A stretch of DNA of 64,000 nt from a virus. Its lineage: Duplodnaviria > Caudoviricetes. Shown here in pieces: positions 1 to 64,000 of this stretch. The stretch lies in the IMG/VR virus record IMGVR_UViG_2901201504_000001, positions 73,120 to 137,119 of that record. One strand, written 5' to 3'. How positions within the stretch are numbered: the first letter of the stretch is position 1; every line of letters starts with the position of its first letter. Made by a program: the position numbers and the translations under genes. The notes beneath the pieces were generated by a model that was not told where the DNA came from, made no database searches, and saw only the letters and a list, made by a program, of their open reading frames with translations.

Positions 1-372
1 CCAGATACAGCTTTTGACTATTATATTCAAAAAGCATATATTGATTGGGATTACAGATAAAAGATTGCTTTTATAATAGAGATTACATTAAATATAGAGC
101 GAGTTATTACAACAAGACATGCTTCATCGCTCTTAGTTATTACATTACGAAACTAGGAGGGATTTTCATGAGAGCAAGTGGGGTTAGATTAAGAACAATA
201 GGTGCTATACCTTGTTCTGGCATTAAACATAGAAGTACAATTATTAATGATTTAAAGAGACAGTTTGGGAAGGTAAGGATAAATATTTGTGATGATCTAG
301 TAATGTATGAAGTAAGTGAAGAAAAAGAAAGTAATTTTTTAAATTAAAAAGTAAATTAATATAAAAAACCTA

Positions 373-401
373 TTGACTACAGATAATATTTTCTATATAA
401 T
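373..401 (+). promoter_or_regulatory. SigA promoter upstream of the small ORF and aimR
   Basis: TTGACT-17-TATAAT. Confidence 0.75.
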
Positions 402-453
402 TCTAAATATAGGAAATAAATAGAAAATAGTTGATGTGGTGAGGTGCTGAGTA

Positions 454-693
454 TTGGAGAGTTGTAAACAGCTATATCAGATAGATGGTAGTATTGCTGC
501 TATCATATCATTCCCAATTAATGAATCAAATGTGGATCTTGCATTAAAAACTTTGAATTTAACAGAAGAAGAATTAACAGAAGATTTTTACGATTTATGC
601 ACTAAAAACAAATTAATAATTAAAGATGTAAAGAAATTCAATTGTTCTTACAGAAAATCCTATATGAAAATATTAACTGATTCGATTTCATAA
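454..693 (+). CDS. hypothetical protein upstream of aimR
   Basis: ORF with GAGGTG RBS. Confidence 0.5.
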   Translation: MESCKQLYQIDGSIAAIISFPINESNVDLALKTLNLTEEELTEDFYDLCTKNKLIIKDVKKFNCSYRKSYMKILTDSIS

Positions 694-717
694 GGCAAAA
701 AAGAGAGGGGTTATCTT

Positions 718-1881
718 ATGTGCTTATTGAAAAAAATACTAAACAAAAGAGCATCTGATGACGATACTCTCATTAAAAATTTAGCCAAGGAAATAGGGTA
801 TTCAGATACTCCAATAAGAAATTTTAAAAACAAACCAGAAAAAGAGCTTGATAGTTTTGAATCGTTAGTAAAAATGGTTAGATATTTAGAACCTGATAGA
901 GAAATTGAAATTATGATTGATTACTCAAACCATTTAAGATTAAATTTCAATACTGCTCGATATATGCTAGATTATCTATCTGTAAATAGACAACTAGATG
1001 AGATGAATAGCTTAATTGAAAAGATGAAAGAATCATCAAATAAAGAAAGTGCGCTTTGGGCTAAAGCATATTCATTGTTATATTTATGGCAAACACAATC
1101 TTTCAAGTTAGATTTAGACAAGTTTTTGAATGAAGTAAATTATTTAGTTACAAAAAACATACCTTCATTAGAAATTTTACAAAGATTGTTGAAATGTTAT
1201 ATATATGATCAAAAGCAATATCATAAACAAGTACTAGAGATATCTGAAGAAGTTAAATTCCTTATTGAGAAAGTAGAAGATAATTATTTAAAAAGGGTTT
1301 ATTCAGTTAAAATCAATGAAATTACATCTAATCTTAAATTATGGGTTTACAATGATTTTGATGGAGCACGAGAAGATGCAAATAAAGTTATAGAAGCTGA
1401 TTTAGGAATTGGATTTACAGCTTATGCAAAATATACAATTGCTCAATCATATTTTTATACTTCATATGATAAATCTAGAGAGTATTTCATTGATTGTATT
1501 AGACTGTATGAAACTATGAATAGGAAAGAAGTTGCAGAAGATGTTGTCGGTTCTCTTGAGTTTTTAGAAATATTTTGGGATCAGAAAAAGCAAGATAGTA
1601 GTTTTATATTAAAAGAGAATGAGCTATATATAAAAGCTAAATTAAACATAGATATTACGGAAGACTTACATAATTTTAATGACGAAAATAAACAAGGATT
1701 TATATTATTTCTTAAAGGTATAAATGAAAATAATACTGATTTTTTATTTAAGTCTATGATTCAAAATCTTAAAGGGGGTGATGCCTTTAGTGCCAACGCA
1801 GCTAGACTGGAACTTCAGAATAGAGGTTTCAGTGAAGTAGTATTAAATGAACTAATAAAGATTCACGACAATCAAAAGTAA
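718..1881 (+). CDS. aimR: AimR arbitrium peptide receptor (RRNPP family, HTH + TPR)
   Basis: 387 aa; N-terminal HTH-like segment (LAKEIGYSDTPIRNF), helical TPR-like body; directly followed by a secreted pro-peptide gene. Confidence 0.88.
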   Translation: MCLLKKILNKRASDDDTLIKNLAKEIGYSDTPIRNFKNKPEKELDSFESLVKMVRYLEPDREIEIMIDYSNHLRLNFNTARYMLDYLSVNRQLDEMNSLIEKMKESSNKESALWAKAYSLLYLWQTQSFKLDLDKFLNEVNYLVTKNIPSLEILQRLLKCYIYDQKQYHKQVLEISEEVKFLIEKVEDNYLKRVYSVKINEITSNLKLWVYNDFDGAREDANKVIEADLGIGFTAYAKYTIAQSYFYTSYDKSREYFIDCIRLYETMNRKEVAEDVVGSLEFLEIFWDQKKQDSSFILKENELYIKAKLNIDITEDLHNFNDENKQGFILFLKGINENNTDFLFKSMIQNLKGGDAFSANAARLELQNRGFSEVVLNELIKIHDNQK

Positions 1882-1910
1882 GGATAGGTGCTTTAAAGGA
1901 GGTGATGAAA

Positions 1911-2018
1911 ATGAAGAAATTAGCACTTATCGCATTAGCAGTTGTAGTAATTTTAGCAGTAGGTACATTATTTGGCGGAGATTTTTCTGTCGCAGCTCGT
2001 CCACCGATGGGCGGGTGA
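1911..2018 (+). CDS. aimP: AimP arbitrium pro-peptide, 35 aa MKKLALIALAVVVILAVGTLFGGDFSVAARPPMGG
   Basis: Read directly, absent from ORF track; AAAGGAGGTG RBS, KK + hydrophobic signal peptide, SVA(A) processing site, short C-terminal peptide. Confidence 0.9.
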   Translation: MKKLALIALAVVVILAVGTLFGGDFSVAARPPMGG

Positions 2019-2045
2019 TTCAAAATTTAATACTTAATTAAATTA

Positions 2046-2079
2046 AAAGACGTTATTCCATTCAGGAGTAACGTCTTTC
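2046..2079 (+). terminator. hairpin between aimP and the aimX-position ORF
   Basis: AAAGACGTTATTCC-attca-GGAGTAACGTCTTT inverted repeat. Confidence 0.75.
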
Positions 2080-2139
2080 ATAATTTTACGAAGAAATACC
2101 GATTTTTTAAAAATGAAAAATTGGAACTTTAAAGGAGAA

Positions 2140-2307
2140 ATGATCATGTTAACTAATCTAAATCAAATCACACAAACAAATAGTAACTTTTATGAAGCGA
2201 TGAAGAATGGATATCTTAGTACTGGGGAACTTAATCTTGAGCTTGCAAATGAATTATTGACTCCGGAGAATGAAGCCTTTGAAACTACTGAAATATTTCT
2301 AAAATAA
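2140..2307 (+). CDS. AimX-position protein, MazE(NdoAI) C-terminus-like MazF inhibitor candidate
   Basis: AAAGGAG RBS; MKNGYLSTGELNLELANE..ENEA resembles Bacillus MazE MRRGYMEMAKINLNISSE..ECEA; directly after aimP. Confidence 0.7.
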   Translation: MIMLTNLNQITQTNSNFYEAMKNGYLSTGELNLELANELLTPENEAFETTEIFLK

Positions 2308-2317
2308 GTATACTCTT

Positions 2318-2350
2318 AAAAAGCAATTCATTATCTGAGTTGCTTTTTTT
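2318..2350 (+). terminator. intrinsic terminator
   Basis: AAAAAGCAATTCA...TGAGTTGCTTTTTTT. Confidence 0.75.
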
Positions 2351-2372
2351 GGTAATTTTTTGTTATTAAGTA

Positions 2373-2401
2373 TTGATTTTATTAATACGCCATATTATAA
2401 T
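2373..2401 (+). promoter_or_regulatory. SigA promoter heading the first accessory array
   Basis: TTGATT-17-TATAAT. Confidence 0.7.
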
Positions 2402-2464
2402 GAAATTAATAAAAATTAATTAATGTAAAATATTAAAATTAAACAAAAAGAGGTTGGTGGTGAT

Positions 2465-2677
2465 ATGTCTTTTGAAAAAGATTTTATAAGTGGTTATAAA
2501 GAATTAATGATTGAACGTGATCGAGTAATTGAAGAGGTTGAATTTATGGTCTTAGATTACATAAGGAATGTAGTAGCAGAGTATAGTCGAGAGTATTGTT
2601 ATTGTATGGATGAGGAATTACTAATGAATGCTGCATCAAATGTCATTATGTCAGAGATTGAAAGAATAAGAGGATAA
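2465..2677 (+). CDS. hypothetical protein
   Basis: ORF with RBS. Confidence 0.6.
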   Translation: MSFEKDFISGYKELMIERDRVIEEVEFMVLDYIRNVVAEYSREYCYCMDEELLMNAASNVIMSEIERIRG

Positions 2678-2703
2678 TTATAAGGGAGTGATTAAGATGT
2701 GTA

Positions 2704-3093
2704 TTGCATCAAAAAGTGGGAGAGTTAGAAAGTGTGATAACAAATATTGATAATGAACGGAAAAGGCTGAATTTACTTCTGTCACAACTAGATAAAGAGT
2801 TGAATAAGCAATATCACAAAATTGAACAGGCGAATTTTAATGCAGCGGAAGGCTACTTTTTATCTAGAGAATTACAAATTATTTTACGTAAAAGAAGGGT
2901 TGTGAAAGAAGAACTGTATACTTTAGTAAGATTAAATCAACACTTAGATGTTACCAGCGTTGTGAAGACACTTCCCAAGGTAAAAAATTGTTTGAAACAA
3001 ATACATAGCGTAAAAAACACAAAAAAGAAGGATGAATGGAAAAAAGGTTGGAAAGATCACTTTAGAGCTGAAGAAATGCAGCTTCAACATTAA
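2704..3093 (+). CDS. coiled-coil phage protein
   Basis: ORF with heptad pattern and YHKIE..FNAAEGY motif. Confidence 0.65.
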   Translation: MHQKVGELESVITNIDNERKRLNLLLSQLDKELNKQYHKIEQANFNAAEGYFLSRELQIILRKRRVVKEELYTLVRLNQHLDVTSVVKTLPKVKNCLKQIHSVKNTKKKDEWKKGWKDHFRAEEMQLQH

Positions 3094-3189
3094 TGTCAAA
3101 GTTTTATTGGAAGTTAAAAATCTGAATTTTATATGTAATATAATAATATTAAAAACTAATACACTAATATAAAACGATGGAGGGATGAA

Positions 3190-4260
3190 ATGTTTACTAA
3201 AGATGCTTACATGATTGAAGTAAATAATAAATATATTTCCAGGAGAAGACATTCAGAGTATGATAACTTAGTTATTCTGAATTATACCGAAAATGCCACT
3301 TATGAATGAAGGTGGAATGATATTACTCTATCAGCTAGAGGATTGATTATTGATGAAAAGACTGGAGAAGTAGTTGCAAGGCCGTTTCCTAAATTTTTTA
3401 ATTACGGTGAGTTGCCGGAATACGAATCAGACATTCCATTCCATGAAACACCTGAATTCACAGTAAAGCAAGATGGTTCTTTAGGAATTAGTTATAAAGT
3501 AAATGGATATACATATTGGTCTACGAGAGGCTCATTTGAGTCAGAACAAGCTAAAGCAGCTCAAGTTATATGGGATAGAAAATATGCAAATGTGGATATT
3601 CCAGATGAATTAACACTTTTAGTAGAGATAATTGATCCTGCAACAAGGGTGGTAGTTGATTATAAAGGTTTATCAGATTTAATTATCATAGGTGCAGTAA
3701 ATAGGTTTAATGGTTATGACTATAGCTATAAAGAATTGAAGGAATTAGGAAATAAATTAGGTATGATTGTTACGGAACAAATCCCTCTTACTATACAAGA
3801 AGCTGTTCGATTGAAGGAAACAATAGATTATAACAGTGAAGGTTGGGTGCTACGCTGGTCTAATGGGAAACGTTTAAAAATTAAGGGCAATAACTATCTA
3901 GATATACATAAGTTAGCATATGGATTATCTCAGAAGATGAAGACTGAATTTTGGAAAGATGAAAATATTGAAGAGTTAATACTCAAAATGCCAGAAGAAT
4001 TCAGAGAGGAAATTGAAAAATTCAATGATAGTTTAAATATCCATCTAAGCATTTTAATAAATACAGTTACTTCTTACGTAAACACTTGTAAAGAGATGAG
4101 TAAAGATCGCAAAGAATTTGCTATGAATGTTAATATACACACTCCCAAAGAAATTAGGTATCTGATATTTAAAGAATATGATAAAAAGCTAGATTCAAAA
4201 GTATATAGAGAGCATATCTACAAGAACTATCTAAATTACATTAATGGAGGAATAGGATGA
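3190..4260 (+). pseudogene. T4 Rnl1-like RNA ligase interrupted by in-frame TGA at 3307-3309
   Basis: ATG 3190 reads MFTK...LNYTENATYE*RWNDITLSARGLIID...ARPFPKFFN; motif I KQDGS; same frame as ORF 3343..4260. Confidence 0.8.
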
Positions 4261-5237
4261 ATAAATTAATAATGTTAGTTGGTTTACCAGCAAGTGGTAA
4301 AAGCACATTAGCGGAAAAATTATCGAAAGAATATGATGCAGAAATCGTCTCTTCAGATGAAATTAGAAAAGAGTTATTTAATGATATTAATGATCAAACT
4401 AATAATGATACAGTTTTCAATGTAATGCATGAAAGAGTTATTAAACTCCTCAATGCCGACAGAAGTGCTATTTATGATGCAACAAACTTAAATAGAAAGC
4501 GGAGAAAACACTTAATCAATCATGTATTTAAAGCGGATCAAAAGATTGTTTACTACATTAATGAAAGTATTGGAACTGTGTTATGTAGAGACAGTGAACG
4601 TGAAAGAAATGTAGGAGAGAAAATAATAAGTAAAATGTATAAAAATCTTCATATTCCAGTTGAAGGAGAAGGATGGGATAAGGTAATTTACGTTAATTAC
4701 TACAATGATGGGTTGTTGAGATTAAAAAAGCACTATGAAGAAGTTATCACTACTGTACATTCTCATGATGAACTGTTTGGATATCTAACTGCATATATTA
4801 GTGAGTTCAGTGAAATTCTAAATTTACCACAGGATTCTAGCTATCATTCCTTTTCAGTAAGTAGGCATACATATTATGTACATAACTATATTCTAGAGAA
4901 CTATCATAATGAAGATAGATTAATTTTATTATGGGCAAGTTTATTTCATGATATTGGAAAATCATATTGTAAATCATTTACTAACTTTAAGGGAGAAGAA
5001 ACAAAATATGCGAATTTCATAGGACATGAATATGTTTCTTCTCAGATAGCAGCAAAACGATTAGGGATGTTAGGATACGATGAAAACTTTATTAAAAAAA
5101 TTGTAACCTTAGTACAATTCCACATGATGCCGATGAGAGCTAGTGAAAAGAAAATGAATGAAATCAATAGGCTAATTGGAGATGATTTATATGCTAAGTT
5201 AATGATACTTAGTGAAGCAGATACGCAGGCTAAATAA
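4257..5237 (+). CDS. polynucleotide kinase-like P-loop domain fused to HD phosphohydrolase
   Basis: GLPASGKS Walker A, SSDEIR, DATN; HDIG HD motif; overlaps ligase stop. Confidence 0.85.
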   Translation: MNKLIMLVGLPASGKSTLAEKLSKEYDAEIVSSDEIRKELFNDINDQTNNDTVFNVMHERVIKLLNADRSAIYDATNLNRKRRKHLINHVFKADQKIVYYINESIGTVLCRDSERERNVGEKIISKMYKNLHIPVEGEGWDKVIYVNYYNDGLLRLKKHYEEVITTVHSHDELFGYLTAYISEFSEILNLPQDSSYHSFSVSRHTYYVHNYILENYHNEDRLILLWASLFHDIGKSYCKSFTNFKGEETKYANFIGHEYVSSQIAAKRLGMLGYDENFIKKIVTLVQFHMMPMRASEKKMNEINRLIGDDLYAKLMILSEADTQAK

Positions 5238-5266
5238 AAAGTCGATGTTATTAGGAGGTAGGGAAT

Positions 5267-5401
5267 ATGTTTTTATGTGAGAAATGTTTGGATGATAATT
5301 TTAAGAATTTCGCAATACCTTTTAGTCGTGGAAAATGTGAATTCTGTGAAAAAGTTAAAGTATGTGTAGATATTCCAAGTAAGTTTCTAGTGAAGAGATA
5401 G
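5267..5401 (+). CDS. 44-aa Zn-finger microprotein
   Basis: Read directly: MFLCEKC...CEFC; AGGAGG RBS. Confidence 0.6.
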   Translation: MFLCEKCLDDNFKNFAIPFSRGKCEFCEKVKVCVDIPSKFLVKR

Positions 5402-5451
5402 ACACGATTTTATTCTAATTAAGAACGATTATGCGAAGGAATGGTGTGACT

Positions 5452-5640
5452 ATGAGTAGTGAAAGAACGGTGAAAGAATTAAAAGAGGACATCAAACGAG
5501 AAATAGAAGCAACTCGGACTTTAAGAGAAACTGGAAGCGGATTTTACTATGAATATAAAGATTGGCAGTCAAAAAAGGATTGTGAGAGATTAGAGAAATT
5601 ATTAAATGAAATTATCTATTTCGAATGGGAGTATTGTTGA
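5452..5640 (+). CDS. hypothetical protein
   Basis: ORF track; start uncertain. Confidence 0.5.
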   Translation: MSSERTVKELKEDIKREIEATRTLRETGSGFYYEYKDWQSKKDCERLEKLLNEIIYFEWEYC

Positions 5641-5706
5641 GTGATTCTGTCATATAGCGTAGAAACTAAATAAAAGAACAATTTCATTTTAAGGGTGGGG
5701 TGAAAA

Positions 5707-6087
5707 ATGTCAGTTAACGTATTTTGTGATGCATCTGTTAATAATAAAAAGCAAATGGCCGTATTGGGAGCAATAATAAGACATAAAAATGAAATAATAC
5801 ATAAAAACCAATGCGTTGTAGAGAATGTTTCTGGTGGATCGTATCATGGGGAATTATTAGCTATAGAAATGACTGTGAATCTTTTGAAAGAATTGAATAT
5901 GAGCCAAGTTAAAGTATTTACAGATTGTCAAAGTGCAGTTTATAGATTGCGAAACCAGCTAAAGAAAGGTGCAAAACACAGAAAACGCATTGAAAAGATA
6001 AAAGAAAAAGCTAAAGAATTAGAACTTGAATTCCATTGGATTCCAAGAGAGAGAAATAAAACTGTTGATAAATTAACAAGAATATAA
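5707..6087 (+). CDS. RNase H-like protein
   Basis: FCDAS, GELLAI, FTDCQ, WIPRERNKTVD motifs. Confidence 0.85.
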   Translation: MSVNVFCDASVNNKKQMAVLGAIIRHKNEIIHKNQCVVENVSGGSYHGELLAIEMTVNLLKELNMSQVKVFTDCQSAVYRLRNQLKKGAKHRKRIEKIKEKAKELELEFHWIPRERNKTVDKLTRI

Positions 6088-6118
6088 ATTAATAAATTTT
6101 ATAAAGGGAGATAATTGA

Positions 6119-6823
6119 ATGAGAAAAGAAGCGTTTAAAGCACTTGTAGGATCACATAATTATAATCTTAACGATGCCGACTCTGACAAAGATTATAAGC
6201 TGTTTTATTATCCAACATTTGACGATTTGTATTTCGGTGATAAAGTTTCAAAATCCAAAGTTAGCAAGACAGAAGACATTGAGTTCCATGATATTAGGAA
6301 ATTACCTGATATGCTATGGAAAAGTAATGTAAATTTCATGGAAGTATTGTTTTCTACAGAAGTAGTAGCTAATGATAATTTGTATAAAGAACTTCATCAA
6401 AAGAGAGAATCTATTGCTCGAATGAACCTTCCATATTTGTATGATGCTTGTATGGGGATGTATTTTAATAAACGTAAATCATATGATAAACAAAATGAAA
6501 AAGGTGACGAAAAAGCAGCAAATAAACACATCATGGGAGCTTTTAGGATTCTGGATTTCCTTTTCAGATATCAGCAAGGAGATTTTTTGAACTTTGAAGA
6601 GTCAATAAATTATCATAATGAAGATCCTTATAGAGACTTCCTGTTTACGGCTAAAGAAGGTAAAGTTTTTAATGTGATTGATAGATTAAACAATAAGCTA
6701 AGGATTATAGAAGAAATTAAACATAGATATAAAGATCAAGAACTTGATCACGGTGTAAATAAGTTTGTAATTGATACAGTTAAACATTATGTAAAAGAAA
6801 ATATATATGAAGAATTAAATTAA
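6119..6823 (+). CDS. Pol-beta-superfamily nucleotidyltransferase
   Basis: GSHNYNL..DSDKD signature. Confidence 0.75.
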   Translation: MRKEAFKALVGSHNYNLNDADSDKDYKLFYYPTFDDLYFGDKVSKSKVSKTEDIEFHDIRKLPDMLWKSNVNFMEVLFSTEVVANDNLYKELHQKRESIARMNLPYLYDACMGMYFNKRKSYDKQNEKGDEKAANKHIMGAFRILDFLFRYQQGDFLNFEESINYHNEDPYRDFLFTAKEGKVFNVIDRLNNKLRIIEEIKHRYKDQELDHGVNKFVIDTVKHYVKENIYEELN

Positions 6824-6880
6824 TATAAAATACCATTTTCATCGTTCGAAAATAAATTAATACAAAAAGGGAGAGAATGG

Positions 6881-7288
6881 ATGAAAGAAATTTTGGAATA
6901 TATTTTACCTCCAGGTGATCAAATCATTAAATATGATCAAGTAAACGAAAAAATCTTGCTAGAACATAGAATGACAACATCTCTATATGACTATATCGAA
7001 GTAGTTACAAATTATTATGACGATGATGAAATGCCATATATCAACAATTGGACTGACGTTGAATGTATGGGATATGGTTGGGCTTGGTTGAATTATGAAG
7101 AAAAAGATTGGCATAAAATGATGGGTAAACTTGTTTCTGACACAGCAGATTTATTGTTGCTAAATATGGATAATGCCCTATATTTTGTTTATGAAAACGA
7201 GAAGGTAAGAACTTATCATTTTGTATCTCTAGATGACTGGAGAGAAGATAAATTAATTAGTTTTTCAAATGAGGAAATTGATTTTTAA
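6881..7288 (+). CDS. acidic hypothetical protein
   Basis: ORF with RBS. Confidence 0.6.
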   Translation: MKEILEYILPPGDQIIKYDQVNEKILLEHRMTTSLYDYIEVVTNYYDDDEMPYINNWTDVECMGYGWAWLNYEEKDWHKMMGKLVSDTADLLLLNMDNALYFVYENEKVRTYHFVSLDDWREDKLISFSNEEIDF

Positions 7289-7338
7289 TTAGTATATAAA
7301 GAGTCGATATTCCACAACATAATTTTAAAAAGGAATTT

Positions 7339-8193
7339 GTGACAATGTTAATATCACCAATGTTATTACATACAGCTATAGAACCATTTAATGATGAGAA
7401 CTGGATATTTGAAATTAAATATAACGGTGTTCGTTTGTTATTAGATACAGATGGACATAACCAAACACTATATACTCGACATGGAACTATACTAAATGGT
7501 CGTTTAGCTGAATTAAATAATCTAGAACTACCTAATTGTTTATTAGATGGTGAATTAGTTTGTTTTAACAATAAGGGATTAGAGGACTTTGAAGGAGTGA
7601 TGTCTCGTGTAAATTCTAAAAGTATAAGATCAATCAATAAGGGAGTAGTAAATTTACCAATTACATATGTTGTATTTGATGTATTGAGATTTAAAGGCAA
7701 AAAGATAATGAAGTACGAGCTTATAGATAGAAAAGAAATACTTAATGAACTCTTTGAAGACAGTGAAGTGCTTAGGAAATCTATATCAATCCAATGTGAT
7801 GGAAAACATCTGTTTAGTGAAGTTGAAAAAATCGGACTAGAAGGAATTGTAGCAAAGAAAATCCATTCTAAATATCAACCTGATACACGCTCAAATAATT
7901 GGTTAAAAATAATCAATTGGAGATACTATGAATGTTTTATTGCAGGCTATAAAAAGAATGGAACTGGTTTTCTAATAACATTTGCTGATAGTAATAAGAG
8001 TGCTGGATTATTGGAATTTGGAATGAATCCAATGCAGAAACAGGCTTTCTATGGGGTAGTTGCAGGAATCAAAACAGGTGAAAATAATCAATATGTTTTC
8101 ATTGAACCTGTGATTAAATGCAAAATTAAAGGGAGAGGAGTACTTAAAAGTGGATGCGTTATGACACCAGTGTTTGTTGATTTTATTTTGTAG
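7339..8193 (+). CDS. ATP-dependent DNA ligase (SPbeta LigB-like)
   Basis: EIKYNG motif I, LDGEL, VFDVL, EGIVAK, WLKI. Confidence 0.85.
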   Translation: MTMLISPMLLHTAIEPFNDENWIFEIKYNGVRLLLDTDGHNQTLYTRHGTILNGRLAELNNLELPNCLLDGELVCFNNKGLEDFEGVMSRVNSKSIRSINKGVVNLPITYVVFDVLRFKGKKIMKYELIDRKEILNELFEDSEVLRKSISIQCDGKHLFSEVEKIGLEGIVAKKIHSKYQPDTRSNNWLKIINWRYYECFIAGYKKNGTGFLITFADSNKSAGLLEFGMNPMQKQAFYGVVAGIKTGENNQYVFIEPVIKCKIKGRGVLKSGCVMTPVFVDFIL

Positions 8194-8258
8194 ATGTAGT
8201 CAGTTTAGTAGATATAGTTTGAAGATAAATTAATCTAAAAAAATAAAGGAGCGAGTGA

Positions 8259-8561
8259 ATGTCGTATTTTGAATTTAATGAACCTTATTACGCGTTAGTA
8301 AAAACACATCAGACAACAGTTGACAGAAGAATTATAAATCAATATGTCTCCCTATACGAAGAACATGTTGCAAAACTAGATGGGATTTATGATGTAATAA
8401 AATTTAGAAATGCACAAGGTAGAAATGTTTGGGAAGATGAAGCGTTCTTTATATTTTCAAGAGCGAAAGAAAATGAAGCTAAGTCATTTGACGAATTAAA
8501 AGAGATTTTTAAAGAAATACCTTTTAACTCAATTGTCGTATTAGATAATGCATTATCTTAA
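8259..8561 (+). CDS. hypothetical phage protein
   Basis: ORF with AAAGGAG RBS. Confidence 0.65.
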   Translation: MSYFEFNEPYYALVKTHQTTVDRRIINQYVSLYEEHVAKLDGIYDVIKFRNAQGRNVWEDEAFFIFSRAKENEAKSFDELKEIFKEIPFNSIVVLDNALS

Positions 8562-8600
8562 TTACATAATAAATGATTTATTTTATAAGGAGATGATGTA

Positions 8601-8864
8601 TTGGTGAGAGAACAAGTACAATGGTTTGCTAAACAAATGGAAGCTAAATTAATTAATAATGATTTTAAAGGTGGTTGGGATGATTGTGATTTATTTGTAT
8701 TAATAGAGAAATTGGAAGATGAAGTTGCTGAATTGAAGTCATCATTTTTTGATTATCTTAATATTAATGCAGAAAGTCCAGATATAATATCTGAAGCGGC
8801 TGATGTTGCAAACTTTTCAATGATGATTGCTGATATAGCAAGAAAAAGATTAAAAGTTAAGTAA
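8601..8864 (+). CDS. MazG-like all-alpha NTP pyrophosphohydrolase-like protein
   Basis: EDEVAEL...EAADVANF pattern. Confidence 0.5.
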   Translation: MVREQVQWFAKQMEAKLINNDFKGGWDDCDLFVLIEKLEDEVAELKSSFFDYLNINAESPDIISEAADVANFSMMIADIARKRLKVK

Positions 8865-9312
8865 TTAAGATTTATAGGGAGATGATAAAATATGGAACGA
8901 GAAATTCAATGGTTAGTAAGAAAAGAAAACGAGTGCAACTCGAAGATTTGGTGAAGAATAAAATAGTCATATTATTATTTAATTAACACTATATACAGTG
9001 ATTTGTGGTTATATATTTTGAGGGGAGTTGCATAAGTGAAAAGAAATGATTTTGAATCACTTAAAATAAAAGCTAAAAAAACGAAACTATAAGAAACTTT
9101 TTAGATAATGAAGAAAAACGTGATAATCCATTCTTCAAAGGATATAAAAGTAAACAGTTCTTCAATTTTGAGAAAGGGACTGATATTAAATAAAAATTAA
9201 AGTAGATTTAAAGGTGCTGACATTAGTCGAGGAATACAGTCATGTAACTATTGGATTGTTTTTAGGTGAACGACTAATTAATATTGTAGCTGTAAAGGAG
9301 TGAATCGTTGAG

Positions 9313-9495
9313 ATGTTCAATGTAAAATGCTGTATTTGCAAAGAAGAAACCAATAGTCCATATACGTCAATTAAACATTTAGGTAATGGGAAAGCAAAGG
9401 TTTATAGTGGGCATAAGAGATGTTTGTCATTATTAGAAACAAAGCTGAAGTTAGGTGACAAAGTAGATTATGACTTGATTAATGTTAAGGGGTGA
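9313..9495 (+). CDS. small Zn-binding protein
   Basis: CCIC...HKRC. Confidence 0.5.
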   Translation: MFNVKCCICKEETNSPYTSIKHLGNGKAKVYSGHKRCLSLLETKLKLGDKVDYDLINVKG

Positions 9496-9730
9496 TTATG
9501 TGAAAGCAATCTATAAAGGTTTCGAAATAAATGTGGAACGTAGTGGAATACTATACTTTACTGTAATGGAGCTGGATACTCATTGGCCATTAGTTGATAG
9601 TTTTGAAGATTCAAGTGAAACAATTAGAGAAAAGATAAAACAATTGAAAGAAGTTGTTGATGATTACTTAGAGAACCCAAGTGATTATATAGATGAGGAG
9701 GACATGGATGAAGAAAGCATTTGTAGTTAG
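9482..9730 (+). CDS. acidic hypothetical protein
   Basis: ORF track. Confidence 0.5.
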   Translation: MLRGDYVKAIYKGFEINVERSGILYFTVMELDTHWPLVDSFEDSSETIREKIKQLKEVVDDYLENPSDYIDEEDMDEESICS

Positions 9731-10418
9731 TGATATACACGGCTGTTACGACCAGTTCATAAAAGTACTAGAGCATTGGGATAAAGAAATGGAATTAGTT
9801 ATTCTTGGTGATTTGATTGACAGAGGGGATAAATCACTGGAAGTTGTGCAGCATGTAATGGAATTGAAAGATACATATGGTGATAAAGTAACGGTACTTA
9901 AAGGAAATCATGAAGATATGTTCTTGAATTTCTTAGATGATCCATTTGAATGTGGAGAGATATTCTTTATAAATGGTGGCAATAGAACGGCCTTTTCATT
10001 TACAAATGATGAATTCTTAATGTTCAAGAGCTATGAAGAAAGAGTTAAATTAATCAAATTAATGAATCCAGAAGTTGATTTTATTAGAAACCTAGATTTA
10101 TATTATGAATTTGGAAATGTATTATTCGTACATGCTGGTATTAATCCATTGTTATCAGATTGGAGAAATACTTCTGAAACTGACTTTATGTGGACAAGAA
10201 ATATGACTTACAACAAGAATGAAACAGGATTGACTATTGTATTCGGCCATACTCCTACACAAATGTTACATAAGAATAACAGCAATAATGATATTTGGAT
10301 GAGTAAAGATCAGTCTTACATATGTATTGATGGTGGATGTGCTTTTGGAGGACAATTAAACGCCATTGTAATTGATGGCAAAGGTGAAATTTTAGAGAAA
10401 TACGATGTGAAAGGATGA
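9708..10418 (+). CDS. calcineurin-like (PPP family) metallophosphoesterase
   Basis: SDIHG, GDLIDRG, GNHE, HAG, FGHT motifs. Confidence 0.9.
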   Translation: MKKAFVVSDIHGCYDQFIKVLEHWDKEMELVILGDLIDRGDKSLEVVQHVMELKDTYGDKVTVLKGNHEDMFLNFLDDPFECGEIFFINGGNRTAFSFTNDEFLMFKSYEERVKLIKLMNPEVDFIRNLDLYYEFGNVLFVHAGINPLLSDWRNTSETDFMWTRNMTYNKNETGLTIVFGHTPTQMLHKNNSNNDIWMSKDQSYICIDGGCAFGGQLNAIVIDGKGEILEKYDVKG

Positions 10419-10644
10419 TAATTTGATTAAAATAGATGAATTAACTGAGAAAAAGATTTCAAAAGTAATGGATGGGTGGTTTCATGATATGAAAAGTCAT
10501 CCTAATCACAAGACAAGGGAATTTGCTGGAGCTTTGTATATGGGAATGTTAAAAACATTAAATATTTTAGACATCAAAGTTAAAAAGTATAATGAATAAA
10601 ATGATTCATTTATATTTGAAAAAGCTGGAAAATTCCAGCTTAAT

Positions 10645-10872
10645 TTACTCGTTGGTTACGGTTCTATCTGCAGGTTCAACTGATGGTTTAAATAATAAAC
10701 CTAAATTAATTAGACCAGCAATCCCAACTACTGCATAGACAAATCTTGAAAAAGCAGTGCCTTGACCACCAAATATAGAGGCAACTAAATCAAATTGGAA
10801 AAATCCAATTAGTCCCCAGTTAATTGCACCAATAATTGTTAGAGCAAGTGCTATTCTTTGAAAAGTACTCAT
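10645..10872 (-). CDS. DUF378/YuzA-like small membrane protein
   Basis: IIGAINWGLIGFFQFDLVA signature; hairpin at 10622-10641 downstream. Confidence 0.8.
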   Translation of the reverse strand: MSTFQRIALALTIIGAINWGLIGFFQFDLVASIFGGQGTAFSRFVYAVVGIAGLINLGLLFKPSVEPADRTVTNE

Positions 10873-10993
10873 AATAGTTCTCCTTATCAATTATTAAGAT
10901 TATTACAGTATATATTTTGTCCAATTAGTTAAAGTATATTCGGGAATGGGTTTCAAGATAAAATGAAATGGACTTTTTAATGGGAGGAATAAC

Positions 10994-11203
10994 ATGAGAT
11001 GTCAATACGATGTACCTTGGGTTGGTCAATGTAAAAATGAAGCAATAGTGGGAAGTAAAAACTGTAAAGAACACTCAATATTATGTAAAGTTTGCAAAGA
11101 AAGATTAGCTACACACGGTTGTTCATGTGCCGGAAGTTGGGTGTGTGGAACTCCTTTATGTAGTGAAAAAACATGTATTGATAAGCATTGGAGTAAACAT
11201 TGA
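10994..11203 (+). CDS. Cys-rich Zn-finger protein
   Basis: many Cys/His; GGAGG RBS. Confidence 0.6.
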   Translation: MRCQYDVPWVGQCKNEAIVGSKNCKEHSILCKVCKERLATHGCSCAGSWVCGTPLCSEKTCIDKHWSKH

Positions 11204-11318
11204 ATTAAGATAAAAACTCAATTTTATTTAGATTTACTACATTCAATTACATACGACTAATTAATGATTGTTTACTGATAATCTAGTAAAATATACCTTA
11301 TGAAAGGAGGAGCGATAT

Positions 11319-12269
11319 ATGCAAAAAAAATTACAGGTATTTATATCGTCTACATTTACAGACTTAATTGAGGAAAGGCAGACTGCTGTAGAAGCGGTAC
11401 TAAACGCAGGACATATACCAGCTGGAATGGAATTATTTAAATCAGGTGATAAAAGCCAAAAAGAAGTTATTAAAAAATGGATTGATGAATCTGATGTATA
11501 TATGTTGATTTTAGGTGGCAGATATGGGTCGATTGATGAAGAGACAGGTAAGAGTTATACTCACTGGGAGTATGATTATGCAGGAGAAATAGGTAAACCA
11601 AGATTCGCAATCGTAATAACTGATGAAGCTATGGAAGAAAAGGTTAGAGAACATGGTCAAGACGTTTTGGAGAGAATTAATTATCAAAAGTACATAGAAT
11701 TTAAAGAGCAGGTACTTGGAAAGATTTCGAAATTTTATAGTGATCTTAAAGATATTAAAATTGTCGTTTTAGAGTCATTAAAAGAATTTGAAAAAGATGA
11801 AAACTTAAATGGGTGGGTATCTGGAGCGAATATTAATAATCAACAAGAGTTGTTAACATCAAATTTAAGATTATTAGAAGAGAATGCCTCTCTAAAAAAT
11901 AAATTAGAAGAAGCTTTGAACAAAATTCAAAAATCAAATGAGATTAATGGTTACTCATATGATGAGATATATAAATATTTGTCATTCGAAAAGTTGGAAT
12001 TACCAGAAAAATTATTCCCAGAGTTAGTTGGGAAAAAAGTATCGCTTTTGAAATTATTTCTTGCATTTAAAGATCGATTAGCAATTGGAATAACTAATGA
12101 TGTACACATGACTGATGAAAATAATTTTTACTTTTTTAGTGTAGCCCCAACGCTTATTGCTCTGGGATTATACGAAAAGGTTAAAGTTGCGGGGGTAACC
12201 TATCAAAGAATTCAAACTTCAAAAGATGGTAATAAATTTTTATCTTTATACGAATTGTCAAAAAAATAA
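11319..12269 (+). CDS. DUF4062 domain protein with coiled coil
   Basis: QVFISSTFTDLIEER...GMELF...GGRYGS...YTHWEY signature; own terminator 12271-12293. Confidence 0.85.
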   Translation: MQKKLQVFISSTFTDLIEERQTAVEAVLNAGHIPAGMELFKSGDKSQKEVIKKWIDESDVYMLILGGRYGSIDEETGKSYTHWEYDYAGEIGKPRFAIVITDEAMEEKVREHGQDVLERINYQKYIEFKEQVLGKISKFYSDLKDIKIVVLESLKEFEKDENLNGWVSGANINNQQELLTSNLRLLEENASLKNKLEEALNKIQKSNEINGYSYDEIYKYLSFEKLELPEKLFPELVGKKVSLLKLFLAFKDRLAIGITNDVHMTDENNFYFFSVAPTLIALGLYEKVKVAGVTYQRIQTSKDGNKFLSLYELSKK

Positions 12270-12356
12270 TTAAGGAGGCGAAAGCCTCCTTAATGTTAAT
12301 AATGTCATATTTAGTTAATAAAAGTTAGATTTTAAAGTGAAAGGAAAGTTGAATTA

Positions 12357-12863
12357 TTGAGTAAATCATGTTGTTTTACAGGGCATAGACCGAACAAATT
12401 AAATGGATATAATCCAAGTGATAATAAAGAGCTATTGTTTAAACTTAGAGATATAATTATCGATCACATTGAGAATAAAGAAGTTGATAAGTTCATAACT
12501 GGAATGGCATTGGGTATTGATATGTGGGCAGGAAGAATTGTATTGAAACTTAAAGAAAAATATCCACACATTAAATTAGTTGCCGCAGTACCATGTGTGA
12601 ATCAATACAATAAGTGGCCTCAAAAATCTAAGGATGAATGGCAAAGCATTATACATAAATGTGATGAAGTACATTATGTATCAAATGATACTTATACATC
12701 ATGGTGCATGAATAAGAGGAACGAATGGATGGTGGATAATTCACGATATGTGATAGCTGTTTGGGATGGCGCAAAAGGCGGTACTGGAAACTGTGTAAAT
12801 TATGCAGTAAAGAAAGGCAACGAAATAATTCAGCTACATCCTAAGAGTTTAAAAATAAATTAA
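12357..12863 (+). CDS. SLOG-family (DUF1273/YspA-like) protein
   Basis: FTGHRP, GMALGIDMW, RNEWMVD, GGT motifs. Confidence 0.85.
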   Translation: MSKSCCFTGHRPNKLNGYNPSDNKELLFKLRDIIIDHIENKEVDKFITGMALGIDMWAGRIVLKLKEKYPHIKLVAAVPCVNQYNKWPQKSKDEWQSIIHKCDEVHYVSNDTYTSWCMNKRNEWMVDNSRYVIAVWDGAKGGTGNCVNYAVKKGNEIIQLHPKSLKIN

Positions 12864-12901
12864 TTTAAAATCATGGTTTTAATATAAGGAGATGAGATTT
12901 A

Positions 12902-13465
12902 ATGGCTACAATTGAAAATTCATTTAATGGTGTTGAAATTGGAAAATATGATAACAGTAATGATTTAAGTGCAGCTTTAAAGAAATATGTTGGTAATAAT
13001 GTTTTCTTTTTCTGCGTTGGAACAGACCGAGCTACAGGTGATTCAATAGCTCCTTTTGTTGGAACATTTTTAAAAGAAAAAGGTTATACAAATGTTATGG
13101 GTACTTTAGAAGATCCTGTTCATGCACAAAATATTGAGGAGAAAATCAAAGAAATACCTGAGGGATTTACAATTTTGGCTATTGATGCTTCTATTGGACG
13201 AATAAATAATATTGGGAAATTTCTACTGAAAAGCGGTAGTTTAAAAGCTGGAGCAGGGGTAGGGAAAGATTTACCAATGGTGGGAGACTATCATATTCAA
13301 GCTGTAGTAAGCACTGGATCAGGTAATAATAGTTTTAATTTTATGATGTTAGCTAATACGAGAATGAGTTTAATATATGATATGGCAAATAAATTAACAG
13401 CAGCAATTGAGTCAGCTTATCCTTTAAGTTATAAATTAATGAATAAAGAAGAAGCTGCTTTATAA
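12902..13465 (+). CDS. YyaC-like spore protease (DUF1256)
   Basis: CVGTDRATGDS, PVHA, AIDA, GAGVGKDLP.VGD. Confidence 0.85.
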   Translation: MATIENSFNGVEIGKYDNSNDLSAALKKYVGNNVFFFCVGTDRATGDSIAPFVGTFLKEKGYTNVMGTLEDPVHAQNIEEKIKEIPEGFTILAIDASIGRINNIGKFLLKSGSLKAGAGVGKDLPMVGDYHIQAVVSTGSGNNSFNFMMLANTRMSLIYDMANKLTAAIESAYPLSYKLMNKEEAAL

Positions 13466-14154
13466 TGAAATCCTTATTTTATTAAGAGTGGAGGAAGCTC
13501 ATATTGAATAAATTTAGACGTAGAGCATACGTTAAATCGCTAGATACAGTTAGGAAAGATGGTAAAGAAGGCGACAAAATAATCATTATCAAACCTTCAC
13601 ATACAGAAATAATGCTTGGATATAACATTGGTGACATCTTTACTGTTGGGGTTGAGTTTTCAAAATCAATCAAAACTACATGTGGTCTACACTTGTGGAA
13701 CTATGAATATATAGTTTTAGTTTAATAGATTCTTTATTTTATACAATGGAGGTATTTTATGAATGAAGAATTAAAAGAATTATACAAAATCTTTCTTTGG
13801 ATTTAGATTACGGTTGGGATATTGAAGGAAAGTATTTAACTATTTCAATTAACTATGATGGTGAAACAATTTGTAATGAAAGTGTAATTATAGAAAGAGA
13901 TTGATAAATGTCATATTCTATACAGAGAAATGGGGAATAGCAATGAGAAAAAGAGTTGTATATTTACAAGATAATATGATTAATGATAATGAAATGGTTA
14001 TTTTTTCGGCAGATATTCCATATGTGACAGAAGGAAATTTAATAGTGAATGAGGATAATTTAGCTATACCAATACATGATATTTGGGTAGATTTTAATGT
14101 AGTTTATGAGTATAACTTATAAACGTCTTATTTTATACAGAATGGAGTGAGTTT

Positions 14155-14256
14155 ATGATTTGGATTATATTAACCATTATCCAAATACCTTTCACGTTAG
14201 CAGTTTTATGGATATTAGGGATGATAATTTACGAGCATTTTGAATGGTTCAATTAA
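14155..14256 (+). CDS. 33-aa membrane microprotein
   Basis: Read directly MIWIILTIIQIPFTLAVLWILG...; RBS; lies between two palindromic sites. Confidence 0.5.
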   Translation: MIWIILTIIQIPFTLAVLWILGMIIYEHFEWFN

Positions 14257-14291
14257 GATAAAAGTCGTGATTTATACAATGAGGTGAAAGA

Positions 14292-14576
14292 ATGATATAT
14301 AAAGCAATTATATCTGGACATATATTTATAGATGATAATGACAACAAAGATATCGAAATACTAACTCAAATTGATAACGATAAAGAGTGTATAGATGTTT
14401 TTTGTGATATTGACCATGCTTTAATTGATACGATTGATATTGGAGAAAGTGATGATTATTATTTTATAGCTATTATTAAATCAGAATGGATTGAATATCA
14501 GTCTTGGGAAGGCTCTGAATGGGAAGTGGAGCATGAGGTTATAGAGATAAAAGATGTAGATTTGATTATAAAATAA
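14292..14576 (+). CDS. highly acidic small protein
   Basis: ORF with GAGGTG RBS. Confidence 0.65.
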   Translation: MIYKAIISGHIFIDDNDNKDIEILTQIDNDKECIDVFCDIDHALIDTIDIGESDDYYFIAIIKSEWIEYQSWEGSEWEVEHEVIEIKDVDLIIK

Positions 14577-14610
14577 GATAAAATTCACGTTTTATAAGAG
14601 GAGGGATTTA

Positions 14611-14808
14611 TTGAAAATACGTAGAGAATTGGATAATGGAAAAATCATGACGTTGTGTGTTAAATGTGACCATATTAGTCATACATATCGTGGGAAATGT
14701 ACATATTGTGGAGAGCAAAAAGAATATGATTTTTTCTTCTCTTTACCTACGAAAGAAAGAGAGAACTTATTAGAAATTTTAATTGAATACAATAAACAAA
14801 GCGAATAA
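14611..14808 (+). CDS. Zn-ribbon small protein
   Basis: CVKC..CTYC. Confidence 0.55.
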   Translation: MKIRRELDNGKIMTLCVKCDHISHTYRGKCTYCGEQKEYDFFFSLPTKERENLLEILIEYNKQSE

Positions 14809-14837
14809 AAATTATTTTAAACAAAGTAGGTATTTAA

Positions 14838-14936
14838 ATGAAAGTAGTTAAATGTCCACAATGCGGAAGAGAAGTTAAATTAATCGAACATATAAACAAA
14901 TGTGAATGTGGAGCAAGAATCAAAGTGTTGGAGTAG
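14838..14936 (+). CDS. 32-aa Zn-ribbon microprotein
   Basis: Read directly MKVVKCPQCG...CECG. Confidence 0.5.
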   Translation: MKVVKCPQCGREVKLIEHINKCECGARIKVLE

Positions 14937-15199
14937 AAACAAGATAAAAATTATATTTTATACAAGGTGATTATATGAAATGTGCCAGAAGTAGAAACAA
15001 TGAGATGTATCTGAATGGTACAACAATTATTTGATGAGTTACGTAAGAATTATTTCTCACCCTAAATATACACATGAGCAAAGAGTTAAATATAATGAAA
15101 TACTTCTAGCTTGGTATGAGAATTTTAATGGATATTTAGAGGAATATGATTGTTGATAAAAACTAGATTTTATATAAAGGAGTGATGATATGAGTGAAT

Positions 15200-15362
15200 A
15201 TAAGTATATTGAATCCACTCACTTGAACAACTCATTCTTGAATGATGATTATGTGTATTGGTTTAATAATATTCATAATCATAAAACATTGGGATATTAA
15301 TCACCAGTAGAATTTAAGCATCAGCCCTTATAAAAGTTGTCCAGTTTAATGTTGACATTCCA
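15200..15362 (+). mobile_element. degenerate IS3-family right-end remnant
   Basis: DDYVYWFNNIHNHKTLGY*SPVEFK resembles IS3 transposase C-terminus, followed by a terminal-repeat-like TTGTCCAGTTTAATGTTGACATTCCA. Confidence 0.65.
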
Positions 15363-15462
15363 TTGATGTTGATTTATTATCCTAATGGAAAAATAAGAGT
15401 GTAAGAACCAATAATAAATTTTTTAGAATGCAACTTCAAAAAATATAGAGGAGAATTAACGT

Positions 15463-16368
15463 GTGAAAAATTTATGGCTACTTAAAAATAAATCAGATAA
15501 CAGAAATAATAAGTTTGTAGATAAAATACCTGGTTGGATATATCTTCTAATATGCAGTATTGGCATCATGGTTCTCTTTTATGGAACGCAATTAATTGTG
15601 GGTATTTCACTTCAAACTATCTTTAATTTTATTCCAGAAACTAGTTCTACATATCGTTTTATAGGAGTCATTCGTACTTTTATTGGAATATGGATGCTGC
15701 TGCTAGTATATGTTTACATATTTAAGAACCCTATTTCTAGTATAGGATTTACCAGAGATCGGTCATATAAGATTATTTCGAATATACTTAGTGGTCTAGC
15801 AATTGGTATGTTTATTAATTTTGCAGGTATCTATATATACTCTCTTATGTTTAATGTTCAAATTGGAATTACAGAACAAATCTCTAGTTTTAATGTTTAT
15901 CCATATGTTTTACTATGTTTTGTTACTTACCTTATCCAAGGTGGCGCAGAGGAACTTGTTTTTAGAGGTTTTCTAACGAAATGGCTCGTGAAAAAATACA
16001 ATCTTTTACTTGTCTTTCTTTTCACTTCTATTCTATTTTCTCTCATGCATTCCTTTGGTGGGTTTAATCCCGTATTTTTGACGTATGCTCTTTGTTTTGG
16101 ATTTTTATTATTTTTAGTTGCTGTTGATAGTAATTGTATATATAAAAGTATGGTAATTCATGGGGTTTATAACGCTTCCGAGACGCTTTTTAAATTTAAC
16201 GATGACAGTATGGAGAAAGAGCATTTATTCTATGCAAATGCTAACATGGAGATTTATATGAATAAGGCCTATCTTATCATCTCAGCAATAATACTTGTTT
16301 TCTGTGTATATTATTTAATAAAACTGCACAAAAAGAATCCAAAATGGTATTTCATGAGAAGCAACTAG
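15463..16368 (+). CDS. CPBP/Abi (CAAX protease-like) intramembrane metalloprotease
   Basis: EELVFRG, FSLMH, HGVYN motifs; multiple TM segments. Confidence 0.88.
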   Translation: MKNLWLLKNKSDNRNNKFVDKIPGWIYLLICSIGIMVLFYGTQLIVGISLQTIFNFIPETSSTYRFIGVIRTFIGIWMLLLVYVYIFKNPISSIGFTRDRSYKIISNILSGLAIGMFINFAGIYIYSLMFNVQIGITEQISSFNVYPYVLLCFVTYLIQGGAEELVFRGFLTKWLVKKYNLLLVFLFTSILFSLMHSFGGFNPVFLTYALCFGFLLFLVAVDSNCIYKSMVIHGVYNASETLFKFNDDSMEKEHLFYANANMEIYMNKAYLIISAIILVFCVYYLIKLHKKNPKWYFMRSN

Positions 16369-16397
16369 GATTGTTAATTATAGTTTAGGAGATAAAT

Positions 16398-16661
16398 ATG
16401 AATTTAACAAAGGTACAAAAAAGAATTAATCTATATCAAGAAAACCCAGTATTTCATGAATTAACTTGTGGTAACAATTCAAAGCATGGGACACTAAAAG
16501 CACAAATTATTGGTGACAAAGTAGTTTTGATTTGTCCTGACTGCGAATACATACAGACTTATATACCAGACTTCTTTTTCAATGATCAATTTGAGATTGA
16601 ATATAATAAACAAAAAGAGTTAATGGATAGAATTAACGAGATACAAAATACAATAAAATAA
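16398..16661 (+). CDS. Zn-ribbon small protein
   Basis: HELTC..H...CPDC. Confidence 0.6.
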   Translation: MNLTKVQKRINLYQENPVFHELTCGNNSKHGTLKAQIIGDKVVLICPDCEYIQTYIPDFFFNDQFEIEYNKQKELMDRINEIQNTIK

Positions 16662-16677
16662 TACTTTTAAACATCTA

Positions 16678-16712
16678 ATAAAGTGAGATAAATTGTCTTA
16701 CTTTATTTTTTT
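16678..16712 (+). terminator. terminator ending the first accessory array
   Basis: ATAAAGTGAGATA-aat-TGTCTTACTTTATTTTTT. Confidence 0.65.
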
Positions 16713-16740
16713 GTTATTTTGAATAAATTGGAAATATCAG

Positions 16741-16769
16741 TTGACTTTACTTTAAATTTACTATAAAAT
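16741..16769 (+). promoter_or_regulatory. SigA promoter of the tyrosine recombinase gene
   Basis: TTGACT-17-TAAAAT. Confidence 0.65.
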
Positions 16770-16817
16770 TTAATTAACGTAATATAAACACCTAGATTTT
16801 TAAGGGGAGGTTGAATC

Positions 16818-17834
16818 ATGGGAGAAGCAAGAAAGTTAAGGGATCATTATATATATGATGATATTATTGCTTTTTTAAATTTAGCTCATTATAGTTATAA
16901 TACAAAATTGTCATATGAAAAAGGAATTAGAGACTTTTTTAGAGAAATTAAAAATAAAGATATTGAGCATCTTACTCAGGATGATATCCCCATAATGAAA
17001 AAAGAGGTGGAATTATTTAGAACACTGTTGAAAGAACGTGGCTATCATAATAATACAATTAATAATAAAGTAGCAGGATTAAGAAGACTATATACTGAAT
17101 TTAAAGCGAATAAATATAATGTTGATGTAGATTTTTTTAGTATTATAAAATCATTACCAAGTGACACAGATTCTTATGATCCTTTTACTATAGATGAAGC
17201 AATGCAATTATATGAGTTAGCTTTAGATGAAAGGCATGATGGTGAGATAAAGTCTAAATTCATTTTGTTTTGCCTGGATACTTGTATAAGAAAAAGTGCT
17301 GCATTAAAACTAAAATGGTCAGATTTCAAGGTTATAAATGAAAAAGAAGTAAGAATAATTGCTATTGATAAAGGTAATAAAGACTTTAGAGCGATGATTC
17401 ATTATGATTTTTATAAAGAATTGTTGGAACTTAAAACTGATTCTGATCTAGTTTTTAATTTGAAACTACCTACTGTAGATAAAATGATATCTAGATTAGT
17501 CACAAAACTAAATGTAGATTCTGAAAGAAACTTAACATTTCACAGTTTAAGAAAAGCAGGAATTGAGTTTAAGTATAGATATACTGGTGATATTAAAGTA
17601 GCACAAAAAGCAGCTAATCACAGTGATTTTTCGTTAACTTTCAATACTTATGTTAGTACTGAAGATTATGGGGTAATGGGAGCTGTATCATTGCTACATA
17701 AAAATGAAGAATCTATCTTAAACCAATTAAACTTTGAAGAATTAAAAAAACTTATGAATAGCCTAGAGCCAGATGTATTTCTAAGAGTGGAAAAGATGGC
17801 TAGAGAAATGTTCTCGAAGTGTTTGAAAGATTAA
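16818..17834 (+). CDS. tyrosine recombinase, YopP/SroD-like
   Basis: full catalytic set: R (DTCIRK), K (DKGNK), HSLR, H (ANHS), Y (FNTY); synteny with yopQ/yopR-like genes. Confidence 0.85.
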   Translation: MGEARKLRDHYIYDDIIAFLNLAHYSYNTKLSYEKGIRDFFREIKNKDIEHLTQDDIPIMKKEVELFRTLLKERGYHNNTINNKVAGLRRLYTEFKANKYNVDVDFFSIIKSLPSDTDSYDPFTIDEAMQLYELALDERHDGEIKSKFILFCLDTCIRKSAALKLKWSDFKVINEKEVRIIAIDKGNKDFRAMIHYDFYKELLELKTDSDLVFNLKLPTVDKMISRLVTKLNVDSERNLTFHSLRKAGIEFKYRYTGDIKVAQKAANHSDFSLTFNTYVSTEDYGVMGAVSLLHKNEESILNQLNFEELKKLMNSLEPDVFLRVEKMAREMFSKCLKD

Positions 17835-17929
17835 TTTTATTAACATTTTACTAAGTGATACATATAAAGTACAATTAGTAATGTGTTGTATATATGATAA
17901 ATATAATAAGAAGTGAATGAGGTGTTTTT

Positions 17930-19270
17930 TTGTATATTGATAGAGAAGAACTTGAAGAGAGATTGACACCTTTCCTTGAACAAGTTAGAAACAATAACCA
18001 TGCAGTGGATTTAATTTCTAAGAAAATGTTAGATTTCAACATCCTTGAAGGAGATACTATAAATTACTTTAATCAACCAGAAACTATCGCTGACATGGAT
18101 TTGAGAGCTTTATGTCTTTTTACAATGTTTGTACAAGAACATGTTAGAGATTCATCTTTAGATATAACTGAAATTTTTACTCCTAATGATATTAAAGAAG
18201 CGAAGCAGTATAATGGAGCATTTGAAATTGAAAAAGAAGAAGATATACTTCCTCTAATAATCGAAGGCGCAGATGCTTTAGATAGTACTACAATTTTGAC
18301 TAAGCTAAATATCCAACAAATCAATAAAATGCTGGATAAAGAGATACTGTATTATGATTTTAATACACAGAGAGAAGCTAAGTGGAAGAGAAAAGGTAGC
18401 ACGATCATTCAAACTCCAAAAATTAACCAAAAATCAGTTAAGGAAATTTCTAAATGCATATTAGATGACACTTTAGTTAAGACAGTCCTAACATTTAATG
18501 CGACTATTGGTAGTAGTGATGAAGAAAATGAATTAATATACAACGAGAAGAAAAGAACAGTTACAATTACTAAAGGAACGAAAATAGCAATTATTGATGG
18601 ATTCCATAGGGTTAAAGGAATTCAAATGGCATTGGCTAAAAATCCACATAAAGAGTTTGTTTTCCCTGTACTATTAACAAATTATTCTGTTGAAAAAGCA
18701 GCTCAATATTTAGGGCAAATTTCTAAAGCAAATCCAATTTCTAAGACTCGTGCTGCTGAATTATTAAAATCAAGAAAAGCTGATGAGGTAGTACAGTATT
18801 TAAAAGAGAGTTCAGAGCTAAAAGGAAGAATTTCTCAAACAGAGAGAATACATTCCATTAATAATGAAATAGTCACTTATAATATTTTAGCTGATACTAT
18901 TGAAAAAGAATTCAAACTAAAAACAAGAATAGATGTAATAAAGGTTGGAAAGTATTTAAGCGAATTCTTTGATATTTTAATGGGCTTGTACAGCGATGCC
19001 TTTATTGATAATGTTGTGGAAACTAAAAATAAATCATTAATTAATGATAACAATATGTTTGTTGGTTATATAGTGCTTGCTAGAAGATTGTACGAGCAAG
19101 ATAAGCCTATTGATATAAATGTAATTGAAGGGATAATGTCTAATATAGATTTTAGCTATGACAATCCACTATGGGAAGAGTTGGCATTAACGAAAGATGG
19201 GAAGAAGAATCATCGTACTCATGTAGTAAGAACAAATATAATGAAATATTTCAATCGATTAGAAATATAA
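17930..19270 (+). CDS. DndB/ParB-like protein, YopQ/SroE-like
   Basis: TQR and IIDGFHR (DGQHR-type) motifs; synteny; TTTACT-17-TACAAT promoter at 17847-17875. Confidence 0.8.
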   Translation: MYIDREELEERLTPFLEQVRNNNHAVDLISKKMLDFNILEGDTINYFNQPETIADMDLRALCLFTMFVQEHVRDSSLDITEIFTPNDIKEAKQYNGAFEIEKEEDILPLIIEGADALDSTTILTKLNIQQINKMLDKEILYYDFNTQREAKWKRKGSTIIQTPKINQKSVKEISKCILDDTLVKTVLTFNATIGSSDEENELIYNEKKRTVTITKGTKIAIIDGFHRVKGIQMALAKNPHKEFVFPVLLTNYSVEKAAQYLGQISKANPISKTRAAELLKSRKADEVVQYLKESSELKGRISQTERIHSINNEIVTYNILADTIEKEFKLKTRIDVIKVGKYLSEFFDILMGLYSDAFIDNVVETKNKSLINDNNMFVGYIVLARRLYEQDKPIDINVIEGIMSNIDFSYDNPLWEELALTKDGKKNHRTHVVRTNIMKYFNRLEI

Positions 19271-19287
19271 AATAATGAGGGATATAT

Positions 19288-20280
19288 ATGAACTTAAGTC
19301 ATTTTGACTTTTATAATAGAGAATTGAAAGAAAAGTTTTTAGAACAATATAATGAAGAAACTGCAAGAACATATGCGTATAGTTTAGCTCGTTCAAGATT
19401 TGAGGAAGAATTGTTTGGGAAAGATTTATATAATTTTAATTTAGAACAAATCTCTAAGATATTACCTAAATTTAAGGCGTGCAATCTAAATGGTGTAAAA
19501 AAACATGCATTAATTATTGATCTATACATGACATGGGCTGCTGAGAATGGTTATAGAAATAGTAATATAAGTGTTTTAAAAGGTATGGATAATGAATTCT
19601 ACGAGCGTTTTGTTATGAACAAGAAGATGTTTATAAATGAAGACGAATTAAAAGAATATGAAGATACGCTTGTGAATTATCAAGATAAGTTAACTTTGAG
19701 ATTACCATATGAAGGTTTGACTGGTTACAAAATGTCCTTGATGAGAAATTTAAACATAAAGTGTTTTACTGACAAACCTAATGTAATTAGATCAAAAGAT
19801 GATAGAAAAGGCGAAAGAGAAATTGAAGTTAGTGACAGATGTATTGAATTTATTAAAAAAGGTATTGCAGAGGATATCTATTATGCTAAAAACGGTGAAT
19901 CTGAAGGATATATTAAAGAATTACCATTGACTAGGAATAACTATGTAATAAGAATTAATGCAAAAAAGAATAAGGAAAATTCAGAAATTGATACACATAA
20001 CCTTCACAGAAGATTGAAAGCTATTAAAGAAGGTATAGATTTACCTGCAATAACATTTAAATCATTGGAGAGATCAGGAATGATTGCGTTTGCAAAAGAT
20101 TTATTTGTTGAAAGAGGAAAATTAGGAAAAGAAGAGTTCAATATTATTGGTGATCGATATGATTTAAGTAAATTACATGCAGGAGGAAAAGAGTATCATA
20201 ATACAACTATGATGAAGACATATATTAACAGGGAAAATATTTTAGAGTTATATGGAATTGACATAGGTGAAAATAATTAA
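19288..20280 (+). CDS. lysogeny master repressor, YopR/MrpR/SroF-like pseudo-recombinase
   Basis: YN..LKEKFL N-terminus, E...GKDLYNF, YEGL, SG motifs; lacks catalytic R and HxxR; synteny. Confidence 0.8.
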   Translation: MNLSHFDFYNRELKEKFLEQYNEETARTYAYSLARSRFEEELFGKDLYNFNLEQISKILPKFKACNLNGVKKHALIIDLYMTWAAENGYRNSNISVLKGMDNEFYERFVMNKKMFINEDELKEYEDTLVNYQDKLTLRLPYEGLTGYKMSLMRNLNIKCFTDKPNVIRSKDDRKGEREIEVSDRCIEFIKKGIAEDIYYAKNGESEGYIKELPLTRNNYVIRINAKKNKENSEIDTHNLHRRLKAIKEGIDLPAITFKSLERSGMIAFAKDLFVERGKLGKEEFNIIGDRYDLSKLHAGGKEYHNTTMMKTYINRENILELYGIDIGENN

Positions 20281-20534
20281 AATGGTATGTGAAAAATTAA
20301 ATCACTATCACTGTAAGTCATGGTGCTTTAATTTTTCACCATACATAAATAAATTAAACTAAAAAATACTATTAAAGGAAATAAACGCAATTTAACTATA
20401 TCTATTGACCTATTTCTATATATTCACTAGGATAAAGTAATATTATAATGGAAAATCATAGGAAAATATTGTAGAATAAAGTAAGCGTTTATTGTTACTA
20501 GGAAAAAATAAATTAATTATGTATATTAAAAGGA

Positions 20535-20744
20535 TTACGGCCATTCATATAAATCATCAATAGTGCAATTCAACGCATTGGCTATAGTTTTAGCAGTCGC
20601 AAGAGACATTGTTCTTCTGTTTCTTACATAGCTATTTATTTCCTGTTTAGTTATACCTGTCATTCTTGATATATCAATTTGAGTTAGTTGAGATTTTTCG
20701 AGAATAGATTCTAATAAGCATTTCCCTACAGTCATTTTAGTCAT
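20535..20744 (-). CDS. XRE-family HTH regulator (YopS-like)
   Basis: LTQIDISRMTGITKQEINSY...IANALNCTIDDLY. Confidence 0.85.
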   Translation of the reverse strand: MTKMTVGKCLLESILEKSQLTQIDISRMTGITKQEINSYVRNRRTMSLATAKTIANALNCTIDDLYEWP

Positions 20745-20838
20745 AAATTACCACCACCTTTTTTACATAATAACATAAAGAATATTTCCTTGTAATATAT
20801 GGTAGGGTATTATGGTTTGTAGTATAATAGAAAAAACA

Positions 20839-20852
20839 GGAACACTTGTTCG
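20839..20852. promoter_or_regulatory. LexA (Cheo/SOS) box
   Basis: GGAACACTTGTTCG matches GAAC-N4-GTTC, 10 bp after TATAAT (20823-20828). Confidence 0.7.
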
Positions 20853-20937
20853 TCATTTTGGTAGTCACAGAACAAAGAAGAAATATAGATTACTAAAGTT
20901 TCAATATACAGGATTACATAACAAAGGAGACCTTTTA

Positions 20938-21174
20938 ATGGGAAATAAAGTATTAATTGACCTTTCATTGTCAGTTGAATTTACTGGGACAAACGAAGAA
21001 GCTGAATTTGTTGTTGAAGCACTAAATGAGATTTTGAATACATATGCTAGTAAATTACCAGTAAATAATAAAGAGAGGTTAATTGACATACTATCTTTGG
21101 AGATTGATAGTATGGAAGAAGTCGAGGCTGCTGATGATTATGTAGCAGTTACGATCAAAGATATGAATGAGTAA
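20938..21174 (+). CDS. small acidic protein, probably SOS-inducible
   Basis: AAAGGAG RBS before ATG 20938; hairpin 21206-21245 downstream. Confidence 0.65.
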   Translation: MGNKVLIDLSLSVEFTGTNEEAEFVVEALNEILNTYASKLPVNNKERLIDILSLEIDSMEEVEAADDYVAVTIKDMNE

Positions 21175-21398
21175 AAATAATGAAAGTGATTTAAATTGAT
21201 TTAATAATAGCCCGTTGGGTAGTAAGGAAACTGACGGGTCTATTATTAGAAATTTTTGAAAAATAAGCTTTACAAATGAATTAACATAATGTAACATTAT
21301 AAATGTAGATAAAAAGGTTGTTTAAATCACAAACAAAAGTTAAATAACATAAAATAATAAAAATCACATTTTATTAGAAGTTAAGGGGAGGGAATAAC

Positions 21399-21944
21399 AT
21401 GAAAAACCTAATTAAAAGAGGAGAGATCGAAAGGCTGCAAAAGGAGTTTGCCAATATAAAAAGTACTAACTGGCACGAAATTAATGTACCAAGAATGCTT
21501 GATACTTTAGAAATACTATTAAAGGAACCTATCAACGTCGATTATGCTGAATTAGCTTTTAAATATGAGAGCTTACTATTCTTTTATAAACAACAGATTA
21601 CTGATGTGAAAAGATATAAAAGGCTTTTGTCAGGTTTAATGGAAGATATGGACTTTCAAATTGAAGAAAATGAAAAGATTGTATTGGCTAGGAGGAGAAT
21701 TGATATGAAAGACTATTACGTTGAAGTTCCAGTAGTATTGAAATTAATGGTCGGAGTTAAAGCAGAAAATGAAAAGGATGCAATTGAAAAAGTATTTAAT
21801 GAAGATATCATGATTAAAGCAGAAGAAGGAGATAACAGTACTCTTGAATGGCTGGAATACGAGTGGGAAATGTACTCAAAAGTTGTACAAGGAAATGTTT
21901 ATTATGGTGGTATTAATGAAGCATATGCAGAAGAAGATGAATAA
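21399..21944 (+). CDS. hypothetical protein (possible fusion of two genes; internal RBS + ATG at 21705)
   Basis: ORF track; GGAGGAG at 21691. Confidence 0.55.
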   Translation: MKNLIKRGEIERLQKEFANIKSTNWHEINVPRMLDTLEILLKEPINVDYAELAFKYESLLFFYKQQITDVKRYKRLLSGLMEDMDFQIEENEKIVLARRRIDMKDYYVEVPVVLKLMVGVKAENEKDAIEKVFNEDIMIKAEEGDNSTLEWLEYEWEMYSKVVQGNVYYGGINEAYAEEDE

Positions 21945-21946
21945 AA

Positions 21947-22624
21947 GTGGAGGAGATCTTATTGAAAATAGAAAATGAGGTATTGCCTGATTTATATTTA
22001 GAGACTGTTTATAACTACCTGGAAGAAACCACGAGCAAGATAGAATTCATTTTATCAGGCGGAGTCAGAAATAGGGGAAGGACAAAGATGAGAAATAAAA
22101 GCAAATTAATAACTAGTAAAGAAATTACAGAAGTGTTGAATTTACTACATAAAGATTATTCTGATCTAGGTATGACAATTTCTATTTATTCAAAGAAATA
22201 TCAAGTGCTTCTCGATAGACTGAATCCTTATAAACTATACATAAATAAACATGTTGCTAATCAAGCTATGAATGGAACGATTGTAGGTAATCATCGAGAA
22301 GGATTAATCTCAGTTTTTCCATTTAACTATAGTGTGAAAGGAGGATCATATGAATCAAAAAATTCTGTGAGGAAACTGATTGCACTTGGAGTCATTATTC
22401 ATGAAATTCGACATGCTTATCAAAGGAAACATAAAGTTGAAAAATATACATCAGAAAAATTGAATGGTCATGGTTATGATACTCAATGGGTAGAAAGAGA
22501 CGCTAATAAGTTTACACAACGTTTTATGAATAGATATAGAAACAAAATAAACGAAATTCTTAAAATCAACAATTTAAATTGGGAATATCAATGGGATAGA
22601 TTAAGAGTGGATGAGATTAACTAA
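21947..22624 (+). CDS. HEXXH zinc-metalloprotease-like protein (start may be 22088)
   Basis: IHEIRHAYQ...ERDA. Confidence 0.6.
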   Translation: MEEILLKIENEVLPDLYLETVYNYLEETTSKIEFILSGGVRNRGRTKMRNKSKLITSKEITEVLNLLHKDYSDLGMTISIYSKKYQVLLDRLNPYKLYINKHVANQAMNGTIVGNHREGLISVFPFNYSVKGGSYESKNSVRKLIALGVIIHEIRHAYQRKHKVEKYTSEKLNGHGYDTQWVERDANKFTQRFMNRYRNKINEILKINNLNWEYQWDRLRVDEIN

Positions 22625-22678
22625 TAAAAGTGGAGTTTTATTTTAAAAATAAATTAATAGATAAAAGGGGATTTAGTA

Positions 22679-23071
22679 ATGAAACAACGAGTTTTTAAGA
22701 ATGAAAAAGGTCAAGACTTAATCGTAAAGCATCGAAAGTCAGCAATCATTTTTGCAGTTGAAGAAGTTAAAAAAGATATGAAGCCTGATTTTCGCTTTTA
22801 TTTTTCAACCCAAACGTTTAAAGAATTTGCATCGTATATCGAAGAAATTTCGAATAAAGCATGGGCAGCTATTACTCCAAAAGAAGCACATAGTTTGGCT
22901 ACTGATTATTATGAGTATTATGATCGAGAGTTCGACAATAATGGTTATCTAAGTATAGTAGAAGACGGTCTATCTGTTGAAGGTCCATACACTACGACAG
23001 CAAAGCTATACCAATTCAACAAATCAAAAATTCAATCATTCATTTATGACTTGCGAAAGAAATTAAAATAA
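22679..23071 (+). CDS. hypothetical phage protein
   Basis: ORF with RBS. Confidence 0.65.
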   Translation: MKQRVFKNEKGQDLIVKHRKSAIIFAVEEVKKDMKPDFRFYFSTQTFKEFASYIEEISNKAWAAITPKEAHSLATDYYEYYDREFDNNGYLSIVEDGLSVEGPYTTTAKLYQFNKSKIQSFIYDLRKKLK

Positions 23072-23089
23072 CCCCATCATAAGACAGGG

Positions 23090-23317
23090 TTAGATGTTCT
23101 TTTTCATACCACATTTACGGCATTCACGTAATAATTTGGTGTTTGCGATGCTACTTTGAAAATGTGAGTTACCACAATTATCACATCGACCAGATACAAT
23201 ATCTGGCTGATCTTGGTATTCATAGATAAAATCAGTACTAAATGTTCCATAATAATCTTCAGGTACTTTAGTTATTACGGTTTCATCTTGTTGCACTTCT
23301 TCAGACAATATAATCAC
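23090..23317 (-). CDS. small Zn-ribbon protein
   Basis: CDNC..CRKC; GTAGGTG RBS region. Confidence 0.65.
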   Translation of the reverse strand: MIILSEEVQQDETVITKVPEDYYGTFSTDFIYEYQDQPDIVSGRCDNCGNSHFQSSIANTKLLRECRKCGMKKNI

Positions 23318-23770
23318 CTACATAATTGTAATACCTAAAGTATAACAAAATTAGCGTGCTCTTTGAATAAGAGTAGAGGGATTGTTTATACGAGAAATTA
23401 ACGTCAGAAGATACTTAAAGTATTTCATTCAAATTAAAAGACGAATTTTAAAGGAAGTTAAAACAAATATACTATGGTAGTAATAAAAGAAAAACAAATA
23501 ATTCGAATAAGTGTCACTAATTGTAATAATAATGTGCCATATCTCCTATTACAATAGTAATATACAAGAATAAGGAGATAGTAAATATGAAAATTTCACA
23601 GTGGTTAGAAGACTATGCTGGTATATCTATTATCAAATTAAGAAAAATGAGATTATCAAATGAGGAGTGGCAGATAATTTGCGAAGAGTATGAAAAATAT
23701 TGTGAATCTAAAAATATTAAACCTGATTATGATAGGTAAAGAATAAAATTTTAAACAAAGGGGATGAATT

Positions 23771-24034
23771 ATGTATCGTTCTGAAGAAATTCAAAGAGCA
23801 ATTGATTTAAAGAATGATTTGAAATATCACAAGGATAACAATGAGGAACAGATTATTTATGAAAGAGATTTAGAAACATTGGATTGGTTAATTGAGCAAG
23901 CAAAGAGAGCTGGAGTTTATAGAGCTGCGTTAACTAGTATTAAACAAAAAGAAGTAGAACCTGTCTTTTATGCTACATCGACTTTATTTGAAGTAGATCA
24001 GTGGTTCGAATTTAAGAAGAATAGAAATAGATAA
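23771..24034 (+). CDS. hypothetical protein
   Basis: ORF with RBS. Confidence 0.6.
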   Translation: MYRSEEIQRAIDLKNDLKYHKDNNEEQIIYERDLETLDWLIEQAKRAGVYRAALTSIKQKEVEPVFYATSTLFEVDQWFEFKKNRNR

Positions 24035-24187
24035 AATCTTGAATTTAAGTGGAAATATTTCTTGGGAAAGCGCAGGATTAGACAGGAAATTAATTATAAT
24101 AGCGAAAACTGTCTATTTATGAAATGATACTTGAATTTATGTATGTATAGTTTTGTATAATTAAGAAAAAAGTGAAGAGGTTGTATT

Positions 24188-24622
24188 ATGTTAATTGATT
24201 CGTATAGAACATTATTAGAAAATGAAGGCTTCCTACCATTAGAAAATAATCATAATTGGAATACTGTAGAAGTTGATCACACTCAAAGTTTTATTAATAA
24301 AGGGTGTAAAGTAACCGACAACACAGGAATCTATATTTATATGACTACTGATGGTATTGTTCAGTATGTTGGTGAAGGAAAAATTAACTCTAGAATGAAT
24401 AGACATTACTTAAAGTTAACAAAAACTACGAAAGGTAGTACTTATCCACCGAGACATGAGTTCTTCAAACAGTTGCAATGTAAAATGAATGTATTTTATA
24501 GAGAAACACCTGACATGGACAAACAAGACAGAGAAGCTATTGAAGCCATGCTTACTAAAGTTTTGCAGCCTGAATATAAAAAATGGCTATTACAGCGCAA
24601 AGCAAAACCAATTATCGAATAA
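24188..24622 (+). CDS. GIY-YIG nuclease-like protein
   Basis: GIYIY...YVGEG..R..H...E..L..P.Y. Confidence 0.7.
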   Translation: MLIDSYRTLLENEGFLPLENNHNWNTVEVDHTQSFINKGCKVTDNTGIYIYMTTDGIVQYVGEGKINSRMNRHYLKLTKTTKGSTYPPRHEFFKQLQCKMNVFYRETPDMDKQDREAIEAMLTKVLQPEYKKWLLQRKAKPIIE

Positions 24623-24647
24623 AATTTTTCTTTCAATGGAGGTCAGC

Positions 24648-24836
24648 ATGGACAAAAATAATTTTGACTTAGATAAAATTAAAGCTGCCGCAGATGAATT
24701 AGGAATTGAACTTACTGTTAATTCAGATAATCCTGGCATTCATTTTATGTCTGAAGAAGGAGAGATTTTACACAGTCTAAGTTGTGATCGATTTGAAGAG
24801 CTAGTAGAAGAGGTATTTGGATTTAAATTTAAATAA
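24648..24836 (+). CDS. hypothetical protein
   Basis: GGAGG RBS before ATG 24648. Confidence 0.55.
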   Translation: MDKNNFDLDKIKAAADELGIELTVNSDNPGIHFMSEEGEILHSLSCDRFEELVEEVFGFKFK

Positions 24837-24867
24837 AATGTGTCTTTTAATGGGAGATGGATTGTAA

Positions 24868-25215
24868 TTGATTAAGGAATTTGATTCAAATTTTTATAAT
24901 AAATACCCTAGAGTTTACACAACAGCAGAAAGTTACGGATTTAATATTAATGACATTGATTACTTTATAAACACTATACATGAAAAATTACATTTGAATA
25001 CACATTTCAAGTCAAAAGAGATGTTACAAGTGTATTTAAAAGCTTTAATAGTTAGATTAGATATGAGAAAAGATGAGTTTTGTAAATATGTATTTGAACT
25101 GTCTAAGAAACAGACCAAGCATAATGAATTAGATTTCAGGGATAAAGTAGGTGCTTATCAATCTTACATACTGTGGGCATTAATCGAAGATATAAATGAT
25201 AAACGAATAAAATAG
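24868..25215 (+). CDS. hypothetical protein
   Basis: ORF track. Confidence 0.55.
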   Translation: MIKEFDSNFYNKYPRVYTTAESYGFNINDIDYFINTIHEKLHLNTHFKSKEMLQVYLKALIVRLDMRKDEFCKYVFELSKKQTKHNELDFRDKVGAYQSYILWALIEDINDKRIK

Positions 25216-25274
25216 TTGTTTTATAACCTTTAAAAATGAATTAATACATAAAAATAATTATAAGGAGAGATAAT

Positions 25275-25892
25275 ATGAATGAGATTGTTCCGTATGATAT
25301 AGGTGATTATTTGCAACTAAGACAGTTAGATGAGTTTATGATTGGACATAAAGGATATATAGCTGGAGGTGTATTCAAAAATATTTTTAATCATGAATCT
25401 TATAAAGATGTAGACGTATTCTTTGAAAACGAGGCGGATTATACAGTAGCAAGAAAGATGTTTTCAGATAGCAACGATTATTCATTCAAGTATCAAAATG
25501 ATAAAGTAATTGCATTTATACATAATAAGCGTGGTGTTGTAGTAGAGCTAATCAAATACATGTATTCGAAACCAGTTGATCTATTACATACATTTGATTT
25601 TACTATTACTAAATTTGTCTACTTTAAAGAGATTAAAGATGAAGAGGTAGAGTGGAAAGTAGCATTTCATAATAAGTTTTTTGAGCATTTACATATGAAG
25701 AGATTAGTTATTGATAATGAAGTTAATGAGATTAGTAAGCCAGTAAATACTTTTAATCGAATGTTCCGTTATGGAAAGTATGGTTATTTCCCATGTAGAG
25801 GGACGAAGTCAAAAATAATAGACTCATTGAGAAATTTACCTGCATTCAATGATGAGGATTTGTCACTCGAACTATACAACGGGTTAGATTAA
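25275..25892 (+). CDS. tRNA-nucleotidyltransferase/poly(A)-polymerase head-like NTase
   Basis: IAGG...KDVDVFF...FDFTI. Confidence 0.65.
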   Translation: MNEIVPYDIGDYLQLRQLDEFMIGHKGYIAGGVFKNIFNHESYKDVDVFFENEADYTVARKMFSDSNDYSFKYQNDKVIAFIHNKRGVVVELIKYMYSKPVDLLHTFDFTITKFVYFKEIKDEEVEWKVAFHNKFFEHLHMKRLVIDNEVNEISKPVNTFNRMFRYGKYGYFPCRGTKSKIIDSLRNLPAFNDEDLSLELYNGLD

Positions 25893-25952
25893 AAAATAAA
25901 ACAAAATTAATATAAAAGTTAAATTTCATTCGGTATATTAGGAGGAATACAT

Positions 25953-26504
25953 ATGGAAAAAGTGAAAATTACGAGAGAACAAAAGGAAGCATTAGTACAA
26001 ATCAATCTAGATTACGGTAGAAATGCATTTAGTAATTTTATGGGCGGTTGGAGAGAAACTGATCCAAATTATAAGGTGTTTAAAGATTTCACTCCCGAAC
26101 AGTTTATGAAACTTACTTGTGATTGGTACGAAGTTGAAGGAGTGTTTCAAGTTGGGGATTGGGTTTGTGATACAGAATTAGAGCTAAATAAGTGTATATT
26201 TTATAAAATTGATCGTATCGACGATGAACATACTATTTTTACAAATGGTGAATGGGAATCCACAAACAATGTGAATGACTACTTTGAGAAAGTAACTGAA
26301 CCGTGGAAAATCATGCTGCTTGAATTAGGTCGTGAGAAACCAGAATTTAAAGTAAATGATGTATATATCATGAGTTGTGGCACACCTTGTAGAATTAAAA
26401 ACGAAAGAGGGTTCATAACAATCAAGAACGATTTGGAAGCTGGTAGAGTTATTGGTTTTCATTCAATGGAATCACGAATTGAGGTGAACGCTTGTGGAAA
26501 ATAA
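25953..26504 (+). CDS. hypothetical phage protein
   Basis: AGGAGG RBS. Confidence 0.6.
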   Translation: MEKVKITREQKEALVQINLDYGRNAFSNFMGGWRETDPNYKVFKDFTPEQFMKLTCDWYEVEGVFQVGDWVCDTELELNKCIFYKIDRIDDEHTIFTNGEWESTNNVNDYFEKVTEPWKIMLLELGREKPEFKVNDVYIMSCGTPCRIKNERGFITIKNDLEAGRVIGFHSMESRIEVNACGK

Positions 26505-27666
26505 GAAGGTATTTCATGATACTGTTTCATCTAATGGTACATATATAGGGGTTAGAGTTCCTTCTGAAACTTCACATCCAACTTTAGAAAGTATTTTCAG
26601 AATGATGAGAAAGCGAGGTTGGTTTATTCAAACAGATCAAAGAGTATTGAAGGATTATCCAACTATAGCAAAAGATTATTTTGAAGGAAGAAAAGGAGAT
26701 TTGTTTTTTGAATCTCACAGATATCCAACAGGATTTGAGATTGAGTTTTACCAAGATAAAAATACAATAAATAAAAATGGTGGTAGATATGATTTTAGTA
26801 AACTAAAACTAATGCCATATTTAATTCGTTGTAGCTTTTTGGTTGAATTAAACTACATAAAAGAATTGTTATTAGATGAAGACTACATAGACAACAGTGA
26901 ACCGGTTATTAAAACGTCATATGAAAAAATAATGCATCGTATCAAATCATGTTGGCACTATAAAGATGGAAAAGAGTTACCGGAATACGATTTACCAGAG
27001 TATAACTGTACTGATAAAGATGGTAAAAGGATTAGAAATGGACAAGTGAAGTACTTCCGTGATCATAAAGGACGATTACAAAAGGGCACAGTCTATCACA
27101 ATATTAATAACATGTGGTGGACAATCATTAATAAATACGAGTATACAAACATAGCAGATTTCGAACTGTTTGATTTAGATAGTGAAGAGAATAGAGCAAG
27201 AAAATATATAAAACCATCTGGATTGCATAATTCCAAAGCTAGATTGAAGCCATCTGATGAACAGTATGAAGCCTGGAGAAAAGAGATTAAAAAGGGCGGT
27301 GTTATTAAAAGGATCGAACTAGCAAATGATTTTTTAAATTACTTATATGAAATTGATTGGATTACACATAAATATGAGTTTTACGTAAAAGACAATGGAA
27401 GATTAGGTATGTTTGAGTTAGAAAACAGAGTATGGGGAAACCACAAAGTATTTGATAATCCTGAACCAATAAAGTTATATTCTAAGCGATTACCTATGTC
27501 ATCTACAGAAAGCGGTTGGATTGTAGGATTGAGAAATTATGTTACTTCAGGTAAGACTAGTTTATCTAACTGGTTCTGTAAAGACAGTAATGGGTATGGT
27601 TCAACAAGACATAAATGGCCAGATGTACGAGAAAAGGCATGGAGAATTACAGCTTTAGCAATCTAA
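26494..27666 (+). CDS. hypothetical phage protein
   Basis: 390-aa ORF with GAGGTG RBS. Confidence 0.7.
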   Translation: MENKKVFHDTVSSNGTYIGVRVPSETSHPTLESIFRMMRKRGWFIQTDQRVLKDYPTIAKDYFEGRKGDLFFESHRYPTGFEIEFYQDKNTINKNGGRYDFSKLKLMPYLIRCSFLVELNYIKELLLDEDYIDNSEPVIKTSYEKIMHRIKSCWHYKDGKELPEYDLPEYNCTDKDGKRIRNGQVKYFRDHKGRLQKGTVYHNINNMWWTIINKYEYTNIADFELFDLDSEENRARKYIKPSGLHNSKARLKPSDEQYEAWRKEIKKGGVIKRIELANDFLNYLYEIDWITHKYEFYVKDNGRLGMFELENRVWGNHKVFDNPEPIKLYSKRLPMSSTESGWIVGLRNYVTSGKTSLSNWFCKDSNGYGSTRHKWPDVREKAWRITALAI

Positions 27667-27724
27667 CAACTAATAAAACTTAGGTTTTAATTGAAATAAA
27701 TTAATATGAAAAGGGGGTAATAAT

Positions 27725-27979
27725 ATGATGAAATACAGAAAGAAACCAGTAGTAGTTGAAGCTATGCAATTTGTAGACGGTAATAAAGATCGGGTTTATA
27801 ACTGGGTAACTGGTAATAGATATGCTGATTTCGATAACGGTAAACCTATATTAAAAATACAAACTCTAGAGGGAATTATGATTGCTCGTTTAGGTGACTA
27901 CGTTATCAAAGGTGTGAAAAATGAATTCTATCCATGTAAGCCTGATATATTTGAAGCTACATACGAATCAGTAGATTAA
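27725..27979 (+). CDS. PGDYG-like small phage protein
   Basis: KYRKKPVVVEA...TLEG...GDYVIKG..EFYPCKPDIF. Confidence 0.7.
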   Translation: MMKYRKKPVVVEAMQFVDGNKDRVYNWVTGNRYADFDNGKPILKIQTLEGIMIARLGDYVIKGVKNEFYPCKPDIFEATYESVD

Positions 27980-28030
27980 TATAAAATTTGGTTTTTATCG
28001 AAAAATAATAAATTAATATTGGAGGAATTA

Positions 28031-28432
28031 ATGTTGAGAAAGATTAAGTTTAGAGCATGGGAACCTTGTAATAAGAAAATGTACTATTTAGATTTGGCAT
28101 TATATAAGTTTAACCCTAACAGTATAAATAGTCATAGCTTTGTATTACCGCCTGAAAGACAGGGGCTGCATAATGCATATACATCAATGAATTTAGATGC
28201 AGTAGAGGTAATGCAATATACGGGATTAAAAGACAAGAATGGTAAGGATATTTATGAAGGAGATTTATTAAAAGATGATTCAGGCATTGGTTGTGTCACA
28301 TGGGTTCAGGAACATTGTGCATTCCTGATATTTGTCTCAGATCAAGCGAGATATTATTTACTAGAATCCGATGGACAATTGATTAGTTCTGAAGTTATCG
28401 GGAACGTATTTGAAAAACCAGAGTTAAAGTAA
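28031..28432 (+). CDS. YopX family protein
   Basis: IKFRAW...MQYTGLKDKNGKDIYEGD...EVIGNVFE. Confidence 0.9.
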   Translation: MLRKIKFRAWEPCNKKMYYLDLALYKFNPNSINSHSFVLPPERQGLHNAYTSMNLDAVEVMQYTGLKDKNGKDIYEGDLLKDDSGIGCVTWVQEHCAFLIFVSDQARYYLLESDGQLISSEVIGNVFEKPELK

Positions 28433-28575
28433 AATTACCATTTTATTTAGTAGTTAAGAGGATATATAGTATATTAGATTTATGAAAAATTAGAGTCTAA
28501 GGGGTAAAAAATGGAAAAATATTATTTGATAAGACAATTACTGTTGCAGCTACAACAACGATAATAACATTTTTA

Positions 28576-28995
28576 TTGTTGCATTTTGTTATTGAGCCAA
28601 TAAAAAGGAAAAAAGAATATAAAAAGGAGAGATTGAAAAATTTATATGCACCTTTGTATGTATTGATATCTCAGAAGATTGTAATTGGAAATCATGTGAA
28701 TGAAAAGGTTAATTCCCAAAAGAAGATTGTCTTTGGAGGAAAAAGCGGATTAGAATTTACACATGACGAATACATAATGAAGTTTTTTATGGAAAAATCT
28801 TCGTATGCCAGTTTGGAATTAACTGATGAGTTTAATAAATACTACAGCAAGAAATTATTAGGGGATGTTCGAGACTTATCTGCAGAACCGATAATGATAT
28901 TAGTTGTAAAAGAATACAATCAGTTAAGAAAAGACTTAAAACTAGGCTATGATAAAGCTGAATTAAAAACTGGAGAGTTGAAAATATTGAAATAA
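28576..28995 (+). CDS. hypothetical protein, N-terminus probably frameshifted
   Basis: ORF track; upstream ATG at 28511 with RBS is out of frame. Confidence 0.5.
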   Translation: MLHFVIEPIKRKKEYKKERLKNLYAPLYVLISQKIVIGNHVNEKVNSQKKIVFGGKSGLEFTHDEYIMKFFMEKSSYASLELTDEFNKYYSKKLLGDVRDLSAEPIMILVVKEYNQLRKDLKLGYDKAELKTGELKILK

Positions 28996-29349
28996 GAAAT
29001 AGAGGTGTGGATTATTAATTTAATCTCACACCTTATAAAGATAAATTAATATAAAATAATGTTTTTATTTGAAGAAAAAGGAGGAATTTAAGTTGCATAA
29101 ATATTTTATATCTTACGTTTTTAGTATTGGACATCCTAATCACGGATTCGGAAATATAGAGACGAAATATGGTAAAGAAATTGAATCTATGGATGATATT
29201 AATTTAATCAGTAGAAGCATTGAAAGAGATACTAGGCTTAAAGAAAACTCATTAGTTATCTTACATTATATCAAATTAAACTAATGTTACGGTTCGGTTT
29301 ATGAAAATACCTAATAAGATAAAATAAAAGGATACTTTTATAAAAGGGT

Positions 29350-29484
29350 AAAACCAGCCAAATAATTGACTGGTTTCATGTGGGAGACTTCGTGTGAAAG
29401 AACAAAGCTTTAAACTTCTTTATTATCATAAAATATAAATTTTACTAAACTATTAACAAATTTTAAAATGTCTATTAATCTTTG
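29350..29484 (-). ncRNA. putative sRNA unit, copy 1 (promoter + C-rich motif + terminator)
   Basis: AAACCAG..CTGGTTT hairpin, GGGAGA, conserved AAACTATTAACAAA block shared with 62591-62720. Confidence 0.45.
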
Positions 29485-29522
29485 AAAAAAGTTAATAAAA
29501 ACAAAAATGAAAGGAGACGGTT

Positions 29523-29732
29523 ATGGATTTGGATATTAATAAGTTAATAAACAGTGATTTTGAGATGCTCAAGAAGCTTGGGTGGTTGCTATATCATAGG
29601 GAAGATCAAAACGGTGGTTTGAATTTAGAAGAAATACATAATTTGTTGAGCATAGTAACTGTTGGAGCAATTGAAAAGGTGTATGAAAACGGCTTTAGTG
29701 ATGGAATAAGTGAAGCGATAAGCGGCCATTAA
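29523..29732 (+). CDS. hypothetical protein
   Basis: AAAGGAG RBS. Confidence 0.6.
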   Translation: MDLDINKLINSDFEMLKKLGWLLYHREDQNGGLNLEEIHNLLSIVTVGAIEKVYENGFSDGISEAISGH

Positions 29733-29807
29733 AACATAGATTTTATTCATTAGTTTATAAACTGTTTTTGTATTATGTTTCCTAAAAATTATTGAGGAGG
29801 AATAATC

Positions 29808-30497
29808 ATGGATTTAAATAAAATGGTCGTTGCTAGTTTAGCGAAAATGGAGTCTGAAGGAAAGGTACAGGAGATTGTTGAGAAGCACTTGGAAAGTTCA
29901 ATTGAAAGCGCGGTAAAAGATTTATTTGGTAGTTGGAGCGATTTTTCTAAGGACTTAAAGAAAACTATGCAGGAAGAATTACAAATCAATCTTAAGGAAC
30001 TTCAAATTGGATCGTATAACCATATGGTTTTAAATGCAATTAAAGAAAAATTGGATATGACAATTTCTAATACTGGAATTGAAAAGCTCAAATCTGAATT
30101 AGATGAAATGCTAGTAAGTGAGCAGAAGGAGTATAAACTTTCTGAGCTTATTGAACAGCTTAAAAATGATGCTATAGGTTATGGAGATCCAGAAGATTTT
30201 GAAGGGCAAGAGATTTCCTTCCATCATGATCCAGATAGGAAAATACTTCATTTTATATATTTTGATTCTAAAGAAGATAAAGGGCAGTATGAGTGCAAAT
30301 ACCGCCTAGTAATAAACCCTAAAGACGGAACACTTCAAAGTGCAGATATTGATGATAGGAAATTTGATAATCGTGTAATTATGGGTGGGCTTAATGGATT
30401 AGATGAGATGTTATTCAAAATCTATACAACTGGAGCAAAAATCATTGTAGATAGTGATTGTGTTGAAACTTATTATCCAAATCCATATGAAGATTAA
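29808..30497 (+). CDS. hypothetical phage protein
   Basis: GAGGAGG RBS, 229 aa. Confidence 0.7.
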   Translation: MDLNKMVVASLAKMESEGKVQEIVEKHLESSIESAVKDLFGSWSDFSKDLKKTMQEELQINLKELQIGSYNHMVLNAIKEKLDMTISNTGIEKLKSELDEMLVSEQKEYKLSELIEQLKNDAIGYGDPEDFEGQEISFHHDPDRKILHFIYFDSKEDKGQYECKYRLVINPKDGTLQSADIDDRKFDNRVIMGGLNGLDEMLFKIYTTGAKIIVDSDCVETYYPNPYED

Positions 30498-30514
30498 ATA
30501 GGGGAGGAAGAAAG

Positions 30515-30784
30515 ATGCCATTTATAGTTCCGTTTGAAACAGAATTTTGTGGAGAAATTCGGAAGGTTTATGCTGTCAACAATGATAATCCAACTAAAAC
30601 CTTTTGCAGTAATGTAACGACATCAGAAGTTTGTCCACACTGCAACGAAAGAAACTTTTTCAGATTTTATGATCATAAAAGAGAGTACGAAAAAGGAGGG
30701 TGGGCAATAGAGGTATATGATTGTAAATGTCCGTCCTGCCAGAAAAAATTTGATGTAGAAGTCGAATATGAGTTAGATATTTAA
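30515..30784 (+). CDS. Zn-ribbon protein
   Basis: CPHC..CPSC. Confidence 0.6.
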   Translation: MPFIVPFETEFCGEIRKVYAVNNDNPTKTFCSNVTTSEVCPHCNERNFFRFYDHKREYEKGGWAIEVYDCKCPSCQKKFDVEVEYELDI

Positions 30785-30855
30785 CTCGTAAACAAAAGAA
30801 TTATTAAGTTGCTCTAAAAAGTTTTTGAAATAAAAAAAGACGAGTTTTCTCGTCT

Positions 30856-31026
30856 CTAATCTTTGAGTTTATCGAGCTTTTCAGAAATAGTTCTAAGAAG
30901 TTCATTTCGTTCCTTTTGTATTTTGAAATATTTTATTACAAACCAAATTACGAAAACAATCGGAACTATATAATATAGCAAAGTTGTAAATGTAAGCAGA
31001 TTAACCCAACCAGAAGTTTCTACCAT
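30856..31026 (-). CDS. small single-TM membrane protein
   Basis: AAAGGAGG RBS, TM + ISEKLDK tail; hairpin 30838-30855. Confidence 0.65.
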   Translation of the reverse strand: MVETSGWVNLLTFTTLLYYIVPIVFVIWFVIKYFKIQKERNELLRTISEKLDKLKD

Positions 31027-31186
31027 AATTAAGCCTCCTTTTTTATATAAATATACCATTTCATGTTGTAATTGAGGCTTAATTTTATGAAAAGGTACAA
31101 TTTTTAGTTAATTCGAATTAAGAAAGATTAGGAAACACAAGGTTGATTTAGTCATCTAAAAGAAAAATCCCTTCAAACTGAAGAGG

Positions 31187-31375
31187 TCAACTTTTCTTTT
31201 CTTTTTCTAATAATTCAATTACTTTATCGAGTTTTTCTTCTACCGACTTTGAATTACTGGACTGATTTTTTAGGGAAAATACAAATTTAATAACACGATA
31301 AACACCATAGAACATTGCTAAATTGATAACAAACAGAATTAGTTGGGCTATCATATCACCATAATTAAAGTTCAT
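31187..31375 (-). CDS. DUF4083-like small membrane protein
   Basis: MNFNYGDMIAQL...VEEKLDKVIELLEK. Confidence 0.7.
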   Translation of the reverse strand: MNFNYGDMIAQLILFVINLAMFYGVYRVIKFVFSLKNQSSNSKSVEEKLDKVIELLEKEKKS

Positions 31376-31464
31376 AGTAATTCTCCTGTTTTGGATTATT
31401 ATACCATATTCAGTTGGCCGAATGAATTTATGAAACACAAGGCGATTATGTAGTTGAAAAATAT

Positions 31465-31716
31465 TTATAAATCAAAGAAATGATGTAAGCAAAAAATTAG
31501 AGTGTAAAAAAGAATAAGAAATAAGAACTCTTTAAGAACTCCTATTAAAGATAGTTTATTTCTGGTTAGATTTAAAATAAATATACATGCTCCCATTAAA
31601 TAGAACCAAAGAACCGATGGAAAAAAAAGGTTTAGAGAAGCTAGTAAAATTACCAAAATAATATTTATTGTATTCGTTTTTTTAGAACTCTGATTTGGTT
31701 GAGTGGCGGTAGTCAT
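31465..31716 (-). CDS. small membrane protein
   Basis: hydrophobic ORF with AAAGGAG RBS. Confidence 0.6.
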   Translation of the reverse strand: MTTATQPNQSSKKTNTINIILVILLASLNLFFPSVLWFYLMGACIFILNLTRNKLSLIGVLKEFLFLILFYTLIFCLHHFFDL

Positions 31717-31852
31717 AAGTTATTCTCCTTTTCTTGAATTAGAATAACTTACATTTACTAAATACTCAATAAATTATATGGAAACAAAAGGCTGAATTAG
31801 TTCGTGAAAAAATCACCCTCAACAAATACAAGAGGGTGATTTAAAGAAAATT

Positions 31853-32368
31853 TTATTCTTTGTTTTGAGTTTGCATATGAAGTGGTGGTGGAACTAACCA
31901 ACCTTTTTCTTTCAAAATTTGTAATAATGCTGCTCCATCTTTTAAACTTTTTGCACTTTGTTGAATGAGCATTAAAGCAATATCTTCTCGGATACATTGA
32001 CTAATAAGGGCACTCATAGCAGTTAATCCAGTAGCAATATCTCGAGCTATAGCATATGCAATTTGAGCATCCTGAAATCTTGCTCCTACGGGTATCTGCT
32101 CAATGTCTACTTCTGGTCTTTCAGCAGGAGTAGGTGGAACTGCAACATCGTTTGCAACTAATAGTTGTTCAAGTTCTTTAATAGAAGGTTTGATACTTGA
32201 AGTTATTACATCCTTAATAAATTGTTTTAGATCTTTATCACCAGTGTGATTACAATAGACATGGTATCCGTCTAATGAAGCTTTTGCTACTGATAATTGT
32301 GTATATATACCATATACCTCACCATAGTGCATTGGTTCGTTTTGAGGATTACCACTTAGAATACCCAT
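31853..32368 (-). CDS. DUF3231-family ferritin-like (sporulation-associated) protein
   Basis: MGILSGNP..EPMHYGEV...KGWLVPPPLH signature. Confidence 0.85.
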   Translation of the reverse strand: MGILSGNPQNEPMHYGEVYGIYTQLSVAKASLDGYHVYCNHTGDKDLKQFIKDVITSSIKPSIKELEQLLVANDVAVPPTPAERPEVDIEQIPVGARFQDAQIAYAIARDIATGLTAMSALISQCIREDIALMLIQQSAKSLKDGAALLQILKEKGWLVPPPLHMQTQNKE

Positions 32369-33164
32369 TTGTACACTCTCCTTGATATTAAAAAATTTGA
32401 ATCTTACAGGTGTTAGTATGTGTACATTTTTGAAAAATATATACTGAATTACAAAAAATGATTTATCTTATAAAAAAAGATGCTCCTTTAGATAAAAGAA
32501 GCATCAAATGGAGAGCGCCAATGCGCGAATTATCCTATTTAGTATAAGTGATTAGTTGAATCAGCTAGCAAATGTGATAAATAGGATTGATTTTATTGTT
32601 CTCTAAGTAATAAAAAATATGTGTTAGAAAACAAAAAATCCAGCAGAGGTGAAGATGCTGGATAAAAGGCTAACCGTTCATTATCTATTGTTTTTTCAAG
32701 GAGGGAATATGTCAAACAGAAAAACAAGGTTGCAAGGAATGTTTTTTATGAATACCACAATATAAGGTTATGTATAAAACAAAAAACGGTGCTTATCTAA
32801 TTTAAATATTCTTATTTTAGCATTTTGAAAATCCAAATAAATAATATTAAACCAAATAATATAATTAACAAATATGTAATACCTGAAGATGTAATCAATG
32901 AAATATCACCAACCGTTTTTACTTATATGATTAGTGTGATTGAGAATTTTATACAAGTTTTGTTTTTTTAATTCATAAAGAGCAAAGGAAACAAAAGAGT
33001 AATTATGTAGTGCTAGATAAAGAAACAGAAAAAGAGGACGTTTTAAACACCAACCTTAAGTTCGTTTGGCCTACATGATAGCCAAGTTGGTTTCAACATC
33101 CTCACTAAATATTTATGGTCAATAGCTGTAAAGTTTAGTCATCTGGGATAAAAAATAAGATCAA

Positions 33165-33353
33165 CTATTTCGGAGTCTTATCCAAATTCTTATTAAGTTT
33201 AATTACTTCTTCAGTAAGAATATTTAATTGATCAAGAATTAAAAGGAGTAAACCACATACAAGGCCAACTAAAGCGCCCAGTTTTTCAGCTAATATAAAG
33301 CCTAGTATTATACATGGTAAAAAATATAAAAGAATTCTCAATTGATACACCAC
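33165..33353 (-). CDS. small membrane protein
   Basis: hydrophobic ORF. Confidence 0.5.
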   Translation of the reverse strand: MVYQLRILLYFLPCIILGFILAEKLGALVGLVCGLLLLILDQLNILTEEVIKLNKNLDKTPK

Positions 33354-33756
33354 TTCCTTATCATACGATTTTAAGAGGATTGGGTATTTGGGATAGAATT
33401 CCTTGTTACTACATATTAAATATTAATTAATATTGTTATAAATAGAGGTTAATATTTCTATTCTTCTCTAACATGAGGTTGTAACATATAACCTACTTTA
33501 GCATTGCATTCTGGACATAGTGGGTCATCATTTATATATGTTGTATCTTCAAATTTTACTTTATTGTCGCATATTTCACATCTAATATATTTGCTCATCG
33601 GTATTTCTCCTTTTGAGTTTTTTTATATCTATATTAAAGATATTAAAAGTTTATTCATTGAAAACTGTAAAGAAGAAATAACTTGATACAGTAAGTATTT
33701 CGGAAACAGTAAAAGAACTTACTATAAAATCATTCTTTTATTAGAGGTGCTAGAAA

Positions 33757-33957
33757 ATGAGATATATCGTAGAAGCAAGTGATATAAAGAAGTTTAAGTT
33801 TTGTCCATATTGTGGAAGCAATTTAATTTCGGTAAATGACGGAGATTATAACGGACAGACGGAATGTACGAAATGTGAAGAAGAATTAGAGTTTCTTATT
33901 CTTGAGGAATATAGAGAGCGTTATCCTGCACGGTTTGAAACGATGATTAGGAGGTAA
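33757..33957 (+). CDS. Zn-ribbon protein
   Basis: CPYCG..CTKC. Confidence 0.6.
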   Translation: MRYIVEASDIKKFKFCPYCGSNLISVNDGDYNGQTECTKCEEELEFLILEEYRERYPARFETMIRR

Positions 33958-34146
33958 CTAGTGTGGCTGATATTATGATGTGCGGTAACGATAAATGCGA
34001 ACAGAAAGAAGGTTGTTTGCGATATATTGCAATTCCAAATAAATACGGTCAATCTTATTTAGCTGATCCAGTTGAAAATTGTGAGGAGAATGATTGGATT
34101 TTATTTGTTGAAGCAAATTAATGAAAAAAGTTAGGAGGTTGAGATT

Positions 34147-34662
34147 TTGTTAGATGTTAATAGATATAAACCAAAAGTTAAAAATGAATCTGATAAATAT
34201 TCATGGAATTTGTATAGATTTTTAAACAAACAAGTAAGACAAAGAGATATTGGAAAATACGTAAAGAAGCAAATTAAAATATATTGGCTAACTCATTCTA
34301 GATGGGATGGAAGGTATCTTGAGTTTGAACCTGATAATTTAAGATTGGATCAATTGCTTATAAGTCCATTCGGTGGGAGAGTTGGGTATTCACTTTCTGA
34401 GATACTTGCTAAAGGATATGGGACAGAATGGTCTTTTCCGTGGAAAGATGATGAATTAATTGATATTACCGATTGGTTTTTCAGTACATATGAGCGTGAT
34501 GGAAGATGTATTTTTGATAGAGGACATAATGGATGGATGCTAGGCACAGACAAGAGATTTACTTATGTAAACAATACAAGAAAGTGTAATTGTTGTGGTC
34601 AGTGGCATGAGAAGGAAATTAGGAAAGTGCAGACTATTGAAAGAAAAGTTTATTGGGTGTGA
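34147..34662 (+). CDS. hypothetical phage protein with C-terminal Zn site
   Basis: AGGAGG RBS. Confidence 0.65.
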   Translation: MLDVNRYKPKVKNESDKYSWNLYRFLNKQVRQRDIGKYVKKQIKIYWLTHSRWDGRYLEFEPDNLRLDQLLISPFGGRVGYSLSEILAKGYGTEWSFPWKDDELIDITDWFFSTYERDGRCIFDRGHNGWMLGTDKRFTYVNNTRKCNCCGQWHEKEIRKVQTIERKVYWV

Positions 34663-34689
34663 TAGTTTTATAGAAATGAGGTGTTTATA

Positions 34690-34959
34690 ATGAAAAAACT
34701 AATTCTAACATTAACATTATTAGCATTTCTTACAGGATGTTCTGATGAAAGTAAGAAGAAAGAACCTATTAAGAAATTACCAAATGCTGAAGTATTTCAT
34801 GATAGTGCATTTAAATTTTCAGGAAATTTAGTGGTTAACAATGGTAAGCAAATCCTAGAGTTAAACTACGATGCCGGGAAGTTTGATTTTGAAAAAGGTA
34901 AAAACTACGATATTTATTATCAAGGAAATGATCTTAAAGCTGCTAAAAAAGTAAAATAA
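34690..34959 (+). CDS. lipoprotein
   Basis: MKK + hydrophobic stretch + LTGC lipobox. Confidence 0.7.
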   Translation: MKKLILTLTLLAFLTGCSDESKKKEPIKKLPNAEVFHDSAFKFSGNLVVNNGKQILELNYDAGKFDFEKGKNYDIYYQGNDLKAAKKVK

Positions 34960-35168
34960 ATTAAAATGTAATGTTTTTGTTTAGTGAAGTGAACTTGCTC
35001 ATACATTTACTGATATGAAATGACGATTTTAATGTGACAATTTTAGTACATATAGTCATTCTAAAGGAACATAAGGAACTTTAGAGGAATTTAAAGACAA
35101 CATGAACATTGTTAGAATTAAATCCTAGTGATAGACTCTTGGTATATTTTATTAAGAGGTGGTAAACA

Positions 35169-35945
35169 ATGGATTTTTATTCAATCATTGCAACAAAAGA
35201 TGGCTTTTATGACTTAGTTGAGAATCAATTTGCTATCGATAGGACATTGCGTAGTCAAACTCTAGTAAAACGGTATAAATCTAAATCGGGAGCTAAAAAA
35301 GCATTAGAGCGTTATGAACGAGAAAAAAGATGGAAAGATGCAGAAGAGTACGTTGCAAATTTAGATTTATCTAAGTTTAAGCTGCTACCTTCTGTAAAAC
35401 CAAGTCTTTTTCACGGACATACGGTGAGAAAAAATGTTAAAGACTATATTTGGTCGAGAAAAGTACGTCCTGTTGTGTTAGAAAGAGGAGGAAAAACCTG
35501 TTCTGTTTGCGGGTGGATACCAAAGAGTGAAGAGGAAATAAGGAATCTCCATTTACACGAGGTAGAAGAGTATGATTTTCATAATAGGGTGTGTCATTTA
35601 AAAGAAATTGAACTTATTTGTGCAAAATGCCATGCATTTCATCACATAGCTCGAACTAGGTCATATTCTACGAAAGAACAGTGGGAAGACTTACTCAATC
35701 ATTTTATACAAGTAAATGGATGTGATCCTAAAATAGCGGATTGTTGGAATGAATTTTTGATGAGCATAAGGCTTCACCGGTTAGAAGATGATAAAGATAG
35801 AGATTATTCTAAAGATTCACCATCTCTTCAAGAACAAATGAAGAAAATGGTACGTTATACTGTTAGTCCTCATATTCCCTTTGCGAATGAAATGATGGAT
35901 AAGTTAGAAAAACAAGGGCTGCTTTACTATCCTGAATGTCAATAA
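35169..35945 (+). CDS. HNH endonuclease-domain protein
   Basis: CSVC...LHLHE...CAKCHAFHH. Confidence 0.7.
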   Translation: MDFYSIIATKDGFYDLVENQFAIDRTLRSQTLVKRYKSKSGAKKALERYEREKRWKDAEEYVANLDLSKFKLLPSVKPSLFHGHTVRKNVKDYIWSRKVRPVVLERGGKTCSVCGWIPKSEEEIRNLHLHEVEEYDFHNRVCHLKEIELICAKCHAFHHIARTRSYSTKEQWEDLLNHFIQVNGCDPKIADCWNEFLMSIRLHRLEDDKDRDYSKDSPSLQEQMKKMVRYTVSPHIPFANEMMDKLEKQGLLYYPECQ

Positions 35946-36481
35946 AAGCAACATTCAGTAGAACATAGAAGAAAAGGATCAGCTATTCTTTTCTTCTATA
36001 AAATAAATATTTAAATGGAGATGATTAAATGATTGTGCAATTAAAAGATACAGATGGGAACATTGTAAATGAAAAGAATATTGTTTTAAAGGAAGGTGAT
36101 ACACTAATAGTCAAATATGATCAAAATATCCCAACTTCAACTGCTGTTAGAATATATGATAACATTACGAAATCATTGGAAGATAATAAAAAGGTGATTG
36201 CTATACCTGATATGATATTCATAGCCAACGTATGTAGTACGAGCTGTATTAATTATTGAAGCAACTTCTTCTTGAGTTAAACCATGTATCTCTCTTAACT
36301 CTTGTAATCTTTTAATTAGCAATTTATGCACCATCCCTAACATACACTAATACTATTTCTATATTATAGGAGTAAATAATTGCTAATTGTTTCTATGTTG
36401 CAAAACTCGACTTTGTTGTTCGGAAAATTGACATGTAGTAATCAAATAATAAACACCTAAACCTAAAGGAGATAGGCAACC

Positions 36482-36715
36482 ATGCTTGATGATTTAAAAG
36501 ATGAGGATAAGTTAGAGCATATTAATGCATTAATTGTTGCAGAGAATGTTGAAGGGTTTGTAGCATACTATAATGAAAGATACATAATTGTTGATCCTTT
36601 TACTACAGATTACACAGAAGATGAAGATTGCCCAGAGTTTAAAAGTAATATGATGTTAGAAGGTATTTGGTTTGATGACGAAACTTTGTTAGTGTATCAT
36701 GCTGCTAATATTTAA
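36482..36715 (+). CDS. small acidic protein
   Basis: AAAGGAG RBS. Confidence 0.6.
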   Translation: MLDDLKDEDKLEHINALIVAENVEGFVAYYNERYIIVDPFTTDYTEDEDCPEFKSNMMLEGIWFDDETLLVYHAANI

Positions 36716-36788
36716 GATAAGAAAGAATACTAAATATCCAAATCAATTGGGTATTTAAAATAAAAGTTAAATAAATTAAAATTTATAG

Positions 36789-36817
36789 TTGATTTTTCGA
36801 AAAGGCATGTATATAAT
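36789..36817 (+). promoter_or_regulatory. SigA promoter upstream of the replication genes
   Basis: TTGATT-17-TATAAT with AAAAGTTAAATAAA just upstream. Confidence 0.75.
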
Positions 36818-36865
36818 AAGAATTAAGGAAGAACATTCCAATGAAATTTGAAAGGTGGTGAGATA

Positions 36866-37222
36866 GTGAAGGTTAACGGTATCAAGATTTATAAAGTTTC
36901 ACCAGATGTGATTACATACTATAAACAGAATGTAAAAGGCAATAAAGATTTAAACGATCATGAAATTACTTTGAAGATTACTAGAAACATTCTAATTGCT
37001 CATAAAGTAAATAAAAATATACTGACAGGTAAAGCAACATATATTTATGGTAACTTACTTATTAGGTGCAAATGGAATAAAGTGATCGAAGTAAACAACA
37101 GTCCTGAGAATAGCATATCAACATGGAAGCTTAGTAAGAAGAAATACATAGAATTAAACAAGATGCTTGGCATTAAAGATTGTAAGTTTACTAGAAGCAT
37201 TAAGAGTAAAAAAGTTGTATAG
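36866..37222 (+). CDS. basic hypothetical protein
   Basis: ORF after promoter; start uncertain. Confidence 0.6.
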   Translation: MKVNGIKIYKVSPDVITYYKQNVKGNKDLNDHEITLKITRNILIAHKVNKNILTGKATYIYGNLLIRCKWNKVIEVNNSPENSISTWKLSKKKYIELNKMLGIKDCKFTRSIKSKKVV

Positions 37223-37317
37223 TTAGTAAAAAGTTAATTAACGTAAAGTTATTAAAATGAAATTTAAGTTTTATTGGAACACAAATACTAATTAAAATTA
37301 AAGGGGAACTGCTATAT

Positions 37318-38559
37318 ATGACAAGATTATATAATTCATTCGATTTTACTGGGAACATTTCAATTCCAAAAGGAGAACGTTTCTATAAGCAAGAAACATT
37401 TGAACCTAGTGGATGGTATAAAGAGACAATTAACTTTGCTGTACAGGAGTCCAAAACTAACAGTGCATTTGTAAAATTAGATGGTGGATTTTCAAAGAAG
37501 AAGCAAAACGTTGTCAAATCTTTCAGTAAAGGTACAGAAAACGAAAGTGGATCAAGCATTGAAATTCCATGGGCAGATAGAAATAAAGAAGAAACTTTAG
37601 ATATTGTTGCTGATTTTAAGAAAGTAGTTGTTGATCTTACTACTGACCAAGAAGTAAAAGATAAGATCAATCAATTAAGATATGAAGTCCGCAATATTGA
37701 ATATCAAGATGAAAAATCAGAAACAGACTTGGTTAAACTTAAAGAATTGAAAACAAAACTTAAAGAAATTGCAATTGATAGACATGAATTTGTTCACCCT
37801 TATGATGCTGTAGTTTTCCTTTCTACTAATCTAGAAGTACATAAAAATCGTAAATTTAGAATAACTGGTGATATTTCAATCAGTCATTCAAAAGGTAAAT
37901 TTTATAGAGACTTTGTACCAACTATGATAGAAATCGTTTCTGATGAAGAAAAATCAAAACTTCGTGCAACCATGGATGTTTATTTTACTCAAGAATCACT
38001 TGATGATGTTGACTTTGAAGAAAGTAAAAAAGTGTTAATCAACGGGTATATCCAAAGTTATGATAGTGGGCACAAGAAAGACAAGTTCTTCCCAACTCAA
38101 TTTGTTATTAATGCGTCAAAATTGGATTTCGAAAATGAGTCACATGTGAAACGCTTTGAGTTTCTTAAAAAGAAATTTGATGTTGAAGATGGTGTTTATC
38201 ATCAACAGTGGGAAGTTGCTGTATTCCGAGGAGCTGATGAGGAAGAATTTACAGAAGAACATCTAACTGATTCTCAAAAAGAAGCTATTGAATTTGGATA
38301 CAACAAGTTGGAAGACTTCAAACCAAAAGGCGGAGTATTAGGAGAAACAGTTATTGAAAACCGTTTAGTTAAACCTAATTTACAAAAAGTAAATGGACAT
38401 GATTTCACTAATGGGGCTGTAATAACTCCTTTCGAAGAAGAACATTTAATCTATGTTGCTCCAGTTATTAATAAGAAAGTTGAAGCACCGAAAGAGGAAC
38501 TGGTTGTTACTGAAAACGAAAAGCCAGAAGAAGTTGAATTAGACGATCTATTTGGTTGA
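37318..38559 (+). CDS. putative ssDNA-binding protein
   Basis: beta-rich, acidic tail ending DDLFG; first gene of the replication operon. Confidence 0.6.
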   Translation: MTRLYNSFDFTGNISIPKGERFYKQETFEPSGWYKETINFAVQESKTNSAFVKLDGGFSKKKQNVVKSFSKGTENESGSSIEIPWADRNKEETLDIVADFKKVVVDLTTDQEVKDKINQLRYEVRNIEYQDEKSETDLVKLKELKTKLKEIAIDRHEFVHPYDAVVFLSTNLEVHKNRKFRITGDISISHSKGKFYRDFVPTMIEIVSDEEKSKLRATMDVYFTQESLDDVDFEESKKVLINGYIQSYDSGHKKDKFFPTQFVINASKLDFENESHVKRFEFLKKKFDVEDGVYHQQWEVAVFRGADEEEFTEEHLTDSQKEAIEFGYNKLEDFKPKGGVLGETVIENRLVKPNLQKVNGHDFTNGAVITPFEEEHLIYVAPVINKKVEAPKEELVVTENEKPEEVELDDLFG

Positions 38560-38634
38560 TATTGAGGTGATAACTCAGCTATCTAATATATTTATATACA
38601 TAATAAATTTAAAATAAAAGGGGATTAAATATTT

Positions 38635-39753
38635 ATGGCTAGAAAATTCGGGAAAAAGAACAAAATTAAAGTAGATCCATTAGCATACAACATTGGTTTA
38701 ATTGGGGAATCCGGTATTGGTAAAACTACACTTGCTAAAGATGTATGTGAAACTTTGGTTGGTGAAGATGGTTATCTAATTCTGAATATTGGAAAAGAAG
38801 ATGGAGTAGATGCTATTCCTGATGCAATTTATGAAAATGCTCCTGATTGGAAAACATTTAACGCCATTGTTACTGACATTGTTAAGAATAAGAACACTGA
38901 CTATAAAGATTTGAAAGTAATCGTGTATGACACTATGGATGAATTGTTTAGAATTACTGAACCAGAGGTTGTTAGATTACATAATGTAGAAAATCCAGAC
39001 AAACAAGTGAAAACAATTAAAGCAGCATTTGGAGGTTTTCAAGCTGGTGAAGATAAAGCTATTGAGATAATTCTTGATCGAATTTGGTCATTGAAGAAAG
39101 TTGGTGTATCAATGTTTTACATTGGTCATACCAAAAAGAGAACACTTACAGATGCAGTTACAGGTATTGAATACGACATGTTAACAACAAATATGTTGGC
39201 TAAATACTTTAACGCAATTAAAACAAAACTACATGTTCTAGGAGTAGCTTCGGTTAATAGAAAAATTGAAACTAAAATGGTGAAACAAAAAGTCGGAAAA
39301 GACAAACAAGTTGGTTCAATAGTTGATGAATCTCGTATCATCACTTTCCGTGACGATAACTTTAACATTGATTCAAAATCTAGATTTACAGAAATCATTC
39401 CACAAATTCCATTGGATTATAATGCATTTATAAATGCCGTTAATGATGCAATTAAAGTAGCTCATGCTAAACAAAAAACCAATACCAACTCAATCGAAGA
39501 GGATCGAGCAGAGCAAGAAGTGGAAAAGGAAAAAGAAATTGACGAAGCTGTAGAAACCAATCAACTGACATTAGTGGATGTAGAAGAAAATGTTGAACTA
39601 TCTGAACAAATTAGACTTAAACTACCAGAAGCTTCTGCTGAAGTAAAGGTAGAAATTAAAGAGACATTGGCTAAATATAAAGTTAAATCTTTGGGTGATA
39701 CTGAAGGAACTCCAACAATCGTATTCCGAGAGATTGCAACTTTGTTAGGATAA
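38635..39753 (+). CDS. AAA_24/Sak4-like ATPase (YorG-like)
   Basis: GESGIGKT, Walker B VIVYDT, IGH. Confidence 0.8.
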   Translation: MARKFGKKNKIKVDPLAYNIGLIGESGIGKTTLAKDVCETLVGEDGYLILNIGKEDGVDAIPDAIYENAPDWKTFNAIVTDIVKNKNTDYKDLKVIVYDTMDELFRITEPEVVRLHNVENPDKQVKTIKAAFGGFQAGEDKAIEIILDRIWSLKKVGVSMFYIGHTKKRTLTDAVTGIEYDMLTTNMLAKYFNAIKTKLHVLGVASVNRKIETKMVKQKVGKDKQVGSIVDESRIITFRDDNFNIDSKSRFTEIIPQIPLDYNAFINAVNDAIKVAHAKQKTNTNSIEEDRAEQEVEKEKEIDEAVETNQLTLVDVEENVELSEQIRLKLPEASAEVKVEIKETLAKYKVKSLGDTEGTPTIVFREIATLLG

Positions 39754-39805
39754 TTTCATAGAGGGGAATAGTTTTCCCCTCTTATGTTTACAAAGGGGAG
39801 TAATT

Positions 39806-40339
39806 ATGGCTAGAAAGTGTATATGTAAAGTATGTAAGGCACAAGGTGATACTGATACTTTTTATAAAGTTAGAGAAGGAAATGTTAATAAATATTACTG
39901 TAACAAAGAAGAATATGAACATAATTTTAAATTAAAACAACAAAGAAAAGTATTAATGGAATATGTCGCAATTGATGTTCTTGGTTATGAAGAAGGTCAA
40001 ATAGTAAATCCAGTCATGGTTAGAAAGATCAATGAATTGAATAAGTTTTATGATTTCGAAGTGATTCTTGAAACATTTAAACAATGCAAAGAAAATATAC
40101 ACTATTGGATTAATAACAAGAACTTTGCTAATGAATTTGGAATGGTTAGTTACATAATGAAAATTGTTGAAGGAAGCATAAATGATGTTCACGCTAAATG
40201 GAAACATTTGAAATCAGTGAAAGCTAAACAGGATGTAAACAACTTGGATGTAAACATTCTCAATGACATTGAAGAAGTGAAAGTAAGTCAAAAGAAGAAA
40301 GAGGATATTTTATCGTTCTTAGATGAGGAGGATGTGTAA
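39806..40339 (+). CDS. Zn-finger replication protein (YorH-like)
   Basis: N-terminal CKVC..YYC; precedes helicase. Confidence 0.6.
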   Translation: MARKCICKVCKAQGDTDTFYKVREGNVNKYYCNKEEYEHNFKLKQQRKVLMEYVAIDVLGYEEGQIVNPVMVRKINELNKFYDFEVILETFKQCKENIHYWINNKNFANEFGMVSYIMKIVEGSINDVHAKWKHLKSVKAKQDVNNLDVNILNDIEEVKVSQKKKEDILSFLDEEDV

Positions 40340-41815
40340 TTGCAACCATTAGATAAATACCCTTCTCCATTAATTGAAAACAGAGAAATGATAGAGTGTA
40401 ATTTTATATTTTCACTATGGAGAAACCCCGAATTGTATGGTGATTATGAAAAAGAGATACAGGCTGATAGAGATTTAATTACCGAGGATGGTAAGTTTTA
40501 TTATTCATTGGGTTATGAGATGAAAAAACTCGGTTATAAAAGTTTTGATGATGCTAGTATTTATAGTTACATTGAAGGTAAAGATACACTTAAAAATGGA
40601 TTTGCAAGACGTGGTGGTTACAAATCCGTTGATGACATAAAGAAAATACTTAACGAAGAAAACGTTGAAACATACTATGATGAATTAGTTAAAAACAACA
40701 TGATGATAAAACTACATGACAAAGGTTTCAACGTAGTTAATGAGATTAATAAGTTTAATAAAATGAATAGTTCTCAACTCTATAATTACTTTGAATATCA
40801 ATTAGATAATGTCTTTCTTGGAAGGGGAGCAGGAGTAAAGATAGAAGATTTGGAACTTGATGATGAATTTATAGCATCGTGTGATATTGGTGAGGAAATG
40901 GGGTTGAGTTACGCAAGTGCAGCACCATTGCTTAACTTTCATACATTGGGGTTACATAAAGCAAACGTACAAATATTTGCCGGATTCAGTGGCACAGGTA
41001 AAACAAGTTTCTGTATTAGCACATATATCATGTCAATTCTTGATCAAGGTGAAAAGATCACTATTATTGCAAATGAGATGAACAAGAAGGCATGGCAACA
41101 TATCTTTATGGCAACTATTTTAAGTCACAAAGTAAATTACTTTGGATTACCTAGAAAGAAGCAAAAGATGGGTAATTTCAATGAAGATCAAAAATTACAT
41201 ATTAAAGCTGCTCAAGATTATTACAACAAGCATTACAAAGGAAGAATTAAATTTGCTAAGATATATGATTACAGTATAGATGATGTAAAGAAAATCATGC
41301 GTAAAATGGCTAAACAAGGTTTTGGTTTCATGTTATACGATACATTTAAGGCTGAAGATTCCTCAGCAGCAAATGTAACTGGTGAACTAATTGAAGCTTC
41401 AAAACAATTATTACAAGTAGCTGAAAAAGAAGACATTGGAATTATCATCACAATGCAGTTAGCAATTTATATGGAAAATACACGATACCTAACAGCAGCT
41501 ACTTTATCAGGTGCTAAGGCTGTAAAAGAAGTAGTATCGGAACTGATATTAACTAGGCCATTATGGGATGATGAATTCCCAGGAGGTAAGTATGACATTA
41601 AGCCTTATAAATTTAAAAAAGATAGCCAAGGTAAATTTACAAAAATTAAAGAAGACATTCCTCTTGATCTAGATAAAAAATATAGATTGGTATTTTTAGA
41701 TAAGACTAGAAATGATGAAGGGGAAATTGTTCTATTGTATAGATTTGATGGAGCATGGAATAAATGGACTGAGTTAGGATATTGTTCACCAAAACATCAA
41801 AACAGAGGTTCATGA
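40340..41815 (+). CDS. DnaB-like replicative helicase
   Basis: GFSGTGKT, ANEM, YDTFK, QL, DKTR. Confidence 0.85.
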   Translation: MQPLDKYPSPLIENREMIECNFIFSLWRNPELYGDYEKEIQADRDLITEDGKFYYSLGYEMKKLGYKSFDDASIYSYIEGKDTLKNGFARRGGYKSVDDIKKILNEENVETYYDELVKNNMMIKLHDKGFNVVNEINKFNKMNSSQLYNYFEYQLDNVFLGRGAGVKIEDLELDDEFIASCDIGEEMGLSYASAAPLLNFHTLGLHKANVQIFAGFSGTGKTSFCISTYIMSILDQGEKITIIANEMNKKAWQHIFMATILSHKVNYFGLPRKKQKMGNFNEDQKLHIKAAQDYYNKHYKGRIKFAKIYDYSIDDVKKIMRKMAKQGFGFMLYDTFKAEDSSAANVTGELIEASKQLLQVAEKEDIGIIITMQLAIYMENTRYLTAATLSGAKAVKEVVSELILTRPLWDDEFPGGKYDIKPYKFKKDSQGKFTKIKEDIPLDLDKKYRLVFLDKTRNDEGEIVLLYRFDGAWNKWTELGYCSPKHQNRGS

Positions 41816-41816
41816 T

Positions 41817-42842
41817 ATGGATGTATATGGACTCAAGAATCACATTATTAGCAACTCAGAATTAATTGAATTAGTACTTGAAAAAACAGGTTTTCATAAT
41901 ATTGATGATTCATTTGGTAGAGGAAAAGAGTATAGATGTGCTAGAAAGGCAGGGAGAAATCCTACATCAGTAAAAGTTAACAAGCAAACATTGGGAGCTA
42001 CGTGTTTTTCTACAAATTTAAAAGGAGATTTAATTACTCTCGTTCAATCAAAGTTAATGATTTCTTTTCCACAAGCTATCAAAAAAATATCAGAAATAGT
42101 TGATTATAAGTTTAATATAACTGAAGACACCTATGTACCATTTGGAGGCTATTATAAAAACATAGCAAGATTGAAGAATAATCTTGAAGTTGTTGATATT
42201 GAAGTTTATTCTGACGACATTCTAGATCAATTTCAAATCATGCCTAATTTATTGTTTTATGAAGATGGAATTCTTCCTGAAGTACAAATTAAATACAAAA
42301 TAGGCTATGACAGTGTAAGTGGAAGGATAGCAGTTCCATGGTATTCATTTGATGGACAAATATGTGGAATCATGGGAAGGATAAACAGACGAGAGGTTAG
42401 AGATGATGAAACCAAGTGGTTTCCAATTCTCCCTTTTCCGAAATCCAAGACACTTTATGGGTTTGTAGAAAATTACAATTCAATTCAAGAAAAAAGTGCA
42501 ATCATGATTGGTGAGAGTGAGAAACATAGTTTACAACTTTCTTCAAAAGGATTGAACATTGGAGTATCGCTAGGTGGTAGCTTTCTAAGTGAAATTCAAT
42601 CTAATAATATTAAATCACTTTTCCCTAAGAAGATTTTCGTAATGATGGATGAAGGTTTGAATGAAGAACATAGTAGAGAAATAGCCAAACAACTAAAAGT
42701 AGAAAGATATTATAAAAACAAAGTGTACTATGTCTATGATAAAAATAACATTTACTTACCTAAAGGGAGTAAAATGGCTCCAGCAGATCTAGATAAAAAC
42801 AGCCTTAGTATGCTGATTAAAAATTGTTCAATTGAAGTATAA
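41817..42842 (+). CDS. DNA primase (TOPRIM)
   Basis: RIAVP...GR, LYG, GESEK, MDEG; follows helicase. Confidence 0.8.
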   Translation: MDVYGLKNHIISNSELIELVLEKTGFHNIDDSFGRGKEYRCARKAGRNPTSVKVNKQTLGATCFSTNLKGDLITLVQSKLMISFPQAIKKISEIVDYKFNITEDTYVPFGGYYKNIARLKNNLEVVDIEVYSDDILDQFQIMPNLLFYEDGILPEVQIKYKIGYDSVSGRIAVPWYSFDGQICGIMGRINRREVRDDETKWFPILPFPKSKTLYGFVENYNSIQEKSAIMIGESEKHSLQLSSKGLNIGVSLGGSFLSEIQSNNIKSLFPKKIFVMMDEGLNEEHSREIAKQLKVERYYKNKVYYVYDKNNIYLPKGSKMAPADLDKNSLSMLIKNCSIEV

Positions 42843-42853
42843 GGGGTGATGTT

Positions 42854-43918
42854 TTGAAGGAAAGATTACAAGAATTGAAAGATCAGGGGAAAACAGTTTA
42901 TTCATTTTCCCGTCTAGGAACAATGAATAATTGTGAATATGAATATTATAATACATACATGTTGAAGAATAGAGGAATTGAAAACATATACACTGTCATG
43001 GGTTCTTCAATACATGATGGCACTGAGTCGCTATATAAGGGTGAGATGAATCCAAAAGATTTCAAAGAAAGTGTTGAAAATAAATTAATAGAAAGTGAAC
43101 TATTAGGAATAACATTCCCAAGTGATAAAATCGGTGATAGTTGGAAAGCTGACGTAAATCATTTTCTAGCAAACTTTAAAAAGATTGATAAGAAGGCTGT
43201 ATTAGAAAAATTAATTGTATTTGAGGTTTCCGATGGTATCTATTTTCAAGGATATGTTGATGCAATCATGCCCAGTGATAAAGGTAAGCCTTATATAGAT
43301 GTAGTTGACTGGAAAACATCAAGTAAATTCACTGGGAAGAAGTTGACTGAAGCAGGAAGACAATTGCTTCTATACAACATTGGATTAGATCAAGTTACAA
43401 ATGTAAAAGTAGATAAAGTTGTATGGTTTATGATTAAATACGTATACGTTTGTAGTCAGGGTAAGAAAGCAGTTAAAAAGAAAATGTGTAACAGAGGTAA
43501 ATGGGTTAAAGAAATTAGGAATCAACTTCATAAATTACTAGAAAAGTCAGGTGTGGAAGATTTTGAAGTAGAAATTTTACTTGATAAAGCGGTTGAAGAT
43601 AATAACTTATCCTGTTTACCAAAAGAAATTCAAGAACAATATTGGTTAGAAGACTGTATGGTAGAGTATGACATTACTGATGAAAAAATTAATGAAGTTA
43701 AAGAGTATGTCGTGGATACAGTGCAAAAGATTGAAAATAAGAATCCTTCTGATGAATCTGAATGGAAACCAAAGAAGATTGATAAGTATGATTCATTTTA
43801 CTGTAGCGTTTTATGCGGTCATCGAAAAACTTGCAGATTCTATAAAGAATTTTTGGATAATAATTCAAATGATTTCACTAAAAAGAAGAAAGATGATGAT
43901 TTTGACTTATTCGGATGA
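42854..43918 (+). CDS. PD-(D/E)XK nuclease (RecB/Cas4-like)
   Basis: YSFSRL..C, GYVD, DWKT, QL.LY, C-terminal C..LC.H..C. Confidence 0.8.
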   Translation: MKERLQELKDQGKTVYSFSRLGTMNNCEYEYYNTYMLKNRGIENIYTVMGSSIHDGTESLYKGEMNPKDFKESVENKLIESELLGITFPSDKIGDSWKADVNHFLANFKKIDKKAVLEKLIVFEVSDGIYFQGYVDAIMPSDKGKPYIDVVDWKTSSKFTGKKLTEAGRQLLLYNIGLDQVTNVKVDKVVWFMIKYVYVCSQGKKAVKKKMCNRGKWVKEIRNQLHKLLEKSGVEDFEVEILLDKAVEDNNLSCLPKEIQEQYWLEDCMVEYDITDEKINEVKEYVVDTVQKIENKNPSDESEWKPKKIDKYDSFYCSVLCGHRKTCRFYKEFLDNNSNDFTKKKKDDDFDLFG

Positions 43919-43929
43919 GAGGTGAGAAA

Positions 43930-45717
43930 TTGAGGAAAGTATTTTATGACTTTGAGGTTTTTAGTAAAAGCATTGATCCGGTTACAGGAAGAAGTTTTTG
44001 GCTAGTTGTTCTAATTGATTATGATTCACAAAAAGGAAAAGTGATTATCAATGATGTTAATGAATTAAAGAAATATTATAATTATTTCAAAAATGATGTT
44101 TTCATCGGTTACAACAGTAGAATGTACGATCAATACATATTCAAAGGATTATTATTAGGGATGGACGCTGGATACATAAACGATAAATTAATTAATGAAG
44201 GCAGAAAAGGCCATGAAGTTGTGAGGGATGCATTTAAAATTCCATTTAATAATTTTGATGTTACAACTGGATTCCATAGCTTGAAACAGCTTGAAGCTTT
44301 CATGGGTAGTAGAATCAAGGAATCTTCTGTTCCTTTTGATATTGAAAGACCTTTAACAAAAAATGAGATTAAAGAAACCGTTGATTATTGTATACATGAT
44401 GTTAAAGAAACAATTAATGTTTTTGATAATCGAATAGAGGAATTTGAAAGTCAATTAGCTTTAATAGAAGCATTTGATTTAGATATGAAGCAATTTAATA
44501 AAACTAAAGCTCAACTTTCAGCATTTATTATTGGAGCAGAAAAGAAGCCGGATAGAAAAGATGAATTTAATTTATGTTTTCCAGATACATTACAAGTAGA
44601 AAAATATAAAGATATTGTTGAATGGTATAAGAATCCAGAAAATATGGATTATAAGCAAAAACTAAAAGTTGAAGTAGCTGGTGTTCCACATATCTTTGCT
44701 TGGGGTGGTATTCATGGAGCCATTCCAAAATATAAAGATGAAGGAATTATATTATGTGCGGATGTGGCTTCGCTTTATCCGAGCTTAATGATTGAATATG
44801 GATACATAAGTAGAAACGTAAGAGAACCTTCAAAATTTAAAGAGATACGTGATAAGCGATTGGAATTAAAGAAACAAAAAGATCCTAGACAATTGCCAAT
44901 GAAAATCGTTATAAATGCAAACTATGGTGCAATGAAAGATAAGTTTAATCCATTATATGATCCATTAATGAGTAATAATGTGTGTCTAGCTGGACAATTG
45001 TTATTACTAGATTTGATTGAAAAATTAGAACCATATTGCAAGCTGGTACAATCCAATACAGACGGTGTGTTTTTAAAAGTTGAGAAAGAATCTGATATAA
45101 AAATTATTAAAGAAGTTGCTGCTGAATGGGAACATAGAACACGTTTGGATTTAGAATGGGAAGTATTCAATAAGATTTATCAAAAGGATGTTAATAACTA
45201 CATAATTATTGATGAAAACGGAAAGTACAAATCAAAAGGAGCTTATGTAAAAAAGTTAACCAACTTAGATTATGACTTGCCAATTGTCAACAAAGCTTTG
45301 ATTAATTATTTTACTAAAGATATCCCATTAGAACAAACGATTAATGAATGTGATGAATTACGTGAATTTCAGAAAGTAGTAAAGATTTCTTCTAAATATG
45401 AGTATGGAACTCATGGAGATGAAAAAGTAAAAGAGAAAGTACTTCGTGTATTTGCTGATAATAGAGATACTTCTCAAGGAGTATTTAAGCATAAATGGAA
45501 GACTAATAAAGAAGGAGAAACTAATTTAGTAGCTGAGAAGATTGGTAATACTCCAGAAAAATGCTTTATTGATAATGGAGATATCCAGGGGAAATTAATA
45601 CCAGATTATTTAGATAAACAGTATTATATTGATCTTGCTCAAAAGAGACTAAATGACTTCTTAGGCATTAAAGCACCTAGAAAGAAGAAAGTTAAAGAAA
45701 AAACAGACGTCAAATAA
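43930..45717 (+). CDS. family B-like DNA polymerase with 3'-5' exonuclease
   Basis: YDFE, GYN..YD, YC.HD exo motifs; DVASLYPS, KIVINANYG, SNTDG polymerase motifs. Confidence 0.88.
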   Translation: MRKVFYDFEVFSKSIDPVTGRSFWLVVLIDYDSQKGKVIINDVNELKKYYNYFKNDVFIGYNSRMYDQYIFKGLLLGMDAGYINDKLINEGRKGHEVVRDAFKIPFNNFDVTTGFHSLKQLEAFMGSRIKESSVPFDIERPLTKNEIKETVDYCIHDVKETINVFDNRIEEFESQLALIEAFDLDMKQFNKTKAQLSAFIIGAEKKPDRKDEFNLCFPDTLQVEKYKDIVEWYKNPENMDYKQKLKVEVAGVPHIFAWGGIHGAIPKYKDEGIILCADVASLYPSLMIEYGYISRNVREPSKFKEIRDKRLELKKQKDPRQLPMKIVINANYGAMKDKFNPLYDPLMSNNVCLAGQLLLLDLIEKLEPYCKLVQSNTDGVFLKVEKESDIKIIKEVAAEWEHRTRLDLEWEVFNKIYQKDVNNYIIIDENGKYKSKGAYVKKLTNLDYDLPIVNKALINYFTKDIPLEQTINECDELREFQKVVKISSKYEYGTHGDEKVKEKVLRVFADNRDTSQGVFKHKWKTNKEGETNLVAEKIGNTPEKCFIDNGDIQGKLIPDYLDKQYYIDLAQKRLNDFLGIKAPRKKKVKEKTDVK

Positions 45718-46185
45718 AAGAATAGTTTTATTGTAAAAATAGGCTCTGAAAAGCCTTATATATCAACGTTTCTGGGAGGTGAATTTATGAAAATAATCAC
45801 AAAAGACAATTTTTGTAGAGATTTATTCACTGAAACTGTTATTGCTGAAAATGTAAACAAATACATTGGAGAAGAAATGGTAAAGCTATGGAACGATAAG
45901 TTTTGGAGTAGTCAATCTGATTACTATCTAGCATTAGTCGAAGATGATTATGAATTATATGACGGTTATGCTGATTTAGTTTGATAGAGTAGTAACTTAA
46001 AAACAATACTGGAGGTGATTATTATTAAAATCAAATTACAAGATAGACAAGACATTACTAAACACTTACGTCATCAAGGGTTTACTCGTAGAGATATTGA
46101 AAGTAGAATGAATCCATTATTAGGAGTTTAATTGATAGAAAGAATATACGAGGAGTGTGATGAGAGCCTAAATCAATAGGCTTAT

Positions 46186-46869
46186 ATGAGGAAATCAGTA
46201 AAAGTAATTACAGCAGCAGTATTAACAGTTGGAATATCGACTACAGGTGGATTCCAAGTATATAAAAATTTTGAAGAATTGAAAGAAGAAAATCGTCAGT
46301 TACATAACGAAGTAGTTTTAAAGAATGAAGTAATACATAAACAAAAATACAGTATTAAGCAATTGAACACTAAAAATACATCTCTGCAAACACAGTTAAA
46401 AGTAAAACAGTCAGTTATAGATAAATTAACTAAAAATATTAATGAAAAAGATCGAAGTATAAATTCATTGAAGATGCAATTAGAAAAAGCTAAGAAAAGG
46501 AATGATTCACCCAGGAATCAGATGAGCAGTAATGGAAAATCATTAAAAACAATGACTATGGAGTTATCATTCTATACAAACCACCCTTCAGAAAATGGAA
46601 CATACGGGGGAAAAGTTGTTACTAAAAGTGGATATGATATTTCCAATACAATTAAGTATCAAGGAATGGGTATTGTAGCGAGTTCTAACTCAGAGCTACC
46701 ATTATATTCAATTATTGAAATTAAAGATTTAGGAAAATTTATTGTGTTAGATAGTGGATCAGCCATTTCTTCAGGAAAATTAGATGTCTTAGTTGGTAGT
46801 AAAGAAGAAGCTAAAAGAAAAGGAAGATATACGACTACAGTCAATATTTTGAGAATCGGAAAAGGGTGA
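46186..46869 (+). CDS. secreted coiled-coil + 3D-domain protein (YorM-like)
   Basis: signal anchor, coiled coil, LDSGSAI..KLDVL. Confidence 0.8.
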   Translation: MRKSVKVITAAVLTVGISTTGGFQVYKNFEELKEENRQLHNEVVLKNEVIHKQKYSIKQLNTKNTSLQTQLKVKQSVIDKLTKNINEKDRSINSLKMQLEKAKKRNDSPRNQMSSNGKSLKTMTMELSFYTNHPSENGTYGGKVVTKSGYDISNTIKYQGMGIVASSNSELPLYSIIEIKDLGKFIVLDSGSAISSGKLDVLVGSKEEAKRKGRYTTTVNILRIGKG

Positions 46870-46873
46870 TTAG

Positions 46874-47569
46874 ATGCATGATTGGTTGTATGGTATAGGT
46901 GAATGGGTTGTAATCAATGAAAATGTCAGATTAGGTTCACCTTCTGATGTTGGCAGACTTGCATATATAAAAGAGTTATTGACTGATAAGTACTACAATT
47001 ATCGTGTTTGTACATATAAAAATACCGAAATAAATGTAAGAGAATCAGAGCTAAATCCAATACCTAAAGATAAATTGGACTATTATTTGAAAGTTAGTAA
47101 GTGGAAAAAGGTTAAACCTAAACAGTACAACGATGAATGTAAAATAGTGAAATTAGATTTTTTAAGTGAAAAAGCATATTTAGAAAATAGATGGGGATTG
47201 AAGTATACACTAGCCTTTAAAGAAATAGAAGAAATCAAAGGGGATGGAGAAATGGAAAGTAAAGTTGTAGATAACGTAACTAATCCAAAAGAGTTAAGTA
47301 ACAAGGAATTACATAAGAATTTACTCAATGAAATTCATGATACATATGTAAAAAAGAATGCTGATTATGGAAATTCATTTGAAGAACAGTACAAAGAATA
47401 CGGTTTACTAAGTGCTTTAATTCGTTTTGATGATAAGATTAAACGTTTAAAACAACTAAACAAGCATGACGCACAAGTAAAAGATGAAAGTATTAGAGAT
47501 AGTGCTCTTGATCTTGCTAACTATGCGATTATGACAGTTATGGAATTAGATAAAACTAAATTAATATAA
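46874..47569 (+). CDS. protein with C-terminal DUF1599-like nucleotide-modification-associated domain
   Basis: KKNADYGNSF...DKIKRL...DES..D..DLANYA. Confidence 0.7.
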   Translation: MHDWLYGIGEWVVINENVRLGSPSDVGRLAYIKELLTDKYYNYRVCTYKNTEINVRESELNPIPKDKLDYYLKVSKWKKVKPKQYNDECKIVKLDFLSEKAYLENRWGLKYTLAFKEIEEIKGDGEMESKVVDNVTNPKELSNKELHKNLLNEIHDTYVKKNADYGNSFEEQYKEYGLLSALIRFDDKIKRLKQLNKHDAQVKDESIRDSALDLANYAIMTVMELDKTKLI

Positions 47570-47981
47570 AAGGAGAGAATATATGAGATATATAAGTTAT
47601 TTCTTTGCTGGATGGTTTCTATTGTACGGAATGTTGATGGCTTTCTCAGTTGTACCTATTGATAAATTCTTTATTGGATGCATGTCTGTAATTTGCTGCT
47701 TAAGTTTTATTGATGATTCCAAAATTAATTTAAAGGGGAAATTTTAATGACTAAGTTAGAAGATTTAATGAATCAATTTTATTATACAGGAAAGCTATCA
47801 ATAGACGAGCAAATTGATATTAATAATGGTTTACCAAAAGATGATTGTATAAACGAATATGAGAAGTTCTTCCGTTGGTTGAATACGCAATTGTAAGGAA
47901 ATAAAATGGAGAGTTTATTGGGACATCTAATGCATGAATTAATATAAAATATAGGTTTTATTTGAAAAGGAGATTGATAGT

Positions 47982-48707
47982 TTGAAAGATTTTTTAGGAA
48001 GCTTACAGTTAAATAGAATTTATCAGATGGATTGTAAAGAAGGAATGAGTTTAATTCCAGATCAAACAGTAGATTTATTACTTACTGACCCACCATACAA
48101 TGTTTCACAAAAGTCTAATTTTCACACTATGGGTAGACAAGGTGTAGACTTCGGTGAATGGGATAAAGAATTTAATCAACAAGATTGGTTAGAGATTGCA
48201 TGTTCTAAAGTGAAAAAAGGTGGAAGCGTAGTCATATTCAATGATTATAAGAATATTGGCGAAATGAAAGAAGTTCTTGAGAAAAACGGATTTGTTATTA
48301 AAGAAATGCTATTATGGAAAAAGTCTAATCCAATGCCAAGAAATAGAGATAGACTGTATGTGACATCAATCGAAATGGCTTTGTGGGCAGTTAAAGGTAA
48401 AGGTTGGACATTTAATAGGCAAAGAGATACATACGAAAATGCAATATTTGAAACACCAATCGTAAATCATAAGAAAAGAATACATACTACTCAAAAACCT
48501 GTAGAAGTTATATCTGAATTGGTAAAAATACACAGTAATGAAAATGACGTTGTTTTAGATTGTTTCATGGGAAGTGCTACTACTGCTGTAGCTTGTGAAA
48601 TACATAATCGAAAGTGGTTGGGCTTTGAGTTAGAGAAAAAATACATAGAATTAGCGAATAAACGATTGGATAGTATTGATTTGCAGATGGATATAAGTAA
48701 ATTATGA
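47982..48707 (+). CDS. N4-cytosine/N6-adenine DNA methyltransferase, beta class
   Basis: TDPPY precedes HTTQKP and LDCFMGS. Confidence 0.9.
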   Translation: MKDFLGSLQLNRIYQMDCKEGMSLIPDQTVDLLLTDPPYNVSQKSNFHTMGRQGVDFGEWDKEFNQQDWLEIACSKVKKGGSVVIFNDYKNIGEMKEVLEKNGFVIKEMLLWKKSNPMPRNRDRLYVTSIEMALWAVKGKGWTFNRQRDTYENAIFETPIVNHKKRIHTTQKPVEVISELVKIHSNENDVVLDCFMGSATTAVACEIHNRKWLGFELEKKYIELANKRLDSIDLQMDISKL

Positions 48708-48807
48708 TTTTTTAATCCTTTGTTCAAAACAACATTTTAATAAGGATGGAAATGTAATACATTGTGTTGGTACAATAGACATATAATTTATTTAGGGAGA
48801 TACTAAT

Positions 48808-50049
48808 ATGTCTATTAGGATATTGCATTGTGGAAAATCTTTAGAAAATTTTAATAAGTGCATAAAGGAGAAAGTAGTTGGATTTACTAAGAGGGCTGCA
48901 CATGAAGGTGATTTAATTTACATAGCTGTTAAATATGAGGGTAGTACATATTGTAGTGCCAGAGCAGTTGTATCTGAACCAACAGATTATAAACCTTGGG
49001 AAGATGCTGATCTATATAATCAAGTATTTACATTAAAAGATATCGAGTATTGCAATCCACTAGATATAAGCTTTTTATCCAGTGTTGGTGGAAAATATTG
49101 GGGTATAAAGTATACACAAGGTGCAAAAGCAATAAAAGATATTACAGCAACAAATTTACTTGATGAAGAATTTATGAAAAACAAAGTAAATAGCTTTATT
49201 GAGTTTGTTAGCAATGAAACTGAATCACAGGAAATGAATGCTGAAGAAGTCATTGATGTTGATATTAAAAGTGAAGAAAAAGATGAAGTAGATATAATGG
49301 GTACTTTTTTAACTATTAAATTTCATAGTGAACAGCATAAATCAAGAGGATTAGAAACATTAGTAAATAAAAATTTTTACAACTTGTTTGAAGAATATAA
49401 GAAATCTAACACAATATTGATAACTGATAATAGAAAGTTCTCAACCTCAACAATTGCTGATAAAACAACTAATAAGAACATAAACGGCATTAGTGGTATA
49501 CCAGATGCACTGCTAATTAGTTTTAACAAAGATAGAAAAGTACCTTTACAAATCAATTTGATAGAGTATGAATGTTATGGTGAATCAAAATACAAACCAA
49601 TGGAAAAGTTCAATTATTTAAATGGTCACATTATACCTCAATTAATGAGATTTGCTTCTGCGTTTAGTATCGTAACAGATAATCAAATACGGGAAAATAC
49701 CATTAAATCATGGGTTGAGAAAATAGTAAATGATTACGTATATGAAGATCAAGATATATCAGACAAAGTATCAAAATGGGTTAGATCATTGAATCCAAAT
49801 ATTAACGAACAAAAAATATCATATGAATTCCATAAAATGTTACTCGAAGCTTTTAATTCTCAATTAAAAATTATGTTAGTAATTGATGAATTGACTTCAG
49901 AACAAAAAGAAACAATTAAAAATGTAATCAATTCATTTAAACTTAGTAGTGAAAAAAGTATTGAATTTCTAGGATATGTGGTGAGGTTGGAACAGAAAAT
50001 CAATGTTATTGACAGTAATGCTGAATATGCTTTATCGATTCAGAAATAG
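48808..50049 (+). CDS. EVE/PUA-like domain + PD-(D/E)xK-like nuclease
   Basis: N-terminal ENF..C..GF...GDLIY...KPW pattern; acidic linker; GIPD...LIEYE; hairpin 50049-50070. Confidence 0.55.
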   Translation: MSIRILHCGKSLENFNKCIKEKVVGFTKRAAHEGDLIYIAVKYEGSTYCSARAVVSEPTDYKPWEDADLYNQVFTLKDIEYCNPLDISFLSSVGGKYWGIKYTQGAKAIKDITATNLLDEEFMKNKVNSFIEFVSNETESQEMNAEEVIDVDIKSEEKDEVDIMGTFLTIKFHSEQHKSRGLETLVNKNFYNLFEEYKKSNTILITDNRKFSTSTIADKTTNKNINGISGIPDALLISFNKDRKVPLQINLIEYECYGESKYKPMEKFNYLNGHIIPQLMRFASAFSIVTDNQIRENTIKSWVEKIVNDYVYEDQDISDKVSKWVRSLNPNINEQKISYEFHKMLLEAFNSQLKIMLVIDELTSEQKETIKNVINSFKLSSEKSIEFLGYVVRLEQKINVIDSNAEYALSIQK

Positions 50050-50239
50050 AAGCTGGTTCATCCAGCTTCTAAAATATAATAAAAGTAAATTAATATAAAA
50101 CTTACGGATATATGTATGTGGTTTACTTAAATTGTTTATCAATATGTAGTATATAAGACAAAATAAAAGTTACATTTTATTTATTAAGGGAATGGTGAAT
50201 AAATAAAAAAGAGAGTGACTATTAATCACTCTCAGGAAA

Positions 50240-50911
50240 TTATGTTAATGGTATAGGGTCTTGATTAGAGTTATGTAGGAATTTGCCTTTAGATAATCTA
50301 AATAACTTAGCAGAATTAATCACACTTGGTATTCCGTTTGGACATAAATGATATGAGTATTTTTTACTTTTAAGATAGCTTTTGTACTTATCAGCTTTAC
50401 CTAGAAAAGCAAATCCTTGAATGGATTCTACATAGCTATGGATAGTATTTAATATGAATTGATATTCTTCTACATCTTCGATATTATCTGGTATTCCACC
50501 TGTACATAAGAAAATATAATCAACTTCAGCAATTTGATCATGAATAAGACTTAAATTTTCTAATACTTTTCGATAATAATATGACGATGAAATACTCTTA
50601 ACTTTTTTTAATGTTTCATATAACTTTACTGAACATGATTCATAATATGGATAAACATTAACTACCCTAAATTCACCAATTTTGTAACTTGTTAAATCGT
50701 GATAAGCAACATGAGCACACTTGTTAATAGTTTTATCTGAGATGCTTTTATTAGCTGTACTTGGATTCATTAAAATAAAAAGAATCTTCTTTGAAAAACT
50801 ATTATTTAACTTTGCTTTTAGGAGTGTTCGACATCTCACATCCGTATTTTTTAGTCGTTTAACACTACAGTTTGTTGGTGTAATAACATAACTGGGGTAA
50901 GTTTCACTCAT
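50240..50911 (-). CDS. DUF1643-family protein, paralog 1
   Basis: FILMNPSTA...D.T...VNVYP. Confidence 0.75.
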   Translation of the reverse strand: MSETYPSYVITPTNCSVKRLKNTDVRCRTLLKAKLNNSFSKKILFILMNPSTANKSISDKTINKCAHVAYHDLTSYKIGEFRVVNVYPYYESCSVKLYETLKKVKSISSSYYYRKVLENLSLIHDQIAEVDYIFLCTGGIPDNIEDVEEYQFILNTIHSYVESIQGFAFLGKADKYKSYLKSKKYSYHLCPNGIPSVINSAKLFRLSKGKFLHNSNQDPIPLT

Positions 50912-51026
50912 TATTAATCATCCCTCTCTTATTCTAATTATAGCATATTGTCATTTTATAATTGAGAAGGAAATAAAATCAGGTTTTTAATCAAAAAAAA
51001 GAGTGAAGGTTAATCACTCTTGAGGT

Positions 51027-51710
51027 TTATTGTGGTTGAGTTAGCGGCATTCTATAGTGATTTTCTATTTGTACTAATCTTCCTTTAGATATTTTAAACC
51101 TTTGAGCGGTGTTAATTACATTAGGGGTACCACTAGGGCATAAATGATAAGAATACTTATCATTTTTAACAAAACTTTTGTATTTATCGGATTTAGCTAA
51201 AAAGGCAGCACCATGAATAGATTCTACATAGCTATGAATAGTATCAATTAGAAATTCGTATTCATCTACATCAACAATATTATCAGGTATTCCACCTGTA
51301 CATAAGAAAACATAATCAGATTCAACAATTTGATCATGAATAAGATTTAAATTTGCAAATAGTTTTTTGTAATAATAAGCTGACGAGATGCTTTTTACAG
51401 AATTCAAAACCTTATGCAATTTAGTAGAACCAGAAAGAAAGAATGGATAAACATTTACGATACTAAATGTTCCAATTTTATAGTTACTTAAATCATTAAA
51501 GGCTACATGAGCGCATTTATTAACAGTACTATCAGACACATCACTATTAGCTACACTAGGATTCATTAAAATAAAAAGTATTTTTTTGGCATACCTGTTA
51601 TTTAGCTGTGCAGTAAGTATCGTTCTGCTTTTAACTTTGGAATTCTTTATTCTTTTAGTGTCACAATTTGTTATTGATTTTACATAACTAGGATAAGTTT
51701 CAGTCAAATA
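51027..51710 (-). CDS. DUF1643-family protein, paralog 2
   Basis: FILMNPSVA...D.T...VNVYP; colinear with paralog 1. Confidence 0.75.
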   Translation of the reverse strand, partial: YLTETYPSYVKSITNCDTKRIKNSKVKSRTILTAQLNNRYAKKILFILMNPSVANSDVSDSTVNKCAHVAFNDLSNYKIGTFSIVNVYPFFLSGSTKLHKVLNSVKSISSAYYYKKLFANLNLIHDQIVESDYVFLCTGGIPDNIVDVDEYEFLIDTIHSYVESIHGAAFLAKSDKYKSFVKNDKYSYHLCPSGTPNVINTAQRFKISKGRLVQIENHYRMPLTQPQ

Positions 51711-51895
51711 ATCAACCCTCTCTTTTAATAAGTATAACATACTAATTAGCTATCTTAGAATAACGGATGAAATAGGGCTATTAAATAGAAGGGAATATAA
51801 ATGAAACAAAGAATGAGAAGTAAAAATATTGAATGAGGCAAACATAATAAAATCTATCTTTTATGGGGTAAAAAAAGAAGCCCTACAAGGCTTCC

Positions 51896-52639
51896 TTACT
51901 CATAAATAACATTATATTGAATATCATATTGAATATCATAAGCTTTCCAATTAGACTTAGGTTCTTTTACTAAGTAGAAATATTTCCAATGTGCGTAATT
52001 GATTTCATTCTCTTGGAAGAATTGAGATATTACCATATATTCCGTACCTTTTTTAGTATAGAAACTATACTCTGGTTTTGATGTTTCATATTGCAAATAC
52101 CAGTCGAATTCTACAAATGCAAAAGTTAGACTGTCTGTGTCTTTAAGTCTATAAAGTTGATTTCCTTTTGAGTCTTTCCCGGCTGGCCACATTTCTGTCT
52201 TGAAATACATATCTAAGTATCCTTTAGTAAATGCTGGTGACATAGATTTATAAAACTGTTGTTTAGTCTGTGGCTTTGATAAAGCTTTATTCTCAATTGC
52301 TAAGATGCGTTCATTAGCTTTTTTAACACTATTAAGAGAAGTAGTCTTATAGAATCTCACATGATCTGATGAAATATAACCTTTTCCTTTACCATATTGA
52401 ATTGTTGTCCAGCCTGTTTTACTTTGACCATAGGATTTTACTTTATCGCTTCGTTTTAAAGTACCGATAACTTTAGCATTTTTACTTGGAGCATTTCGTA
52501 CATTAAGTTTTCCACTAGTAATATCAATAGTACCTGTCTGAGGTGAAGCTGCAGAGACTTCGATATTACTTAAAGGAAAGATAAATGAGACAATTAATGC
52601 TAATGCAATGGAAATTTTAAGTAATCTAGTATTTTTCAT
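51896..52639 (-). CDS. secreted SH3b-domain protein
   Basis: signal peptide; LNVRNAPS...GW..I..G.GYISS. Confidence 0.8.
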   Translation of the reverse strand: MKNTRLLKISIALALIVSFIFPLSNIEVSAASPQTGTIDITSGKLNVRNAPSKNAKVIGTLKRSDKVKSYGQSKTGWTTIQYGKGKGYISSDHVRFYKTTSLNSVKKANERILAIENKALSKPQTKQQFYKSMSPAFTKGYLDMYFKTEMWPAGKDSKGNQLYRLKDTDSLTFAFVEFDWYLQYETSKPEYSFYTKKGTEYMVISQFFQENEINYAHWKYFYLVKEPKSNWKAYDIQYDIQYNVIYE

Positions 52640-53338
52640 GTTTTCCTCCTTGATAATTAGTTTTACCAATACAATTATATCAATCTATATTGGAAAATTA
52701 CGAGAATAATACAAAATTCCGAAAATAAAATTAAGTATATGGAAAAGTAGTTTATAAATGGTGTAAGAGGTGTAATGAATAAATATCATTTAGAAGAGGG
52801 TGAATAATATGGAAGTTAATTTAGAATATTTAGTTGGAGATGAGGTTATTGTAAAGACAAGCAAGCTTAAAGGTAAGATTGTACAGAGAAAAGTAACAAT
52901 AACAGACACTGGATTTAAAACGTATTTTATTGAAATGTATCAAATTAAATATGTAACTAGGCCTTATCAACCATTGGAATGGGTGAATGTAGACAGAATT
53001 GAATTAGATAAGGTTAATAATGAGCTATCGGATGAATATGGAGTATTAAGCGTTATTATCGATGTTAATTTGTTACAAGGGTATCGTAATGATGAAATGG
53101 TTAAAATGTATAATGAGATGAGGAATACTCTTTGAAACCAGTGATTAGTGATGAGAAACGTGATCGGCTATATGATTGTCATAGAAATATTGAAGATGCA
53201 CTAGATATGGTACATAGTAGATTTGAAGAAATTGATTTACCAAGTGATGAATATAATTCTATTAACGAGCTATTTAATGATGTATATTTTAAGCTGAAAG
53301 ATTTATATGAAGAAATTTACTTTTCTTAAAAATAACAC

Positions 53339-53367
53339 TTGATAAAAGTTAAATAATATAATATAGT
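53339..53367 (+). promoter_or_regulatory. SigA promoter overlapped by AAAAGTTAAATAA motif
   Basis: TTGATA-17-TATAGT. Confidence 0.6.
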
Positions 53368-53407
53368 AATAATACAAAAGTTAATTAATTAAAAAAGAGG
53401 TGATAAT

Positions 53408-53704
53408 ATGAAACTCACATTAGACGATAGATTTCGAGTATATAGTGATCCTAGAAATTTCATCCTAGAGAAATTAGAGGATGTTAAAGACAGGAAAACA
53501 GGGGATGTTAAACAAGAATGGAAAACTGTTGGCTTTTTTGGAAGGTTTGAACATTTACTCAATACATACAAAAACGAGAGTATTAGAAATATGGAAGATA
53601 CTTCTCTAAGTGAAATTGAGAAATTGTATCTAAAATTAGATCAAACAATAAAAGATGTAGTAAAAAGGGAGAATATAACGCTTGAGTTACATAAGACACT
53701 GTGA
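53408..53704 (+). CDS. hypothetical phage protein
   Basis: GAGGTG RBS. Confidence 0.65.
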   Translation: MKLTLDDRFRVYSDPRNFILEKLEDVKDRKTGDVKQEWKTVGFFGRFEHLLNTYKNESIRNMEDTSLSEIEKLYLKLDQTIKDVVKRENITLELHKTL

Positions 53705-54317
53705 TGTTTGTAAAGAATATAATCCAGACATAAACCATGTTGTTAGAATTTCAGATGATAAAAATTACCATGAGATTAATGGTCATGAAGATTGTATTAA
53801 TAAATTGCACACTAAACTCAAATCATTAGACATTGATAAGCTAAGTGTAGACAAGGTTATCAAGTTAATAAAAATTAATTAAATTAAAATAAAATACAGT
53901 TTTTATTAAGGGGTGTATGAGATGAATTTGAAATTAAGGTTGAAGACTCAAGACATTATCAAGTTATTATTTGGAAGGAGTTTCCTGATAAAGGATCAAT
54001 ATAATAATTTAATTTATCGAGTTCAGAAAGGTCATGATACATATATTACAAAACAATAAAGCAAAGGAGGAGAAATGATGCCTAGCTATAATGATACTGA
54101 AATAAATAAAGAAGAGTTTGAGTCATTTATAAGTGCTGAAAGCTGTTATCAAATCGGTGTGCCAATTGCAGATAGAGTAAATTATCATTCGAATGAAACG
54201 GATGTGATAATAGCTTATAAATGTTTTGGTGGCTTAAATGGAAAATACCATGAATCTTATTACATTAGAACATACAAATAAAACGCAGCTTTTATTAATT
54301 GAAACGGAGGTTTTACA

Positions 54318-54488
54318 ATGAAAACTATTATGGAAGAGATAAAAGAAGAATTAGACAACATCAACAGAATTGCAAACAATACTCCAGAAGACAGTGAAGC
54401 AGAAGATTTGAATTCATGTATTTCAGATATGATGAATGCAATTGATGACTTAAAATCTACCATTGATATGAAATATCCGAAAATCTAA
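54318..54488 (+). CDS. 56-aa acidic helical protein
   Basis: Read directly; GGAGG RBS; lies between two exact palindromic sites. Confidence 0.55.
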   Translation: MKTIMEEIKEELDNINRIANNTPEDSEAEDLNSCISDMMNAIDDLKSTIDMKYPKI

Positions 54489-54955
54489 TAAAATTCACTT
54501 TTTAAATGGTCTTAAATAGAAAGGAGAGTCACATATGAGCAATTTAAAAAAGTTTCTAGAAGAGTTGGATTTATTATCAAGAAAACACGGTGTTTGGATT
54601 GACACTAGTCAGATATCTGAATCAGTAGATTTAATTGATGAAGACTTGCGTGTAATTGCAGGTGGTCTGTATTGTGATGATGATACTCAGGAATATCTAG
54701 TAAAGGAAGAATTTTAAATCAATAATGTTATCCGACAAACTCTAGGGGGGTGATCTTATGAAGCCAATGAAGAGTATCAAGGTTAAATACCATTCCTACA
54801 TGAGAGATTTCTATTCAAAAGAAAATTATTTTCATAATGATATGAAAGTCATTTACCATGATATGAGATTACAAAGGCTTAGGAGTAATTAGTTCATAAC
54901 TCAAACAAAACAAACAATAACATCTTAGAATCGACACCAACTAACTTATAGGGGT

Positions 54956-55138
54956 GTGGAAATGGTAGAAAAAATCCAAGAATTTAGTAGCAATGTTTCT
55001 GAGGAATATAAGCAATCATTGAGAGAGCAAATGATACAGGGTTATAAGGAAATGGCAGAAATTAATTTACATATTGCAAATGAGTTTTCACACGCTGAAT
55101 CAGATGCAATGGAAACGACAGAAAGTTTCTTAAAGTAA
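54956..55138 (+). CDS. MazE-like antitoxin mimic (YosL-like)
   Basis: LREQMIQGYKEMAEINLHIANE..AE matches Bacillus MazE C-terminus; directly upstream of nrdI as yosL in SPbeta. Confidence 0.8.
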   Translation: MEMVEKIQEFSSNVSEEYKQSLREQMIQGYKEMAEINLHIANEFSHAESDAMETTESFLK

Positions 55139-55160
55139 TACATAGAGAGAATGAATTAAT

Positions 55161-55547
55161 ATGTTAATAGTTTACGATAGTCTAACAGGCAATGTAAGAA
55201 GGTTCATTGAGAAATTAGAATATAAATCAATGAAGATACATGACAACTTGATCATCAACGAGCCTTACATCCTTGTTACATACACAATTGGATTTGGTGA
55301 AATTCCACAGAGTACAACGTCATTTCTAGCTAATAATTACAAATACTTAATGGGTGTTGCTTCAAGTGGGAATATGAATTGGGGTTCAAACTTTGCTAAA
55401 GCAGCAGACAAGATAGCAGAGCTACACAATGTTCCAGTTATCATGAAATTTGAATTAGCTGGCACAGATAAAGATGTAGAGAAAATTAAACAGGAGGTAT
55501 TACTATTTGACAAAAGAGCAGATTCCACAATGGTTAAAGTTAAATAA
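55161..55547 (+). CDS. nrdI: NrdI flavodoxin
   Basis: YDSLTGNVRRF, SSGNMNWG, KFELAG. Confidence 0.93.
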   Translation: MLIVYDSLTGNVRRFIEKLEYKSMKIHDNLIINEPYILVTYTIGFGEIPQSTTSFLANNYKYLMGVASSGNMNWGSNFAKAADKIAELHNVPVIMKFELAGTDKDVEKIKQEVLLFDKRADSTMVKVK

Positions 55548-57609
55548 TGAAATAATGATTAAGAAGGAAGGAGTTTTTCAATTTGAAAAGGATAAAGAAG
55601 CGACTAAAAGCTATTTTGTGGAATACATCAATCAAAACACGGTATTCTTTCACGATCTAAAAGAAAAACTTGATTATCTTGTTGAAAATGATTATTACGA
55701 AGAAGAGTTTTTAAGTAAATATACATATGAAGAAATTAAAGAATTGTATGAAATTGCATATGCTAAGAAGTTTAGATTCCCTTCTTACATGTCCGCATTT
55801 AAGTTTTATAATGATTATGCTTTAAAAACAAATGATAAAACGAAAATTCTCGAACGTTATGAAGATAGAGTTTCTATTGTAGCATTGTTTTTGGCTGATG
55901 GAGATTTTGATAAAGCTAAACAGATGGTGAAAATGTTGATTAACCAGGAATTCCAACCGGCTACTCCTACATTTTTAAATGCTGGTCGTAAGCGTAGAGG
56001 TGAATTAGTAAGTTGTTTCCTATTGGAAATGGGTGATTCACTTAATGATATTGCAATGGGTGAAAATATTGCAATGCAGTTATCAAAAGTAGGTGGAGGC
56101 GTGTCTACTAATCTTTCTAAAATCAGAGCTAAAGGTGAAGCAATTAAAGACATTGAGAATGTCACTAAAGGTGTAGTTGGAGTAATGAAGCTACTAGACC
56201 ATGCTTTCCGATATGCTGATCAAATGGGACAACGCCAAGGGTCAGGTTCAGTTTACCTAAACATCTTCCATAGAGATATTGATGATTTCCTTGAAACAAA
56301 GAAAATATCAGCAGATGAAGATATTCGAGTGAAAACATTATCCATTGGAGTAGTTATACCGGATAAATTCGTTGAACTAGCTAGAGAAGATAAGGATGTT
56401 TATGTGTTCTATCCTTACTCAGTGTATAAAGAATATGGAGAATATCTTGATGAAATGAATATGGATGTGATGTATGAAAAATTAGTTGAGAATCCAAATG
56501 TACGTAAAGAGAAATTAAATGCTCGCAGGCTGTTAGAGAAAATTGCTGCTTTACGTTTTGAATCAGGATACCCGTATATTATGTTCAAAGATAACGTAAA
56601 TAATGTTCATCCAAATAATCATATTTCAGAAGTTAAATTCAGTAATTTGTGTTCAGAGGTCTTACAATCCTCGTTGTTGTCTGAATATACGGACTATGGA
56701 TTGGAAGATTATATTGGATTAGATATTTCGTGCAACTTAGCTTCAATAAATATTATAAATGTTATGGAAAGTAAAAGTATTAAAGAGACTATTAAATTGG
56801 GGATTGACGCATTAAATACAGTTTCACTTAAGACGAACATCAATAATGCTCCAGCAGTTCAAAAGGCAAATCAACTTATGAGAAGTGTTGGTTTAGGAGC
56901 AATGGGGTTACATACTTATTTAGCTAAAAATAAGATTGCTTATGAGTCTGAAACAGCTAGAGACTTTGCTAATACATTCTTTATGATGGTTAATTACTAC
57001 TCTTTAGAGAGATCGATGGAATTAACCAAAGAGACAGGATTTAAGTATTATCAGTTTGATAAATCTACATATGCAACCGGTGAATATTTTAATCAATATT
57101 TAGAAGAAGATTTCTCACCTAAATCAGACAAAGTGAAAGAGCTATTTAATGATATTTACGTACCTACAATTGAAGATTGGACTCAACTCAAACAAAACGT
57201 TATGAAATATGGATTAGCAAATAGTTATCGATTATGTATTGCGCCTACAGGGTCAATCTCCTATGTTCAATCATCAAGTGCTTCTGTAATGCCTATTATG
57301 GAACGAATTGAAGAACGTACATATGGTAATTCCAAGTCTTACTATCCAATGGCATTTTTAAGTCCTGAAAATTGGTTCTTCTATAAAGAAGCTTATGACA
57401 TGGATATGTTCAAGGTAGTGGATATGATTGCAACAATTCAACGACATGTAGATCAAGGTATATCATTTACATTGTTTCTTAAAGATACGATGACAACGAG
57501 AGATTTAAACAGAATTGATTTGTATGCTCATCACAAAGGAATTAAAACATTATACTATGCAAGGACAAAGGATACAGGTCAAGAAGGCTGTCTATCTTGC
57601 ACGGTTTAA
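55507..57609 (+). CDS. nrdE: class Ib ribonucleotide reductase alpha subunit
   Basis: QPATPTFLNAG, SNLCSE, APTGSISY, C-terminal CLSCTV. Confidence 0.96.
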   Translation: MTKEQIPQWLKLNNEIMIKKEGVFQFEKDKEATKSYFVEYINQNTVFFHDLKEKLDYLVENDYYEEEFLSKYTYEEIKELYEIAYAKKFRFPSYMSAFKFYNDYALKTNDKTKILERYEDRVSIVALFLADGDFDKAKQMVKMLINQEFQPATPTFLNAGRKRRGELVSCFLLEMGDSLNDIAMGENIAMQLSKVGGGVSTNLSKIRAKGEAIKDIENVTKGVVGVMKLLDHAFRYADQMGQRQGSGSVYLNIFHRDIDDFLETKKISADEDIRVKTLSIGVVIPDKFVELAREDKDVYVFYPYSVYKEYGEYLDEMNMDVMYEKLVENPNVRKEKLNARRLLEKIAALRFESGYPYIMFKDNVNNVHPNNHISEVKFSNLCSEVLQSSLLSEYTDYGLEDYIGLDISCNLASINIINVMESKSIKETIKLGIDALNTVSLKTNINNAPAVQKANQLMRSVGLGAMGLHTYLAKNKIAYESETARDFANTFFMMVNYYSLERSMELTKETGFKYYQFDKSTYATGEYFNQYLEEDFSPKSDKVKELFNDIYVPTIEDWTQLKQNVMKYGLANSYRLCIAPTGSISYVQSSSASVMPIMERIEERTYGNSKSYYPMAFLSPENWFFYKEAYDMDMFKVVDMIATIQRHVDQGISFTLFLKDTMTTRDLNRIDLYAHHKGIKTLYYARTKDTGQEGCLSCTV

Positions 57610-57624
57610 GGAAGGGGAAATTGA

Positions 57625-58596
57625 ATGAATAAAGTTTATGATGCAGCTAACTGGAGTAAACCAGAAGATAATTTTACTCAAATGTTCTATAACCAGAACA
57701 CTAAACAATTCTGGCTACCTGAGGAGATTTCACTAAATGGAGATTTACTAACTTGGAAGACATTGAGTAATGAAGAGAAAGATTCATATATGAAAGCATT
57801 AGCTGGTTTAACTTTACTTGATACAGAACAAGGTAATACAGGTATGCCTAGAATTGCTGAACATGTAACCGGGCATCAACGAAAAGCAGTACTTAACTTT
57901 ATGGCTATGATGGAGAATGCAGTTCATGCTAAGTCCTATTCGAACATCTTCTTGACATTAGCTAGTACCGAACAAATAAATGATGTGTTTGAATGGGTTA
58001 AACATAATAAGTACCTGCAATTTAAAGCTGAAACGATTGTTCAAGTTTATGAAAATATTAAAAAGAATGATCAAATCAGTCTATATAAAGCAATGGTAGC
58101 TTCGGTATTCTTAGAGAGTTTCTTGTTCTATAGTGGTTTTTACTATCCTTTATATTTCTATGGTCAAGGTAAGCTAATGCAAAGTGGAGAACTTATTAAT
58201 CTTATAATTAGAGATGAATCAATTCATGGGGTATACATCGGTTTATTAGCGCAAGAAATATATAATGATCAGGAAGAAGAAAAGAAAAAAGAATTGAAGG
58301 ACTTTACTTATGACTTATTGAATAACCTATATGAAAATGAAATTCAATATAGTGAAGATGTATATGATCAAGTAGGATTGACCTCTGATGTAAAAAAATT
58401 CGTGAGATATAATGCAAATAAAGCTTTACAGAACTTAGGATATGAACCTAATTTTGAACAAGAAGAAGTTAATCCAATTGTCTTGAATGGTCTCGATACG
58501 AAAACTAAGTCATTCGACTTCTTCTCAATGAAAGGGAATGGATATAAGAAAGCAACAGTTGAACATTTGAAAGATGAAGATTTTTACTTCAATTAA
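57625..58596 (+). CDS. nrdF: class Ib ribonucleotide reductase beta subunit
   Basis: [22 protein letters not shown]. Confidence 0.96.
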
Positions 58597-58628
58597 TAAA
58601 AACTAATTAATGAGAAAAGGATGATTAG

Positions 58629-59243
58629 ATGACAAATAAAATGGATGAAATGATTCTTGTTGCACCAAGAGCCGATGTATTTTCAAATGAGACTTTAACT
58701 TTTCAAGGTGTTAAATCAGATAGAGAAATAACAAAACAAATTGTATCAAATATAGCTAATTCTTTTTCGGTTATGCGGAGAGGAGATGCAGAAGAAAATG
58801 AATCCTATAAACAACCTATTCCTTACTGTCTGATTAAACGAGGCAATAAAGTATTTTCATACAAACGTTTATCTGGTGGCGGAGAAACAAGATTACATAA
58901 TCAAATCTCACTAGGCGTAGGCGGTCACTTAAATAATGTTGCTGGATTAGATTTTTATGGAGTGTTAGAAGATGGATTACAGCGTGAATTAGAAGAAGAA
59001 TTGTTCATTAATAAAGATAAATTACAGCTTAATACAGTTGGACTTATTAATGATGATGAAAATGAAGTAGGTAGAGTACATATTGGAATGTTAGTAGTTG
59101 GTGAAATACCAATTGATGAAGAAGTAACTGTTCGTGAAACCGATCAACTTCTTGGTGAATGGATTAGTGTAGAGGACTTAAAAAAGCCAGAGATTTATAG
59201 CTCACTAGAATCATGGTCACAATTCGTAGCAGATATTTTATAA
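58629..59243 (+). CDS. NUDIX-like hydrolase (YmaB-like)
   Basis: YKQPIPY, SLGVGGH, RELEEE, VGRVHIG, LESWS. Confidence 0.8.
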   Translation: MTNKMDEMILVAPRADVFSNETLTFQGVKSDREITKQIVSNIANSFSVMRRGDAEENESYKQPIPYCLIKRGNKVFSYKRLSGGGETRLHNQISLGVGGHLNNVAGLDFYGVLEDGLQRELEEELFINKDKLQLNTVGLINDDENEVGRVHIGMLVVGEIPIDEEVTVRETDQLLGEWISVEDLKKPEIYSSLESWSQFVADIL

Positions 59244-59615
59244 ATAAAAACAGTCTTTCATTTGAAGTTGAAAGGAGGTGAGGGCAATATAACCTTAATT
59301 AAAATTATCAATAAGTTTAATGGGTATTAAAACAGTTATCGAGATTATGAAATAATCATTTGAGAAAAATTGGTAATAATAGTAAGAATAATTAAATTTC
59401 ATACAATAATAAGAACCTTATACAAATAATTAATATAGTTACACAAATTATTACTTGAATAATCCAAAATTCAAAATAATGATCACTATAATATCTTTTT
59501 AGTTTTTCCATAGCACATCTCCTAAGATAAAAGTCTTAAGAAGAATATCATTATTTTGTGAAGAAAATTTGTAGAAACAGAGGAAATTATAAAAACACTA
59601 TAAAGGAGGGAATTT

Positions 59616-59864
59616 ATGCAAGTAGAATTAGATTTTACTGGAGAGTACGTTAATGTTCAAATGTCAGTGAGACAAGCTGACTTATTACATAGTTATCTAG
59701 AGTATCATACGAGAAATAAATCAGATGAGGTTGAAGAGTTGGAACATGATGTTGCTGAGAAGCTCTGTGACGAAATTAGACCGTACATACCTGATGACTT
59801 ACCAAGTAATGAAGATGCAGCGATTGTAGAAGCGTTACTAAATGCATATGAATCATGTAACTAA
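59616..59864 (+). CDS. acidic hypothetical protein
   Basis: AAAGGAGG RBS. Confidence 0.6.
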   Translation: MQVELDFTGEYVNVQMSVRQADLLHSYLEYHTRNKSDEVEELEHDVAEKLCDEIRPYIPDDLPSNEDAAIVEALLNAYESCN

Positions 59865-59876
59865 AGGAGAGGTTAA

Positions 59877-61523
59877 ATGTCACAAGCAGATGTTATTTAT
59901 GACAATCTTATAAAACACATACATAAATATGGTACATGGAATAGAGAATTGAATGTTAGAGCCAAATATGCTGATGGAACTTCAGCTTATGCAAAGTCCG
60001 TATTTGGGGTGCAAACTGAGTTTAGAGATGGAATTATACCTGCCTTGACGAAAAAAAAGCTGTTTTGGAAAACGGCATTTAAAGAAATGAAATTATTTTG
60101 GATTGATCAAACAGTGAAAGAAAAAGATTTTAAAGAAAATAATGTGAAAGTATGGGATGAGTGGTTTATAGATGGTGGTTTGGGTAGAAGTTATGCTTAT
60201 CAATTTGAGAGTCATAGACATCGTGCAAGAGAGATTGTAAAAATTTCTCCTAGAATTATAAAAAAACACGGGGATTTAAAAGATATCCTTGTATCAGAAA
60301 TAAAAACTCCTAATTTAAAGAATAAAGATATTTTAATCGGCAAAGTATTTAAAAGTAATAAATGTGGTGACGCAATTGTTTTAGATACAATTAAAGCAGG
60401 ACAACATTATCAAAAAAGTGTCGGTGTAAAATTACAATTTTTAAATACAGGTTTTATTACAATTGTTCAAAAACAAGATGTCTTTAGGGGTAGATTTGTA
60501 GATAAATATGCAAGAACAGTGCACGGAGTTGGTTACAAAGGAAATATAGAAAGTGTTAAAAATTATTCTGATGTTGAGCTGAAGAAATTGGAGGATATTT
60601 GGAATCATATGATAGCAAGATGTTACAAATCATCTTCAACTAGATATGAAAGATATGGAGGAAGAGGTATATTTATTGATGAAAGATGGCATAGCTTAGA
60701 AAATTTTCTAAGAGATATTCGATACCTTCCACAGTTTTTTTTAGCTAAAGAGAATAATTTTGAGAAATGGGAACTTGATAAAGATTATTATAAATCAAAT
60801 TGTTATTCAAAAGATACTTGTACTTGGCTAACAAGTTCAGACAATGTTTTGTATTCTGAAAGAAATGGAAAATTATTCAAAGTTATTGAACAAGGATGTA
60901 AGGAAAAAAAGTTTATAGCATTGAAACAAGCATCATCTGAATATGGTTTTGATGTTAGTAATTTAGCAAAAGCCCTCAAGGGTTCTGGTAAAATTAAAGG
61001 TTATCATGTGGAATATATAAATGATGATAATACATATAGATACGAGTTGTCTAGGAACCAAGTGGTGGATTTAATTAATACTATCAAAACAAATCCAGGA
61101 AGTAGACGATTGATGACAAGCTTTTGGAATGTTGCTGACGTAGATAAAAAGGTTCTTCAAGAATGCGCATGGGCAACAGAGTGGAATGTGAGAGATGGGA
61201 AACTTGATTTAATTTTAATACAAAGAAGTGGAGACGTTGGACTAGGCGTTCCATTCAATTGGATTCAATATTGGTTCCTACAAAACATCATATCTCAAGT
61301 TTGTGGGTTGGAAGTTGGTGACTTTGTGCATCAAATTGGTAATCTTCATTATTATGATCGTCATGAAGATGTCTTGTTAAATCAATTAAATGAAGAAGAT
61401 TATCCTCACCCACAATTATGGATAAATCCAAAAGTGAAATGTTTTTATGATTTCACTATAGACGATATTAAACTTATTGACTATAAGCATGGGGATAAAA
61501 TTGAAATGGAAGTGGCGTTATGA
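59877..61523 (+). CDS. thyA: thymidylate synthase with ~280-aa in-frame HNH-like insertion
   Basis: TKK..WK, WDEW, SRR, QECA catalytic Cys, QRSGD..GVPFN, H.YDRH; insert about 60213-61055. Confidence 0.9.
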   Translation: MSQADVIYDNLIKHIHKYGTWNRELNVRAKYADGTSAYAKSVFGVQTEFRDGIIPALTKKKLFWKTAFKEMKLFWIDQTVKEKDFKENNVKVWDEWFIDGGLGRSYAYQFESHRHRAREIVKISPRIIKKHGDLKDILVSEIKTPNLKNKDILIGKVFKSNKCGDAIVLDTIKAGQHYQKSVGVKLQFLNTGFITIVQKQDVFRGRFVDKYARTVHGVGYKGNIESVKNYSDVELKKLEDIWNHMIARCYKSSSTRYERYGGRGIFIDERWHSLENFLRDIRYLPQFFLAKENNFEKWELDKDYYKSNCYSKDTCTWLTSSDNVLYSERNGKLFKVIEQGCKEKKFIALKQASSEYGFDVSNLAKALKGSGKIKGYHVEYINDDNTYRYELSRNQVVDLINTIKTNPGSRRLMTSFWNVADVDKKVLQECAWATEWNVRDGKLDLILIQRSGDVGLGVPFNWIQYWFLQNIISQVCGLEVGDFVHQIGNLHYYDRHEDVLLNQLNEEDYPHPQLWINPKVKCFYDFTIDDIKLIDYKHGDKIEMEVAL

Positions 61524-62011
61524 CAATTAGTATGGTTGCTGCAATTGGTTTAGATAAAAGTTTAGGAGCTAATAACCAACTACTATGGAAACTTAAATCA
61601 GACTTAGAGAAGTTTCGTGAACGTACCTTATTTCAAAATGTTGTAATGGGAAGTAATACATATAGCTCAATCGGTAAGCCATTAGATAAAAGAAATAACA
61701 TCGTACTTAGTCGTAATAAGGATTTGGAAGTTGCTGAAGGAGTAATTGTATATGATTCTGTTTCTAAGTTATTACAAGATTATCAAAATAAAGATTTATA
61801 TATCATCGGAGGAGAGCAAATTTACAAACAGTTTCTTCCGTTTACTGACCGTATTTACTTAACAATTGTTGAAGGAACGTTTCCACAAGCTGATACTTTC
61901 TTTCCACCATTACCGCAAGAATGGAAATGTACTAGCAAGTATCAACGATTGAAGGATAAAGATAACGAATATGATCATTGGTATTGTGTTTATGAGAAAG
62001 TGAACGCTTAA
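61520..62011 (+). CDS. dfrA: dihydrofolate reductase
   Basis: LLW..KSDL..F, VVMG, PL..RNNIVLS, IIGGEQIY, ADTFFP. Confidence 0.92.
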   Translation: MTISMVAAIGLDKSLGANNQLLWKLKSDLEKFRERTLFQNVVMGSNTYSSIGKPLDKRNNIVLSRNKDLEVAEGVIVYDSVSKLLQDYQNKDLYIIGGEQIYKQFLPFTDRIYLTIVEGTFPQADTFFPPLPQEWKCTSKYQRLKDKDNEYDHWYCVYEKVNA

Positions 62012-62280
62012 TAGTTCAAGTTATACTATGTTCAAAATTCAAAATAGTTAATAAATAAATGGTTATTAAGGAGACGATTCAATGAATAACTTTAGTAGAT
62101 ATGGCTCGTATACTTTTGCTTTACTGGCTTGTATCGCATACATATTAGATAGTTTTATAGGTGTGGTTTTTACAAGTTCCTTTATGTTAGTTAATAAATT
62201 GAATGAAATACAGGATGATTTAAAGAAATAAAATAGTGGTTTTAATTGAAAAAAAATAATTATGAAAAGAGGAATTTATA

Positions 62281-62559
62281 ATGACGAAATTTGAAATGGA
62301 TTTTAGTGGTATTGACAAATTACAGGAAAATTTAGAGCAAATAGATGAAGTTAATGGCATCCTATTAATTGAATTATTAGGGGAGGAACTGTTTGAGAAA
62401 ATAACGAGTAATTTTAGTGTAGAAACTGAGGAAGATTTTAATAGACTTTCTGAAAATGAATTGGATAAATATATTTCAAATATCACAGATTACAAGACAT
62501 ACCAAGAACTTCTTGAAGAAAAATATGCAGAATATATACTAAAAAAATTGTTTAGTTAA
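62281..62559 (+). CDS. acidic hypothetical protein
   Basis: ORF between two exact palindromic sites. Confidence 0.6.
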   Translation: MTKFEMDFSGIDKLQENLEQIDEVNGILLIELLGEELFEKITSNFSVETEEDFNRLSENELDKYISNITDYKTYQELLEEKYAEYILKKLFS

Positions 62560-62590
62560 TAATAAAACCGTACTTTTATATTAAACAACA

Positions 62591-62720
62591 AAAACCAGTC
62601 TATAATCGACTGGTTTCCTTAAGAGGAGATTTATTTGAAAAGGTTTAACCTTGTTCTTTTATGATAATTCACAAATATTAAGAAACTATTAACAAAATTA
62701 AAATGAACTATTAAACTTTT
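62591..62720 (-). ncRNA. putative sRNA unit, copy 2
   Basis: ORF-less unit between sites 62563 and 62740; homologous to 29350-29484. Confidence 0.45.
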
Positions 62721-62784
62721 ATTCAGATAAGAAGATTAATAAAACATATCTTTTAAAAGTAAATTAATAAAAAGGTGGTTGTTT

Positions 62785-63213
62785 ATGAGCGAGGATAAGT
62801 ATGAATATGACCACATCTTAGATGAAATAAACATTCAATTACATAATGAACAACATTTACGACAACAATTTGAAACACATGATAAGGAATATCGTAAATC
62901 ATTAGAAAGAGAAGAAGAGTTATTAAAGCGTAAGAAGGAATTGATTGACCGATATAAAGACTTGGTTGATGATGATTTGAAGTTTCAAGTATTCTCACGC
63001 AATGTACATATTATTAATGAGCTAATAGATAAAAATATTGAAGAAATAGATGCTGCAATTACAAAGTATGAAAGTGAATTAAATGAATACGATAAGGACT
63101 CGATTGAGTATGAGACATACAGTAATCTACTTGAGGGTTTGTTAGAACGTAAAGTTGAAACATTAAAACGTGGTAATAGGTTAATACAAAGAGAGTTTAG
63201 TAAATTAGCATAA
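62785..63213 (+). CDS. coiled-coil hypothetical protein
   Basis: ORF track. Confidence 0.6.
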   Translation: MSEDKYEYDHILDEINIQLHNEQHLRQQFETHDKEYRKSLEREEELLKRKKELIDRYKDLVDDDLKFQVFSRNVHIINELIDKNIEEIDAAITKYESELNEYDKDSIEYETYSNLLEGLLERKVETLKRGNRLIQREFSKLA

Positions 63214-63231
63214 ATACAGGGGAGTGATTAA

Positions 63232-63792
63232 TTGAATAAATCATTAAAATTAGTTGTAAACGGGATTCCTCCCTCCGTGAATCACTATATGGGCTATAGA
63301 GGAGTTAGAAAAGGTAATGCTTGCATGGTAATGGCTTATACGAAACCTGAATCAAAGCAATTTCAGAAGGAATTTAAAGCCTATGCAAAAGAACAAGTGA
63401 AACTACAGAAATGGGATATTGAACAAACTAGAAATGTTCATCATTACATGGATTGTGTGTTTTACTTTGACAGGACTGATAAAGACTCGCAGAACTATTT
63501 CAAAGTAATGTCAGACGTATTAAATGGAATTGCATACATAGATGATCGAACAATTCTTACTAGGACAAATGAACAGTATTATGATGTTGATAATCCTAGA
63601 ATTGAAATTATTATTTATCCAGTTAAATATAGAGGAATTTTTAGTAATGAAAAATCACAATACATATTTGAGGAAAAGTGTAAAAGTTGTAAGAGATACA
63701 AAAGAAATTGTTCAATCTTAAATAAAGCAAAAGAAGGACGTATTCAGTCGGAAATTGATGATGAAATGAATTGCAGTAAATATAAGGAATAG
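63232..63792 (+). CDS. RusA-family Holliday junction resolvase
   Basis: PPSVNHY, D..N..K...D.L..DD, NPRIEI. Confidence 0.85.
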   Translation: MNKSLKLVVNGIPPSVNHYMGYRGVRKGNACMVMAYTKPESKQFQKEFKAYAKEQVKLQKWDIEQTRNVHHYMDCVFYFDRTDKDSQNYFKVMSDVLNGIAYIDDRTILTRTNEQYYDVDNPRIEIIIYPVKYRGIFSNEKSQYIFEEKCKSCKRYKRNCSILNKAKEGRIQSEIDDEMNCSKYKE

Positions 63793-64000
63793 GACAAACT
63801 TAGAACCTCATATGTACATATTAGAGGTGAGAGACATGAAAGAGGAGAGGCTGATGGAGAATATTAAAGAACAATCTAAAAGTAATAAATCGAATAAAAT
63901 TATCCCAGAGGTAACAGTTACATTCAAAAATGAGCCGAATATAGATTTAATAGCAAGAGCTTTTATAGCATTCCACCATAAAACAAAACACTATTTGTGA

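Follow-up and report, generated by a model that had tools for sequence, protein, structure and literature searches.

Position-specific TAAAA-N6-TTTTA palindromes between phage genes look like numbered joints for gene exchange

Introduction

The window analyzed here, a 64,000-nt stretch of the Caudoviricetes record IMGVR_UViG_2901201504_000001, belongs to an SPbeta-like prophage and carries the palindrome TAAAA-N6-TTTTA at many gene junctions, which raises the question of what these copies do. A first-pass annotation, made from the letters of the window, read them as an integron-like system and believed the motif to be undescribed; in line with the latter, a literature search, outside whose scope lay the 1999 SPbeta genome paper, returned no description of it. 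Sequence comparison with related phages and prophages gives each copy the look of a numbered joint for gene exchange.

Results

We observe 33 exact copies of TAAAA-N6-TTTTA in the window (Table 1), compared with a mean of 1.90 in 100 dinucleotide-preserving shuffles, none of which reached 33 (maximum, 7). A scan of spacer lengths from 0 to 14 gave 33 copies for N6 and 0 to 6 for each other length, confirming the fixed 6-bp spacer proposed earlier, and swapped-arm and reversed-arm controls yielded at most 7 copies. All 30 exact starts listed in the first-pass annotation are among the 33, with those at 58, 11756, and 29429 missing from its list; 19 of its 21 near-exact copies have exactly one arm mismatch, and the other two (13726 and 13905) have two. 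Furthermore, with an AT-matched intergenic null, 35 copies are fully intergenic in the whole 137-kb record (1.2 to 1.7 expected; Markov order 1 and 3) and 23 in the window alone (0.5 expected), so that the proposed enrichment over intergenic background holds. Coding DNA is not enriched (1 exact copy; 1.1 expected), and the motif is almost exclusively intergenic. Between genes, one-mismatch copies exceed expectation only about 2-fold (19 versus about 10.5 expected), and copies with at most one mismatch number 74 window-wide versus 35.1 expected. Chance may therefore account for about half of the degenerate copies. Three degenerate copies (13726, 14259, and 25913) fall on homology joints with the related prophage contig X2.

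The exact-copy spacers all differ, as had been claimed: no 16-mer is duplicated inside this record or inside any of 19 other genomes (20 examined). Zero spacer duplication is by itself not significant, with about 2 expected, by estimate, over independent lineages. Palindromic spacers are absent among 264 distinct spacers (about 4 expected), and spacers carry almost no information across positions. In the SPbeta lineage the consensus is TYTNRA-TAAAA-N6-TTTTA-TYNARA, an 11-6-11 arrangement that pdif sites share.

With respect to genes, called with a crude, uncurated ORF and ribosome-binding-site caller, an exact site lies at 28 of 89 junctions outside the core blocks and an exact or one-mismatch site at 48, making the earlier statement that most accessory junctions carry one somewhat overstated. 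The five stop codons said to be supplied by the left arm (24834, 28430, 29730, 45715, and 54279) hold, and two more are found at 58 and 62229. The core blocks, described as site free, carry a site at 3 of 23 internal junctions, namely, 58 (exact), 17824 (one mismatch, at the yopP/yopQ-like junction), and 59245 (one mismatch). The sites do delimit one- or two-gene cassette units, including the antisense units; the terminator-like hairpin ascribed to these was found for two of three.

Table 1. Motif copies and candidate genes in the window (X2, related prophage contig)
Feature	Position	Strand	Remark
LigB-like ATP-dependent DNA ligase	7339..8193	+	
YopP/SroD-like integrase-family protein	16818..17834	+	candidate recombinase
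YopQ/SroE-like protein, DndB domain	17930..19270	+	candidate DNA-binding partner
MrpR/YopR/SroF-family repressor	19288..20280	+	both MrpR Pfam domains
Exact site TAAAAGATTGCTTTTA	58..73	.	TAA is stop codon of upstream ORF
Exact site, intergenic	11211..11226	.	
Exact match within ORF 11319-12269, probably chance	11756..11771	.	coding expectation about 1.1
Exact site, intergenic	12319..12334	.	
Exact site	12866..12881	.	stop 3 nt before, next start 21 nt after
Two-mismatch copy	13726..13741	.	X2 homology ends 13730, the left-arm end
One-mismatch site	14259..14274	.	X2 homology only as 26-nt island 14254-14279
Exact site	14579..14594	.	X2 homology only as 22-nt island 14571-14592
Exact site	14945..14960	.	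X2 homology restarts at 14936, 9 nt upstream
Exact site, intergenic	15157..15172	.	
Exact site	16654..16669	.	overlaps end of ORF 16398-16661; yopP-like gene downstream
Exact site	21358..21373	.	X2 homology ends 21375; then 1246 bp replaced by 911 other bases
Exact site	22625..22640	.	X2 homology restarts at 22622
Exact site, divergent genes either side	23435..23450	.	
Exact site, TAA is stop codon	24834..24849	.	X2 homology ends exactly at 24849; then 356 bp replaced by 1011
Exact site	25208..25223	.	X2 homology only as island 25206-25245
One-mismatch site	25913..25928	.	X2 homology restarts at 25908
Exact site, intergenic	27674..27689	.	
Exact site, intergenic	27982..27997	.	
Exact site, TAA is stop codon	28430..28445	.	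X2 homology ends exactly at 28445
Exact site	29052..29067	.	X2 homology only as island 29051-29075
Exact site	29325..29340	.	X2 homology restarts at 29322
Exact match within 61-nt repeat (D8), uncertain status	29429..29444	.	
Exact site, TAA is stop codon	29730..29745	.	X2 joint off-site at 29786, 41 nt downstream
Exact site	33725..33740	.	next start 17 nt on
Exact site	45715..45730	.	TAA is stop codon of final replication-block gene
Exact site, intergenic	47945..47960	.	
Exact site	50164..50179	.	flanks minus-strand gene 50240-50911
Exact site	50974..50989	.	separates two paralogous minus-strand genes
Exact site	51848..51863	.	minus-strand genes either side
Exact site, intergenic	53890..53905	.	
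Exact site	54279..54294	.	TAA is stop codon
Exact site, intergenic	54489..54504	.	
Exact site	62229..62244	.	TAA is stop codon
Exact site, intergenic	62563..62578	.	
Exact site	62740..62755	.	next start 30 nt on
Other one-mismatch copies, not wholly inside an ORF (starts 3116, 5235, 5671, 6826, 8570, 8959, 9088, 10597, 10964, 13466, 14120, 17824, 21310, 24032, 24620, 32611, 35016, 35999, 37258, 47902, 48724, 54300, 59245)	5235..59260	.	individually uncertain, about half by chance

Within homologous blocks, arm mismatch rates for the SPbeta lineage are 0.4% and 1.5%, and the B. cereus-type lineage has a rate of 0.5%. The flanks reach about 7.5% (603/8132) and 10.8% (311/2888), while the spacer (27/642, 4.2%, and 7/228, 3.1%) also stays below the mostly coding flanks. 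Judging from these rates, the arms are under strong constraint. The strongly conserved arm spans only 5 to 6 bp, which is short for a tyrosine-recombinase arm, and the outer arm positions evolve like flanks and are lineage specific. Watson-Crick covariation is absent at these outer positions (z does not exceed 1.3 for any of the 10 pairs in the five sets), and by this measure the site is therefore not attC-like.

The nine SPbeta-type genomes compared contain 66 distinct 16-mers, 55 of which are found in two or more genomes; 28 of these 55 occur in at least two unrelated upstream as well as at least two unrelated downstream contexts. In 209 pairs of sequence windows the 16-mer is common and both flanks are unrelated; in pairs with unrelated flanks, identity drops to background within about 6 bp outside the shared 16-mer. 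The breakpoints had been expected inside the 6-bp spacer. We observe, in an unbiased survey of block ends, that homology blocks in these nine genomes instead start at −10 to −8 (83 cases) and stop at +7 to +9 (79 cases) from the site center, at the outer edges of the 16-mer, with about 20 block ends in all between −7 and +6. A breakpoint is present at 305 of 385 site-bearing junctions versus 489 of 1275 junctions without a site, counts that are pooled over the nine genomes and not independent. Only 34 of 215 SPbeta homology-block ends (about 16%) lie at a site, which counts against reading the sites as crossover joints.

A second lineage (G017, G020, G021, and G025), for which only 56 to 77 kb could be aligned, shares 33 to 36 identical 16-mers of 50 to 57, and 37 of its 16-mers show swaps on both sides. 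Common 16-mers are perfectly collinear in 36/36 and 6/6 genome pairs. In two independent lineages, each copy thus retains its own spacer in strictly collinear order, with one or both flanks unrelated, and we found no sign of exchange between different positions in the compared genomes. Contrary to what had been suggested, a gene does not travel with its spacer; the spacer is fixed to its position, and the same 16-mer stands beside several unrelated neighbors on both sides. Nor does the supposed tolerance of spacer heterology find a counterpart in the centers, which are identical between sites that have apparently been exchanged. Since the spacer is fixed to position and identical between apparent partners, its heterology poses nothing to tolerate, and the spacer looks like an address that is the same in sites that appear to have exchanged.

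In the window's own lineage, the X2 contig differs from the window by nine replacements of 1 to 2 ORFs each, most of whose ends lie at site edges: 8 of 9 resume ends are 1 to 9 bp upstream of the site start (chance, about 1.6% per end), and 6 of 9 stop ends are within −2 to +8 of the site end. Replacements hence end at sites in this lineage, in the SPbeta-type phages, and in the second lineage, as the idea of site-bounded gene gain and loss had it. In three laboratory-evolved phi3Ts-SPbeta hybrids, recombination took place within stretches of 39 bp to 13 kb in which the parents are identical, and none of the crossovers in the three could be placed at a motif site; formation of these hybrids is ordinary homologous recombination. 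Dragos et al. describe 15 of 16 junctions as lying in homologous regions (bioRxiv 10.1101/2020.05.06.055103).

Among the encoded proteins, the YopP-like integrase-family protein, one of the three products named earlier for binding assays, retains equivalents of Cre R173, H289, R292, the W315-position His, and Y324. Another, the product of the gene at 19288, belongs with the catalytically dead repressor MrpR as described in PMC10516654. Of seven complete motif-rich genomes, six have a LigB-like homologue; none of the three motif-poor genomes does. We found no protein that tracks motif density, with YopP-, YopQ-, and MrpR-like genes occurring in motif-rich and motif-poor genomes alike. A conserved Cre-like YomM homologue is encoded outside the window, and YomM-like proteins retain R, E, K, H, H, and a Tyr. 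The second catalytic Arg is replaced by Lys in SPbeta's own YopP and in most YomM homologues, which counts against crossover joints.

Discussion

We tentatively prefer, at a little short of even chances, the reading that the sites are crossover joints that pair by matching center, probably made by a tyrosine recombinase. A symmetric phage protein, probably a dimer, would recognize the 16-mers as duplex DNA, and the 16-mers would separate independently exchangeable gene units, with the arms (A)TAAAA/TTTTA(T) as common recognition element and the six central bases, different at each genome position, as address. With two related phages or prophages in one cell, recombination would occur between same-center sites, one event exchanging everything to one side and two events swapping a single cassette. 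We infer both this strand exchange and a dedicated enzyme, which would be a phage tyrosine recombinase requiring central-region identity, the candidates being the YopP-like protein and the YomM homologue.

Heterospecific lox and FRT sites have common inverted arms and a central region that must match, and different centers do not cross-react; in recombinase-mediated cassette exchange, a cassette between two different sites is swapped for one with the same two sites. Cre/Flp cassette exchange is an engineered use, with 13-bp arms and 8-bp centers, whereas the proposed system would be natural, with dozens of addresses in an array, a strongly conserved arm of 5 to 6 bp, and a candidate enzyme only. 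The pdif/dif modules (XerC/XerD) of Acinetobacter plasmids are similar in that many short recombinase-type sites in accessory regions flank discrete adaptive modules, the same modules being described from different replicons (Mindlin et al. 2019, PMC6449649). According to the same source, pdif sites are similar to the dif site of the host chromosome and probably employ the host's Xer proteins, whereas the motif here has phage-family arms, its own conserved center per site, and a fixed order. Exchange here looks like-with-like, whereas pdif modules move between contexts.

The strongest rival, possible if rather doubtful, is that the palindrome primarily binds a conserved phage regulatory or architectural protein, with a stoperator-like roadblock, an insulator, or the binding site of the second repressor (YopQ/SroE) as possible roles. 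It would then be passive in exchange: diverged cassettes would share no other stretch of identity, and boundaries would be set at the palindrome by homologous recombination (general or phage encoded) and selection. Conservation of the arms across host genera, the placement of one site, at many junctions, in the gap from stop codon to ribosome-binding site, the missing pairing covariation, as for a dimer site on duplex DNA, and the origin of the laboratory hybrids in long identical tracts all fit. The stoperators of cluster A mycobacteriophages, two to three dozen short repressor-binding sites in short intergenic gaps of a temperate genome, are likewise many short copies genome-wide; they are asymmetric, transcription oriented, and of one sequence in all copies, unlike the symmetric, center-specific motif here, and we know of no position-specific center or module-boundary role described for them. 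Comeau et al. (2014) reportedly did further work on a comparable class, the PeSL (promoter-early stem-loop) cassettes of T4-type phages. As described by Arbiol et al. (2010, PMC2839356), PeSLs are an earlier case of regulatory repeats through which shuffling occurs: they repeat between non-essential small genes, and where close relatives differ by an insertion, deletion, or replacement, the difference ends at a PeSL. In that account they differ in being promoter-plus-terminator units with a shown regulatory function that recombine with one another by homology, also intragenomically to give mini-circles; the element here is a 16- to 28-bp palindrome with a unique center per position and a putative function only. 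Against a passive landmark, an island of 16 to 18 bp is very short for homologous recombination, and the model leaves unexplained why the spacer is more conserved than coding flanks, why palindromic spacers are absent, and why joints, with either flank conserved, shun the interior and cluster at the two outer edges. Moreover, no regulator is known for the site, the MrpR/SroF operator described for SPbeta and phi3T being different and longer, 15 to 24 bp (PMC10516654; bioRxiv 10.1101/2025.11.27.690993).

The integron-like model of the first-pass annotation, in which a heterology-tolerant recombinase captures, excises, and reshuffles one-gene cassettes, is already disfavored and now very improbable. 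As in integrons, mostly single, often promoterless genes lie between imperfect palindromes, here regardless of orientation and including tandem paralogous minus-strand genes separated by sites with different spacers, and an integrase-family gene with intact catalytic residues is nearby. Its delimitation of units and site-bounded replacement stand; its moving cassettes and spacer breakpoints do not, and we saw no sign of excision circles or of capture. Common sites are collinear in 42/42 genome pairs, and there is therefore no sign of cassettes moving between addresses; the spacer belongs to the position and not the gene; joints lie at outer edges and not in the spacer. In attC sites, which are long, it is the structure and not the sequence that is conserved; recombination uses a folded single strand, and cassettes are excised and inserted at attI. 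The sites here show no structural covariation, no attI/Pc-like platform was seen, and order is fixed.

We give just as little weight to a role in RNA, as an intercistronic hairpin for processing, stability, or antitermination with the boundary pattern secondary: about half of the exact sites directly follow a stop codon 17 to 40 nt before the next start, and 2 of 34 SPbeta sites overlap annotated "stem_loop" features, but the same form stands beside minus-strand genes and between divergent genes, five or six A-U pairs would make a weak stem (an estimate, not from folding), the outer positions do not covary, and the motif is a perfect DNA palindrome and thus carries no strand information.

We find it scarcely credible that the MrpR/YopR/SroF repressor uses the motif as its operator, in other words as this phage's SPBRE. 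MrpR has a tyrosine-recombinase fold, is encoded in the same operon as the 16818-20280 genes, and binds a repeated intergenic element in the same phage family (Kohm et al. 2023, PMC10516654); the SPbeta SPBRE, however, about ATACAAATAATATGTAT as derived from ten ChAP-seq target promoters and found upstream of 9 of the 10 target genes, is a different sequence with about 10 bound promoter sites versus 30 to 60 gene-junction copies here, SroF binds its 24-bp operator as a monomer (bioRxiv 10.1101/2025.11.27.690993), and the motif is unchanging across phages whose MrpR proteins are only 25 to 40% identical, whereas an operator is expected to co-vary with its repressor. SPbeta additionally carries 34 TAAAA-N6-TTTTA copies and so has both elements, and most MrpR-encoding relatives are enriched for the motif, which answers the earlier concern that the motif might be only a repressor operator.

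Counting against crossover joints, about 30 to 60 sites in each genome are strongly conserved, which points to a primary function, regulation for example, rather than to evolvability alone. If the sites are crossover joints, only like addresses would pair, and gene order and genome size would therefore be kept, so that a phage could carry roughly 30 to 60 sites per genome without deleting or inverting the DNA between them.

Genomic setting

The provirus record is 137,119 bp long, and the window, its bases 73120 to 137119, has 30% G+C and is that of an SPbeta-like temperate phage. The gene order across 16818-20280 matches yopP-yopQ-yopR (sroD-E-F) of SPbeta, of which we take SroD and SroE to count as repressors, in line with the discussion in a 2025 preprint. 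Megablast with window bases 10000 to 34000 found no DNA-level relatives in the INPHARED collection, where the best matches to MrpR, the repressor of this operon, are at most 38% identical to the window's protein, and a query with the MrpR protein alone returned no loci related to the window. The whole record likewise shows no megablast homology to the compared phage records, save 2-3 kb with G014 and G002. Near the start of the window, the RNA ligase and kinase genes together have the composition of a healing-and-sealing system for RNA repair, such as phages deploy against tRNA-cleaving defenses.

Features of the window and joints of the X2 contig (a related prophage in a public run); coordinates are those of the window unless stated otherwise
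Feature	Coordinates	Strand	Basis or remark
AimR	718-1881		Pfam
RNA ligase (RNA_lig_T4_1)	3343-4260		Pfam
P-loop kinase fused to HD phosphohydrolase	4257-5237		Pfam; overlaps upstream RNA ligase gene
LigB-like ATP-dependent DNA ligase	7339-8193	+	
Integrase-family protein (YopP-like)	16818-17834	+	Pfam; general Phage_integrase and SAM-like domains detected
DndB-domain protein (YopQ-like)	17930-19270	+	Pfam
Protein with both MrpR domains	19288-20280	+	Pfam
YomM homologue	25576-26574 of the whole record (outside the window)	-	
X2 joint	21375->22622		Between sites 21358 and 22625; 1246 bp swapped for 911 other bases
X2 joint	24849->25206		Between sites 24834 and 25208; 356 bp swapped for 1011
X2 joint	25245->25908		662 bp swapped for 1367
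X2 joint	28445->29051		Between sites 28430 and 29052
X2 joint	29786->30495		Away from any site (one such joint)

A palindrome with a centre of strictly six bases marks gene junctions

The motif TAAAA-N6-TTTTA, which the first-pass annotation had picked out, has 33 copies in the window, where shuffles lead one to expect 1.90 (highest single shuffle, 7), and 48 in the whole record, where the reversed pattern has 3, so that the original observation holds. Two checks proposed with it, a scan of spacer lengths and a comparison of intergenic with coding DNA, bear it out. The excess is specific to the six-base spacer (33 copies versus 0 to 6 at other spacers from 0 to 14), with arm-swapped controls flat across spacers in the window. 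According to a crude gene caller, on which all junction and intergenic counts rest, 44 of the 48 copies lie outside gene calls, while coding DNA makes up 82% of the record. When the background is an AT-matched model built from intergenic DNA only, fully intergenic copies number 35 versus 1.2 to 1.7 expected in the record and 23 versus 0.5 in the window, with no motif excess in coding DNA in the same comparison.

The palindrome reaches one base farther in both directions, position -1 being A in 34 of the 38 sites and position +16 being T in 28 of them, and its six central positions carry nearly zero information among sites. The near-exact copies listed in the first pass are accurate in sequence; intergenic one-mismatch copies, at 19 versus about 10.5 expected, are only about twice as frequent as chance, and each single one is therefore uncertain. 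An exact site is found at 29 of the window's 112 junctions and an exact or one-mismatch site at 51, these being distributed over 48 of 89 junctions outside the core blocks versus 3 of 23 within them. Minus-strand genes and divergent gene pairs are flanked by sites of unchanged form.

The adjacent minus-strand paralogues 50240-50911 and 51027-51740 share a 300-nt repeat of 77% identity (D1), and each has its own terminator-like hairpin. Sites 50164, 50974, and 51848, with different centres, separate and flank them, and the pair looks like a duplicated cassette whose sites diverged or were separately acquired. A second motif, TAAATTAAT, has 28 copies in the window versus 8.7 expected, at places that include 12856, 22650, 27697, 28009, 29042, 47557, 50086, and 62760, and it often adjoins the palindrome or sits directly upstream of a ribosome-binding site. 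Being strand biased (23 of 28 on the plus strand), unlike the palindrome, it may serve as a signal in transcription or in translation.

Sites with position-specific centres bound exchanged modules

The element is present in SPbeta, in B. cereus-group phages, and in the low-GC prophage of the window. In an unbiased scan it is the top gapped palindrome of SPbeta, with 34 copies versus a background of 1.8, and these share the anatomy of the window's sites, TAA being the upstream stop codon in nine and most lying 19 to 35 nt ahead of the next start. Whole records of G002, G005, G007, G009, G017, G020, G021, G022, and G025 hold 30 to 61 copies each, with weak or no enrichment in G014-G016, G018, G019, G024, and G026.

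We assembled nine complete SPbeta-type genomes and compared them in all pairs. Their homology blocks start at -10 to -8 from a site centre in 83 cases and stop at +7 to +9 in 79, with about 20 block ends within -7 to +6. Since BLAST scoring stops at an unrelated spacer, this means that the entire 16-mer, with its centre, goes with the conserved side, be it the left or the right one. Two expectations of the first pass are thus reversed: breakpoints do not fall inside the 6-bp spacer, homology ends instead piling up at the outer edges of the site, and a gene does not travel with its spacer, as the same 16-mer is kept beside unrelated neighbors. In the pooled genomes, a breakpoint is seen at 305 of 385 junctions with a site versus 489 of 1275 without one (counts that are not independent).

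An alignment-free count over the nine genomes gives 66 distinct 16-mers, 55 of them found in two or more genomes, and 28 of these 55 occur with two or more unrelated neighbors upstream and, likewise, two or more downstream; the site TAAAAAGACTGTTTTA stands in 5 upstream and 6 downstream contexts. There are 209 pairs of distinct sequence segments in which an identical 16-mer has both flanks unrelated, and outside the shared 16-mers identity reaches background within about 6 bases. The six flanking bases conform to a consensus of the lineage (left, TYTNRA; right, TYNARA), which makes the site an 11-6-11 palindrome in the SPbeta lineage. A second, unrelated lineage (G017, G020, G021, and G025; about 34% G+C) repeats the boundary pattern: 33 to 36 of its 50 to 57 16-mers are common, with just 56 to 77 kb alignable, and 37 16-mers have swaps on both sides.

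The order of shared 16-mers is fully collinear in 36/36 and 6/6 genome pairs, no 16-mer is duplicated within any of 20 genomes, and 0 of 264 distinct centres are palindromic versus about 4 expected. In long homologous blocks, sampled without selection for identity, the arms change 5 to 20 times more slowly than the flanks, the strongly conserved arm being 5 to 6 bp on each side, and the outer six bases change at a flank-like rate. Change in the centre is likewise slower than in the flanks (4.2% versus 7.5% and 3.1% versus 10.8% in the two lineages). A control built on identity islands (704 non-motif versus 97 motif islands) was uninformative, because diverged homologous coding DNA with indels also yields such islands, and nothing is drawn from it.

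In many SPbeta-type pairs, all but one of the shared 16-mers have the same orientation (22 of 23 in the example pair SPbeta-phi3T), and the centre of one site seems to be inverted between SPbeta-type genomes. With G017, and also with G020, the window's own record has six 16-mers exactly in common despite the lack of megablast homology; with roughly 1 to 3 such 16-mers estimated by chance, this sharing may mean nothing.

Joints in the lineage of the window

X2, a public run that a different study produced for the same organism, contains 52% of the sampled words of 21300-31000, and one of its contigs, of 26,453 bases, matches 11001-31000 in pieces with nine joints. A contig of that length carries a 99%-identical MrpR and is probably the same one. 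The X2 evidence comprises joints and pieces only, coverage gaps being excluded. Homology resumes 1 to 9 bases upstream of the first base of a site at 8 of the 9 joints and stops within -2 to +8 of the last base of a site at 6 of 9, where chance would give about 1.6 to 1.8% per joint end. Nothing but islands of 22 to 40 bases surrounding a site is shared at 14254-14279, 14571-14592, 25206-25245, and 29051-29075, and the segments skipped at joints hold one or two open reading frames each.

A second run, X1, is not independent, as it may be the source sample. Two of its contigs (23,158 and 16,040 bases) match the window over just 22 to 73 bases at or beside sites (25896-25918, 29044-29073, 24053-24074, and 30790-30862), and one links 25918 to 29044 via 364 other bases. 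There may be a second element with similar sites in the same host.

Two candidate readings: addressed crossover sites or passive landmarks

Our preferred reading, held tentatively and with a little less than even confidence, is that the sites are addressed crossover sites that need matching centres, most simply through a tyrosine recombinase. A symmetric protein of the phage would recognize the arms, and partner sites would have to agree in their six-base centre, which would limit exchange to equivalent positions of related phages; the enzyme would most simply be a tyrosine recombinase. Judged from comparative sequence data, such a mechanism would account for the strict N6 spacing, the unique, asymmetric, and conserved centres, the collinearity, and the positions of the joints.

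The main rival, which we consider a serious though rather doubtful possibility, is that the palindrome is a site for a regulatory or architectural protein and acts in exchange only as a passive island of identity. Laboratory hybrids speak for it. When the phi3Ts-SPbeta hybrids Hyb1, Hyb2, and Hyb3 (first 120,000 of 127,428 bases) were painted by parent, with phi3T KY030782 in place of phi3Ts, all seven crossover intervals (five distinct) lay within stretches of 39 bp to 13 kb that are the same in both parents, so that homologous recombination in long shared blocks is the demonstrated route of hybridization. Dragos et al. likewise place 15 of 16 hybrid junctions in homologous regions, with one "non-homologous" junction near yosA (available part of bioRxiv 10.1101/2020.05.06.055103); the latter is absent from the three painted genomes. 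Several of the tracts that hold crossovers are bounded by sites, which restates only that sites bound homology blocks. What homologous recombination does not explain, and what counts against a passive landmark, is that unrelated cassettes abut exactly at the borders of sites whose centres are retained.

Improbable readings (integron, RNA element, MrpR operator) and related systems

The first-pass annotation had proposed integron-like one-gene cassettes that move among positions, a model that is disfavored and to which we now give very little credence. Integron cassettes change position and order and insert at attI beside Pc and intI, which encodes a tyrosine recombinase with an IntI-specific insertion, whereas here the order of shared sites is fixed in 42/42 genome pairs, no attI/Pc-like platform was seen, and the integrase-family gene lies in the repressor operon. 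Integron attC sites are conserved in structure (paired R and L boxes) and are recombined as folded single strands, whereas here it is the arm sequence that is conserved, and five site sets show no Watson-Crick covariation at the 10 outer pairs (z <= 1.3). A hairpin with a function, whether in RNA or in single-stranded DNA, is therefore disfavored, and with it an attC-like site; a putative symmetric protein acting on duplex DNA is favored instead. The same missing covariation, together with a form that is unchanged beside minus-strand and divergent genes, makes it highly improbable that the palindrome is an RNA element.

Tyrosine-recombinase core sites (Xer/dif, lox, FRT) offer a closer likeness, as they have two inverted recombinase-binding arms around a centre of 6 to 8 bp, comparable to the strict N6 here, to the palindromic arms, and to the 11-6-11 consensus of the SPbeta lineage. 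Their centres are asymmetric and have to be identical in partners; consistent with this, none of the 264 centres here is palindromic, and sites that seem to have exchanged flanks have identical centres. Such sites also have a cognate recombinase with the catalytic residues R-K-H-R-H/W-Y, which binds them and cuts where arm and centre meet. The exchange logic is most like that of engineered cassette exchange with heterospecific lox or FRT sites. As far as the available parts of the sources describe them, two published systems come nearest to the motif: the dif modules found on Acinetobacter plasmids (PMC6449649) and, in T4-type phages, the PeSL cassettes (PMC2839356). With PeSL elements our sites share that replacement and indel boundaries between close relatives fall at the element. 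A PeSL element contains a strong sigma-70-type promoter and a terminator stem-loop; the 16-mer is too short for both. In a scan of 49900-52900, promoter-like matches were not enriched (12 versus 19.1 expected), and terminator-like hairpins lay beside the sites, not inside them. Unlike dif modules, PeSL, and lox/FRT, the present motif belongs to a phage family and has dozens of position-specific, collinear centres.

MrpR is described as a repressor that has the fold of a tyrosine recombinase but is no longer catalytic, and it binds, as MrpR/YopR, a repeated SPbeta element, SPBRE (available part of PMC10516654); SroF/MrpR of phi3T binds a 24-bp operator as a monomer (available part of bioRxiv 10.1101/2025.11.27.690993). 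That the motif might be merely a repressor operator had been raised in the first pass, and we checked it against SPBRE, which we derived from the ten promoter regions named as ChAP-seq targets in PMC10516654. We reject the palindrome as MrpR operator, the least probable reading of all, since 9 of the 10 target promoters share a different sequence, approximately ATACAAATAATATGTAT, which overlaps a -10-like box, and since the motif is unchanged across phages whose MrpR is only 25 to 40% identical to that of the window. ATACA-N7-TGTAT has 6 copies in SPbeta, compared with the 34 of TAAAA-N6-TTTTA. A 61-nt repeat of 75% identity in the window (D8; 29423-29483 and 62659-62719), upstream of two small genes, contains repeated CTATTAA words, with an exact palindrome (29429) within the first copy only; it might be the counterpart of the MrpR operator in this phage.

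We found no description of the motif in the literature covered, whose scope left aside the 1999 SPbeta genome paper (PubMed 10376821) and supplements; it is absent from the available parts of PMC10516654, PMC4191935, and PMC8270828 and of bioRxiv 10.1101/2021.11.22.469490, 10.1101/2025.11.27.690993, and 10.1101/2020.05.06.055103.

Candidate proteins

In alignment to P1 Cre, YopP-like proteins, including that of the window, keep R173, H289, R292, a His at the W315 position, and Y324, with the column of the catalytic Lys ambiguous. SPbeta YopP (28691-29767 of the SPbeta record piece L003) has Lys at R292, where the window's protein and 10 other homologues examined have Arg, and SPbeta may, to judge from this residue, carry a weakened YopP. 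No solved structural relative of the window's YopP-like protein was found at E <= 0.001, and in some genomes YopP homologues are also located beyond 10 kb of MrpR. A second integrase-family protein, YomM, lies in the virion structural block (SPbeta yomM at 40301-41302 of record piece L002) and is unusually conserved, at 58 to 65% identity across lineages and phages of different hosts. In YomM-like proteins the residues R, E, K, H, H, and a Tyr are retained, while Lys stands in place of the second Arg, and SPbeta YomM matches Cre weakly in a structure search (best E = 0.0017). We know of no described function for YomM.

No connection of the YopP-like or YomM-like proteins with the sites was found. 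The presence of YopP, YomM, or YopQ does not track motif density, and profiling revealed no protein of the window's record or of SPbeta that is in all motif-rich and absent from motif-poor genomes. The sole gene specific to motif-rich genomes is that of the LigB-like ligase, with homologues in 6 of 7 complete motif-rich and 0 of 3 motif-poor genomes, a distribution that may be a clade effect. YonO identity follows motif density (50 to 59% in rich versus 24 to 25% or absent in poor genomes). We read this correlation as a clade effect and reject YonO as a partner of the sites, YonO starting the late operon from a single promoter, which lies upstream of yonK (available part of PMC5467207).

Implications for modular phage evolution

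How genes are swapped while a working gene order persists is a long-standing question of the modular theory of phage evolution, and module boundaries are usually credited to selection acting on joints that arose by chance, or to conserved regulatory sequences that provide homology. In the present case, boundaries are marked by a defined 16-bp element with a position-specific centre. It is possible, though we incline somewhat against it, that a natural exchange system operates genome-wide, in which dozens of recombinase sites have their arms in common, the centres serve as mutually incompatible addresses, and a dedicated tyrosine recombinase of the phage, either YopP/SroD-like or YomM with its likeness to Cre, exchanges single genes among co-resident phages and prophages at matching addresses only. 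If so, very high accessory-gene turnover would go together with a fully preserved gene order, and a built-in mechanism for modular evolution would have been overlooked in SPbeta, a model phage studied for 50 years. The region between sites houses anti-defense and other accessory genes, among them Gad1 and Gad2, for which annotation gives a place in the variable early region of SPbetaL phages, and the sites would therefore help to explain the spread of such genes. If a recombinase is involved, dozens of orthogonal recombination sites would be available ready for use; if the motif is instead a regulatory landmark, SPbeta has an unrecognized factor that binds about 34 sites. Such a defined element makes the boundary question directly testable with standard Bacillus genetics.
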